Origin: Leucoraja erinacea
Lineage: Eukaryota
Direction of reading: 5' to 3'
Assembly: GCF_028641065.1 (NCBI RefSeq)
Contig: NC_073391.1
Coordinates: forward strand, 43,958,001-44,022,000
Length of the DNA: 64,000 nucleotides
Of the stretch, positions 1 to 64,000 are shown one piece after another. The notes under the pieces are model-generated. The model had not been told where the DNA came from and did no database searches. It was given only the letters and a program-made list of their open reading frames with translations. The position numbers and the translations under genes are program-made. How positions within the stretch are numbered: the first letter of the stretch is position 1; each line of letters begins with the position of its first letter.

Positions 1-379
1 GAGCTTCTCCGCTATTTCGTTCCTAAACTAGTTTGCTGTTTTCTCTTTAAAACAATGTTCTTTACACATGGTTCAAACATATTGGTCTTAATGTATTAAG
101 AGATATATACTCCTTGAAACTCACTAAATGAAAAGCAAGTTGTGTATTCTATCAATAGATACGCTGTTTATCGTTGCTGTGTTTTGTGTTGGTTTTTATT
201 ATGTCACGTTAAAGAGAAATAAAAAAATAGCTGCTTTGACTGAAGTTAGTAAACTGGTTAGTGTAATTGATCGTGAGTCGCTTGTCAGTTTCCAATGCAT
301 TGCAATAAGCTATATTGTACACCTTCGTGATGGATTGACTTTGAATCACAAGTTCACATGTTCTAGGAATAGAATAGAC

Positions 380-622
380 AATAAATAATAGACAATAGGT
401 GCACGAGTAAGCCATTCGGTCCTTCTATCCAGCACCGCCATTTACTGTGATCATGGATGATCATCCACATTCAGTACCCCGTTCCTGCCTTCTCATCATA
501 TCCCCTGACTACGCTATCTTTAACTATCTCCTGAAAGCATCCAGAGAATTGGCCTCCACTGCCTTCTGAGGCAGATAATTCCACAGATTTACAACTCTCT
601 GGGTGTGAAAAAGTTCTCATCT
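380..622 (-). mobile_element. CR1-type LINE 3' fragment (older subfamily, tattgtc-type tail)
   Basis: Reverse complement of the CR1 3' end shared with many copies in the window. Confidence 0.75.
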
Positions 623-625
623 CCG

Positions 626-1192
626 TTCTTGGTGAGACCACACCTGGAGGATTGCATACAGTTTTGGTCTCCTTATCTGAGGAAATACATTCTTGCCATA
701 GAGGGAGTACAGAGAAGGTTCACCAGACTGATTCATGGGATGTCAGGACTTTCATATGAAGAAAGACTCGGCTTGTACTCGCTAGAATTTAAAAGATTGA
801 GGGGGATCTTATAGAAACTTACAAAATTCTTAAGGGGTTGGACAGGCTAAATGCAGGAAGATTATTCCCGATGTTGGGGAAGTCCAGAACAAGGGGTCAC
901 AGTTTAAGGATAAGGGGGAAATCTTTTTGGATCGCGATGAGAAAAACATTTTTCACACAGAGACTGTTGAATCTCTGGAATTCTCTGCCACAGAAGGTAG
1001 TTGAGGCCAGTTCATTGGCTATATTTAAGAGGGAGTTAGATGTAGTCCTTGTGGCTAAAGATATCAGGGGGTATGGAGAGAAGGCAGGTACAGGATACTG
1101 AGTTGGATGATCAGCCATGATCATATTGAATGGCGGTGCAGGCTCAAAGGGATGAATGGCCTACTCCTGCACCTATTTTCTATGTTTCTATG
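626..1192 (+). mobile_element. CR1/HER1-type LINE 3' fragment
   Basis: ORF pieces LVRPHLEDCIQFWSP...GVQRRFTRLI and LWNSLPQKVVEA...GYGEKAG (CR1 ORF2 C-terminus), ending in a (tttctatg)n tail. Confidence 0.9.
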
Positions 1193-2185
1193 TCATCGTG
1201 TTAACCAGTAGAAGAGGCAAGATTTCACCCACCGAGGGGTGAAGCAAGCTAAATGATTGAATTACTAAGTTAGTGAAATGATGGAGGTTGGTGGGGGGAC
1301 ATTAAGGATAAACACTTCACTACCGTCACCCACAGCACACACAGCGACACTTGGAATATCCTATGTGGAAGAAATACATCGGATGCCAAGAGTTTCAGAG
1401 TTCAATCAACAATTTATTGGGCTCTCGAGGAAGGGACATGGCTGTATTGTGTATTTTAGTCAATTTAAAACATATTTCACATTACTATGTGAGGACGAAT
1501 TCATCAGCTCTATTGAATGCAAAGAGCCTGGGAACAGACCTTGGTATGGGTGCACCACTGATTTTCGTATCTGTAATTACGTAGAACATAGATACGATAC
1601 GATACGATAAAAAATTATTCATCCCCGCAGGGAAATTGTTCTGCCAACAGACACCAAGGTACAAGAAAACTAGAAAACAAAGAGAAAAAGGACAAGCGAC
1701 TGTTGTATGGCCGCTGTGTGCCCAACGCCTTCACTGGAAAGAATGAACAAACAAACACCAATTTTTCCCCTGGGCAGAGGATTCTAAACTAGAGTGTCTA
1801 CCTGCACATGATCCATATCCATCCATCCCCTGAATATCCATGTTCCATCCAAAAGCCGCTATGGTATCTGCCACCACCACCCTTGGCAGCACGTTCCAGG
1901 CACCCACAATTTTGTGTAAAGATTTACCCCTTGCACTCCCTTAATCTTTGCCCCTCTCACCTTAAAGTTATGCCCACTACCCTTTGATATTTCCCCTCTG
2001 GGAGAAAGGTTGTGACTGTCTACCCTGTCTATGCTTCTCATAATGACATCAGGTTCAGGTTCCTCCTCAGCCTCTCACCCTCTAGAGAAAGTAATCCAAG
2101 TTTGTCCAATCTCTCCTTATAGCGAACACCTTCTAATCCTGGTAGCATTCAGGTCAACCTCTGCTGCACCCTCTGCTAAACCACT

Positions 2186-2570
2186 TAGAAACATAGAAAC
2201 ATAGAAATTAGGTGCAGGAGTAGGCCATTCGGCCCTTCGAGCCTGCACCGCCATTCAACATGATCATGGCTGATCATCCAACTCAGTATCCTGTACCTGC
2301 CTTCTCTCCATACCCCCTGATCCTCTTAGCCACAAGGGCCACATCTAACTCCCTCTTAAATATAGCCAATTAACTGTGGCCTCGACTACCCTCTGCGGCA
2401 GAGAGTTCCAGAGATTCACCACTCTCTGTGTGAAAAAAAAGTTCTTCTCATCTCGGTTTTAAAGGATTTCCCCCTTATCCTTAAGCTGTGACCCCTTGTC
2501 CTGGACTTCCCTAACATCGGGAACAATCTTCCTGCATCTAGCCTGTCCAACCCCTTAAGAATTTTGTAAG
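2186..2570 (-). mobile_element. CR1-type LINE 3' fragment (young subfamily)
   Basis: (catagaaa)n tail; nearly identical to the 3' end of the 52198-55325 copy. Confidence 0.9.
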
Positions 2571-2587
2571 GAACTTCCTTCCTAGAA

Positions 2588-2925
2588 TAGTGTTTCCACC
2601 AGTGGGAGTGTCTAGGACTAGAGGTCATAGCCTCAGAATTAAAGGATGTGCCTTTAGGAAGGAGATGAGGAGGAATTTCTTTAGTCAGAGGGTGGTGAAC
2701 CTGTAGAATTCATTGCCACACAAGGCTGTGGAGGCCGTCAATGGATATTTTTAAGGCAGGGATAGATCGATTCTTGATTAGTACGGGTGTCAGGGGTTAT
2801 GGGGAGATGGCAGGAGAATGGGGTTAAGAGAGAAAGATAGATCAGCCATGATTGAATAGTGGAGTAGACATGATGGGCCGAAAGGTCTAATTCTGCTCCT
2901 ATCACTCATGACCTTATGACCTAAT
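2588..2925 (+). mobile_element. CR1-type LINE 3' fragment (second subfamily)
   Basis: Homologous CR1 3' end with a ttatgacc-type tail. Confidence 0.75.
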
Positions 2926-3298
2926 GATAATGAGGGCAACCAGAATTGCTCTCAATAACCGAAATATGGCCTAAAGCTACAATATGACTTTCTGACATGC
3001 ATTCAATGCTCCAAGCAATGAAGGTTAGCAAACCTTATGCCTTCTTGTAACTTGTGTTACACTTTCAGGGAGCTATGGACCAGAACCCCAAGATCTCTCT
3101 GTGTATCAATGTTCTATCTGCTCTCTCGTCAATGTAAATGATCCCTATTATATAGTCTGTATAAAATAAGTTGTAAACAAGGACCTTTACATTAAGTGTA
3201 GGACTGAACTGCAGATGGTGGTTGACAACGAAAATACAGTAGATACAAAATGTTGGAGTAACTCATTGGGTCAGGCAGCATCTCTGGAGAAAGGAATA

Positions 3299-3469
3299 NN
3301 NNNNNNNNNNNNNNNNNNNNNNNNNNNNNNNNNNNNNNNNNNNNNNNNNNNNNNNNNNNNNNNNNNNNNNNNNNNNNNNNNNNNNNNNNNNNNNNNNNNN
3401 NNNNNNNNNNNNNNNNNNNNNNNNNNNNNNNNNNNNNNNNNNNNNNNNNNNNNNNNNNNNNNNNNNNNN
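3299..3469. other. Assembly gap (171 N)
   Basis: Run of N followed by a (ctctccac)n-like microsatellite at 3470-3520. Confidence 0.99.
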
Positions 3470-4179
3470 CTCTCCACCTCTCCACCTCTCCACCTCTCTA
3501 CCTCTATCTCTCCCCATCTCTCTTTTTTAAAGAACTGGATAAAATGGAAAGTTGATTGAAACAATAACAACCAAGGAGGGAAGAAATACAAAAGTGCTGA
3601 GTAACTCAGCGGATCAGGCAGCATCTCTGGAAAACATGGATAGACAACTTTTCGGGATGGGACCCTTCTTCAGTGTCGTCCCCTAAACGTCACCTATCCA
3701 TAGGATCTGCCCATCACCCCCTGGCCCAATTGCTGCAACTTCTCACCAGCCACCGAGCTTAACGCTCCAACCCCTTCACTGGTCCCATGCTGATTGCCTT
3801 GACCTGACTCGCTAGGGCCTGGTGGCTCTTCTGACACCCCAATCCCTCCCTTTCTCTGTTCTGGAGCCTCGTGTTCTCCTGCCATCTAACCAAACTTGGA
3901 CATGTGATGTATCAGTTTGTGAGCTCCCCCCAGTGTGAGGAAGGGTCCCGACTGGAAATGTCACACGTCCTTGTTCTGCAGGGATGCTGCCTGATCCGGT
4001 CAGTTACTCTGGGACAGTTGCACAGTTGCACAGTGAGACAGGTGGAGCCACTGCCTCACAGCACCGGAGACCAGCGTTCAATCCCGATTTTGGATGCTGT
4101 CTTCGGGAAGTTTGTACGTTCTCACTGCGACCCATGGATTTCCTCCAGATGTCCTCCCTGGTCACCAAAGACATGCGGG

Positions 4180-4745
4180 TTAGGTCATAAGGGACAGGAG
4201 TGGACTTAGGCCCTTCAGCCCATCTAGTCTATTCCGCCAATCAATCATGGCTGATCTATCTCCCCTAACCCCGTTCTCTGCCTTCTCCCCATAACCTCTG
4301 ACTAATCCTACTGATCAAGAATCTATCTATCTCTGCCTTAAAAATATCCACTGACTTGTCCTCCACAGCTCTCAGTGGCAAAGAATTCCACAGATTCACC
4401 ACCATCTATCTAAAGGAATTTCTCCTCATCTCCTTCCTAAAAGGAACGTCCTTTAATTCTGACCTCTAGTCCTACTAGTTCCTACTAGTGGAAACATCCT
4501 CTCCACATCCATTCTATCCAGGTCTTTCACTATTTGGTAGGTTTCAATGAGGTCCCTCCTCATTCTTCTAAACTCCAGCGAGTGCAGGCCCATTGACGAC
4601 AAAAGTTCATCATAGGTTAACCTACTCATTCCTGGGATCATTCTTGTATACCTCCTCTGGACCCTCTCCAGAGCCAGTACATCCTTCTGCAGATATGGTG
4701 CCCAAAATTGCTTACAATATTCCAAATGTGGCCTTCCCAGCGCCT
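4180..4745 (-). mobile_element. CR1-type LINE fragment
   Basis: ORF 4453-4725 EYCKQFWAPYLQKDVLALERVQRRYTRMIPG is CR1 ORF2-like. Confidence 0.85.
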
Positions 4746-5663
4746 CATAGAGCCTTGACAGTTAATTGGCCTCTGTAAATTGCCCCTAGTGTGTTGGGGG
4801 TGGATGTGTTAGTGGGATAACATAGAACTAGTGTGAACAGGTAATCGATGGTCAGAGTGAAGTCATAGGGCCAATCGGTCAGTTTCCATGCTGCATCTCT
4901 AAACTCTGCATACTGTGTCTTTTTCCCCCCGTAAAGCAGCACTTGCAGTTCCTTGTTTCTACACTATGATCTCTCCTTCTTGGTTTAGTGGCAGGAGAAT
5001 GACTTTAAGCAATCCAAGTGTGCAAGACCAGATCTATTAGTGAGCCATTACACTGTTGTGCAAATGAAAATGTTACAACAGTGAGCTCGAGAGCTCACAA
5101 GTTCGCCAGTAATAGGAGTTGAAATTAGGCCATTCGGCCCATCGAATCTACTCCGTCATTCAATCATGGCTGATCTCTGCCTCCTAATCCAATTTTCCTG
5201 CCTTCTCACCATATCCCTTGACACCCGTTCTAATCAAGAATTTGTCTATCTCTGCCTTAAAAATCTCCACTGACTTGGCCTCCACATCCCCCCTGTGACA
5301 GTGATTTGGTAAGTAGTAAGATGAATTTGTTTTCCAAAATGCCACAGCATCTTGAAGACAATTTATCAGATTGATGACTTTTAGTCAGCTATGTTTTTGT
5401 TTTAGATTTCCAGAGCCTGCAGCAGTTCATTTCCATGATTAATCTGAATTTGATGTTAGTTGCTTGTTTTGGCTCCGAAACACATGACTAATTGAGATTA
5501 AAAACAATTTTCCAAATTTCAAACATTTCCATTTCTGAAATATTCAGGAATGGGACTTAAATGAAGCTTAAATCATCTCATCCATAACTATATTACTCTA
5601 CAAGGTGTGAAAATCCTTCCCTTGTTGTTCATTATTAACCTTGGTAGTGGGACCATTCTTGGA

Positions 5664-5942
5664 TTTTTTTTCACACAGAGAGTGGTGAATTTTTTCACAC
5701 AGAGAGTGGTGAATCTCTGGAACTCTCTGCCACAGAGGGTAGTTGAGGCCAGTTCATTGGCTATATTTAAGATGGAGTTAGATGTGGCCCTTGTGGCTAA
5801 GGGGATCAGGGGGTATGGAGAGAAGGCAGGTACGGGATACTGAGTTGGATGATCAGCCATGATCATATTGAATGGCGGTGCAGGCTCGAAGGGCCGAATG
5901 GCCTACCCCTGCACCTAATTTCTATCTTTCTATGTTTCTATA
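5664..5942 (+). mobile_element. CR1-type LINE 3' fragment with a short duplication at its 5' end
   Basis: FFTQRVVN is repeated twice; (tttctatg) tail. Confidence 0.85.
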
Positions 5943-5994
5943 ATGTGACCCACCATTTTGCTAGGAGGTATAACTTGGTGCTGCATATGAAGAT

Positions 5995-6205
5995 GTAAGA
6001 AACTGCAGATGCTGGAATCTCGAGCAAAGCACAAAGTGCTGGAGGAGCTCAGCAGGTCAGGCAGCATCTGTGGAGGGAATGGACAACCTGAAGAAGGCTC
6101 CCGATCCAAAACATCGCCTGTCCATTTCCTTCCATGGGCTGGCTGAGTTTCTCCAGTACTATGTGTTTTGCTCAGGATTGCAGCATCTGCAGTTCCTTGT
6201 ATCTC
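5995..6205. repeat. Fold-back Penelope-derived terminal-repeat element
   Basis: aactgcagatgctg...cagcatctgcagtt inverted arms with a degenerate ctgaaga...aaaac core. Confidence 0.6.
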
Positions 6206-6249
6206 CATGTCAAAATATCCACAGAATCACAGCATAAGATAGCATATAC

Positions 6250-7275
6250 CCTAATAGAAGGCCGAGGAAGGTCGGCATGTCCCCAACAACTCTCCCCAAC
6301 TTCGACAGATGCACCGACGAAAGCATTTTATCTGACTGCATTGCAGCATGGTTTGTGAACAGCTCCATCCTAGACCGCAAGAAATCGCAGAGAGTTGTGG
6401 ACCTTGCGCAGACCATCACGCAAACTATCCTTCCTTCCATTGACTCCATCCAACTTCACCCTGCCTCGGCAAGCCCACTAGCATAATTAAGAACCAGTCA
6501 CTCCGTCTTGGATAGACTGGATAGACTCGGCTTGTACTCTCTAGAATTTAGAAGATTGAGGGGGGATCTTATAGAAACTTACAAAATTCTTAAGCGGTTG
6601 GGCAGGCTAGATGCAGGAAGATTATTCCCGATGTTGGGGAAGTCCAGAACAAGGGGGTCACAGTTTAAGGATAAGGGGGAAATCTTTTAGGACCAAGATG
6701 AGAAAAACATTTTTCACACAGAGAGTGGTGAATCTCTGGAATTCTCTGCCACAGGAGGTAGTTGAGGCCAGTTCATTGGCTATATTTAAGTAGGAGTTAG
6801 ATGTGGGCCTTGTGGCTAAAGGGATCAGGGGGTATGGAGAGAAGGCAGGTACAGGATACTGAGTGGGATGATCAGCCATGATCATATTGAATGGCGGTGC
6901 AGGCTCGAAGGGCCGAATGGCCTACTCCTGCATCTATTTTCTATGTTTCTATGTTTCTTCTCTCCTCACCCATCAGGCAAGAGGTACAGAAGTGTGAAAA
7001 TGCACATCTCCCGATCCAGGGACAGTTTCTTCCCAGCTGTTATTAGGCTCTCACCCTCCTCTCACCAGCTGGAGTGCGGCCCTGACTTCCCATCTATCTC
7101 ATTGGAGACCTTTCAACCATCTTTAATTGGACTTTAAAAGGATATTATCTTACACTAAATGTTGTACCCTTTATCCCGAATCTGCACACTGTGGAAGGCT
7201 TGATTGTAATCATGTATAATATTTTTATTTGACTGGATAGCACGCAACTAAAAGGCTTTACACATTACCTTGGTA
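6250..7275 (+). mobile_element. Rex1/Babar-like LINE 3' fragment split by a CR1 insertion (6508-6957)
   Basis: ESILSDCIAAWF...QRVVDLAQTIT before the CR1 copy and PSGKRYRS...RDSFFPAVIRL after it. Confidence 0.7.
6508..6957 (+). mobile_element. CR1-type LINE 3' fragment
   Basis: LDRLGLYSLEFRRLRGDLIETYKI; tail present. Confidence 0.9.
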
Positions 7276-7279
7276 GACA

Positions 7280-8075
7280 TAACATAGAAACATAGAAAGT
7301 AGGTGCAAGAGTAGGCCATTCGGCCCTTCGAGCCAGCACTGCTATTCATTATGAACATGGCTGATCCTCCAGAATCAGTACCCTGTTCTTGCTTTTCCCC
7401 CCATAACCCTCGATTCCGTTGGCCCGAAGAGCTATATAGAAACATAGAAACATAGAAAGTAGGTGCAAGAGTAGGCCATTCGGCCCTTCGAGCCTGCACC
7501 GCCATTCAATATAGAAACATAGAAATTAGGTGCAGGAGTAGGCCATTCGACCCTTCGAGCCTGCACCGCCATTCGACCCTTCGAGCCTGCACCGCCATTC
7601 AATATGATCATGGCTGATCATCCAACTCAGTATCCCGTGCCTGCCTTCTCTCCATACCCTCTGATCCCCTTAGCCACAAGGGCCACATCTAATTCCCTCT
7701 TAAATATAGCCAATGAACTGGCCTCAACTACCCTCTGCGGCAGAGAGTTCCAGAGACTCACCACTCTCTGTGTGAAAAACGTTCTTCTCATCTCGGTTTT
7801 AAAGGATTTCCCCCTTATCCTTAAGCTGCGACCCCTTGTCCTGGACTTCCCCAACATCGGGAACAATCTTCCTGCATCTAGCCTGTCCAACCCCTTAAGT
7901 ATTTTGTAAGTTTCTATAAGATCCCCTCTCAATCTCCTAAATTCTAGAGAGTATAAACCAAGTCTATCCAGTCTTTCTTCATAAGACAGTCCTGACATCC
8001 CAGGAATCAATCTGGTGAACCTTCTCTGCACTCCCTCTATGGCAATAATGTCCTTCCTCAGATTTGGAGACCAAA
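7280..8075 (-). mobile_element. Stacked CR1 3' ends plus a ~560 bp CR1 copy
   Basis: Three successive (catagaaa) tails; ORF 7627-8031 is the CR1 ORF2 C-terminus. Confidence 0.9.
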
Positions 8076-8822
8076 TCTAGCTTTCTGTTGAATAAATGTA
8101 GTGAATTGGCCTCCACTGCCTTCTATGGCAGAGAATTCCACAGATTCACAACTCTGGGTGCGAAAGGTTTTTCCTCATCTCAGTCCTAAATGGCCGACCC
8201 CTTATTCTTAAACTGTGCTCCCTGGTTCTGGACTCCCCCAACTTCGGGAACATTCTTGCCTGTTCAATCCCGTAAGAATTTTAAATGTTTCTTTAAGATC
8301 TTCTCTCATCCTTCTAAATTCCAGTGAATATGAGCCCAGTCGACCCACGTGACGATAATAAACTAACCTGAACGAACCTCTTCCACATTTTGACGCAGAC
8401 TAATAGCTCGATCCACCAGACGGAGCCAAGAGTGATATTGATGTGAACTGAACCCAGGCTCGGATCATAAATAATGAATTAAATCTTGGCACAAATGCCC
8501 GTGCTAGTTATCGGCTCGCTGCCTGACTTGATTTGAAAATGATCATCTTGCGACGAACCCAGATCTAATCTGGGAATACTCTACCACAGGAAATCCTTCT
8601 CCCTTGATTCGTAGATTGCAGAGTTGAATCATACTTAAGGTTTCATTGGGAGCTGGAGCAAGGCCAGGCAGGCATGGTCAGGGATGAAAGGCAAAATCAT
8701 CTTTTTCAGAGTATCATGAGTTTATTATTGTCTTCGTTGCTCTTGGTTTGGTATTAATGCGGTTGTTAGGTTTGGGCGGTGAAGTACTTTGGTCACTAGT
8801 TGCTGAGATGTTATGGTCCATT

Positions 8823-9340
8823 AAAGTTTAGTTTAATATTGTGGAAACAAACCTTTCGGCCCACCGTGTCCGTGCCGACCAGCGATCCCAGCACACTAGC
8901 ACTATCCTACACACAAGGGCCAATTTACAATCTTAGTGCCCCTGTCCCACTTAGGAAACCTGAACGGAAAGCTCTGGAGACTTTGCGCCCCACCCAAGGT
9001 TTCCGTGAGGTTCCCAGAGGTTTTTGTCAGTCTCCCGACCTGCTTCCACTACCTGCAACCTCCGGCAACCACCTGCAACCTCCGGGCACGGAACTGCACG
9101 GAAACCTTGGGTGGGGCGCAAAGTCTCCAGAGGTTTCCGTTCAGGTTTCCTAAGTGGGACAGGGGCATTGCTGAAGCCAATTAACTGAGAAACCCGTATG
9201 TCTTTGGACTGTGGGAGGAAACTGGAGCACCTAGAGAAAACCCACTGGATCACAGGGAGAGCATGCACACTCAGTATAGACAGCACCCGTAGACAGGATG
9301 GAAGCTGGGTCTCTGGCGCTGTAAGACAGCAACTCTACCA
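8823..9340 (-). mobile_element. HE1/V-SINE-type tRNA-derived SINE interrupted by a MITE
   Basis: SINE tail (ggaaacaaacctttcggccc), central domain and head (cagcaactctacc) on the minus strand. Confidence 0.8.
8937..9167. mobile_element. MITE (non-autonomous DNA transposon) with 71-bp terminal inverted repeats, probably PIF/Harbinger-like
   Basis: 8937-9007 and 9097-9167 are reverse complements (70/71); ends are tgcccctgtcccac...gtgggacaggggca. Confidence 0.85.
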
Positions 9341-9549
9341 CAGGTCCTCCAACACCAACAAAGCTGAATATGCCATAGAGTCATAGGGTCGTAGAGTCAT
9401 AGAATGATACGGTGTGGAAACAGGCCCTTCGGCCCAAATTGCCCACACTGGCCAACATGTCCCATTTTACACGAGAGCCACCTCGCTGTGTTTGATCCAT
9501 ATCCCTCCAAACTTGTATTATCCATGTACCTGTCTAACTGTTTCTTTAA

Positions 9550-9740
9550 GAAGGATCTGCAGATGCTGGAAAATCAAAGGTGCACAAAAATGCCGGAGAA
9601 ACTCAGCGGGCGCAGCAGCATCTATGGATCGAAGGAAATAGGCAACGTTTCGGGCCGAAACCTCTGAAGAAACGTTGCCTATTTCCTTCGCTCCATAGAT
9701 GCTGCTGCACCCGCTGAGTTTCTCCAGCATTTTTGTGTAC
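9550..9740. mobile_element. Fold-back Penelope-derived mini-element with a 16-bp target-site duplication
   Basis: ctaactgtttctttaa at 9534-9549 and 9741-9756; ~70-bp inverted arms. Confidence 0.8.
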
Positions 9741-10269
9741 CTAACTGTTTCTTTAACGTTGGGATAGTCCCAGCCTCCATCACCTCCTCTGGCAGCTTGT
9801 CCCATACACCCACAACCCTTTGTGTGAAAATGTCACCCCTCGGATTCCGACTACATTTTTTCCCCTTCGCCCTTAAACCTCTGGTCCTCGATTCATCTAC
9901 TCTGGGCAAGAGACACTGTCAAACCTAAAGTTGGAACAGAATTCAACTGAGAGGTTGCTGTCTGTTCATCTGTCTAACGTGAGAGCAGTTTGTTTTGTTT
10001 AGAGAAACAGCATGAAAACAGGCCCTTCGGCCCACCGGGTCCATGCCGACCATTGATCACCTATTCACACTTGTTCTATGTTATCCTGCATTCTCATCCA
10101 CTCCCTACACTTTAGGGGGGATTTAATGGTTCAATGGTTTCTTTGTTGTCACGTGTATCAAGAAAACGGCCCATCGTGTCTGCTCCACCATGCTATTTTC
10201 CCCTCTCAGCCCCATTCTCTTGCCTTCTCCCCATAGCCTTTGACACCCTTACTAAACAAGAACTTATCA

Positions 10270-10378
10270 TAGAGATAAAGTGCTGGAGTTACTCAGCGGG
10301 TTAGGCAGCATCTCTGGAGAAGAAGGATGGGGGATATTTCGAATAGGGATCCTTCTTCAGACTTATCATCTGATTGTT
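10270..10378 (-). mobile_element. Solo Penelope-derived mini-element with a 12-bp TSD
   Basis: aagaacttatca at 10258-10269 and 10379-10390; ctgaaga...gaaa core on the minus strand. Confidence 0.7.
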
Positions 10379-10769
10379 AAGAACTTATCAATCCCCACTG
10401 TAAAAATACTCCACGACTTGGCCTCACAGCCATTTTCGTTTACAGTTTGGAGATACTGTGTTGAAACAGATCAGCAAGACTATCCCCATAGACAGGATGG
10501 GGATATACATGTCCCCATACATGAACACAATCCCTGGGTTAGTACAGAATGCACAGAACAGCCCACTCAGTCTATGTACGAGGCACCATTTTGCGCCATT
10601 TTACAGTCCCAGCTGCAGGGACCATTGCAGCTGTTGCCTCCATTCCGGACGTCCCCGTGCGTCTTTGGGATGTGGGAGGAAACCGGAGCACCCGGAGAAA
10701 ACCCACAAGGTCACAGGGAGAACGGAGAATTAGTATCAAAGGTGAAAGGGCTTATATTCACGGGAATGT

Positions 10770-11350
10770 AGAACGATGAGAGGAGTCATGGAAACATATA
10801 AAATTTTTAAAGGATTGGACAGGCTAGATGCAGGAAAAATGTTGCCGATGTTAGAAACATAGAAAATAGGTGCAGGAGGAGGCCATTCAGCCAGCACCCG
10901 CCATTCATTGTGATCATGGCTGATCGTCCCCAATCAGTAGCCCGTGCCTGCCTTCTCCCCATATCTCTTGATTCCACTAGCCCCTTCAAGCTCTATCTAA
11001 CTCTCTCTTAAATCCATCCAGTGACTTGGCCTCCACTGCCCTCTGTGACCAGGGGGGTCACAGTTTAAGAATAAGTGGTAGGCGATTTAGCCCTGAGATG
11101 AGGGGAAAATGTTTTCACCCAGAGAGTTGTGCATCTGTGGAATTCTCTGCCACAGAAGGCAGTGGAGGCCAATTCACTGGATGTTTTCAAGCGAGAGTTA
11201 GATTTAGCTCTTAGGGCTAAAGGAATAATGGGATATGGGGGGAAAAGCAGGAACGGGGTACTGAGATGATGTACTTTTAGATGATCATTTTGAATGGCGG
11301 TGCTGGCTCGAAGGGCCGAATGGCCTCCTCCTGCACATATTTTCTATGTC
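10770..11350 (+). mobile_element. CR1 fragment containing a nested opposite-strand CR1 3' end (10853-11047)
   Basis: CR1 3' sequence is interrupted and then resumes. Confidence 0.75.
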
Positions 11351-12094
11351 TTTCCATGTGTTCTAAAAGGGAGTCAGATAAGGAGAGAAGTGGATGTGAA
11401 ATGTAAAGTCAGCTAGAGAGATATGGGTGGAAAGGGACAGGGAGGAGGTGAAAGTGGGGTGGGAATTAAAGGGAAATATGGGACATGGGGATGAATGGGT
11501 GGAAAGGGGAAGGGGGTGAGAAGGGTGATTAGGGTGCTTGGCATTTTTAAATATAGTTTCAACATAAGTTACCTGTCTTTGTACTCTGTGCCTCCAATTA
11601 TAAATCCCAGGATCACATACACACTTTGCTAACCAGTTTCACAACATACGCTGCTAATTATATACATGGACAACTGCATTCTATTGCTCCTGTGCACCCT
11701 TTAGAATTGTGCCATTTAATCTAAATTTTCTCTCAAACTTCCCTGTATTAAGTTTCATCTGTGACTTGCCTGCCCATTACCATAAGATCTTACGACATTG
11801 GAGCAGAATTAGGCTATTCGGCCCATTGTGTCTGCTCCACCATGCTATTTTCCCCTCTCAGCCCCATTCTCTTGCCTTCTCCCCATAGCCTTTGACACCC
11901 TTACTAAACAAGAACTTATCATAGAGATAAAGTGCTGGAGATACTCAGCGGGTTAGGCAGCATCTCTGGAGAAGAAGGATGAGGGGGAATTTTCGAATAG
12001 GGATCCTTCTTCAGACTTACCATCTGATTGTTAAGAACTTATCAATCCCCACTGTAAAAATACTCAACGACTTGGCCTCACAGCCATTTTTGTT

Positions 12095-12378
12095 TGGAGT
12101 TTGGAGATACTGTGCTGAAACAGGCCTTTCAGCCCACCGAGTCCATGCCGACCAGCGATCTCCGTACACTAGCACTATCCTACACACTAGATATAATTTA
12201 CAATGTTACTAAAGCCAATTAACCTGCAAAGCTCCACGTCCTTGGAGTGTGGGAGGAAACCCACGAGGTCACGGGGTGAATGTACAAACTCCACACAGAC
12301 AGCACCTGTAGTCTGGATCGAACCCGGTTCTCTGGCACTGTAAGGCAGCAACACTACTGCTGTGCCACCATGCCGCCC
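12095..12378 (-). mobile_element. HE1/V-SINE-type SINE
   Basis: tRNA-like head, central domain and LINE-like tail are all present. Confidence 0.8.
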
Positions 12379-12654
12379 AACTGTGCCAATGAATTCCACT
12401 GATTCACCACCTTCTGGCTAAAGAAATTCCTCCTCATCTCCATTGTAAAGGACTAGCAAGTTATTCCGGCAACTTATCTATGTCCTTCTGCCATCTATCG
12501 CAAACACTGTTAATCACACTTTCAAACCGTATCCCATCGACAAGTTTGGAAGTTTCGCTGTGACGCCACGTCTAAGTTATTGAGGTGCGTCAGAAAAAAA
12601 TAAATTGTTCCAGTGAACTATCTCGTGAAAACCACCATTGTAAAACTAAAAACG

Positions 12655-13095
12655 TGAAAGGTACAGAATTAGGTCATTAGACCCATCAAGTCTACTCCGC
12701 CATTCAATCATGGTTGATCCAGCTTTCCCTCTTAACCCCATTCTCCAGCCTTCTCCCCCTAACCCCTGGCACCAGTACTAATCAAGAATATATCTATCTC
12801 TGCCTTAAAAATATCCATTGACTTGGACTCCATAGCATTTTGTGGTGAAGAATTCCACAGATTCACCACCCTCTGACTAAAGAAATTCCTCGTCATCTCC
12901 TTCGTAAAGGAGTGTCCTTTAATTCTGAGGCTATGACCTCCTAGTCCTAGAATCTCCCACTAGTGGAAACATCCTCTCCACATCCACCCTATCCAGGCCT
13001 TTCACTATTCGGTAAGTTTCCAAGAGGTCCCCCTCATCCAACTAAACTCCGGCAAGAAGAGGCCCAGTGCCGTCAAATGTTCCTCATATGTTAAC
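12655..13095 (-). mobile_element. CR1-type LINE 3' fragment (second subfamily)
   Basis: Homologous to 4180-4745. Confidence 0.75.
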
Positions 13096-13585
13096 CACCA
13101 TTTACTACCACCATTTTCTCTCTGTGAGCCCATTTCAGATCCTGTAATTCTAAACGCCCTAAATGTGTTCCCCTTTTGCGTTGGACTTTGCCAAGACTGA
13201 CAATTCACGTATTTGAAAACTCCGCTAATCCAGCACAGTTGGGACTTTGATGGTGTTGAACTTGGAGATTTCTACTTCAGTTTAGCACGGAAACAGGCAC
13301 TTCAGTCCAAATCCCATGATGACCAAGCTGGTCCCATTTACCCATTATTGTATGTTTTTCAATTAATGCTCCAACACATAATTAATTCACATTTTTCTTT
13401 CAATGTTCCATGGTTGAATGATGAATGCTCTTAGAGGGAGTTCGGGAAATAAGGCTCAATTAATCTTAAAAGGAGCGTGGGAAGCAGAACCAATTAAGTT
13501 TCAAGGGAAGACAGCCAAGAGAACCAAGTGATGTTAAAGATAGCAAGAGAACTACATTTAAAAGGCATTTGGACAGGTACATGGA

Positions 13586-13997
13586 TAGAAACATAGAAAA
13601 TAGGTGCAGGAGTAGGCCATTCGGCCCTTCGAGCCTGCACCGCCATTCAATATGACCTTGGCTGATCATCCAACTCAGTATCCTGTACCTGCCTTCTCTC
13701 CATACCCCCTGATCCCCTTAACCACAAGGGCCACATCTAACTCCCTCTTAAATATAGCCAATGAACTGGCCTCAACTACCCTCTGTGGCAGAGAGTTCCA
13801 GAGATTCACCACTCTCTGTGTGAAAAATGTTCTTCTCATCTCGGTTTTAAAGGATTTCCCCCTTATCCTTAAACTGTGACCCCTTGTTCTGGACTTCCCC
13901 AACATCGGGAACAACCTTCCTGCATCTAGCCTGTCCAACCCCTTGAGAATTTTGTAAGTTTCTTTAAGATCCCCCCTCAATCTTCTAAATTCTAGTG
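13586..13997 (-). mobile_element. CR1-type LINE 3' fragment inserted into an older LINE tail
   Basis: ORF 13675-13980; the flanking older LINE 3' end resumes after it. Confidence 0.9.
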
Positions 13998-14634
13998 AGA
14001 TAGGAAAGGTTTAGAGTGGCACGGGTTCAGCATAGGGAAATGAGACGAGCTTAGATGGGTGCTTTGGACACTTTTGGCAAGATGGGCCGAAGGGCCTGTT
14101 TCTGTGCTGAATGACTCGATGACTCTATAACTGGGAGGGTGGCAAACATCATGAGCCAACTGCTTAACTATCAGAGTTATCGGGACTGTCCAAATTACTG
14201 AAGCTCACAAATCTCCCACGCTCGTTTCATCAACATTTCCTGTTACCTCCTCAAAGGTTTCTCAGCTTAGTAAAAGGCAATCCTCCTTTAACAAAGCCAC
14301 GCCAGGCCTCCTTTATCGACTCAAATTTCTTCTGGGTGCCCACTCACGATGTCCCTGTAACTCTATCGTTATCTTGATGAGTATTCCCGCAGCTGAGGTT
14401 AATCTGACCACAGTGAGAAATAGTTGGCAGGAGAGGATCAGTGTGTTGAGAAGCATTGGTGGAGTGGGAGGTGGGGGCTGGGGGTTATGGAGAGGAATTG
14501 TCAACACTTCGGGTCCAGATCCTGTATCAGAACTGATAGTTGTGAGGGAGGACAGCTGGTATAAAGAGTCGTAGAGCCAAACAGCAAAAAAACATGTATT
14601 TGCACTAAAGGTTATTCCCTTATAGAAAGATGGA

Positions 14635-15005
14635 TAGAAACATAGAAAATAGGTGCAGGAGGAGGCCGTTCGGCCCTTCGAGCCAGCACCAGCCATTCAT
14701 TGAGTTCATGGCTGATCGTCCCCAATCAATAACCCATGCCTGCCTTCTCCCCATATCCCTTGACTCCATTAGCCCCTAGAGTTCTATCTAACTCCCTCTT
14801 AAATCCATCCAGTGACTTGGCCTCCACTGCCCTCTGTGGCAGGGATTTCCATAAATTCACAACTCTCTGGATGAAAAAGTTTTTTCTCACCTTAGTCTTA
14901 AATGACCTCCCCTTTATTCTAAGACTGTGTGGCCCCTGGTTCTGGACTCGCCCAATATTGGGAACATTTTTTCCTGCATCTAGCTTGTCCAGTCCTTTTA
15001 TAATT
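14635..15005 (-). mobile_element. CR1-type LINE 3' fragment
   Basis: CR1 3' end with tail. Confidence 0.8.
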
Positions 15006-15592
15006 TGATATAATTTTATATCATTTTATCATGTATCTATACACTGTAAATGAATTGATTGTAATCATGTATTGTCTTTCTGCTGACTGATCAACTTTTC
15101 ACTGGACCTCGGTACATGTGACAATAAAATAAAACTTAACTAAACTAAACTAAACTGGCAGATTGTTTTCAGTCTGAAGAAGGGATCCGACCCAAAACGT
15201 CACTGTTCCTTTTCGACAGAGATGCTGCCTGACCCCTGCTAAATTACTCCAGCATTTTGTGTCGATCTTCGATGGGAAAAAGTCCCTTTGGCCCAACTCA
15301 TCGGTGCTGGCCAAGCAGCTCATTTAATTTAGTCCCATTCATCCTCATTACTTTTACTTCGTTTAAGTTCAGTTTGTTATTGTCACATGTAACAAGATAG
15401 AATCAAAAGCTTTTGTTTGACTGTCATTCATTCAAAGAAAAGACTCTCCATGAATATAATCAGGTTGTGCACAGTGCACAGATAAAGGATAAAGGGTCGG
15501 GAGTCAAGAATACTTTGTTGTGATATGTCTCGGACAGAACAATTAAATTCTTACTTGGTAAGAATAGGGATAAAACATTCAGTGCAAGATAT

Positions 15593-15953
15593 GGCTAGAT
15601 GCAGGAAGATTGTTCCCGATGTTAGGGAAGTCCAGGACAAGGGGTCACAGCTTTAGGATAAGGGGGAAATCCTTTAAAACTGAGATGAGAAGAACTTTTT
15701 TCACACAGAGAGTGGTGAATCTCTGGAACTCTCTGCCACAGAGGGTAGTTGAGGCCAGTTCATTGGCTATATTTAAGAGGGAGTTAGATGTGGCCCTTGT
15801 GGCTAAGGGGATCAGGGGGTATGGAGAGAAGGCAGGTACGGGATACTGAGTTGGATGATCAGCCATGACCATATTGAATGGCGGTGCAGGCTCGAAGGCC
15901 GAATGGCCTACTCCTGCACCTAATTTCTATGTTTCGATGTTTCTATGTTTCTA
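15593..15953 (+). mobile_element. CR1-type LINE 3' fragment
   Basis: ORF 15610-15849; tail present. Confidence 0.9.
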
Positions 15954-16054
15954 TATGACACTGAAGTTCAATAAAGACCGATGAGAGATTGTTTAAAGGT
16001 CTCCCTTGAGGAATATGGGAGATCAGGTCTGCACTCAAGCAGAAGAGAGGATGT

Positions 16055-16245
16055 GTTTAAGAAGGAACTGCAGATGCTGGAACATCAAAGGTACACAAAA
16101 ATGCTGGAGAAACTCAGCGGGTGCAGCAGCATCTATGGAGCGAAGGAAATAGGCAACGTTTCGGGTGGCCCGAAACGTTGCCTATTTCCTTCGTTCCATA
16201 GATGCTGCTGCACCTGCTGAGTTTCTCCAGCATTTTTGTGTACCT
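16055..16245. mobile_element. Fold-back Penelope-derived mini-element
   Basis: Near-perfect ~75-bp inverted arms centred on gtttcgggtggcccgaaac; flanking gagaggatg repeat. Confidence 0.8.
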
Positions 16246-16629
16246 CAGATGAGAGGATGGTTCAATTGCCTGATAACAGCTGGGAAGAAACTGTCCCTGA
16301 ATCTGGCGCTGTGCATGATTCACACTTCTGTTCCTCTTGCCTGGTGGGAGAGGGGAGATGAGGGAGTTTTAAGGCAGGGATAGGTAGATTCTTGATTATT
16401 ACGGGTGTCAGGGGTTATGGGGAGAAGGCAGGAGAATGGGGATAGATCAGCCATGATTGAATGGCGGAGTAGGCTTGATGGGCCGAATGGCCAAATTCTG
16501 CTCCTATCCCATTTGATCTTATGACCTTATGAGTGTCCTGTATCCTTCAAGAACGTGAGCATGAGGCGCTGAGATGCTGCCTGAGCCGCTGAGTTACTCC
16601 AGCACTCTGTGTTGCCCTAACAAATCCGC

Positions 16630-17102
16630 ACCCATTCACTGATTCCTGGGATGTGGGGCTTATGAAGCATGATGGATAGACTTTTATACTCTCTAGAATT
16701 TAGGAGATTGAGAGGGGATCTTATAGAAACTTACAAAATTTTTAAGGCAGTTGGACAGGTAGATTCTTGATTGTTACCGGTGTTAGGGGTTATGGGGAGA
16801 AGGGGGAGAAGCTTAAGGATCAGGGGGCCATGATTAAAACCGAGATGAGAAGAACTTTTTTCACACAGAGAGTGGTGAATTCTGAACTCTCTGCCACACA
16901 GGGTAGTTGAGGCCAGTTCATTGGCTATATTTAAGAGGGAGTTAGATGTGGCCCTTGTGGCTAAGGGGATCAGGGGGTATGGAGAGAAGGCAGGTACGGG
17001 ATACTGAGTTGGATGATCAGCCATGATCATATTGAATGGCCGTGCAGGCTCAAAGGGCCGAATGGCCTACTCCTGCACCTAATTTCTATGTTTCTATGTT
17101 TC
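16630..17102 (+). mobile_element. Chimeric or nested CR1 fragments
   Basis: CR1 ORF2 C-terminal DNA and tail. Confidence 0.8.
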
Positions 17103-17157
17103 ACTTAATCTGTTCCCTTCTCCTGAAACCATGCTGTATTCTCCAATGGAGCATACA

Positions 17158-17172
17158 CTGCCACCTAGTGGC
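17158..17172 (-). promoter_or_regulatory. Candidate CTCF site
   Basis: Minus strand GCCACTAGGTGGCAG matches the CCASYAGRKGGCRS core, in non-repeat sequence. Confidence 0.45.
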
Positions 17173-17232
17173 ATATCATCTGCAAGCTTGGATATATTAT
17201 ACATGATTCCCTGATCCAAACTGTGGATGTAA

Positions 17233-17238
17233 GTTTAG

Positions 17239-17269
<31 letters not shown>

Positions 17270-17297
17270 TTAGTTTAGTTTAGTTTAGTTTAGTTCA
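17233..17297. repeat. (tttag)n microsatellite (SINE-tail derived)
   Basis: About 12 tandem gttta units. Confidence 0.9.
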
Positions 17298-17867
17298 GAG
17301 ATACAATACATTCGGCCTAAAATCTACTCTGCCATTCAATCGTGGCTGATCTATCTCTCCCTCCTAACCCCATTCTCCTGCCTTCTCCCCACAACGCCTG
17401 ACACCCGTACTAATCAAGAATCTATCTATCTCTGCCTTAAATAGATCCACTGACTTGACCTCCATGGCCTTCAGAATTCCACAGATTCACCACCCTCTGA
17501 TTAATGATATTCCTCCTCATTCCTTCTGATAGGAACGTCCTTTAATTTGGAGGCTATGACCTCTAGTCCTGAACTCTCCCACTAGTGGTTACATCCTCTT
17601 CACGTCCACTCTATCCAAGCCTTTCACTATTTGATACATTTCAATGAGGTCCCCCCCCTCATTTTTCTAAACTCCAGCAAGTACAGACAGGCCCAGTGCC
17701 ATCAAAAGCTAATCATATGTTGACCATGCATTCCTGGAATCATTCTTGTAAAACTCCTCTGGACCTTCCCCCAGAGGCAGCTCATCATTTTCTCGGATAT
17801 GTGGCCCAAAATTGTACAAATCTGGAGTTCTGCAAGATGCCGATGGGTGCATCCGACATCTTCAGAG

Positions 17868-18630
17868 ACATAGAAACATAGAAACATAGACATAGAAATT
17901 AGGTGCAGGAGTAGGCCATTCGGCCCTTCGAGCCTGCACCGCCATTCAATATGATCATGGCTGATCATCCAACTCAGTATCCCGTACCTGCCTTCTCTCC
18001 ATACCCTCTGATCCCCTTAGCCACAAGGGCAACATCTAACTCCCTCTTAAATATAGCCAATGAACTGGCCTCGACTACCCTCTGTGGCAGAGAGTTCCAG
18101 AGATTCACCACTCTCTGTGTGAAAAAAGTTCTTCTCATCTCAGTTTTAAAGGATTTCCCCCTTATCCTTAAGCTGCGACCCCTTGTCCTGGACTTCCCCA
18201 ACATCGGGAGCAATCTTCCTGCATCTAGCCTGTCCAACCCCTTAAGAATTTTGTAAGTTTCTATAAGATCCCCTCTCAGTCTTCTAAATTCTAGAGAGTA
18301 TAAACCAAGTCTATCCAGTCTTTCTTCATAGACAGTCCTGACATCCCAGGAATCAGTCTGGTGAACCTTCTCTGCACTCCCTCTATGGCAAGAATGTCCT
18401 TCCTCAGATTTGGAGACCAAAACTGTACGCAATACTCCAGGTGTGGTCTCACCAAGACCCTGTACAACTTCAGTAGAACCTCCCTGCTCCTATACTCAAA
18501 TCCTTTTGCAATGAAAGCTAACATACCATTCGCTTTCTTCACTGTCTGCTGCACCTGCATGCCTACTTTCAATGACTGGTGTACCATGACACCCAGGTCT
18601 CGCTGCATCTCCCCCTTTCCTAGTCGGCCA
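17868..18630 (-). mobile_element. CR1-type LINE 3' ~760 bp, frameshifted
   Basis: ORFs 18291-18641 and 17974-18432 match the 52198-55325 copy. Confidence 0.92.
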
Positions 18631-18949
18631 CCTACTGCCACCTACTACCACTACCACACGGCACATCTACCAATGCTGGCGATTGATTGTATTTGAGTCC
18701 CATTCAATTCATCACCAGTAATACTTCAGGAATAACCATTTTCTTTGAGCTCTTCATTCCCTCAAGAGCTCCCTGTAACCATTATATTCAAGAAGCTTTC
18801 TATGTCTTTCATTGACTCATGCACAAAATATTCGTTTAAATTCTCTGCCATTTCCTTATCTGCTCACATATAACAGAAAAGTACAGCATAGGAACAGGCC
18901 CTTCAGCCCACAACATCTGTGCCGAAAAGATGCTTGCATATGATCCATA

Positions 18950-19290
18950 TCATAGAAACATAGAAATATAGAAAATAGGTGCAGGATTAGGCCATTCGGC
19001 CCTTCGAGCCTGCACCGCCATTCAATATGATCATGGCTGATCATCCAACTCAGTATCCTGTTCCTGCCTTCTCTCCATACCCCCTGATCCCTTTAGCCAC
19101 AAGGGCCACATCGAACTCCCTCTTAAATATAGCCAATGAACTGGCCTCAACTACCTTCTGTGGCAGAGAATTCCAGAGATTCGCCACTCTCTGTGTGAAA
19201 AATGTTTTTCTCATCTCTGTCCTAAAAGATTTCCCCTTTATCCTTAAACTGTGATCCCTTGTTCTGGACTTCCCCAACATCGGGAACAAT
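18950..19290 (-). mobile_element. CR1-type LINE 3' fragment
   Basis: ORF 19050-19289; tail present. Confidence 0.9.
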
Positions 19291-19737
19291 GTTACGGAGA
19301 GAATATCCTTCTATTCTCTTCGTATCCATGCACCTATCGAAAGGCCTCCTAAATGTCACTATTGTATCTGTCTCCACCACCACCCCTGGCAGCGCGTTCC
19401 AGGCACCCAGCACCCTTTGTGTAACAAAATGTGTCCCGCACATAATTTCTCCCGATTCAGTCTGAAGGCAAACCCTAATTAACTTTAGTTTTTTTCTTTA
19501 TCTATCTATTGGAAACTTTTGATGTTATATTTCCCACTAGTTTTTTCTCACATTACAAGTTCCCCTTCCTTTACAGTGTCTTTGTCCGCCTGCAATGAAT
19601 TTTGAAACATTTCCAAAACAAAGATTTGCTGCTATTTTTTGGCAACATCATCTCGCAATTTAATACTACTTCTGATTGCCAGGGTTGGACCACATTTACT
19701 AAGAAATACCATGTACAATACATCAGAGTAATAGAAG

Positions 19738-20155
19738 CATAGAAACATAGAAAATAGGTGCAGGAGTAGGCCATTCGGCCCCTCGAGCCTGCAGCGCCAT
19801 TCAATACGATCATGGCTGATCATCCAACTCAGTATCCTGTACCTGCTTTCTCTCCATACCCCCTGATCCCTTTAGCCACAAGCGCCACATCTAACTCCCT
19901 CTTAAATATAGCCAATGAACTGGCCTCAACTACATTCTGTGGCAGAGAATTCCAGAGATTCACCACTCTCTGTGTAAAAAATGTTTTTCTCATCTCAGTC
20001 CTAAAAGATTTCCCCTTTATCCTTAAACTGTGACCCCTTCTTCTGGACTTCCCCAACATCGGGAACAATCTTCCTGCATCTAGCCTGTCCAACCCCGTAA
20101 GAATTTTGTAAGTTTCTATATGATCCCCCCTCAATCTTCTAAATTCTAGCGAGTT
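19738..20155 (-). mobile_element. CR1-type LINE 3' fragment
   Basis: ORF 19829-20134; tail present. Confidence 0.9.
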
Positions 20156-20734
20156 CTTTAAGCATCAGCCATTGCCTTTTTACAGTTAATTACTTTTGAC
20201 TTGGGGATTAGGGGAGAAAACAGGAACGGGGTACTGATTTTGGATGGTCAGCCATGATCCTGTTGAATGGCGGTGGTGGCTCGAAGGGATGAATGGCCTC
20301 CTCCTGCACCTATTTTCTATGTTTCTGCGTATTGTGATTTCCCCAACTTTCACAGCATTAGGAAGCCATGTATCACTTTATAAGACTTTTCCAAGATGGT
20401 ACCCAAGCTGGGTGCCTCTTTGTGTGCTAGTCACAGAAGTGGATCTGCAATCACCCATTCCAGACCCTCCACTCTTTTAATTCTCCACACTGCTGTACAC
20501 TGCGGACGGCTCGATTGTAATCATGTATTGTCTTTCCCCTGACTGGTAAGCACGCAACAAAAGCTTTTCACTGTACCTCGGTACACGTGACAATAAACTA
20601 AAACGAGTTTGGAAATGTCTCACTGTTCCTTTTCATTGCTGCACCTTGACCAATGATTCCGAGAAACTTCTACAGTTGCCACATAAAAAGCATACTGTTG
20701 GGTTGCAACACAGCTGTAGACTTTAAACTACTAG

Positions 20735-21025
20735 CTACTTTAGCGATACAGCGTGGAAACAGGCCCTTTGGCCCACCAGGTCCGTGCCGACCAGCGATAC
20801 CCCATACACTAGCACTATCACTATCCCACACACTGGGGACAACTTGTAACTTACAGAAGCCAATTATAACCTTGGAGTGTGAGAGGAAACCGGAGCACCC
20901 GGAGAAAACCTACGCGGTCACGGGGAGAATGTTCAAACTCCGTACAGGCAGCACCCCCTAGTCAGGATCGAACCCGGGTCTCTGGCGCTGCAAGGCAACA
21001 ACTCTACCGCTGTGCCACCGTGCCA
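20735..21025 (-). mobile_element. HE1/V-SINE-type SINE
   Basis: Complete head, body and tail. Confidence 0.8.
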
Positions 21026-21384
21026 CTCTTATTTTGGGAACATCTCTTCCCACGACCACAAGAAATTGCAGAGTTGTTGATGTGGCCCTCAGTCTATCAC
21101 ACAGACATTCCCTCCTGATGATTGATCAACAGTCGTTCTGGTTAGTCATATGTTGATCAATAAACACACCGTATATCTATGCTCTAATATAATATTTCCC
21201 GGCAGCTGCTAATTCGCCAATGCAGTTTTGGACTGCTAATCCTAATTAAAATTAGTTTGGATACTATATGGTACACAAAGTGCTCTCCGTCCATGAGATA
21301 GTTGCCATGGAGACTTTTATACTGCAACAAGGTTAACTGCATCAAAGATTCCCATTTTCAACTTACGGCGGAATGAATCCAAAC

Positions 21385-22120
21385 GCGGCACAGTGGCGCA
21401 GCGGTTGAGTTGCTGCCTGACAGCGCCAGAGACCTCGGTTCGATCCTGACCACGGGTGCTGTCTGTACGGAGTTTGTACGTTCTGCCCGTGACCAGCGTG
21501 AGTTTACTCCGAGATCCTCGGTTTGCTCCCACACTGCAAAGACGTGCCGGTTTGCAGGTTAATTGGCTTGGAATAAATGTAAAATCGACCCTAATATATG
21601 TGTAGGATGACATAGAAACATAGAAACATAGAAAATAGGTGCAGGAGTAGGCCATTCGGCCCTTCGAGCCTGCACCATTCGCCATTCAATATGATCATGG
21701 CTGATCATCCAACTCAGTATCCTGTACCTGCCTTCTCTCCATACCCCCTGATCCCCTTAGCCACAAGGGCCACATCTATCTCCCTCTTAAATATAGCCAA
21801 TGAACTGGCTTCAACTACCTTCTGTGGCAGAGAATTCCAGAGATTCACCACTCTCTGTGTAAAAAATCTTTTTCTCATCTCAGTCCTACAAGATTGCCCC
21901 TTCATCCTTAAACTGTGACCCCTTGTTCTGGACTTCCCCAACATCGGGAACAATCTTCCTGCATCTAGCCTGTCCAACCCCTTAAGAATTTTGTAAGTTT
22001 CTATAAGATCCCCCCTCAATCTTAGCGTGTGTGCGGGGATCGCTGGTCGGCCCAGGTGCCGCTGGGCCGAAGGGCCTGTTTCCGCGCGCTGTTTCTCCAA
22101 ACTTAAAAACGAAACTAAAC
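21385..22120 (+). mobile_element. HE1/V-SINE-type SINE split by a minus-strand CR1 insertion (21610-22022)
   Basis: Head ggcacagtggcgcagcgg...ggttcgatcc; the SINE tail resumes at ~22023. Confidence 0.8.
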
Positions 22121-22299
22121 AATTGCTGAGTTGATGAGAGAGAGAGTAGGTCGTGATTTCAGGAAGGTTGCAGTAGGATACAAAAGTGGGTGGTGGTGGA
22201 AACTTTATGCTGGGATGCAGTATCTGGTCAATGTCCCAATGGGCCTCTGATCACTGGCTCCAGCTCGCCACATGCCCCTGAAAGGACCATCTATTTTCC

Positions 22300-22700
22300 T
22301 GTGTAGGAAGGAGCCGCAGATGCTGGAGTAACTCAGCGGGTCAGGCAGGCAGCATCTCTGGAGAAACAGAATAGGTGACGTTTGGGTCGAGACCCTTCTT
22401 CAGGCCAAGAGTCAGGAGAGAGGGAAACTAGAGGCATGAAAAGGTACAAAGAACAAATGAATGAGAGGTATGAAGAGAACAAATCAAAATCAGCACCGAT
22501 GATCAAGGAAAGGTGGAGCCCACAATGGTCCATTGTTGGCTGTGGAAAAAGTGATATTGAGGGGATACGAACTAAGCAGAACGACAGTGAAACTAGTAGG
22601 GTGATGAGGGGGGTGGAGGAGGGATGGAGAGAGGGGGAATGCAAGGATTACTTGAAGTGAGAACAATCAATATTCATACCTCTGGGATTGCAAGCTGCCC
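22300..22700 (-). mobile_element. Penelope-like element 3' end and terminal repeat
   Basis: End of the coding region (cttgggcagcttgcaatcc...atgaatattg) homologous to the GIY-YIG relics at 25250 and 33360, followed by the terminal repeat. Confidence 0.65.
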
Positions 22701-22714
22701 AAGTTGTCCAACAA

Positions 22715-23840
22715 GCTGAGTTTGAGTATAGAAGTTGGGAGATCAGGTTGCAGTTATATAAGACGTTGGTGAGGCCACATTTAGATTCTGGGAACAAAGT
22801 CAGAGGAAAGATATTCTCAAGCTAGAAAGGGTGCAGAGAAAATGTACGAGGATGTTGCCAGAACCCGAGGGCCTGAGCTATAGGGAGAGGTTGAGCAAGC
22901 TGGGATTCTATTCCTTGGATCGCAAGATGATGATGGCTGATCTTATAGAGCTGTACAAAATCATGAGTGGAATAGATCGCATAAACGCACCATCTCTTGC
23001 CCAGAGGAGGGGAATCAAGAACCATACGTTTAAGGTGATGGGGGAAAAATTTAATAGGAACCTGAGGGGTACACAGCTTGTATTGACGGAGGAGGTAGTT
23101 GAGGCAGGTAGTATCACAACGTTTAAGAAACATTTGAACAGGTGCATGGATAGAAAAGCTTTAGAGAGATTTGGCCCAAATGCAGGCAGGTGGGACTGGT
23201 ATAGCTGGGACATGTTGGTCAGCATGGGCAAGTCGGGCTGAATGGCCTGTTTCCACACTGGATGACTATGACTATCCGTTTGCCCCTGGCCAGTGGTTTC
23301 TCCTTCTATTTGCTTCTGGGAACTTGCCATAGAGCGAGTACAGAGACGGTTCACCAGACTGATTCCTGGGATGTCAGGACTTTCATATGAAGAAAGACTG
23401 GATAGACTCGGCTTGTACTCACTAGAATTTAGAAGATTGAGGGGGGATCTTATAGAAACTTACAAAACTCTTAAGGGGTTGGACAGGCTAGGTGCAGGAA
23501 GATTGTTCCCGATGTTGGGGAAGTCCAGAGCAAGGGGTCACAGTTTAAGGATAAGGGGGAATTCTTTTAGGACTGAGATGAGAAAAATATTTTTTACATA
23601 GAGAGTGGTGAATCTGTGGGATTCTCTGCCACAGAATGTAGTTGAGGCCAGTTTGTTGGCTATATTTAAGAGGGAGTTAGATGTGGCCCTTGTGGCTAAA
23701 GGGAGAAGGCAGTTACAGGATACTGAGTTGGATGATCAGCCATGATCATATTGAATAGCGGTGCAGGCTCGTAGGGCCGAATGGCCTACTTCTGCACCTA
23801 TTTTCTATGTTTCTATGTTTCTATGTTTCTATGTTTTTAT
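22715..23840 (+). mobile_element. Two tandem CR1-type fragments (older 22715-23275; young 23322-23840)
   Basis: ORFs 22831-23241 and 23293-23601. Confidence 0.85.
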
Positions 23841-24754
23841 GCAGTCAAATAAAATCTCATTCACACAGACTCACTCCACTGTCTACTTTAACAAACAGGG
23901 GGTCTGAGCACACACCACTTCCCCTCCTGTTTAAATTTTGCATTTTACTTTGACCATAAATGGCGACTATCCCTTGACTGAGTTTGGGCCCAGTCAGGTT
24001 GAGAATGTGACAGGAACTATGGCCACTAATAATAAACATATGCTGTAAGGAAACATAAGCAGGTTCCAAGGCACAGTCTTGATACATCAATCACAAATAC
24101 CTTTACCTAACAGAGCAATCAGTCTTCACTCTGCATGGACTTATTGGTAGAGTTGCTGCCTCACAGCGCCAGAGACCTGGGTTCGATCCTGACTTTGGGT
24201 GCTGCACGTACGGAGTTTGAACATTCAGCTCGTGACTGCGTGGGTTTTCTCCGGGTGCTCCCTCTGTAAAAGTAAAATTGTCCCTAATATGTAGGGAGTG
24301 GATGAGGAAAGAGGATAATATAGACCTCGCTGTGTAAACGGGTGATCGATAGTCAAAGATAACTCAGCAGGACAGGCAGCATCTCTGGAGTGAAGGAATG
24401 GGTGACGGGTTCGGGTGGTGATCCAGGTCTGAAGAAGGGTCCTGACCCCGAAACGCCACCCATTCCTCCTCTCCAGAGACGCTGCCTGACCCGGCAGTTG
24501 CTCCAACTTTTTGTGTCTATCTTCGGTGTAAACCAGCATCTGCAGTTCCTTCCAACACATTTTGACTGATCGCTGGTCGGTGTGGACTCGATGGGCTGAT
24601 GTCAGCTGCTTTATCTCTGAAACTAAAAAAAAATTAAACCACATTAACCCCAAACCCCTAGGAGAGGGGTGATTTGTGGTCGGTTCAACATGTTCCAGCT
24701 AAATGCAGAAATGAACAGCGTGGAGCCAGGTTCCGAACACAATTGTGTTTCTGT

Positions 24755-24957
24755 GTCGGAATGAACTGCAGATGCTGGTTTAAACCGAAGATAAACACAA
24801 AATGCTGGAGTAACTCAGCGGGGACAGGCCGCATCGCTGTGGAGAAGGAATGGGTGACGTTTCGGGTTGAGACCCTGGAGAAGAGTGTCGACCACTCTTT
24901 CTCCTCAGTCAGAGATGCTGCCTGTCCCGCTGAGTTACTCCAGCATTTTGTTGTCTA
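24755..24957. mobile_element. Fold-back Penelope-derived mini-element with a 16-bp TSD
   Basis: acaattgtgtttctgt at 24739-24754 and 24958-24973. Confidence 0.75.
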
Positions 24958-25249
24958 ACAATTGTGTTTCTGTTGCAGTGAACATCCACACCAATGTTCC
25001 TCAAGGTTAAAACTTCCCTTGACAGTGACTTAACAGGGAGCGGTTGCCAGAATTATTTCTTATGTTAGCTAATGGGCTGGGGAATGTGGAATTCTGTGAT
25101 TCTGTGGCCATTCGCCAACTCATAGACAGCTCTTGGCAAAACTACCAGCGGTTGTAGCCAGTTGGATTGAACCCAAAATGTAAGGATCACTCGCTATCAA
25201 GATTGTCGAATACACTCATGGATAATTACCCAGAGAATAAATGGATGTG

Positions 25250-25760
25250 GTTAAGAAGGAACTGCAGTTGCTGGAAAATCGAAGGTAAACAAAAATGCTG
25301 GAGACACTCAGAGGGTGCAGCAGTATCTATGGAGCGAAGGAGATAGGCAACTTTTCGGGCCGAAACCCTTCTTCAGACAGATGGGGGGGGGGGCGGAGAG
25401 GAAAGGAAAAAGAAGAAAGGTAAAAGGGAGGAGGAGGAGCCCGAAGGCTGAGGGATGGGAGGAGACAGCAAGGGCTAACAAAATTGGGAGAATTCAATGT
25501 TCATGCCCCCAGGATGCAGACTGCCCAAGCGGAATATGAGGTGCTGTTCCTCCAATTTGTTCGCTCTGACCATGGAGGCGACCCAGGACAGAGAGGTCGG
25601 ATACGGAATGGGAGGGGGGAGTTGAAGTGCTGAGCCACCGGGGGAGGTCAGGTTGGTTGATGCGGACCGAGCGGAGGTGTTCGGCGAAACGATCGCCACG
25701 CCTCCGCTTGGTCTCACCGATGTAGATCAGCTGACATCTACAGCAGCGGATGCAATAGAC
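25250..25760 (-). mobile_element. Penelope-like retroelement relic: GIY-YIG endonuclease plus terminal repeat
   Basis: LVYCIRCCRCQLIYIGETKRR.GDRFAEHLRSVR (GIY-YIG signature) followed by the hammerhead-type repeat at ~25345-25378. Confidence 0.85.
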
Positions 25761-25932
25761 GAGGGTGGCACAGTGGTGCAGCGGTAGAGTTGCTGCCTTA
25801 CAACCAGAGTCCTGGGTTCGATCCTGACTACAGGAGCTGACAGTATGGAGTTTGTACGTTCCCCCCTTGACTTGCGTGGGTCTCACCCCGGGATTTCTTT
25901 CCCCCACACTCCAAAGACGTACAAGTTTGTAA

Positions 25933-27240
25933 GCAAAGGATCTCCTGTGATGTTCTGTGCTGCATCTTGGTGGAACCAGTCTGTTGCTGAAGGTGCTCCT
26001 CAGGTTGACCATGTGTCATGGAGTGGGGTGAGCTGTATTTTCTAGGATGCTCCACAGTTTGAGGAGCATCCACCCCTCCAAAACCACCTCCAGGATGGAG
26101 CCAGCCTTCCTGATGAGCTAGTTGACCCTGTTGGCATCTGCAGCCTTCGCCCTGCTGCCCCGGCACACGGCAGCGAAGAAGATGGCACTGGCCACCACCG
26201 ATTGGTAGAACAGCTGCAGCATCTCACTGCATAGAAACATAGAAAATAGGTGCAGGAGTAGGCCATTCGGCCCTTCGAGCCTGCACCACCATTCAATATG
26301 ATCATGGCTGATCATCCAACTCAAAGGATAAGGGGGAAATCCTTTAAAACCGAGATGAGAAGAACTTTTTTCACACAGAGAGTGATGAATCTCTGGAACG
26401 CTCTGCCACAGAGGGTAGTTGAGGCCAGTTCATTGGCTATATTTAAGAGGGAGTTAGATGTGGTCCTTGTGGCTAAGGGGATCAGGGGGTATGGAGAGAA
26501 GGCAGGTACAGGATACTGAGTTGGATGATCAGCCATGATCATATTGAATGGCGGTGCAGGCTCGAAGGGCCGAATGGCCTACTCCTGCACCTAATTTCTA
26601 TGTTTCTATGTTTCTATGTATCCTGTACCTGCCTTCTCTCCATACCCCCTGATCCCTTTAGCCACAAGGGCCACATACAACTCCGTCTTAAATATAGCCA
26701 ATGAACTGGCCTCAACTACTTTCTGAAGCAGAGAATTCCAGAGATTCACCACTCTTTGTGTGAAAAGTGTTTTTCTCATCTCGGTCCTAAAAGACTTCCC
26801 CCTCATCCTTGAAGGGGGAAGGAGTGGAGGCTTCTCAAAAAGTACAGCCGGCTCTGTTCTTTCTTGTACCAGGGCCTCAGCGTTCCTGGACCAGCCCAGT
26901 TTACTGTCCAGGTAAACTCCAAGGTATTTGTACTCCTTGGTAAACTTCACATCCACACCATTGATGGACGCAGGGGACATAGAAACATAGAAAGATAGAA
27001 ACATAGAAAATAGGTGCAGAAGTAGGCTATTCAGCCCTTCGAGCCTGCACCGCCATTCAATATGATCATGGCTGATCATCCAACTCAGTATCCTGTACCT
27101 GCCTTCTCTCCATACCCCCTGATCCCTTTAGCCACAAGGGCCACATCTAACTCCCTCTTAAATATAAAGGACAGGGGGCGTTCCTCTCGTCCTGAAGTCC
27201 ACCACTAACGCCTCAGTCTTGTTGGTGTTGAGCTGAAAGA
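25933..27240 (-). mobile_element. Rex1/Babar-like LINE fragment broken by CR1 insertions (26230-26810, 26977-27165)
   Basis: Collinear pieces QLNTNKTEALVVDFR / SINGVDVKFTKEYKYLGVYLDSKL / MLQLFYQSVVASAIFFAAVC. Confidence 0.8.
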
Positions 27241-27759
27241 TAGAGCAAACATTCTAGCTTATTAGATTATGGTATGATTTATAGGAAGCTAAGATCCAGC
27301 ATAAAAGCCCTCACTGATAAGTAACAAAATGACAGAAATGCAATTTACAACCACTTTCGACTTTAATAATAGCATTTTATGAGGTTATTAAAATACATCA
27401 TCCGCATCTTTATCTCCATGGAACATGCATACAAATTGGCAGCCACATCTCTCACGCTGAAACAGGACCAACTTTACAAAAGTATTTAACTGGATTTTTT
27501 TGGATATCCTGACATCGTGATAGTCGCTGCATAATTCACCTTCTGCTTTCCTGAAGCCTTCATTCACTTAATGTCCGGACCGAACTTTAATGATGTACGC
27601 AATGTTGCTTTTTTATTAAGAGCCATTTATAAACTTCTAGAGCTTGCAGAGTGGCAGCGCAGCGGGTAGAGCTGCTGCCTGACAGAGACAGAGACCTGGG
27701 TTCGATCCCGACCTTGGCTGCTGTCTGTGCGGTGATTGCACTTCTCCCTGTGACTGCAG

Positions 27760-28350
27760 GAATAGTGAAAGGCTTGGATGGAGTGGATGTGGAGAGGATT
27801 TTTTCCATTTGTGGGAGAGTCTAGAATCAGGGGTCATAGCCTCAGAATTAAAGGGCGTCCTTTTGGGAAGGAGAAAAGAATACATTTCTTGAGGGGTGGT
27901 GAATCTGTGGAATTCTTTGCCACAGAAGACCGTGGAGGCCAAGTCAGTGGATAATTCTAAAGCAGAGATAGATAGATTCTCGATTAGTACAGGAGTCAGA
28001 GGTTATGGGGAAAATCTGTGGAATTCTCTGCCACAGAAAGTAGTTGAGGCCACAGTTCATTGTCTATATTTAAGAGGGAGTTAGATGTGGCCCTTGTGGC
28101 TAAAGGGATCAGGGGGTATGGAGAGAAGGCAGGTACAGGATACTGAATTGGATGATCAGCCATGATCATATTGAATGGCGGTGCAGGCTCGAAGGGCCGA
28201 ATGGCCTACTCCTGCACGTATTTTCTATGTTTCTATGTTTCTAAAAGGCAGGAGAATGGGGTTGGGAAGGAGAGATAGATCAGCCACGATTGAATGACGG
28301 AATAGACTTGATGGGCCAAATAGCCTAATTCTACTCCTATTCCTTATCAC
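27760..28350 (+). mobile_element. Older CR1 3' end with a nested young CR1 3' end (28013-28243)
   Basis: The older copy resumes (aaggcaggagaatgggg) after the young tail. Confidence 0.8.
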
Positions 28351-28726
28351 CTAATGACCTTACTACTGCGTGGGTGCCCAGAGATGTGAGGGAGTGTAGG
28401 TGAATTGGCCTCTGTCCATTGCATTGGTGTGTAGGGAGTTGTCCAGGAAATGGGGAAGCTCCATATCTCGTCCCCTGCTGCTGATAATGGGTGTGGACCC
28501 GCACACAAGTTCACGCAACATCTGTCAAGAGTAGCAGAGATAATATTTGGCCCAAATCTGTTTACCGGGTTCATCCGGAGTGTGATGACATTGTTTTCAT
28601 TAAGAAGTGCATTCAGAGTGCATCTATTAACTTTTTTTTTGACCACTAATGCAGTCTTAAATAAGGAAGTTTTGCTGCTGGTAAGTCTAAGAACAGGAAT
28701 GGTCAGATAAGATGCTGAACGTTTGG

Positions 28727-29240
28727 GTCGGCACGGTGGCGCAGCGGTAGTGTTGCTGCCTTACAGCGCCAGAAATCCGGGTTCGATCCCGACTACAGGT
28801 TGCTGTCTGTATGGAATTTGTACGTACTATCCGTGACTGGGTTGGGGTGGGGTTTCTCCGGGTGCTCCGTTTACTTCCCACACTACATAGACGTACAGGT
28901 TTGTAGATTAATTGGTTTTGGTGAAAACTGATTATTGTCCCCAGTGGGTAGTATGAAACCGGAACGGAAACCTCGAGAGACTTTGCGCCCCTCCCAAGGT
29001 TTCCATGCGGTTCCCGGAGGTTCCCGGAGGTTTTTGTCAGTCTCCCTACCTGCTTCCACTACCTGCAACCTCCGGCGACCACCTGCAACCTCCGGAAACC
29101 TTGGGCGAGGCGCAAAGTATCCAGTGCAGGTTTCCTAAGTGGGACAGGGGCATTATAGTGTGACGGGGATCGCTGGTCGCCACGGGCTCGGTGGGCTGAA
29201 GGGACTGTTCCCAAACGGGACCTCTAAACTAAACTAAACG
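28727..29240 (+). mobile_element. HE1/V-SINE-type SINE containing a second, left-truncated MITE copy (28955-29152)
   Basis: SINE head and tail; MITE body homologous to 8937-9167. Confidence 0.8.
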
Positions 29241-29269
29241 TCCCTATTGAATTAGCATTGTTAATTGAG

Positions 29270-29572
29270 TGAACGATACAGCACGGAAACAGGCCCTTTG
29301 GCCCACCGAGTTCATGCCGACCATGGATCACTCCTCTCACTAGTTCGACGTTAAGAAATGTTTGCATCCTCTCCCAACACACCAGTGGCAATTTACAGAG
29401 GGCCAGTTAACCCAACAAGCCCGCACGTCTTTGGGATGTGGGAGGAAACCAGTTTAATAACTCACGCGGTCAGAGGGAGAAAGTGTAAACTCCACATAGT
29501 CAGCACCCGAGGTTAGGGCCGAACCTCGGTATCTGCTGGCGTGAGGCGGTGGCTCTACCACTTGCGCCACTT
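29270..29572 (-). mobile_element. V-SINE-type SINE (older subfamily)
   Basis: Head, body and tail homology. Confidence 0.7.
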
Positions 29573-29659
29573 TGTACTAAAGGCAAGGACCAGCAGGACT
29601 ACATTCAACAAAATCACTCCCCAAATCAGTCCCTTCATTCTGTGGGAAGACCAGGACAA

Positions 29660-30160
29660 TTCCTAATCTGAGGAAATACATTGTTGCCATAGAAGGAGTA
29701 CAGAGAAGGTTCACCAGACTGATTCCTGGGATGTCAGGACTTTCATATGGAGAAAGACTGGATAGACTCGGCTTGTACTCGCTAGAATTTAGAAGATTGA
29801 GGGGGGATCTTATAGAAACTTACAAAATTCTTAAGGGGTTGGACAGGCTAGATGCAGGAAGATTATTCCCGATGTTGTGGAAGTCTAGAACAAGGGGCCA
29901 CAGTTTAAGGATAAGGGGGAAGTCTTTTGGGACCGAGATGAGAAAATCATTTTTCACACAGAGAGTGGTGAATCTCTGGAATTCTCTGCCACAAAAGATA
30001 GTTGAGGCCAGTTCATTGGCTATATTTAAGAGGGAGTTAGATGTGGCCCTTGTGGCTAAAGGGATCAGGGGGTATGGAGAGAAGGCAGGTACAGGATACT
30101 GAGTTGGATGATCAGCCATGAGCATATTGAATGGCGGTGCAGGCTCGAAGGGCCGAATGC
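29660..30160 (+). mobile_element. CR1-type LINE 3' fragment
   Basis: ORF 29731-30102. Confidence 0.9.
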
Positions 30161-30789
30161 CCAGATAGGCACAGAAATGCTGGAGTAACACAGCGGGACG
30201 GGCAGCATCTCTGGATAGAAGGAATGGGTGACGTTTCGGGTCGAGTCCCTTCCTCAGACTGACGAAGGGTCTCGACCTGAAAACTTACCCATTCCATCTA
30301 TCCAGAGATGCTGCCTGTGCCGCTGTGTTACTCCTGCATTTTGTGTCTATCTTCAGTGCAAATCAGCATCTGCGGTTCCTTCCTGCCCAGGACAATTCCC
30401 AGTCTGTGTCGCTCCCACTATCCGTCAGAATATTTTCAATGGTTATGGTCACCCTGTTGTTAAGCTGGAAAGAGTCCATATACGATTTTTGAGGATGTGG
30501 CCAGGAATTGATGGCCTGAGCTACAGGGAGAGGTCGAGCAGGCTGGAACTATATTCCTTGGAGTGCAGGAGGCTGAGAGGTGATCTTATAGAGGTGTATA
30601 AGATCATGAGATGAATAGATAGGGTGAATGCATAGCGTCTTTTACCCAGAGTAGGAGAATCAAGAATCAGAGGACATAGGTTTAAACGGAGACACCTAGT
30701 GCATTGGGTGATCGCTGGTCAGCACGGACTTGGCGGGCCGAAGGGCCTGTTTCTACACTCTATCTCCAGAGTAAAACTAGAGTGAACAT

Positions 30790-31210
30790 AAAGGCTTTGT
30801 ATTCACTGGAGTTTAGAAGGATGAGGGGATATCTTATGAAAACATATAAAATTATAAAAGGACTGGACAAGCTAGATGCAGGAAAAACGTTCCCAATGTT
30901 GGGCAAGTCCAGAACCAGGGGCCACAGTCTTAGAATAAAGGGGAGGTCATTTAAGACTGAGGAGAGAAAAATCTTTTTCACCCAGAGAGTTGTGAATTTA
31001 TGGAATTCCCTGCCACAGAGGCCAAGTCACTGGATGGATTTAAGAGAGAGTTAGATAGAGCTCTCGGGGCTAATGGAGTCAAGGGATATGGGGAGAAGGC
31101 AGGCACGGGTTATTGATAGGGAACGATCAGCCATGCTCACAATGAATGGCGGTGATAGCTCGAAGGGCCGAGTGGCCTCCTCCTGCACCTTTTTTCTATG
31201 TTTCTATGAC
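30790..31210 (+). mobile_element. CR1-type LINE 3' fragment
   Basis: LYSLEFRRMRGYLMKTYKIIKG; tail present. Confidence 0.85.
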
Positions 31211-31719
31211 TATGAAAGGAATTGAGCAGGATTTTGTTTTCCTGTTCATAGCAAGGGCTGCATAGAGCCTTACATAGTCATATCCCATGGTTGCTAGAAC
31301 ATTTTTACTGGTATCCTAACTCGAACAAAAAAAAATCTCACATATTTATGTAACTGCTAATTTCCAGTCGAACACGATGAAAAATTTATGAAGCAATCAG
31401 TCCTGATGCCAGGGCTGGAGGCTGCTGCTGTAAATCACCGATCCCCACACTGGCAGTCATTCCTGTAATTGCCAGGATTACAGAGACTCGAACCTCAACG
31501 CATGGCATCTTTGGATAATAGAAATGGGTTTAGTTTAGAGATACAGCACGGGAACAGGCCCTTCGGCCCATCGAGTCCATGCCGACCAGCAATCACACTA
31601 TTCTACACACTAGGAACAACTTACAATTTTACAGAATCCAATTAACCTACAAACCTGAGATAGACAGAAAATTCTGGCGTAACTCAGCGGGACAGGCAGC
31701 ATCTCTGGATAGAAGGAGT

Positions 31720-31755
31720 GGGTGACGTTTCGGGTCAGGACCCTTCTTCAGACCC
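31720..31755 (-). ncRNA. Minimal type I hammerhead ribozyme motif (best-preserved copy) within a fold-back Penelope-derived element
   Basis: Minus strand GGGU-CUGAAGA-A-GGGU(CCUG)ACCC-GAAA-C-GUC-ACCC: core, stem II, palindromic ACGU stem III, GUC site and 4-bp stem I. Confidence 0.65.
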
Positions 31756-32354
31756 TTCTACTCGACCCGAAACGTCACCCATTCCTTCTCTCCAGAGATG
31801 CTGCCTGTCCCGCTGAGTTACTCCAGCATTTGGACCTCCCCAACACCGGGAACAATCTTCCTGCATCTAGCCTATCCAACCGCTTGAGAATTGTGTAAGT
31901 TTCTATGCTTTGCCCAGGTCCCTGCTCTGTTTTGCAGCTTTCCACCCCCTACTACAGTTGCTCCTGAGAAGCATCGCGACCCGAAGCATCTCCTCTTCAT
32001 TCCCACCATAGATGCTGCCTGACCCGTTGAGTTCCTCCAGCACTTTGCATTTTGCATTGAATTTACTCTCCCGCGCCATCTTCTGGCAGCAGAGGCAACT
32101 ACAACGGATACATACATAAGCACAGATTGGAGGATAGACAGAAAATGCTGGAGTAACTCAGCGGGACAGGCAGCGCCTCTGGATAGAAGGAATGGGTGAC
32201 GTTTCCGGTTGAGACCTTTTTCCAGACTGAAGACTCTGAAGAAGGGTCTCCACCCGAAATGTCACTCATTCCTTCCCTTTAGAAATGCTGCCTGTCCCGC
32301 TGAGTTATTCCAGCAGCATTTTGTGTCCACCTTCGATGTAAACCAGCCGATGAT

Positions 32355-32665
32355 GGAGATACAGGGCGGAAACAGGTCCCTCGGCGGACCAAATTCACAC
32401 CGACCAGCAATCACCCATACACTAGCACTATCCGACACACACTAGGGACAATTTAATTTTTTTACGAAGGCCAATTATAACTTACAAACCTGCACGTGTT
32501 TGGAGTGTGGGAGGAAACCGGAGCACCTGGAGAATGGGACTGTGGGAGGAAACCGGAGAAAACCCAAGCGGTCACAGGGAAAACGTACAAACTCCGTACA
32601 GACAGCACCCGAGGTCAGGATTGAACCCGGGTCTCTGGCGCAAAGAGGCAGCAACTCTACCGCTC
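32355..32665 (-). mobile_element. HE1/V-SINE-type SINE
   Basis: Body and tail with a small internal duplication. Confidence 0.75.
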
Positions 32666-33359
32666 TACTGGTCACTAAACCATGGTGCACAGGTATAATT
32701 CTGCCATATTTTTAATTATTGCAGACTTTATTCTTATTTTATAGATCATTTTATTGTTTAGTGCTGCTACTACTTAAATCATAACAGCTTGGGGAGCAGA
32801 ATTAATTCGAGGAGGATGAGTTTCTTAGCAACACAGACTGAGGAGCTAAAACTGTGGAAACAGCAGTGCGCTGGTGTAACACAGCGGGACAGGCAGTATC
32901 TCCGGAGAGAAGGAATGGATGACGTTTCGGGTCAAAGCTCTTCTTCACACAGTCAGGGGAGACGGAGTCGAGAGATATGGAAGGGTCAGGTGTGAAAACG
33001 ACAGATCAAAGCAGACGGTGATAAGGAAATGTGGAATAGTTCATTGTTAGCTGAGGGAAAGGTGACAAGGAGGCATACACGTGGCTGTGGTAGCGATTCT
33101 GAGTGAAAACGTGGTCGTACAGCTGGAGAGAAGGAGGAGTAACAGAGGGGGAGCAGAGAGAGCACCGGGAGAATGGGAGCATGGGAGGAAACCGGAAAAC
33201 AAATTGCAGAATTCTTGTTGGGGAGAGGAGGAGAACTTCCTCAAAGTAGACATTCCTTGAGCGGATTTTGCATTGGAGCAGACGAAACGTGTGGGAAGAT
33301 GCCATTTATTTGAACACTCTCCATTTAAAATAAGACTTTACAGTGAACAGATTTTTTTC

Positions 33360-33985
33360 TGTGTTGGGAGGAACTGCAGATGCTGGTTTAAATCGATGAT
33401 AGACACAAAAAGCTGGAGTAACTGAGCGGGCCAGGCAGCACCTCTGGAGAGAATGAATGGGTGACGTTTCAGGTCGAGACCCTTCTTCAGACCGAAAGTC
33501 ACGGGAAAGGGAAACGAGAGAGATATAGAGACGACAGTGTAGAGAGACAAAGAACAATGATTGAAAGATATGCAAAAAAGTAATGATGATAAAGGAAACA
33601 GGCCATTGTTAGCTGTTTGTTCGGTGAAAACGCAAGCTGGTGAGACTTGGGTGTGGGGGAGATAGAGAGAGAGAGGGAATGCCGGGGTTACTTGAAGTTG
33701 GAGAAATCAATATTCATACCACTGGGCTGTAAACTGCCAAAGCGAAATATGAGATTCCCTTCCTCCAATTTGCGTTTAGCCTCACTCTGACAATGGAGGA
33801 GACAATGGACAAAAAGGAGAATTAAAATGTTTAGCAACCGGGAGATCAGGTGGGTTCATGCGGACTGAGCGAAAGTTGTTCAGCGAAACGATCGCCCAGT
33901 GTACGTTTGGTCTCGTCCATGTATAAGAGTCCACATCTAGAACAACGGATACGGTAGATGAGGTTGGAGGAGGTGCAAGTGAGCC
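33360..33985 (-). mobile_element. Penelope-like relic: GIY-YIG domain, 3' UTR and hammerhead-bearing terminal repeat (33460-33493)
   Basis: TCTSSNLIYRIRCSRCGLLYMDETKRTLGDRFAEQL; GGU-CUGAAGA-A-GGGU(CUCG)ACCU-GAAA-C-GUC-ACC. Confidence 0.85.
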
Positions 33986-33994
33986 ACTGTCTAA

Positions 33995-34626
33995 CTAGAT
34001 GCAGGAAGATTGTTCCCGATGTTGGGGAAGTCCAGAACAAGGGGTCACAGTTTAAGGATAAGGAGGGAAGCTTCGACCGCCGGCCCTGCAGTCTGCGGTG
34101 CTTCTGTCTGCGGCGCGGCGGGGACTTTAAATCTTCGACCGCCCGCCTGCGGCCTACACCAACTTAAAGCCGCGGTCTCCGGTGGGGAAGAGCCGACTCT
34201 GGACTTACCTGGACTTGTACCTTGTCCTTTTACCATCTGGACGCCCGCAGCAACGGCTGCGGAGGGTTGAGGTCCCGACCACGGGGGGAAATGGAGGAGG
34301 GCTGCCCAAATTGTGTGCCTTCCACCACAGTGATGAATGCTGTGGTGGAAGTTTATGTTAAATTTTTATTGTGTTTTTGTGTGTGTTCTTTATAATTGTA
34401 CCGCTGCTGACATATTCATTTCACTTGCACTTATGTGCAATGTGACAAATAAACCGTATTGTATTGTATTGTATTGTATAAGTCTTTTTAGGACCGAGAT
34501 GAGAAAACATTTTTCGCACAGAGAGTGGTGAATCTCTGGAATTCTCTGCCACAGAAGGTAGTTGAGGCCAGTTCATTGGCTATATTTAAGAGGATGTGGC
34601 CCTTATGGCTAAAGATATCAGGGGGG
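33995..34626 (+). mobile_element. CR1 fragment lacking its 3' tail, with a nested GC-rich element (~34063-34479, (ttgta)n tail)
   Basis: CR1 sequence stops at ggataagg, resumes at aagtcttttt, and ends at the GPCR junction. Confidence 0.75.
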
Positions 34627-35110
34627 ATTAAAAGGCGATCGATCCATTCAAGGATAGTCCAGAAAAAATCAGAGTAAAAGGTTAGCCTAATATTACAGTA
34701 CCACGGGACGTTGTTAATGGTGTACAAAGGTTCGTACAGGAAGTACCAGGGTATATTTTTGACACAGCTCACAACACAAACTGTTCCTATGACAATCCCT
34801 GCCACTCTTTCGGTGCAATATTTTGTTTTCATCTTCGGGCAACAAATGGCTATAAATCGATCAAAGGTGAACCCGACTGTTAGCCAGACCGAGCTGTCCC
34901 TGGCGATGAGAATGAGGACTATTCTAGCGCTGCAGATGGGAGTGGTGTGGATCACGAGGGCAGGAAAGTATAGCATACTGATCCGGTGAAACACCACAGC
35001 CACGACAAGGAACAGGAGGTCAGCCGCCGCCATGCCCATCAGGTACCGAGAGATGCATCTGGAAAGACCACATTTCCCCCGAGACAGGATCACTATCGTC
35101 ACCAAGTTAC
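34622..35110 (-). pseudogene. GPR139/GPR142-like class A GPCR, exon 2 (TM1 to the start of TM5), 3'-truncated
   Basis: NLVTIVILSRGKCGLSRCISRYLMGMAAADLL, VWLTVGFTFDRFIAICCPKMKTKYCT and NIPWYF; polypyrimidine tract and AG acceptor at 35111-35112; the frame runs into antisense CR1 and stops at 34488. Confidence 0.85.
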
Positions 35111-35257
35111 CTGATTATAAAGGAGGAGAAGACATCATTTTAATTCCTGAGTTTGTGCCGCACACAAGTAGCTTAAGGTCATTGTTGATAGGTGCAGAAT
35201 TGGGCCCGCCAAGTCTAGTCCACCATTCAATTATGGCTGATCTGTCTTTTTTTTAAA

Positions 35258-35515
35258 GAGATACAGGCCCCTCGATCCACCGAGTCGGCACCGACCAGTG
35301 ATCCCTGCAAATTCACGCTATCCGACACACACTAAGGACAATTTACATTTATACCAAGCCAATCTCTTGAGTGTGGGAGGAAACCGAAGATCCCGGAGAA
35401 AACCCACGCGGTCACGGCGAGAGCGCAGACACTCCGTACAGACAGCACCCGTGGTCGGGATCGAACCCCGGTCTAAGGCGCTGTAATAAAGCACAGTAAC
35501 TCTACCGCTGCCGCC
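35258..35515 (-). mobile_element. HE1/V-SINE-type SINE in the GPCR intron
   Basis: Head, body and tail homology. Confidence 0.75.
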
Positions 35516-35809
35516 CTCTCCCGCTTAACCCCATTCTCCTGCCTTCTCCCCATAACCCTCACACCCGTACTAATTAAGAAGAACCTAAGCAAATCTTTGA
35601 GTAGTGGTGGATAGAGGTGACTGGTTAGCATGCAACAGAATGTTTTAACTGCACCTCAGTACACGTGGCAGTAATTATTAAGCGCTAGGTTTTTGGAATT
35701 CAAACAAAAGTTTCCCTAAAGAGCAGTTTTGACAATGTGCCCCCGTGCTGAGTAATACAATGTGTACGGAGGAACTGCAGATGCTGGCCAAATCGAATAC
35801 AGACGCAAA

Positions 35810-36218
35810 ATAACCATATGACCATATAACAATTACAGCACGGAAACAGGCCATCCCGGCCCTTCTAGTCCGTGCCGAACACGTATTCTCCCCTAGTCCC
35901 ATCTGCCTGCACTCAGACCATAACCCTCCACTCCTTTCCCGTCCATATAACGATCCAATTTATTTTTAAATGATAAAAACGAACCTGCCTCCACCACCTT
36001 CACTGGAAGCTCATTCCACACAGCTACCACTCTCTGAGTAAAGAAGTTCCCCCTAAACTTCTGTCCCTTAATTCTCAAGTCATGTCCTCTTGTTTGAATC
36101 TTCCCTACTCTCAGTGGGAAAAGCTTATCCACGTCAACTCCGTCTATCCCTCTCATCATTTTAAAGACCTCTATCAAGTCCCCCTTAACCTTCTGCGCTC
36201 CAAAGAATAAAGACCTAA
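35810..36218 (-). mobile_element. CR1/HER1-type LINE 3' fragment ((atatggtt)n-tail subfamily)
   Basis: GDLIEVFKMMRGIDGVD...WNELP; nearly identical to 37930-38445. Confidence 0.85.
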
Positions 36219-36635
36219 TCATCTCACCACAACCAGAGAGCAGCGCTGAACTACTATCTACCTCTTTGGACTAACGTTGATTGAACTTTGCTTGCTTTAC
36301 TTTGCACTAAATGTTATTCCCTTATTATTGCAAATGGATCGATTGTAATCATGTATTGTCTTTCTGTTGACTGGTTAGCGCCCAACACAAGCAACGGTTT
36401 CATCCCACACTTCAAAGAGTTACAGAATTGTAGGTAAACGGAGGGGATCAAGATATGTGCACAATATTTCAGATTCAGTCTCATCAATGCACAGCATAAT
36501 TATTGGAGGGTGTCCCTGTTATACAGTCATATGGTTATAATCTTACAGCATGGAAACAGGCCCTTCAGCCCAACTTGCACACACCGGCCAACATGTCCCG
36601 TCCACACTTATCCAGCCTACCTGCATTTAGTCCAT

Positions 36636-36978
36636 AGAAGATTGTTCCCGATGTTGGGGAAGTCCGGAACAAGGGGCACAGTTCAAGGATAAAGGGGAAA
36701 GCTTTTAGGACTGAGATGAGAAAAACATTTTTCACACTGAGAGTGGTGAATCTCTGGAATTCTCTGCCACAGAAGGTAGTTGAGGCCAGTTCATTGACTA
36801 TATTTAGGAGAGAGTTAGATGTGGCCCTTGTGGCTAAAAGGATCAGGGGGTGTGGAGAGAAAGCAGTTACAGGATACTGAGTTGGATGATCAGCCATGAT
36901 CATATTGAATGGCGGTGCTGGCTTTAAGGGCCGAATGACCTACTCCTGCAACGATTTTCTATGTTTCTATGTTTCTAT
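36636..36978 (+). mobile_element. CR1-type LINE 3' fragment
   Basis: Young CR1 3' end with tail. Confidence 0.85.
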
Positions 36979-37340
36979 CTCCCTAAACCTGTTCTATCCA
37001 TGTTATTGGACTGAAATCCTCTTGCGATAGTCCCCTTACACATAATGCTGGTCCTATATATTAACTTTCGGTTATTCTTGCACAAGAACTTCCAGATCAT
37101 TCGGAACACCAATTTCTTAACATTTTAAAGAGTAATCAGCCGTCACACATTTCTTCTGCGGAAAGTGGCGTTCCATCACATCAAATCCCGACAAAAGTCC
37201 ATTTGCCATGTCCTCATCCACTGTGCACAGTTCCCACACGATCAAATTCCACCCATTCAAAGTATTGCAGCAACTGCAGTCACCTCCGTCTCAACGCTAT
37301 CACACTGATCCTTTGCACAACTTTCAACGCGGGACCCTAC

Positions 37341-37410
37341 CTGGAATACCAAAAGCTGCCAGAACAGGATAATAAATGGCAAAAACTAGGCCCGTAACTC
37401 GTGCATGCAT
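37341..37410 (-). CDS. GPR139-like GPCR exon 1 (MHARVTGLVFAIYYPVLAAFGIP), too short for the ORF track
   Basis: ATG at 37410; 70 nt ending in phase 1 at a CAG|GTAGGG donor; phase matches the acceptor at 35110 (G|GT AAC = ...GIP-G-NLV); TA-rich stretch ~37470-37484 upstream. Confidence 0.85.
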
Positions 37411-37929
37411 GTTCCCCCTGGAGCCGCAGGCAACTTGTTAACACTGTGCAACATTCGAAGGGTCTCAAGATATATATATATATCTGTTGCCATTACCCAA
37501 TAGAACAATTCGTTCACGTCACCAAAGACACAAAGAGAATTGTTAACATCCCCAGATATATTACTCACACTTGTTAAACAAACACACTAAACCCCTTAGT
37601 TATTGTTTTTCTCTTTTTTCCAGAATCCTCATTAAATGCATGTTGTTATTAAATTAAACAATGCACAAATACAATTGGAGTTTGATGCACCCGTTCAGTG
37701 AATGGGACTGAGTCTGGTGAGTGACGGGACGATATCGGTTGCCCATCCTAACGGACCTGATCGAGCTGTACGCTACTCCTCATGGAACTGTTGTAATCTG
37801 TACCACGAGTTGTCCTTTTCTCCACTGGAGGTGTCAATTTCCGCACGTTTTATTAGCCATGTCATATTTATACTTGCTACATGTTATAGAACTACAGACC
37901 AATTCAGGGTATTGTCAAAGCCAACAGGC

Positions 37930-38445
37930 TGGCCGAAGTTACAGAGAAAGGTTGAACAAGTTAGGTCTTTATTCTTTGGAGCGCAGAAGGTTAAGGGGGG
38001 ACTTGATATAGGTCTTTAAAATGATGAGAGGGATAGACAGAGTTGACACGGATAAGCTTTTCCCACTGAGAGTAGGGAAGATTCAAACAAGGGGACATGA
38101 CTTGAGAATTAAGGGACAAAAGTTTAGGGGTAACATGAGGGGGAACTTCTTTATTCAGAGAGTGGTGGCTGTGTGGAATGAGCTTCCAGTGAAGGTGGTG
38201 GAGGCAGGTTCGTTTTTATCATTTAAAAATAAATTGGATAGTTATATGGACGGGAAAGGAATGGAGGGTTTTGGTCTGAGCGCAGGTATATGGGACTAGG
38301 GGAGAATACGTGTTCGGCACGGTCGAGATGGCCTGTTTCCGTGCTGTGAACAAGGCTGTATATGGGACTAGGGGAGAATACGTGTTCGGCACGGTCGAGA
38401 TGGCCTGTTTCCGTGCTGTAATTGGTATATGGTTATATGGTTATA
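37930..38445 (+). mobile_element. CR1/HER1-type LINE 3' fragment with a ~60-bp tandem duplication in its 3' UTR
   Basis: SYRERLNKLGLYSLERRRLRGDLI; 38287-38347 is repeated at 38358-38419. Confidence 0.85.
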
Positions 38446-38740
38446 AGTTTGTACCTTCTCCCGGTGACCTACGTGGGGTTCCTCCGAATTGGTATCCTCC
38501 CACTCTCCAAAGACGTACAGGTTTGTAAGTTAATTGGCTTGGTAAATGTAAAAAATGTCCCCGGTGTGTGTAGGATAGTGTCAATCAACGATACAAAGGG
38601 TGTTAATATGCGGGGATCGCTGGTCTGCGTGGATCTGGTGGATCGAAGGGCCTGTTTCCGCGCTGTAACGCTAAAGTAAACTAAACGATCAACTGATTCA
38701 AATCATCTTCCCTCCAACAGCTGCTGAAGAGTATGATGTG

Positions 38741-38873
38741 TTGAAGAAGGAACTGCAGATGCTGGAAAGTGGACAAAAAATGCTGGAGAAACTCAGCGGA
38801 TGAGGCAGCATCTATGGAGATTAAGGACCCGCTGAGTGCCTCGCCCGCTGAGTTTTCCAGCATTTTTTGTCTA
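38741..38873. mobile_element. Fold-back Penelope-derived mini-element with a 17-bp TSD
   Basis: ctgaagag(t/g)atgatgtg at 38724-38740 and 38874-38890. Confidence 0.7.
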
Positions 38874-39614
38874 CTGAAGAGGATGATGTGGTGGCTTGGA
38901 AGTGCCTTTGACCAAGTTGCGTCTCGCAGACTTGGGGATATATTTTGCGTCTATCAACGTGTGTTTACTCAGCACTGGGGCACGTTGTCATAATTGCTCT
39001 TCTGCGCCACCATGTCGCCTTGTTGATATTTGGGAAAGTCAAACTCCCCATAGTTGCAGTTATTTGCGATCTCTCCCCATATTTGCCCCTCTAATTCCCG
39101 CTGACTATAAGGAGCCCCAGGTGCAATAACAGTGATCCTGCCTTCCTCCTCCTCAGTTCCACCCTTATAGCTCCCACTTGCGTTTAATTCTTTAACTCTT
39201 GGTTATATCTGTGAAGGATAATTTAAATTGCAGATTATAAAAAATATATTGTAGATATATTCAGCAACATATGTTAACCTTCATCTCACATAACTGCAGA
39301 CGCCTGAGTTGGCGTGCAAATATGCAGCAGGCATGAATTCCGTTCACATGTCAGACACTTCCCTCAGTGAGAAAACGCGTTGATATTCAAAACCCGGAGA
39401 GAATAAATAGGGGGGGGGGGGGGGGGGGGGGGGGGGTCCCAAAGGCCGTTGGAGGCAAAGATACAGTTGGAGGTGTGCAATTCATCAACACATTAAAACA
39501 AGCTGCCTTATGGTATCTGTTGTTTAACATATTCATTTTAAGTATCTTTGAACTCCGCTCCATGAGGTTTTAGAATACGATAGCTAGTATCGACCATTCT
39601 GTCATCTGGGGAGA

Positions 39615-39975
39615 GGTACATGAGCATCAGCTGCAGAACCAGCAGGATGCTACACGGCTTCTTTCCGCAGGCAATAAGACTGGTTAACGGACTGTGTCCC
39701 CTCCCCATATATCATACACCATCACATCTAACCTCGCCCATACTTTGACAGCTGGGCACCTGTCAAAGCAAAGCCACTGTTCGGACTGAATGTCTGTTTT
39801 TATTTCAATTTTTAGGCCTATTTTAGATATAGTAATTTTAATTTTTAAAGCAATATGTATTTATTCTGTTTTTATTAACCGCACTGATGGGAACTGGTTG
39901 AGAAACATTGTTTTCGTTTCATCTGTGTATGTAAGTACTCAGTTAAAATGACATTAAAGTAAATACTGAAATACT
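39615..39975 (+). mobile_element. Rex1-like LINE 3' end
   Basis: SISCRTSRMLHGFFPQAIRLVN resembles the Rex1 C-terminus seen at 42918-43330. Confidence 0.5.
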
Positions 39976-40449
39976 TTACATGCTCACTAATATTTCCATT
40001 TTACATTAATTACACACAGACTTGCCATCAACTCATTTGTTGCCACTAACTTTGAACTACACTGCGTGCAAAGTTCAGCGGACGCCAACAAGTATCAATT
40101 GTCAATATTGTCCTTACCTTGGCACATGCAGCACTCAGAAGCCACCAGCTGGTATCTGCTATGAAACACATTTTAACTTCCCTGTACTTAGCGTACCCCG
40201 TTAAGCCAAGACCCAAAAAGTTGCGATCCAGTGTCAAATGATTTACGTATTAATTATGATTAATTATTAAATTACTTTTAAATGATAAATTATTATAACA
40301 TTATACTATAATTAAGTATACTGTTATACTTATATAATGTACGTTTACCTTTGTACCTTGTTGCATTCGGGACCGTGAAGTCGCGGCTTTTGTACAATGT
40401 AAGAGTAACACACATTCCTGTAATTAACATATCTGCACTTCCTTAGTTG

Positions 40450-40610
40450 GTAGGTACACAAACATGCTGGAGAAACTCAGCGGGTGCAGCAGCATCTGTG
40501 GAGCGAAGGAAATAGGCAACAGAAGGGTTTCGGCCCGAAACGTTGCCTATTTCCTTCGCTCCATAGACGCTGCTGCACCCGCTGAGTTTCTCCAGCATTC
40601 TGTGTACCTA
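40450..40610. mobile_element. Fold-back Penelope-derived mini-element
   Basis: ~70-bp inverted arms around agaagggtttcggcccgaaac. Confidence 0.8.
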
Positions 40611-40854
40611 CCACCTAAGGAGTAAACGGGTCATTTTCAGAATGGCAGGCAGTGACTAGCTGGGTACCGCAAGGCTCAGTGCTGGGACCCCAGCTATTTA
40701 TAATATATATTAATCATTTGGACATTTAAAATACAACTCTCGTTGGCCAAAGTGCTTTACATTGGTGGAGGTACTAACTAATGTCATTCCATTCACATTC
40801 AATTCACACTTTATATTTGTTTTTGTTTTAAGTTTATTGCGCTTCATGGTGCTT

Positions 40855-41245
40855 TAGAAACTTATAGAAAACTTACAGAATTCTTAAGGGGTTGGACAGG
40901 CTAGATGCAGGAAGATTGTTCCCGATGTTGGGGAAGTCCAGGACAAGGGGTCATAGTTTAAGGATAAAGGGGAAATCCTTTAGGACCGAGATGAGAACTA
41001 TATTTTTCACACAGAGTGGTGAATCTATGGAACTCTCTGCCACAGAAGGTAGTTGAGGCCAGTTCATTGGCTATATTTAAGAGGGAGTTAGATGTGACCC
41101 TTGTGGCTAAATGGATCATGGGGTATGGAGAGAAGGCAGGTACAGGATACTGAGTTGGATGATCAGCCATGATCACATTGAATGGCGGTGCAGGCTCGAA
41201 GGGCCGAATGGCCTACGCCTGCACCTATTTGCTATGTTTTTATGT
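40855..41245 (+). mobile_element. CR1-type LINE 3' fragment
   Basis: Young CR1 3' end. Confidence 0.88.
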
Positions 41246-41309
41246 TTCGAGACACGGAAGGGGAGTCATTAGAGGGCGAGGAGTGTATTGGCATTTCATT
41301 ACCGCATGA

Positions 41310-41389
41310 CCTCTGTTGGTTTGGAGAAACGGACAATCCAGACAGGTTCTGAGACCGAGGGTGCCGGAAAATCGGTGTTCAACCTGTAC
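41310..41389 (-). mobile_element. Possible Tc1/pogo (Tigger-like) DNA-transposon terminus
   Basis: Minus strand TA-CAGGTTGAACACCGATTTTCCGG resembles pogo-type ends; the partner end was not found. Confidence 0.35.
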
Positions 41390-42824
41390 TAGGGTGTAGA
41401 CACAAAATGTTCTGTGAGGCAGCGACTGTACCGCTGCGCTGTGCTGCATGGAAAAACATGTTACAACCCAACCTATTGGCTTGACACACACAACACATGC
41501 ATGCACAATCCGTGTCCGGTGCACAGCTGTATCCGTGTACTGTACCCCAGACTTCCACAGGCCCTGCATAAAACAATACGCCAGGAAAGTCCAGTTTATC
41601 AAAATAAAAATGACTTTATTCCTAATGGGAAGAAACATAAGATTCACATTTGGGGCTATTGACACCAGATCGCGTACATATTACACAGTGGGGAGAACAA
41701 AAGCAGAACGTTGCAGAGAAAGTGTTATGCACTTGGATCAAATGCAACGAAAGCACATTTACCTCAGCCTTTCACATCTCCGATGTCCAACACCGGGAGA
41801 ACGTACAAACTCCGTACAGACAAGCACCCTTAGTCAATATCAAACACTGATCTCTGGCGCTGTAAGGCAGCAACTCTACCACTGTGCTACTCTTCAAGCA
41901 TGATCTAACTAAATGTACGTTCTCCTCACGACATGTGTGGGTTTTCACTGGTAAACCTCCCACACTCCAAAGACGTACATAGCTTGTAGCCCAATTGGCT
42001 TGGTATAAATTTAAATTATCCCTAGTGTGTGTAGGATAGTGTTAATGTGCTGGGACCGCTGGTCGGCCGGGAGGCCTGTTTCTGCTCTGAATTTCTAAAA
42101 TAAAAATCTCAGCGGGTCAGGCAGCATCTCTGGAGAACATGGACAGGCGAAATTTCTAATCTGGACCCTTACTCAGACTGATTGCTTGGGGAGGGGTAAA
42201 AAATTTTGGAAGAGAGGAGGGGCAGGACAAAGCATAGTAGGTAATAGGTAAATACATGTGATGGGTAATAGGAGAACACAGGTCAGGAAGAGTCCCGACC
42301 CGAAACGTCACCTATCCACGTTCTCCAGGAATGCTGACTGACCCGCTGTTACTCCAGCTCCTACAGTTACTCTATGAATCAGCATCTAAAGTTCCTTGCT
42401 TCTACATAATATTATTCTCTGCATCAAATATACTGACTGATGGTCACAGAGGAAAGGCAGTTTTGCATCAGCAGATTGATTCAACCATCCATAAAACAGT
42501 AGTCTCCGCATTTTCGCACGGAAGTGGAATACTTATCAAGAATAGATTGCAGTTTTACGTCTCCAATTGGACAGCATACATCCAGTATTCCGTATTGTCT
42601 TTGCCAACTTTATATGCATTGTAGAGGGAAATTATTTCCTCGGGTTTAACCCTAAATTTTGCTGTTAAGGAATAGAGATAAGAGGAGACAAAGTGCCAGT
42701 TGCTGTTTCCAGTGAGCTCCTGCATTCACACAGAATTTGTGCTGCAATTACACTATTATTCTGATTATCACTTCTGAGTTGTAGCCAGGTCTTGGGACCT
42801 CATGGGAGGAAAAGACGAAGGCAC

Positions 42825-43548
42825 ACGGCACAGTGGCACAGCGGTAGAGTTGCTGCCTTACAGTGCCAGAGATCCGGGTTCCATCCCGGCTTCGGGTCCT
42901 CTCTGTACGGAGTTTGCCCAGTCCATCATCGGACCTGACCTTCCTTCCATCGGGGTGATTTATCGCAGTCGCTGCCTTAAAAAGGCTGGCAATATCATCA
43001 AAGACCTACACCATCCTGGCCACACACTCATCTCCCTGCTACCTTCAGGTAGAAGGTACAGGAGCCTGAAGACTGCAACAACCAGGTTCAGGAATACCTA
43101 CTTCCCCACAGCCATCAGGCTATTAAACCTGGCTCGGACAAAACTCTGATCATCAATAACCTATTATCTGTTATTTGTACTATTTATTCATGTGTGTGTA
43201 TATATTTATACAATGGTATATGGACACATTGATCTGTTTTGTAGTAAATGCCTACTATGTTCTGTGTGCTGAAGCAAAGCAAGAATGTCATTGTCCTATC
43301 AGGGGCACATGACAATAAACTCACTTGAACTTGTACGTTCTCCCTGTGATCGCGTGGGTTTTCTCCGAGATCTTTGGATTCCTCCCACCCTTCAAAGACA
43401 CCCAGGTTTTGAGGTTAATTGGCTTGGTATAATTGTAAAATTGTCCCCAGCGTGTGTAGGATAGTGCTAATGTGCGGGATTTCTGGTCGGTGCGGTCGCG
43501 GTGGGCCGAAGGGCCTGTTTCCGCGCTGTATCTCTAAACTAAACTAAA
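42825..43548 (+). mobile_element. HE1/V-SINE-type SINE split by a Rex1-like 3' fragment (42918-43330)
   Basis: QSIIGPDLPSI...IIKDLHHPGHTLISLLPSGRRYRSLKTATTRFRNTYFPTAIRLLN lies inside the SINE; the same Rex1 tail occurs at 46915-47190 (-). Confidence 0.82.
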
Positions 43549-44060
43549 CACACAATAGTTACCAGCTGATCCAGAACGGAGAAACAAGTAACTGCAGATG
43601 CTGGCTTACACTAAAGGACACAAAATGCAGGAGTAACTCAATTAGTCAGGCAGCAGCTGGAGTAACTCAGTGTGCCAGGCAGCCTGAAGAAGGGTCCCGA
43701 CCCGATATGTCACCTATCCATATCCTACCCAGAGATGCTGCCTGACCCGCTGAGTTACTCCAGCACTTTGTGTTCTTTAGCATCCTTCAATCCAGAACAT
43801 ACCGTAGCAACAAGGAACTGCAGATGCTGCTTTACACAGAAGGAAACAAAGCTCTGGAGTAACTCAAGGGAGCCAGAAGAGTCATAACCTGAAACTTCAC
43901 TTATGTTCTCCAGAGATGACGCCTGATCCGCTGAGTTTGTACTCCAGCACTTTGTGTTCTGTTATATTTGATTCCAGGCCAGGAATATTAGAAGATGAAA
44001 AAAATACAGTGGACAGCAATCATTCCTTGGGTCAACAGCAGCAGAATCCAACCTGAGCAA

Positions 44061-44846
44061 TCACTTGTGAACTCGCTGGTGCCTCAGCAGTGTGGATGAC
44101 TGCGCAAATCCTTTTCCACATACAGAGCAGAAGAAGGGTCTCTCCCCGGTGTGAACTCGCTGGTGCTTCTGGAGGTGGGAGGACCGGGCAAATCCTTTCC
44201 CACACACGGAGCAGATGAACGGCCACTCCCCGGTGTGAACTTGCTGATGCGTGATCAGCACCTTCTTGCTCTTAAAGCTCTTCTCGCAGTCGGAACATTT
44301 GAAGGGCCGCTGGTTGGTGTGAACCAGTTGGTGAGCCGTGAGCTGGGAGGACTGAGGGAATCCCTTCCCGCACTCCGAGCAGGTGAACGGCCTCTCCCCG
44401 GTGTGTGTGCGCTGGTGCACCGTGAGGTCAGATGATCGCCTGAAGCCGGTCCCGCAGTGAGAGCACCTGAACGGCCTCTCGTCGGTGTGAATACGCTGGT
44501 GGCACGTTAGTTCCCCCGAGCTCTTGTAGCACTTGGCACAGTCCGGGCAGTTGAAAGGTCTCTCGTCGGTGTGAACCCGCCGATGCTTCAACAGGGCGGA
44601 GAAATGCGTGAATCCTTTGGCGCACACGGAGCAGGTGAACGGCCTCTCCCCGGTGTGGCTGCGCCGGTGGATCTCGAGTTCGAAAGGGTAACTGAAGCCC
44701 TTCCCACAATCTCCGCACTTGCACGGTTTCTCCCCGGCGTGGCTGTGCCTGTGCCTCGACAGGCCGGACGCCCGGCTGAAGCCTCGCCCACACACGGAGC
44801 ACGTGTACGGCTTCTCCACGCAATGAGCCGGACCCTTCGCTTCCAT
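44061..44846 (-). CDS. C2H2 zinc-finger protein, 261 aa, 9 tandem fingers (ZNF-A)
   Basis: Intact C-x2-C-x12-H-x3-H repeats with TGERP linkers; in-frame upstream TGA at 44874-44876; strong 3' splice site (tttgtag|ggg) at 44939-44940. Confidence 0.93.
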
Positions 44847-45269
44847 GTCTCGGGGTGCAACAACGAGCGGGTCTCAGTGGACAAGGTGAGAGCGCCGTCG
44901 CTTTGGCGCCTGTCCGAAAATCCCCGCCTTCTGAACCCCTACAAAGCGAATTGAAAGCAGGAGAAGGAGAAAAATAATGGAGCACGAAAGTTTGCATCAA
45001 ATAACTGAAAAAGACTGAAACCGAGTGAAAAGGATGTGGTGATGTCGTGATTAAGATTGCCACGTAAAACACAACAAAATGCCCAACATGTATTCAGGAG
45101 GAGGGAGTAAGCTGGAAGATAGTGACGGAGAGGAAGTCTATACCTCAGCAGACTGACCTGAATTTTGACTATGCTTCCCAAATTGGCAAACTTCAGCTGT
45201 AAGATTAAGAAGTAAGGGCACGATAATTCAGTTTCCTTCTGGGCAGTATACGAAATTGTTTTGTTTAGG

Positions 45270-45520
45270 TGGTCACAGTGACGAAACCGGTAAAGCTCAT
45301 GCCTCGCAGCACATGGAGACCCAGGTTTGATCCTGATCTCGGGTGCTGTCTGCGTGGAGTTTGCATGTTCTTCCTGTGACCGTGTGAGTTTCCTCCGGGT
45401 GCTCCGGTTTCGTCCCACATGCCAAATGCATGCGGGTTTGCTGGTTAATTGACCTCGGTAAATTTGCCTCCCGTGCGTAGGGAGTGGATGCAAACGTGGA
45501 GTAACAGAACTGGTATGATG
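45270..45520 (+). mobile_element. V-SINE-type SINE
   Basis: Head and central-domain homology. Confidence 0.7.
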
Positions 45521-46279
45521 GACAAGAGAGCTGCATTCAGGGCCAGCTGTGCCTTCTGCATTTAACACCATTCCTAATGCAAAAGGCCTTATCTGCAATT
45601 GGTAAAATGCTGCAAAATGCAACGGGTCTTTCCTTAACGTGAGCCAACCTTACTTGTCGCACCCAGCGCAAATCCACAAACAACACTACCAGGGTGGGGC
45701 AAATGTTTCTGCCTAGCCACAAAATGCTGGAGTAACTCAGCGGGATAGGCAGCATCTCTGGAGAGAAGGAATGGTTGATGTTTCGGGTCGAGACCCTTCT
45801 TCAGACTGATGACTGACCTTTGATAATTGGTTCTGCCTGATGTATTGTCCTACCAAACTTATTTCGCCTTATCTTCACATGATCCTTCCGACCACCACCC
45901 ACACTCCTCCTCCCCCCTTCCTCAGCTCCAACGGGTCCAGTCCCTTCCCATGACATGGTACATGGATAGGGCAGGATTAGAGGGAGATGGTCAAACGCAT
46001 GTTGGTGGGACTAGTGTAGATGGGACATGATGGGCCGAAGGGCCTGTTTCCGCGCTGTAAGACTCTAGGACTGATCTATGACACATATTTCCAGCATTTA
46101 CAGTTTTATTTGTTTTCTATTGCTGTAAGTTGTAGATTCGGTTACATGCATGACATAGGAAATAAAACAAGAGAAATAAACCCACTTCCACGTCGGTAAA
46201 ATGAAATATCAAGGTGACAATGATGGAAATTGCAGCTGATGGGTGTCGGGGGGTAGGTGGGAAACGTACCAAGGCAGTG

Positions 46280-46665
46280 GACTAATGGCGGCCAAAAGAT
46301 CCACAATGCTCTTCGCGCCGCAAGTGCTCTATCCATCCTATTGATTTTCCCAGCGGAGAGTGCGCATGCTCCACCTGGCCGCGCTGCATGCTGGTCCCGT
46401 CCTTTGTCGAGAGTCGGTGTCGCTGGAAACGGGAGGAGACGGCGAGGAGTCGGTGCTTCTGGCGGCGCCGCGTCGTTGCTCGAATGGTGGCGGGAGCTCG
46501 CTGACGATCCGCCGGGTCGCGCCTGTGGCCCGGAGCCGAGGACCGGGACGTTGCCCGGCGTTACCCAGGCCCGCGGCCGCCCTCACTGCGCATGCGCGGG
46601 GGCTGGCGAGGGGGGGGGGGGGGCTCTCCACCTCGCGCATGCGCACCTCTCCCCTGTCAGCTGTG
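46280..46665. promoter_or_regulatory. CpG island; probable bidirectional promoter of ZNF-A and ZNF-B
   Basis: CpG-dense; NRF1-type GCGCATGCGC at 46587-46598 and 46634-46645; YY1-like AATGGCGGC at 46284; lies between divergent ZNFs. Confidence 0.7.
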
Positions 46666-48434
46666 GACCTGCCTGGTCACTGACAGCAAGCAGCAGGGAA
46701 CAGGTACAGACTGCAGCTGCTGGTTAACATCGAAGATAAGACACAAAATGCTGGAGTAATTCGGCGGGACAGGCTTCATCTCTGGATGGAAGAAAGAGGT
46801 GAGGTTGCGGGTCGAGACGTTCCTTCTAGCTGAGAGGCAGGGGAGAGGGAATCGAGAGATATGGAAGGGTAAGGTGTGAAAACGTGAGATCAAAGGGGAC
46901 GAAATCAAGGAAAATGTTCAAGTTCAAGTGAATTTATTGTCATGTGTCCCTGTATAGGACAATTAAATTCTTGCTTTGCTTCAGCACACAGAACATAGTA
47001 GGCATTTACTACAAAACAGATAAGTGTGTCCGTATACCATAATATGAAGGTTACACAAAAAAGCTGGAGAAACTCATACCATAATATGAATATATACACA
47101 CTTGAATAAATAAACTGATGAAGTGCAAATAACAGAAAATGGGTTATTAATAATCAGAGTTTTGTCCGAGCCAGGTTTAATAGCCTGATGGCCGAAGAGC
47201 AGGAGGAATCAAAGATGGGGTGCAGCGAGAGTGAATGTTGCAAAATACTCGTCGGACAGAAGAGAACTTCAAAGTGTTTTGTGTCTATCTTCAATGTAAA
47301 CCAGCACCTGTACTGTAGTTCCTTTTACACATTGCGTCTTCTCCACTGTGAAATCTCGTCAAGGTATGCCTACTTTGAAAACATTCTTCACATTAGGCAT
47401 TCTTCAATTCTGCACTATTCTCTCTCGCTGCACCCCCTCTGTCATTTCACCTGCCCTCCAGCTGTACAACATTTTCCTTCATCTTCGTCCCCTTTGACTG
47501 ATTGTTTTCACACTTTACCCTTCCATGTCTCTTGTTTCCCTCTCCCCTGACTCTCAGTCGGAAGAAGGGTCTCGATCCAAAACATCACTCATTCCTTCTA
47601 CCCAGAGATGCTGCCTGTTTGCTGAGTTACTCCAGCATTTTGTGTCTATATTCCGTTTGAATGAATGAGACTTTATTATTATTATTATCACAGGTGACAT
47701 GTCACAGTGGAATTCCTTGTTTTGCATACCTTACACAAAGTATGCAAATAATCGCCACATAAAGGGCACTGACAAAGTTACAAAGTGCTCAATGTAGTTC
47801 CAATGGTCCATCTTTGTTCCCTTGGTGGGCCACCCATGCCGGGTCCCTCTTTGGTTTGTCTGCTAATTCTGTTACTTAATTAGGTTTATTATTGTCATGT
47901 ATACTGAGGTACAGTGAAAATATTTGTTTTGCACGCTATCCAAGCAAATCAGATAATACAATACATAAATACAATCAATGTGTAGGAAGGAACTACAGAT
48001 GCTAGTTTACACTGAAGATAGACACAAAATACTGGAGTAACTCAGCTGGTCAGGCAGCATCCCAAACTGGATTTGGGTTGGGACATTACTTTTGATTGTT
48101 GCAAAGTCCGCTATTTACAGTAATGGCTTTTTAAAACTCTCTTTACAGGGTGCGGGAGGTTAATGATTTGCTGAAAAACTCAACAAGAACTCAAGTAAAG
48201 TTCTGGCATGTCGTCCACTTCATCGGAGTTTTGAATGGATGGTGAAGCATTTAGTTGTAGGGCAAGTGGAGAACAATTTCAAACATCATTTGAGATGTGG
48301 AAAACCTTCCAAGAAACTCAGGCACAGAAGAAGGAGTGCAGCGTTGCATTGAATGGAAAACAGGTACGGACACTTTGGCTGCCAACGCATTGTGCTATTA
48401 ACAACATGGAGACATTGTACACCTGTATTTACTT

Positions 48435-48735
48435 TTAGTTTTAGAGATGCAACGCAGAAATAGGCCCTTCGGCCCACCGAGTCTGAGCTGAACAGCGATC
48501 CCCGCACACTAACACTACCTCACACACACTAGGGACTATTTACAATTTTACCAATGCCAATTGATCTACCAACCTGTACGTCTTTCAAGTGTGAGTGGAA
48601 ACCAGAGCACTCTGAGAAAACCAAAGCAAGGTCACGGGGAGAACGAACAAACTCCGTACAGACAGCACCCGCAGTCAGAATCGAAGCCGGGTCTCTGGCA
48701 TTGTGAGGCAGCATCTCGACCGCTGCACCACTATG
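48435..48735 (-). mobile_element. HE1/V-SINE-type SINE inserted in the ZNF-B coding exon region
   Basis: Full antisense SINE abutting the finger array. Confidence 0.85.
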
Positions 48736-49443
48736 TTCAGCCTGGAGGAACACAGGGACGCTTACACCACGGAGAAGCCGTGGAAGTGTGGGGACTGCGG
48801 GAAGGGATTTAATTACCCGTCGCAGCTGGAAACGCACCGGCGCAGCCACACGGGGGAGAGGCCGTTCATCTGCTCCCTGTGCGGAAAGGGCTTCACCAAG
48901 TCGTCCGGCCTGGTGACGCACCAGCGGATTCACACGGGGGAGAGGCCGTTCACTTGCCCTCTGTGCGGGAAGAGGTTCACCGAGCTCTCCAAGCTGCAGG
49001 CCCACCGGCGGGTCCACACCGAGGAACGGCCCTTCCAATGCCCCGAGTGCGACAAGAAGTACAAGAGCAAGAACGACCTGCTGACCCACCAGCGCACCCA
49101 CACGGGCGAGAGGCCGTTCACTTGCTCCGCGTGTGGGAAGCGGTTCTCCTGGTCGTCCAACCTGCTGCGGCACCAGCTGGTCCACGCCGACGACAGACCT
49201 TTCCGCTGCTCCGCCTGCGAAAAGAGCTTCAAGACGGCGAGGGACCTGCTGACCCACCAGCTCGTCCACACCGACCGCAGGCCCTTCCAGTGCGGTGTGT
49301 GCGGGAAGAGCTCCAAGAGCAAGCAGGACCTGCTGACCCACCAGCGCACTCACACCGGGGAGAGGCCGTTCACCTGCTCCGTGTGTGGCAAGGGATTCAC
49401 CCGCTCCTCCGACCAGCTTAGACACGAGCGGGTGCACTCGTGA
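48733..49443 (+). CDS. C2H2 zinc-finger protein, ~236 aa, 8 fingers (ZNF-B)
   Basis: Intact finger array; first ATG at 48733 (the ORF-track start at 48703 is a GTG); candidate exon acceptor ctttacag|ggt at 48147-48148. Confidence 0.88.
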   Translation: MFSLEEHRDAYTTEKPWKCGDCGKGFNYPSQLETHRRSHTGERPFICSLCGKGFTKSSGLVTHQRIHTGERPFTCPLCGKRFTELSKLQAHRRVHTEERPFQCPECDKKYKSKNDLLTHQRTHTGERPFTCSACGKRFSWSSNLLRHQLVHADDRPFRCSACEKSFKTARDLLTHQLVHTDRRPFQCGVCGKSSKSKQDLLTHQRTHTGERPFTCSVCGKGFTRSSDQLRHERVHS

Positions 49444-49606
49444 CTGGCACCCGGGCACTGTTCATCACATCATGGACTGAACCCCGCATTCGTTCTAACA
49501 GGTCATGGTTAATATCTGTAGATTTTAAACTGCAACATTTTTCTGGTAATTATTCTTATCATGGGTAAGCCATCTAGTGTGACGTTAGTGTACTATGCCT
49601 GAGCCA

Positions 49607-49705
49607 CTGTCCCCCCCTCTCTCTCTCTCTGTCCCCCTCTCTGTCTCTCTGTCCCCCTCTCCCTCTCTCTGTCCCCCCCTCCCTCTCTCTGTCCCCCTCT
49701 GTCCA
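49607..49705. repeat. CT-rich low-complexity repeat (ctctgtccccc-like)
   Basis: Tandem imperfect units. Confidence 0.85.
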
Positions 49706-49949
49706 CACTCTCACTGTCCACAATCTCTCCACATTTGAGAGGGAAGCGGAACACCCGGAGGGAAACCCACAAGGTCACGGGGAGAAGGTGCAAACTCCAC
49801 AGAAGCAGCACCTGAAGTCAGGGTCAAACTCGGGTCGCGTGAGGCAGCAGGTCTGCCACTGCAACGTCTTAATGGGGTATCAAGCCACAGAGTCATGCAC
49901 TATACAACGCATAAAGGAGAATACTGCTCGGAGCAATGCAGTGCGCTCT

Positions 49950-50235
49950 ACTTTAGAGCTACAGTGCGGAAACAGGCCCTTTGGCCCCACCATGTTCATG
50001 CCAACCAGTGATCACTCCCATACACAACCACTATCCTACATCTTTGGGCCAATTTACAATTTTTTTACCAAATCCCAATAACGTACAAACCCGTACGTCT
50101 TTGGAGTGTGAGAGGAAACCAGAGCACCCGGAGAAAACCTACGAGGTCTCAGGGAGAATGTACAAACTCTGCACAGACAGCACCCTTAGTCAGGATTGAA
50201 CCCGGGTTTCTGGCGCTGTGAGGCAACTGCGCCAC
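49950..50235 (-). mobile_element. HE1/V-SINE-type SINE
   Basis: Head, body and tail homology. Confidence 0.78.
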
Positions 50236-50839
50236 TCTGAATTCACTGGTTTTCGATGTTACCGCACTAATGTTCATTTTCTTGAAGCATTTCTCCATCA
50301 AGTGATTATCCAATTCTGTTTCAATGGCTAAAACCGATCGTCTATTTATGATCTGTCAAGAAGGATACGAATCTTAATCACTCAAGACAGTGAAGTGCAA
50401 TGAACTTCTATGGACTGTCCTTGGTTGCACTAAGGATATTCAGTTTTGTTTTGTTCTTGTATTGTGGTTAATAATTTATTGAATTAATAAGACCTAGTTC
50501 TACTATCTGTTTTGGATTCTTTATCAATCGCTGTTGTTGTCAGGGGTTATGGGGAGAGGGCGGGAGAATGGGGTTAAGAGGGAAAGATAGATCAGCCATG
50601 ATTGAATGGTGGAGTCGATTCGATGGACAGAATGGTCTAATTCTTCTCCTATCACTTATGAACATGAAGTCGGCGACCATTGATGACTAACTCTTTGGCG
50701 ACAAGAATCGAGAGAGGGAGAGTCAAGACTATTTAATTGTTATACATACTGACAATGGAACAATGAAATTCTTGCAGCACCATTCCCAGACTGAGAGTCA
50801 GGGAAGTGAAAGACATACAGATAAGTACGAGTATCTTGT

Positions 50840-50968
50840 GTTAAAGAGGGAACTGCAGATGCTGGAGAATCGGAGGTTACACAGAAAAGCTGGAGAAACT
50901 CAGCGGGTGCAGCAGCATCTATGGAGCGAAGGAAATAGGCAACGTTTCGGGCCGAAACCCTTCTTCAG
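50840..50968 (-). mobile_element. Solo 129-bp Penelope-derived mini-element with a 13-bp TSD, starting at the hammerhead core
   Basis: acgagtatcttgt at 50827-50839 and 50969-50981; the element begins CTGAAGAAGGGTTTCGGCCCGAAACGTT. Confidence 0.8.
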
Positions 50969-51644
50969 ACGAGTATCTTGTTCCACATTTTCTTTGATGC
51001 CTCGTTTTTGCACCTTACCCTTCTTTATCTATGTGTCTCCCTCTTTCCTGACTGAAGAAGGGTCTTGACCTGACACGTCACCCGTCCCTTCTACCCAGAG
51101 ATGCTTCAGCATTTTCTGTCTATCTTTAGACTAAACCAGCCTCTGCAATTACTTCCCACTCCCAAGATCATAGTTCTACAACGTAATCTAGATCATCCAC
51201 TGTGTCACCGGGAAAGGGCTCAGTGGTTACGCAGGTAGTTGGCACTCATGGGCCAAGTCCTCTGGAAATATACTAATATCAACACCACTTACAAAAGATT
51301 GATTTTGAAAAGTTATATTATTCAGATAATCATTCATACATTGCATGGAAACAAGTCCCTTTGCCCACCACGTCTCTGGCAGACTACAGTCACAATAGTT
51401 GCTCTACATACTTTCGCTTAGCACTACCATGGTCTAGTTTAATCTGAATAAGTGATAATTTATTGAATACACTGTTATTCTAATGTTGCCTTTAATGTGT
51501 CTGTAAAACTGTAAATCAAGAATTTATTGTTCTGGTTTTTATCTGTTGTACATTACATGACAAATAAACACTCTTGACTGTGCCTTTAATTTCTTCTGTC
51601 TGTCGTGGATAGACTAATTTTCCTGTTGAAATTCTGGGGATTTT

Positions 51645-52005
51645 TAATGAATGAATGAATAAGTATATTGGCCAAGTATTCACATACAAGGAATTTGCCT
51701 TGGTGCTCTGCCCGCAAGTGACAACTTGACATACAGTGACAGTTAAGAATGATACATAAAACATTAAACATTAATAATAAAACATTATTGATTAAGCATG
51801 CAAATTAAATGAAATACCAGAGCAAAAAGAGGCTACCGATTTTTGGTTATTGAGTAGATCTACTACTCGTGGGAAAAAAAGCTGTTTTTATGTCTTGCTG
51901 TGGCAGCTTTGACAGTCCCGAGTCGCCTTCCAGAGGGAAGTGATTCAAAGAGTTTGTGGCCAGGGTGAGAGGGGCCAGAGATGATCTTACCCACTCGCTT
52001 CCTGG
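51645..52005 (-). mobile_element. Rex1-like LINE 3' end with a (ttca)n tail
   Basis: Minus-strand translation HPGHKLFESLPSGRRLGTVKAATARHKNSFFP; tail atgaatgaat. Confidence 0.65.
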
Positions 52006-52197
52006 CATAATGATGCATAATACAAATTATGCATCATTTTAAAATGGTAGACCATGCATGTTCACCTTCTTTCAATATATTTACCGATAAAGCACACTCT
52101 TCCGTGAGCATACATTATTTTATTTTATTTTAAGACTCTAATTTCAAATTGGGAGACTTTCGAATTCAGTAAAAAGTAATATCATGTTAGTTTAGTT

Positions 52198-55100
52198 ATA
52201 GAAACATAGAAACATAGAAATTAGGTGCAGGAGTAGGCCATTCGGCCCTTCGAGCCTGCACCGCCATTCAATATGATCATGGCTGATCATCCAACTCAGT
52301 ATCCAGTACCTGCCTTCTCTCCATACCCCCTGATCCCCTTAGCCACAAGGGCCACATCTAACTCCCTCTTAAATATAGCCAATGAACTGGCCTCAACTAC
52401 CCTCTGTGGCAGAGAGTTCCAGAGATTCACCACTCTCTGCGTGAAAAAAGTTCTTCTCATCTCGGTTTTAAAGGATTTCCCCTTTATCCTTAAGCTGTGA
52501 CCCCTGGTCCTGGACTTCCCCAACATCGGGAACAATCTTCCTGCATCTAGCCTGTCCAACCCCTTAAGAATTTTGTAAGTTTCTATAAGATCCCATCTCA
52601 ATCTTCTAAATTCTAGAGAGTATAAACCAAGTCTATCCAGTCTTTCTTCATAAGACAGTCCTGACATCCCAGGAATCAGTCTGGTGAACCATCTCTGCAC
52701 TCCCTCTATGGCAATAATGTCCTTCCTCAGATTTGGAGACCAAAACTGTACGCAATACTCCAGGTGTGGTCTCACCAAGACCCTGTACAACTGCAGTAGA
52801 ACCTCTCTGCTCCTATACTCAAATCCTTTTGCAATGAAAGCTAACATACCATTCGCTTTCTTTACTGCCTGCTGCACCTGCATGCCTACCTTCAATTACT
52901 GGTGTACCATGACACCCAGGTCTCGCTGCATCTCCCCCTTTCCCAATCGGCCACCATTTAGATAATAGTCTGCTTTCCTGTTTTTGCCACCAAAATGGAT
53001 AACCTCACATTTATCCACATTATACTGCATCTGCCAAACATTTGCCCACTCACCCAGCCTATCCAAGTCACCCTGCAGTCTCCTAGCATCCTCCTCACAG
53101 CTAACACTGCCCCCCAGCTTAGTGTCATCCGCAAACTTGGAGATATTGCCTTCAATTCCCTCATCCAGATCATTAATATATATTGTAAATAGCTGGGGTC
53201 CCAGTACTGAGCCTTGGGGTACCCCACTAGTCACTGCCTGCCATTGCGAAAAGGACCCGTTTACTCCTACTCTTTGCTTCCTGTTTGCCAGCCAGTTCTC
53301 TATCCACATCAATACTGAACCCCCAATGCCTTGTGCTTTAAGTTTGTATACTAATTTCTTATGTGGGACCTTGTCGAAAGCCTTCTGGAAGTCCAGATAC
53401 ACCACATCCACTGGTTCTCCCCTATCCACGCTACTAGTTACATCCTCGAAAAATTCTATAAGATTCGTCAGACATGATTTACCTTTCGTAAATCCATGCT
53501 GACTTTGTCCAATGATTTCACCACTTTCCAAATGTGCTGCTATCCCATCTTTAATAACTGACTCTAGCAGTTTCCCCACTACCGATGTTAGACTAACTGG
53601 TCTGTAATTCCCCATTTTCTCTCTCCCTCCCTTCTTAAAAAGTGAGGTTACGTTTGCTACCTGCCAATCTTCAGGAACTACTCCAGAATCTAAAGAGTTT
53701 TGAAAGATTATTACTAATGCATCCACTATTTCTGGAGCTACTTCCTTAAGTACTCTGGGATGCAGCCTATCTGGCCCTGGGGATTTATCGGCCTTTAATC
53801 CATTCAGTTTACCCAACACCACTTCCCGGCTAACCTGGATTTCACTCAATTCCTCCAACTCCTTTGACCCGCGGTCCCCTGCTATTTCCGGCAAATTATG
53901 TATGTCTTCCTTAGTGAAGACGGAACCAAAGTAGTTATTCAATTGGTCTGCCATATCCTTGTTCCCCATGATCAACTCACCTGTTTCTGACTGCAAGGGA
54001 CCTACATTTGTTTTAACTAATCTCTTTCTTTTCACATATCTATAAAAACCTTTTGCAGTCAGTTTTTATGTTCCCTGCCAGTTTTCTTTCATAATCTATT
54101 TTTCCTTTCCTAATTAAGCCCTTTGTCCTCCTCTGCTGGTCTCTGAATTTCTCCCAGTCCTCTGGTATACTGCTTTTTCTGGCTAATTTGTACGCATCAT
54201 CCTTCGCTTTGATACTATCCCTGATTTCCCTTGTTATCCACGGATGTATTACCTTCCCTGATTTATTCTTTTGCCAAACTGGGATGAACAATTTTTGTAG
54301 TTCATCCATGCAGTCTTTAAATGTCTTCCATTGCATATCCACCGTCAACCCTTTTAGAATTAATTGCCAGTCAATCTTGGCCAATTCACGTCTCATACCC
54401 TCAAAGTTACCTTTCTTTAAGTTCAGAACCATTGTTTCTGAATTAACAATGTCACTCTCCATCCTAATGAAGAACTCAACCATATTATGGTCACTCTTGC
54501 CCAAGGGGGCACGTACAACAAGATTGCTAACTAACCCTTCCTCATTACTCAATACCCAGTCTAAAATAGCCTGCTCTCTCGTTGGTTCCTCTACATGTTG
54601 ATTTAGATAACTATCCCGCATACATTCCAAGAAATCCTCTTCCTCAGCACCCCTGCCAATTTGATTCACCCAATCTATATGTAGATTGAAGTCACCCATT
54701 ATAACCGTTTTGCATTTGTCGCACGCATTTCTAATTTCCTGTTTGATACCATCTCCAACTTCACTACTACTGTTAGGTGGCCTGTACACAACACCCACCA
54801 GCGTTTTCTGCCCCTTAGTGTTTTGCAGCTCTACCCATACCGATTCCACATCCTCCAAACTAATGTCCTTCCTTTCCATTGCATTAATCCCCTCTCTAAT
54901 CAGTAACGCTACCCACACCTCCTTTTCCTTTCTGTCTATCCCTCCTGAATATTGAATATCCCTGGATGTTCAGCTCCCAGCCTTGGTCACCCTGGAGCCA
55001 TGTCTCCGTGATCCCAACTATATCATAGTCATTAATAGCTATCTGCACATTCAACTCATCCACCTTATTACGAATGCTCCTTGCATTGAGACACAAAGCC

Positions 55101-55325
55101 TTCAGGCTTGTTTATACAACACTCTTACCCCTTACACAATTATGTTGAAAAGTGGCCCTTTTTGATTTTTGCCCTGGTTTTGTCTGCCTGCCACTTTTAC
55201 TTTTCACCTTGCTACCTATTTCTTTTACCCTCATTTTACACCCTTCGGTCTCTACGTTCACACATTTAAGAAACCCTTTCCCTTCAACTCCATCCTCCAC
55301 TGTCCCATTCAACACCCCACCCCCC
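52198..55325 (-). mobile_element. CR1-clade LINE, ~3.1 kb, complete but disrupted ORF2 (APE endonuclease + reverse transcriptase), 5'-truncated
   Basis: CLNARSIRNK...GITETWL, MGDFN, SDHN (APE); [40 protein letters not shown] (RT); frameshifts near 54915 and 54045 and a stop at 52896-52898; (tttctatg)n tail. Confidence 0.95.
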
Positions 55326-55699
55326 TTATTCAGTTATAGCATCATACAGCGCAGAAACAGCCACGTCAGACCACAGAATCTGCACACACATTTCTAAAAT
55401 AATCCTATACAAATAATTTAATTCTTCAACATTTCGACTACCTCCTGTGTTCTGCCATTTCTCCAGCATTTTATGTCCATCTTTGGTGTAAACCTGCATC
55501 TGCAGTTCCTTCCTACACAAAGCATTTACCCAGATTGAATACACTGACATCGAACCTTATTCTTTTTTTTTTGAAACAACGGCACTCGACAGCTGCGATT
55601 TTAAAATTCCAATACAGTTGTTAATTTAGATAATTTGTCCTCTGGAGCAAATCTCAACTGGCTATTCCTGAAAGTAATCAGCTTTCCGTGGCAGAATCC

Positions 55700-56190
55700 T
55701 TGGCTCATCGATGGCGGCGTGTTCATCCAGAATACATTGCGCGCCAGAAAGCGCTGTATCAGTGCCGACAAGCGCCAGGTGCGCATGCGCTCGATGGCAG
55801 TCGGCTGTGGGCGCACGGAGACCGGGTGGTGGCGACGTCATGCGCAGCCGGTTGGAGGTTGTACGGATCCGTACTGTGGGTCGGGCTGGAGGGAGGGAGG
55901 GAGCGCCTGCCGTGATTAATATCCCATCGGCTCCTTCTCTCCTGACCTGGGACGGTCTTGCGGGCCGCTTCGGCGGAGTAATCGCCCACCGGCGGCTGCA
56001 AGGGCGACGAGTGGGCGCGGCCATCTTGGTGACACACTGGGGTCAGGGGGCGGTCTCCAACCCTGACCCCGCGGCGGCCGCGTCATTGGCCGCTCCGCAG
56101 ATGCGCGTCCCAACCTGAGCAGCGGGAGGCTGCAAAACATCCTTCGATGCAGGAGCAGGAGCAGGAAGCAGGAAGCCATTCGTTGCTCCG
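55700..56190. promoter_or_regulatory. CpG island; probable promoter of ZNF-C
   Basis: CpG-dense; NRF1 motif at 55780-55790; YY1-type GCGGCCATCTTG at 56017-56028. Confidence 0.7.
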
Positions 56191-56448
56191 CCATTCAGTA
56201 AGATTATTTGCATCCATGAATGCCGCATTCTGCATGTTTCTTGATCCCATCAAATGTCCAAAGCAATCGACATTCCTATTGAATGTAATCAAATGTATTC
56301 CTATTGAATGTGACCGAGCCGCCACTGTCCCGTTGGGGAACGGATTGCAAAGACTAGGAAGAAGCAGAGTTCTCTCTAATCTTTGGCAAGAAGTGTGTCG
56401 ACCCGAAACCTTTTCTCCAGAGATGCTGCCTATCCCGCAGGGCTACTC

Positions 56449-57437
56449 GCCCCATAGATCTGCTGTGCCAGTGCATTGAGCAAGTCAAAGACTGGATGTG
56501 CCAAAATTTTCTCCAACTAAATAAGGACAAAACGGAGATAATTGTTTTTGGTGCTAAAAAAGAAAGGCTTAGAGTAACCCAACACCTTCACTCTCTGACC
56601 CTGAAAACGTCAAACAAAGCCAGAAATCTTGGGGTCATTATGGATTCAGATTTAAATTTCGACAGTCACATCAAATCAGTAACAAAATCGGCCTACTATC
56701 ACCTCAAAAACGTAGCAAGATTAAGAGGACTCATGTCAGCTCAAGACTTAGAAAAATGTGTACATGCCTTTATTAATAGCAGGCTAGATTATTGTAACGG
56801 TCTCCTTGCAGGTCTTCCTAAAAAAACTGTCAGGCGGCTACAGCTTGTTCAGAACGCTGTTGCTAGAGTTCTAACAAAGACCAAAAAATTTGAACACATT
56901 ACACCAATTCTTAAATCCTTACATTGGCTCCCTGTATGTCAGAGAATTGATTTTAAAATCCTGCTGCTCACCTATAAATCACTACATGGTTTAGGACCAA
57001 AGTATATCACTGACATGCTTCCACTATATAAGCCTTCTAGACCGCTAAGATCTTCTGAAACCAATCTGTTAGTGATTCCCAGAATAAATACAAAACATGG
57101 GAAAGCAGGATTTAGTTACTATGCAACAAATAGCTGGAATAAACTTCCTGAAGATTTAAGACTTGCCTCAACTTTGACCACTTTTAAAACAAGACTGAAA
57201 ACTTTTATGTTTACTTTAGCTTTCAGCTAAATCTTAACTACATTGCACTTTTAACTTTTGCACTTTTTATAATGCATTTTTAATTTTGCTTTTCTTTTCT
57301 TTTAGTTCTATTTTATTTCTTTTTATTATTTCATTTTATTGTATGACATGTTTTTATGTGAAGCACTTTGAGTCTGCCTCGTGTATGAAATGTGCTATAT
57401 AAATAAAGTTGCCTTGCCTTGCCTTGCCTTGCCTTGC
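56449..57437 (+). mobile_element. L2-clade LINE 3' fragment with an uninterrupted ORF and a (gcctt)n tail
   Basis: PIDLLCQCIEQVKDWMCQNFLQLNKDKTE...SRLDYCN...HITPILKSLHWLPVCQRIDFK; 6-bp TSD ctactc at 56443-56448 and 57438-57443. Confidence 0.9.
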
Positions 57438-58199
57438 CTACTCCAGCATTTAGTGTCCAACTTCAGTGTAAACCAGCATCTGCAGTTCCTCACCTACCTT
57501 CGCTCAACAAATTCATCTCATCTTGGTGTTGAACGCCATCTCTTTATTTTGGGACTGTTGTGTGGATGCCCACCTGTACTTAGGTGAAGCCTGTGAAATA
57601 ATGTGGTACTTGCGTCCTGTCGGTCTGACGAAAGGTTCCGACCCGAAACGTCACCTATCCATGTTCTCCAGAGATGCTGCCTGACTCGCTGAATTATTCC
57701 AGCACCGTGCTCTTTTCTGTAAACCAACATCTGGAGTTCCTTGTTTCTACATTGTCCTGTATGTGTTTTGTTGTGAAGAGACTGCGGGTGGAGGGAGGGA
57801 ATGTGGTTTTGGATTTTTGCACAGGAAGAGAGATTTTGTGTGTCACTGAGATCGCAACTTACAAGCTTTGGGGAATAGGAAAGAATAGAATTAAACGGAC
57901 ATTCAAAAGCAAAACACGTGTAATTAAACCTGGTACATTAAATGTTTATTTCTCCACAGATTTTGCCTGACCTGCTGAGATTTGCAGCATCTTCTATTCT
58001 CTGCCATAAACATTAGAAATGTGTGTTCCGAATTCCTGCTCCATACTGGAGAGAAAACCTGCATACAGTTTTTGAGTGAAGATGGGACCAGATAACAAGT
58101 CAACTGTCTATTCCCTCCATGAATGTTGCCTGACCTCGCTGAGTTGCTCCAGCACTATGCGTTTCACTCAAGATTCCAGCATCTGCAGTTCCTTAGCCA

Positions 58200-58485
58200 A
58201 ACACCAGCTCATGGAAAAAGGCCCTTGAGCCCATAGAGTCTTTGCTCACCATCGATCACCTGTACACTAGTTCTATGCTATCCCACCCTACACACTAGGA
58301 GAAATTTACAGAAGCTGATTGACCTGCACGTCTTTGGTATGTGGGAGGAAATCAGAGCACCCAGAGTAAATCCACGTGGTTACAGTGAGACCCTACAAAC
58401 TCCGTACAGACAGCACCCGTAGTTGGGATCGAACCCGGGTCTCTGCTGTGAGGCAGCAGCTCTATCGCTGCACCACCGTGCCACC
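58200..58485 (-). mobile_element. V-SINE-type SINE upstream of the ZNF-C array
   Basis: Head, body and tail homology. Confidence 0.78.
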
Positions 58486-58582
58486 TTAGCTCACTGACTG
58501 TGTGGTGGGCGGAGGGGAGATACCGCTCATTTGCTTTTCCTGTTTTGTGATTGAGTTTTCAACTCAATTGTCCAACCTGGAG

Positions 58583-59641
58583 ATGCTGAAGAACACACGT
58601 AATACAGAGAGGCAGTGGAAATGCGGTGAATGTGGGAAAGGCTTCCGCTTCCGTTCACAGCTGGAAATACATCGTCGCAACCACACCGGGGAGAGGCCGT
58701 TCACCTGCTCCACATGTGGCAAAGGATTCACTCTGTCCTCCACCCTGCTGACACACCAGTCCATTCACACGGGGGAGAACCTGTTCACCTGCCCGGTGTG
58801 TGGCAAGGGATTCAATTTTTGGTCCCACCTGCTGAGACACCAGCGAGCCCACAGTGACAAGCGGCCGTCTCGCTGTCCGCGCTGTCGGAAGAGGTTCAAG
58901 AGCGCCGAGGATCTGGCCAAACACCAGCTCGTCCACACGGAGAGGCGTTTCTGTTGCTCCCGCTGTGGGAAGGTGTTCAAGCGATTGCCCAACCTCGTGG
59001 AGCATCAGCACAGTCACACTGGGGCGAGGCCCTTCTCCTGCTCTGTGTGCGGGAAGGGATTCACGAGGTCATCCACCCTCCTAACGCACCAGAGCGTTCA
59101 CAACGGGGAGAAGCCCTTCCCCTGCTCCTTGTGCGGGAAGGGCTTCACGCGGCCATCCAACCTCGCCACCCACCAGCTCGTCCACACCGACGAGAAGCCT
59201 TTCGGGTGTTCCGTCTGCGAGAAGACCTTTAAAGCCTCCAGGGATCTGCTGAGGCACCAGCCGGTCCACTCCGGGGAGAGGCCATTCACCTGCTCCGTGT
59301 GCGGGAAGGCGTTCAGCCTCTCCTCCAGTCTTCTGACCCACCGACGCAGTCACTCCGGGGAGAAGCCCTTTGCCTGCCCCATGTGCGGCAAGCGGTTCAT
59401 GTACTCGTCCCACTACACCGAACACCAGCTGGTTCACTCTGAGCACAGGCCTTTTAAATGTGCCGAATGCGAGAAAAGTTTTAAAAGCACAAAGGACCTG
59501 CTGAAACACCAGCGCATCCACACCGGGGAGAGACCCTTCATCTGCTCTATATGTGGGAAAGGGTTCACTCGCTCGTCCCACCTAATGAGGCACCAGCGGG
59601 TTCACAGAAGGCTGCAGAGTTTGGATGCTGACTTCTTTTAG
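58583..59641 (+). CDS. C2H2 zinc-finger protein, ~352 aa, 12 fingers (ZNF-C)
   Basis: Intact finger array; first ATG at 58583; the frame is open from 58502 through a degenerate finger. Confidence 0.9.
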   Translation: MLKNTRNTERQWKCGECGKGFRFRSQLEIHRRNHTGERPFTCSTCGKGFTLSSTLLTHQSIHTGENLFTCPVCGKGFNFWSHLLRHQRAHSDKRPSRCPRCRKRFKSAEDLAKHQLVHTERRFCCSRCGKVFKRLPNLVEHQHSHTGARPFSCSVCGKGFTRSSTLLTHQSVHNGEKPFPCSLCGKGFTRPSNLATHQLVHTDEKPFGCSVCEKTFKASRDLLRHQPVHSGERPFTCSVCGKAFSLSSSLLTHRRSHSGEKPFACPMCGKRFMYSSHYTEHQLVHSEHRPFKCAECEKSFKSTKDLLKHQRIHTGERPFICSICGKGFTRSSHLMRHQRVHRRLQSLDADFF

Positions 59642-59920
59642 ACTTTAGAGATACAGCACGGAAACAGGCCCTATGGCCCAACGCGTCCGTGTCGACTAAC
59701 GATTACCCCGTGCACATATCACTATCCTAAACACTGGGGACAATTTACAAATTTTACCAAAGCCAATTAACGTACAACATGCACGTCTTTGGACCAGGAG
59801 AAAGCAGGAGCACCCGGAGAAAACCCAGCGGGTCACAGAGAGAACATACAAACTCCATACAGACAGCACCCGTCGTCATGATCAAACCTGGGTCTCTGGC
59901 GTTGCGTCACCGTGCTGCCC
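59635..59920 (-). mobile_element. HE1/V-SINE-type SINE overlapping the ZNF-C stop codon
   Basis: The tail tttagactttagagatacagc begins at the ORF end. Confidence 0.82.
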
Positions 59921-60939
59921 TCCGTTTTGCTCTGCTGCTGTTAATCACATCCAGGCATAAACTGCGTTCATGCTGCTGATGTTACTGTCTGGAAATTCCC
60001 AGGTATAGACGATGGGTGAGAAACCTACCAAATAACAAAGGACCTATATTGAGTGGATGTAGAGAGGTTGTTTCCAGAGGTGGCAGGATCTAATACAAGA
60101 GGGCACAGCCTCAGAATAAAACAACGTACCTTTAGAATGAGGATGAGGAGGATTTTTTTTGTTTTAGCCACAAGGTGGTGAATCTGTAGAATTCATTGCC
60201 ACAGATGGCTGTGGAGGCCAAGATATGGGATATTTTTAAAGCTGAGATTGATAGTTTCTTGATTAGTAAGGACGTCAAAGGTTACGGGGAGAAGACAAGG
60301 GAAAATTGAGAGGGAAAAATAGATTGGCCACAATGGCAGAGCTGGATGGGCTGAATGGCCTAACTCTGCTTATCTGTCTTATGTCTATTAAATCAGAATT
60401 TGTTTCGAGCATTCTGCTGATCAAACCAAGACAGGATGGGACCAACTGATATTCTAGAAAATTGCAGTGTTCATACTTTTATACCTTGTGTTATGTTATT
60501 TTCTACCCCATTCCTACCCATGCAATTGGTCACTAAACCTAGAATCACTTTCAGCTACTGGACTCTGTATTCTGTAGCATGATCTTTTAAAGTGTGAATA
60601 GTGTTTCAGCCCAGCAAACTTTTTGCTTTTAAAAATAAATTATTAAACCAGTATTTTAACAAAAAGCCTTCATTTCGGCAGTAGTGAGCTTCTGTACTGT
60701 GCTCAATTTTCCTATAAAGTAGAATGACTGAATGTCTGCCTCTTATGAAAGATGTTACTGCGAAATGTCCATTGATATTAAACAAATTTCCTTTTGTTTT
60801 GTTGAGGAAATGTGCTCCATAACGATGTAAAACGTCTTTCTCTGGAATGCTGGAAGTTGAGGGGAGACCTGATAGAAATAAATAAAATTATGAGAGGCAT
60901 AGATAGAGTGTCTGAACCTTTCTCAAGTTGGGAAGTCCA

Positions 60940-61637
60940 ATGAGATCTGGGGGTCGTTGTTAATCAGTCATGGAAAGTAAGCATGCAGGCAGTGAAGAAA
61001 ACGAATGGCATGTTGGCCTTCATAACGAGAGGAGTTGAGTGTAAGAGCAAAGAGGTCCTTCTGCACTTGTACAGGACCCTACTGAGACCATACCTGGGGC
61101 AGTTTTGGTCTGCTAATTTGAGGAAGGACATCCTTGCTATTGAGGGAGTGCACCATACGTTCACAAGGTTAATTCCCGGTATGGCGGGTCTGTCATCTGT
61201 TGATTGAAGGGAGCGGCTGAGCTTGTACACTCTGGAATTTAGAAGGATGAGAGGGCATCTTTTTGAAACATATAAGATTATTAAGAATTTGGACACGCTA
61301 GACGCTAGACAACATGTTCCCGATGTTGGGGGAGTCCAGAACCAGGGGCCACAGTTTACGAATAAGGGGGAAACCATTTAGAACGGAGATGAGGAAAAAC
61401 TTTTTCACACAGAAGGTTGTGAATCTGTGGAATTCTCTGCCTCAGAAGGCACTGGAGGCCAATTGACTATGCTTTCAAGAGAGAGTTGGAAAGAGCTCTT
61501 AAAGAAAGCAGAGTCAGGGGATATGTGGAAAAGGCAGGAACGGGGCACTGGTTGTGGATGATCAGCCATGATCACAGTGAATGATGGTGCTGGCTCCAAG
61601 GGACGAATGGCCTACTCCTGCATCTATTGTCTATTGT
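60940..61637 (+). mobile_element. CR1-type LINE 3' fragment (tattgtc-tail subfamily)
   Basis: QAVKKTNGMLAFITRGVECKSKEVLL. Confidence 0.85.
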
Positions 61638-61866
61638 CCCTGGGTGGAAATGTCAAAGATTTGAGTGCTTAGCTTTAAAGTGAGAATGGCAAAGTTTGAA
61701 GGAGAAGTGCGGGACACGTTATTTTTAATTGGAACTTGATGGGTGCCTGGAACATATTGGAGGTAGTTTAGTTTAGTTTACCTTCACCTGTACTGAGGTA
61801 TAGTGAAAACCTTTTGTGGCGTGTTAACCAGGCAGCAACAAGACAATACATTATCACAAGTATACC

Positions 61867-62170
61867 ATAGAAACATAGAAAATAGGTGCAGGAGTAGGCC
61901 ATTCGGCCTTTCGAGCCTGCACCGCCATTCAATATGATCATGGCTGATCATCCAACTCAGTATCCTGTACCTACCTTCTCTCCATACCCCCTGATCCCTT
62001 TAGCCACAAGGGCCACATCTAACTCCCTCTTAGATATAGCCAATGAACTGGCCTCAACTACCTTCTGTGGCAGAGAATTCCAGAGATTCACCACTCTCTG
62101 TGTGAAAAATGTTTTCCTCATCTCGGTCCTAAAAGATTTCCCCCTTATCCTTAAACTGTGACCCCTTGTT
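61867..62170 (-). mobile_element. CR1-type LINE 3' fragment
   Basis: Young CR1 3' end with tail. Confidence 0.9.
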
Positions 62171-62744
62171 TTGAAAATATCGAGGTAGATTATTTAGTGG
62201 TGTTTGAGGCTTTTGGATGGGCATGTAGTTATGGAGGGATATGGATCATGTACAGGTATGACATTAGTTTAACATGGCATCATGTTTAGCAAAACATTGC
62301 AGGTTGATGGGCCTGTTCTTGTGCTATTGTGCTGTACGGTTAAATGTTCTATGGAATCAAGATCTAGGAAAGAAAAAGTCAGCCAGGCTGCGTCACTGTA
62401 GAACATGGATGGCAAACGTTTCGGGTTGGGAACTTTCATCAGACTGATTGTTGTGTGAAGGGGGGGAAACTGGAAGAAAGGAGGGGCAAGACAAAGCCTG
62501 GCAAGTGATGGGTGGATACAGGTGAGAGGAAGAGTTTCATAGGCAGATGATTCGACAGAGGCCAAAGATGAAATGACAACTTGTGTGAGTTCAGGATAGA
62601 AGAGGAATTGTGAAGCCTGAGGAAGCAATAGAGGTGGCATGGGGGGGGGGGAGGGGAGAAATAAATGTGAATCTAGGTGGGGCACAGGGAAGTGGGGGGA
62701 AGGGGGAAAATGGGCGTTAGTCCAGGTGGTGAATCTGTAACTAG

Positions 62745-63042
62745 TTTCAGTTTAGTTTAGAGCTGCAGTGTAGGAGAACACCCTTCCACTATGTTCGCGC
62801 TAACCAGCGATCACCCTGTATGCTAGTGCTATCCGACGTGCTAGGTAAAATGTACAGAAGCCAATTAACCTACTAACCCGCACATCTTTCGAATGTGTGG
62901 GGAAACCGGAATACCCAGAGGAAACCCACATGCTCACTGGAAGAAAGTACAAAGTCCGAACAGACAACTCCCGTAGTCAGGATCGACCCTGGGTCCCTGG
63001 CACTGGAAGGCAGCAACCCTGCTGCTGCGCCATAGTGCTGCC
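62745..63042 (-). mobile_element. V-SINE-type SINE (diverged)
   Basis: Head, body and tail homology. Confidence 0.7.
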
Positions 63043-63334
63043 CTACACCTGGAAAATGTGAAAATCTGGTTTTGTAAGCAGCAAGTCCCCCCACACCAGG
63101 TTTTTCCTTTGTTCCTTCCCTCATATTTTTAAATGTGTGTATAATATATATATACACAAACATGTTTATATATATATACACAAATACTGAACTCTTTTCT
63201 CCTTTATTATGTTGTTTACATATTCTGTTGTGCTGCTGCAAGTAAGAATGTCATTGTTCTATCTGGGTCATTTGAAAATAAAACACGCTTGACTCTTGAA
63301 CTGGAGAGATTGGGGAGAAGAATTGTTGTCACCA

Positions 63335-63760
63335 AAAGGGCGTGCAATGGCGACGTGATCACCCAGAATTCCTGCGCATCAGAAACGGCCCCATCGGTGA
63401 AGACTGGGTTCCACTGCGCCTGCGCAGAATCGGGCAATGCCTCGAGCATGCGCAGTGTGCAGAGTGGAGAGGGACAAAGGCGGGCCCGACGGGTCGTAGA
63501 ACGGTCGGTATTTGTGAGTGTCGGGGTGGAAATGGACTGGCTGGTGGGTGATAGAGCGATATGAACACCCGGTGTAGACCTCAGGGTTTAATTAAAGGCT
63601 CCCGCGCCCAGTACTTCTGGAACCCGACTGCCAGTCACAGAACAACCGGGCAGCCGGCCGCCATTTTGGACACGGCGAAACCAGGGCGCATGCGCGATTA
63701 CCTTGGTCCCGGGCACTGAGTGGGGGCGGCTCGACTGAACTGGGTCCTAGTGCCCGGGTA
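63335..63760. promoter_or_regulatory. CpG island with NRF1 and YY1 motifs; its gene probably lies beyond the window
   Basis: TGCGCCTGCGCA at 63415-63426, GCGCATGCGCG at 63686-63696, GCCGCCATTTTG at 63657-63668. Confidence 0.7.
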
Positions 63761-64000
63761 GCTGAACCTCACACGTACACTAAAATGCTGGAGAAACTCA
63801 GCGGGTGCAGCAGCATCTATGGAGCGAAGGAAATAGGTGACGTTTCGGGCCGAAACCCTTCTTCAGGAGTAGGCATACCTTGAGGAGATATCGCAGTGGA
63901 GTAGACAAAGTGTTCAAGAAGGAACTGCAGATGCTGGGAGATCGAAGGTACACAAAATTGCTTTCTTCAGGGATTTGTGAGTGTCGTGAGTGAGTGAAGA

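Follow-up and report, generated by a model that had tools for sequence, protein, structure and literature searches.

The window analysed here, 64,000 nucleotides of Leucoraja erinacea (NC_073391.1, positions 43,958,001 to 44,022,000), is strewn with copies of a short non-coding unit carrying a hammerhead motif, which raises the question of whether the unit propagates itself through its ribozyme or is left behind by the copying of another element. A preliminary description counted about 20 copies and favoured a retrozyme-like non-autonomous family. The recurrence is real, but the count was too low: nhmmer found 56 matches between 3198 and 63960, on both strands. Interspersed with them are remnants of CR1-type LINEs, part of a 7TM receptor and three exons encoding C2H2 zinc fingers. 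The suspected very high copy number was borne out by sampling, since extrapolation from sampled DNA gives about 0.9-1.2 million copies genome-wide, and about 0.87 million insertions would account for the 4.6% of the sampled DNA that the unit makes up (~5% of the genome). The unit is the pseudo-LTR (pLTR) of Penelope-like elements (PLEs) of Neptune/Nematis type, the type being assigned from the CX2-5CxxC linker motif. With a probability of roughly 60%, the solo and fold-back copies of this hammerhead-bearing pLTR are dead-end by-products of PLE copying and form no self-propagating family.

The identification is carried by linkage to protein-coding bodies. At 20 loci selected by GIY-YIG, with body lengths of about 0.2-1.7 kb, the unit mostly lies at the 3' end, and it also ends a 3-kb relic with N-terminal, RT and endonuclease (EN) parts. 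The linked protein has an RT, whose motifs were recognised by eye in broken frames, as well as a GIY-YIG endonuclease at its C-terminus (Pfam E 2.9e-4, under the gathering score). One translation, P0001, has a CX4CxxC linker and a CCHH-type EN motif; the linker matches the CX2-5CxxC pattern of the Neptune/Nematis clades (both motifs as defined in PMC8557442). Moreover, the unit runs into a conserved PLE-like N-terminal frame joined to the RT body, and tandem copies carry the pLTR on both sides of the ORF, with the order UTR-unit-ORF start in L282, L283, L284 and L286; L285 is a near-full-length copy. No intact full-length PLE ORF was found. An origin in a Penelope pLTR, as originally suggested, is thus upheld by units found both 3' of the GIY-YIG UTR and running into the ORF start. 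In subfamily A, an in-frame ATG is first met ~35 nt beyond the tail. A coding role of the unit was rejected: one frame is open through subfamily A, yet subfamily B has a 1-nt indel and stops, and we therefore treat the unit as 5' UTR. The walk upstream from the RT first reached not a pLTR but a segment whose sharp end resembles that of a DNA transposon.

Within the window, two 5'-truncated PLEs on the minus strand confirm the unit as the physical end of GIY-YIG relics. The subfamily A copy (25252..25769) comprises a broken GIY-YIG C-terminus (25481-25769), a pyrimidine-rich 3' UTR and a tailed unit (25252-25376), and the subfamily B copy (33365..33995) a frameshifted GIY-YIG (33691-33995), a long 3' UTR and a tailed unit (33365-33490); in both, the relic is upstream of the unit. 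A GIY-YIG relic of the window scores E 6.5e-4 in Pfam, under the gathering score. The five cores singled out as best lie where they had been placed, with CUGA at 31751 (-), 33490 (-), 57625 (+), 50968 (-) and 63866 (-). The third belongs to a full unit at 57625..57746 (+) with an intact core, a 3-bp stem II and a tail. The last is present at 63837-63870 but sits in the downstream half of a composite (63777..63960, -) and not in a plain unit. This composite consists of a tail, ~45 nt of post-5'-pLTR sequence carrying a likely ORF start codon, and a new unit running from CUGA to the first 3' site, and is likely a template-jump product.

All five insertions described as solo units between target-site duplications (TSDs) do have their TSDs, but only one is a full solo unit: 50827..50981 (-), with its CUGA start, hammerhead motif and tail between 13-bp repeats at 50827 and 50969. 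Three are composites in which an inverted half without a tail faces a tailed half head-to-head, none with an intact hammerhead core: 9534..9756 (16-bp TSD; tailed half 9546-9663 (-), tail-less inverted half 9668-9741 (+); no intact CUGA core), 24739..24973 (16-bp TSD; tailed half from model position 8, inverted half degenerate) and 38724..38890 (17-bp TSD at 38724/38874 with 1 mismatch; hammerhead region absent from both halves). The fifth, 10258..10390 (-), has a 12-bp TSD and stops short of the gcatctgcagttcctt terminus, at model ~93-98, which is the first 3' site; a near-identical copy with identical flanks lies at 11915-12014. That terminus, the tail, had been called conserved; it is present but reached by only 26 of the 56 window matches, and 25 of the 56 have a head-to-head partner. 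Further head-to-head pairs lie at 31651..31833, which contains the core at 31751, and at 30161..30385, where the CUGA edge terminates both halves.

As parts of PLEs, the solos could be ordinary 5'-truncated insertions, but random truncation fails to explain them: 33 of 50 young copies start no more than 16 nt from CUGA, 17 of those adjoining a 9-18 bp TSD, and 17 of the 50 carry a UTR of at least 67 nt. The 5'-end hazard is 0.032/nt at +12..-14, an interval in which 120 of 206 at-risk copies end, compared with 0.003-0.011 between positions 13 and 59 and 0.008-0.015 farther upstream. TSD-bounded solos have 0-16 extra nt ahead of the CUGA edge. The 3' ends occupy two fixed sites, at model ~84-101 and at or beyond 118 (n = 291; first site 106, tail end 137). 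TSDs flank 24 of 255 unpartnered random copies against 4 of 253 in the null, and because so few random copies have them, the majority of 5' ends are placed by homology; any subfamily missing from the sample would, through its UTR, exaggerate the 5'-end pile-up.

The sharp start of the unit is likely the point where PLE RNA begins. A cap-templated extra G at the edge is marginal (11/23, p = 0.05; 4/10, p = 0.28). An origin from RNA spliced at a CAG|T acceptor-like site is disfavoured, as the base bias is gone past -6 and solos carry those extra nucleotides. An unlikely alternative, though the best of the competitors, is that read-through transcripts supply every copy from their 3' pLTR and that the edge, instead of an RNA end, marks a place of strong RT pausing or a hotspot of repair, at the border of the C/U-rich UTR or of a protein-bound hammerhead fold. 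The UTRs upstream are C-rich runs, so that the cDNA could adopt a G-rich structure, and TCAGT upstream of the unit could form a weak helix I with positions 29-34. Such a pause would also suit 5' ends that taper over about 5 nt (-2 to -6), with no single base. Against an RNA start at TCAGT stands the absence of a pile of molecule starts there in three RNA runs (oligo-dT and single-cell libraries chosen by species label, their species match unproven). However, the edge is identical across subfamilies with very different UTRs, few 5' ends of young copies fall inside the C-rich tract, and copies that extend to the ORF start, such as L281, share the CUGA edge. An RT that reaches the end of its template typically adds untemplated A/T and jumps, which fits such an end better than a pause.

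The junctions would record such additions and jumps. Among 90 head-to-head pairs, 55 consist of a tail-less and a tailed half. Of the 29 ORF-start loci, 11 have a junction with a unit whose start falls at -6..+2, and at six of these an A/T-rich spacer intervenes, A9 and TA11 being examples. The TSD-bracketed 2.9-kb copy L281 starts at CUGA, breaks off in the RT and there joins a second unit at the CUGA edge. Genome-wide, 810 exact matches join a 3'-cut unit to a new unit start; among the matches listed (100 of 810), the cut units end, by eye, at positions 26-48 with no peak at 28, and hammerhead-cut 3' ends were rejected as the jump acceptors. Seamless UTR-unit joins are also present, and no fewer than 6 of the 29 ORF-start loci, having a UTR upstream, belong to them, so either read-through templates or precise jumps, indistinguishable here, also occur.

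We propose that PLE mRNA would start at about TCAGT, just ahead of CUGA, and would be copied without prior cleavage by the hammerhead. The PLE protein would prime cDNA at an internal site some 95 or 130 nt downstream, much as PAc, the Anolis Poseidon element, does in vitro, and synthesis would run off at the 5' terminus of the RNA, immediately ahead of the hammerhead. Integrated alone, the short cDNA would give a solo stub; meeting another cDNA primed from the opposite target strand, it would give a head-to-head pair; and after gaining untemplated bases and jumping to another RNA, it would give composites and probably longer elements. Once inserted, copies would decay neutrally. A bolder and tentative extension, which we regard as possible but doubtful, is that PLE replication passes through an obligatory strong-stop, whereby RT, primed close to the 5' end of its own mRNA, copies 95-130 nt to a start site at the hammerhead edge and must jump to the 3' end of an mRNA, rebuilding the pLTR, with the hundreds of thousands of stubs representing jumps that failed. 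Cleavage of the 3' pLTR by its hammerhead might provide ~30 nt of terminal redundancy for this jump; no clustering of ends at the cut site was seen, which lends cut-derived redundancy no support. Our literature search, which reached few subscription papers, returned no paper on a Penelope strong-stop or template switch for pseudo-LTRs, none combining PLEs, template jumping and pLTRs, and no relevant one on hammerhead ribozymes in shark Penelope.

It is also conceivable, with a still smaller probability, that the solos are SINE-like non-autonomous elements, some internally promoted, re-mobilised in trans by PLE protein without the ribozyme. Their discrete 5' and 3' ends and their own TSDs would suit such elements, as would rotifer PLE pLTRs, which may contain promoters and are all that is needed in cis for mobilisation in trans (PMC3846280), and the known non-autonomous Chlamys elements (PMC8557442). 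Yet there is no solo-only clade: on a weakly supported tree (132 rows, 93 columns), solo and UTR- or ORF-linked copies are interleaved, with 35 label changes observed against 36.8 after shuffling (157 of 500 shuffles as low). Both copy types occur within every subfamily class, and identical sequences are common to both. Moreover, PAc insertion requires RNA past the RT start site (PMC11167929), which solos lack.

A minimal type I hammerhead motif was correctly recognised in the unit: core, stem II and a palindromic stem III stub (ACGU) can be read in many copies. Nevertheless, the majority of copies have a broken core. Among 33 hammerhead-spanning window matches, the core is intact in 14 and accompanied by a 4-bp stem II in 10; the corresponding numbers for random matches in a genome sample are 109 and 64 of 281. 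An Rfam scan of the window gave no hammerhead family match at E<=1; its output held chance miRNA-like hairpins only, arising from fold-back copies. Two further expectations failed. The ACCC/GCCC change in stem II alters one side of the pair (U-A to U-G) and is not compensatory. The core is no more conserved than its flanks (0.919 vs 0.917, p = 0.89), an outcome that the preliminary description had itself named as counting against its reading; core decay is neutral-like, with G12 decaying as CpG. In folding models that omit tertiary and protein effects, the hammerhead dimer fold is predicted to be 15-31 kcal/mol less stable than the dimer MFE for 7/7 copies. The core at 31720-31755, offered as the best hammerhead, is present but appears buried in a long hairpin (predicted -133 kcal/mol) formed by the inverted insertion.

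A retrozyme-like family, amplified by hammerhead self-cleavage through circular or monomeric RNA and seeding cleavage sites in host transcripts, is accordingly very improbable, and this route is largely refuted: although about a quarter of random matches keep core and 4-bp stem II, the palindromic ACGU stands in many copies, and pLTR-derived non-LTR retrozymes are known in one chondrichthyan (bioRxiv 2026.07.22.740005), Tandem Repeats Finder detected no array of this unit in the window, only 17 of 486 matches have a head-to-tail neighbour, only 3 of 291 5' ends fall at the cut site (positions 27-31), 3'-cut units show no peak there, no solo-specific lineage emerged from the tree, the core decays neutrally, the dimer fold is predicted to be disfavoured, and the three RNA runs, from libraries unsuited to small circles, have no pile of molecule ends at the cut site. 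As to putative cleavage sites in host or ZNF transcripts, unit-bearing reads mostly continue into unlike sequence (76-96%), but the core is broken in most copies.

Much of this has precedents. Published work already covers hammerheads in pLTRs, tails and inverted stubs, and the element itself is ordinary. Metazoan PLE hammerheads (Cervera and De la Pena 2014, PMC4209133) share the extra base after A9, the G10.1-C11.1 pair and a palindromic 15.2-16.2 without stem III, and are mainly single or opposite-strand motifs of truncated PLEs; unlike them, the skate unit has a 4-bp stem II, a 2-bp helix I, far more copies and, relative to the parts of that paper compared, a sharp 5' boundary at the motif. 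EN+ PLEs of Neptune/Nematis type (Craig et al. 2021, PMC8557442) likewise show 5' truncation, an inverted 5' copy, a 30-40 bp tail at one end and partial tandems, and the tail-less plus tailed head-to-head pair is their textbook layout, whereas most skate insertions are the 95-130-nt terminal unit alone. In PAc (Frangieh et al. 2024, PMC11167929), the RT has a pair of internal start sites, which flank and account for the tail, lie about 85-130 nt beyond the hammerhead, and are used on uncut RNA with either target strand extendable. The PAc ORF begins at stem II, unlike the later ATG of skate subfamily A, and the clades differ; a comparable 5' edge in PAc genomic coverage (supplementary figure S2 of that paper) may already be in print. 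Non-LTR retrozymes (Cervera and De la Pena 2020, PMC7229834; Li et al., bioRxiv 2026.07.22.740005) are similarly non-coding relatives of PLE pLTRs with type I hammerheads, but are defined by head-to-tail tandems and circular RNAs, neither of which was seen for the skate unit in genomic sequence or oligo-dT and single-cell RNA.

Taken together, about 0.87 million insertions constitute a natural record of both ends of PLE cDNA. With a fixed 5' edge and jump composites in hand, the strong-stop/template-jump model becomes directly testable, and the dataset bears on how PLEs regenerate their pseudo-LTRs and on what purpose the hammerhead serves.

The hammerhead-bearing repeat unit is abundant in the window and throughout the genome. 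A profile made from window copies gave 56 unit matches in the window; 25 have an inverted partner, 26 reach the tail (the 30-40 bp 3' end piece), and the hammerhead core is kept in 14 of the 33 that span the motif. The five cores named in the preliminary description are present, and all five TSDs it listed exist, but of the insertions they bound, three are composites of two units placed head to head, none with an intact core, and a fourth has no tail, leaving 50827-50981 as the one full solo unit. Sampling the genome as 100 stretches of 10 kb at even spacing gave 486 matches that occupy 4.6% of bases, extrapolating to 0.90-1.25 million matches, or ~0.87 million insertions; one exact 75-mer from the youngest subfamily has 9,080 occurrences genome-wide. 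Near-identical unit insertions at 10258-10390 and 11915-12040 have common flanks, so once the unit was in place the host segment either underwent duplication or travelled with another retroelement.

The dominant repeat of the window consists of CR1-type LINE 3' ends bearing an 8-bp tandem tail. A long CR1-type copy whose endonuclease and RT frames are open lies at 52200-55000 (-), and a 290-aa open frame at 56358-57230 (+), for which Pfam gave no match, resembles by eye the C-terminal region of a LINE protein from the L2/CR1 group. The window also holds three C2H2 zinc-finger array exons of 8-10 or more fingers, at 44061-44873 (-), 48616-49443 (+) and 58490-59641 (+), and a rhodopsin-family 7TM receptor fragment at 34488-35114 (-), whose frame continues into a LINE remnant.

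The unit is the pLTR of a Penelope-like element (PLE). It stands at the 3' end of loci selected by a GIY-YIG relic, behind bodies graded in length. In a 3-kb relic, a PLE N-terminal motif is accompanied by RT motifs, a linker and an endonuclease, and the protein relic P0001 carries a CX4CxxC linker with a CCHH-type GIY-YIG, the Neptune/Nematis signature according to PMC8557442. By this signature the element would belong with Neptune/Nematis. In a subset of unit copies, conserved sequence directly past the tail has its first in-frame ATG ~35 nt on and connects to the RT body; four loci show UTR, unit and ORF in tandem order, and another copy, nearly full-length, begins in the tail. Since the unit lies behind GIY-YIG bodies and runs into the ORF start in tandems, it serves the autonomous element as 3' pLTR and as 5' UTR alike. 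The loci examined yielded no intact PLE ORF.

At window 63867-63909 (-) and comparison loci L251-L297, a sequence resembling a splice donor coincides in part with the probable start codon of the ORF, shortly after the tail, and one resembling an acceptor immediately precedes CUGA; 5' introns are known in PLEs. At L131-L149 (G000, e.g. C6:66888230), the GC-rich PLE N-terminal region is fused upstream to a segment with varied flanks and a sharp start at a fixed motif that resembles a DNA-transposon terminal repeat; these loci may represent a DNA transposon carrying a captured piece of Penelope.

Copies end at two fixed 3' sites. Numbering from the C of CUGA as 1, with the predicted cut between 28 and 29, 106 of 291 unpartnered random matches end at 84-101 and 137 at a position of at least 118. 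Tail-less and tailed halves are combined in 55 of 90 head-to-head pairs, the known PLE layout (PMC8557442). PAc, the Poseidon PLE of Anolis, has two RT start sites that correspond to these 3' sites, and it extends both target strands (PMC11167929).

The 5' ends are non-random, with a sharp edge at the hammerhead. Among 206 copies reaching position 12, 120 have their 5' end by -14; the hazard up to -14, based on homology to 27 ORF-linked references, is 3-10 times that at positions 13-59 and 2-4 times that upstream. An independent check used 50 young copies in contig order (two listed neighbours skipped; a single insertion contributes both L207 and L208, one half each), found with a pattern that excludes copies cut inside 6-80: 33 begin at most 16 nt from CUGA, 17 of them with an adjacent TSD, and 17 of the 50 have at least 67 nt of UTR. 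An RT pause on read-through RNA could produce such an edge, which we consider unlikely. In 70 short copies, the base preference upstream of CUGA fades from T at 0.91 at -1 until it reaches background at -7, and a TSD could be recovered in 24 of 255 copies versus 4 of 253 in the null. L208:801-1640 is a near-perfect 0.8-kb palindromic insertion in which two GIY-YIG stubs, one without a tail and one with, lie back to back; a TSD-like repeat accompanies it.

In composites, too, units join at this edge. Among 29 ORF-start loci (of 30 retrieved, L278 was set aside because of its orientation), 11 have an ORF that breaks off before a unit beginning at -6 to +2, six of these joins running through 3-20 nt of A/T-rich spacer; four are joined to UTR-extended units and two to internal unit positions, and 12 lack any unit within 260 nt. 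L281 holds a 2.9-kb TSD-bracketed composite with its own start at CUGA, and a small composite lies at window 63777-63960. A 3'-cut unit is joined to a new unit start at 810 places in the genome; among the 100 matches listed, cut points counted by eye range across 26-48 and show no peak at 28. We infer that the RT arrived at the RNA 5' end, added bases and then jumped; alternatively, the joins could stem from a second priming or from DNA repair.

Solo units form no lineage of their own. In a weakly supported tree of 132 rows, from which 37 inverted copies were excluded, short copies intermingle with long ones (35 changes versus 36.8 shuffled), and identical sequences are common to both; SINE-like propagation of units thus appears improbable. 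The core, which a ribozyme-driven family would need to conserve beyond its flanks, decays neutrally: the match rate is 0.919 at non-CpG core positions versus 0.917 in flanks (p=0.89, 254 copies), and G12 decays like other CpGs. In predicted folding, the hammerhead dimer is less stable than the dimer MFE by 15-31 kcal/mol in 7/7 copies. In three RNA runs of unproven species match, ~0.1% of reads match the unit and 76-96% of these continue into unlike sequence; these libraries, ill-suited to the purpose, had no read starts or ends piled at the cut site or 5' edge. The retrozyme-like family proposed earlier is very doubtful, given the neutral core, the interleaved tree, only 3 of the 291 unpartnered matches with 5' ends at 27-31, and no tandem arrays of the unit in the window or sampled stretches, such arrays being the defining feature of non-LTR retrozymes in PMC7229834 and bioRxiv 2026.07.22.740005.

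The PLE type, hammerhead motif and insertion layout are all already in print; in our incomplete coverage of the literature, we found no published statement of a strong-stop or jump model for PLEs. We consider it probable (roughly 0.6) that the copies arise from PLE mRNA by internal priming and run-off. The mRNA would start at TCAGT, which we take to be an Initiator-like motif and which may serve also as helix I; after run-off, the cDNA would integrate, pair with a second cDNA, or jump.
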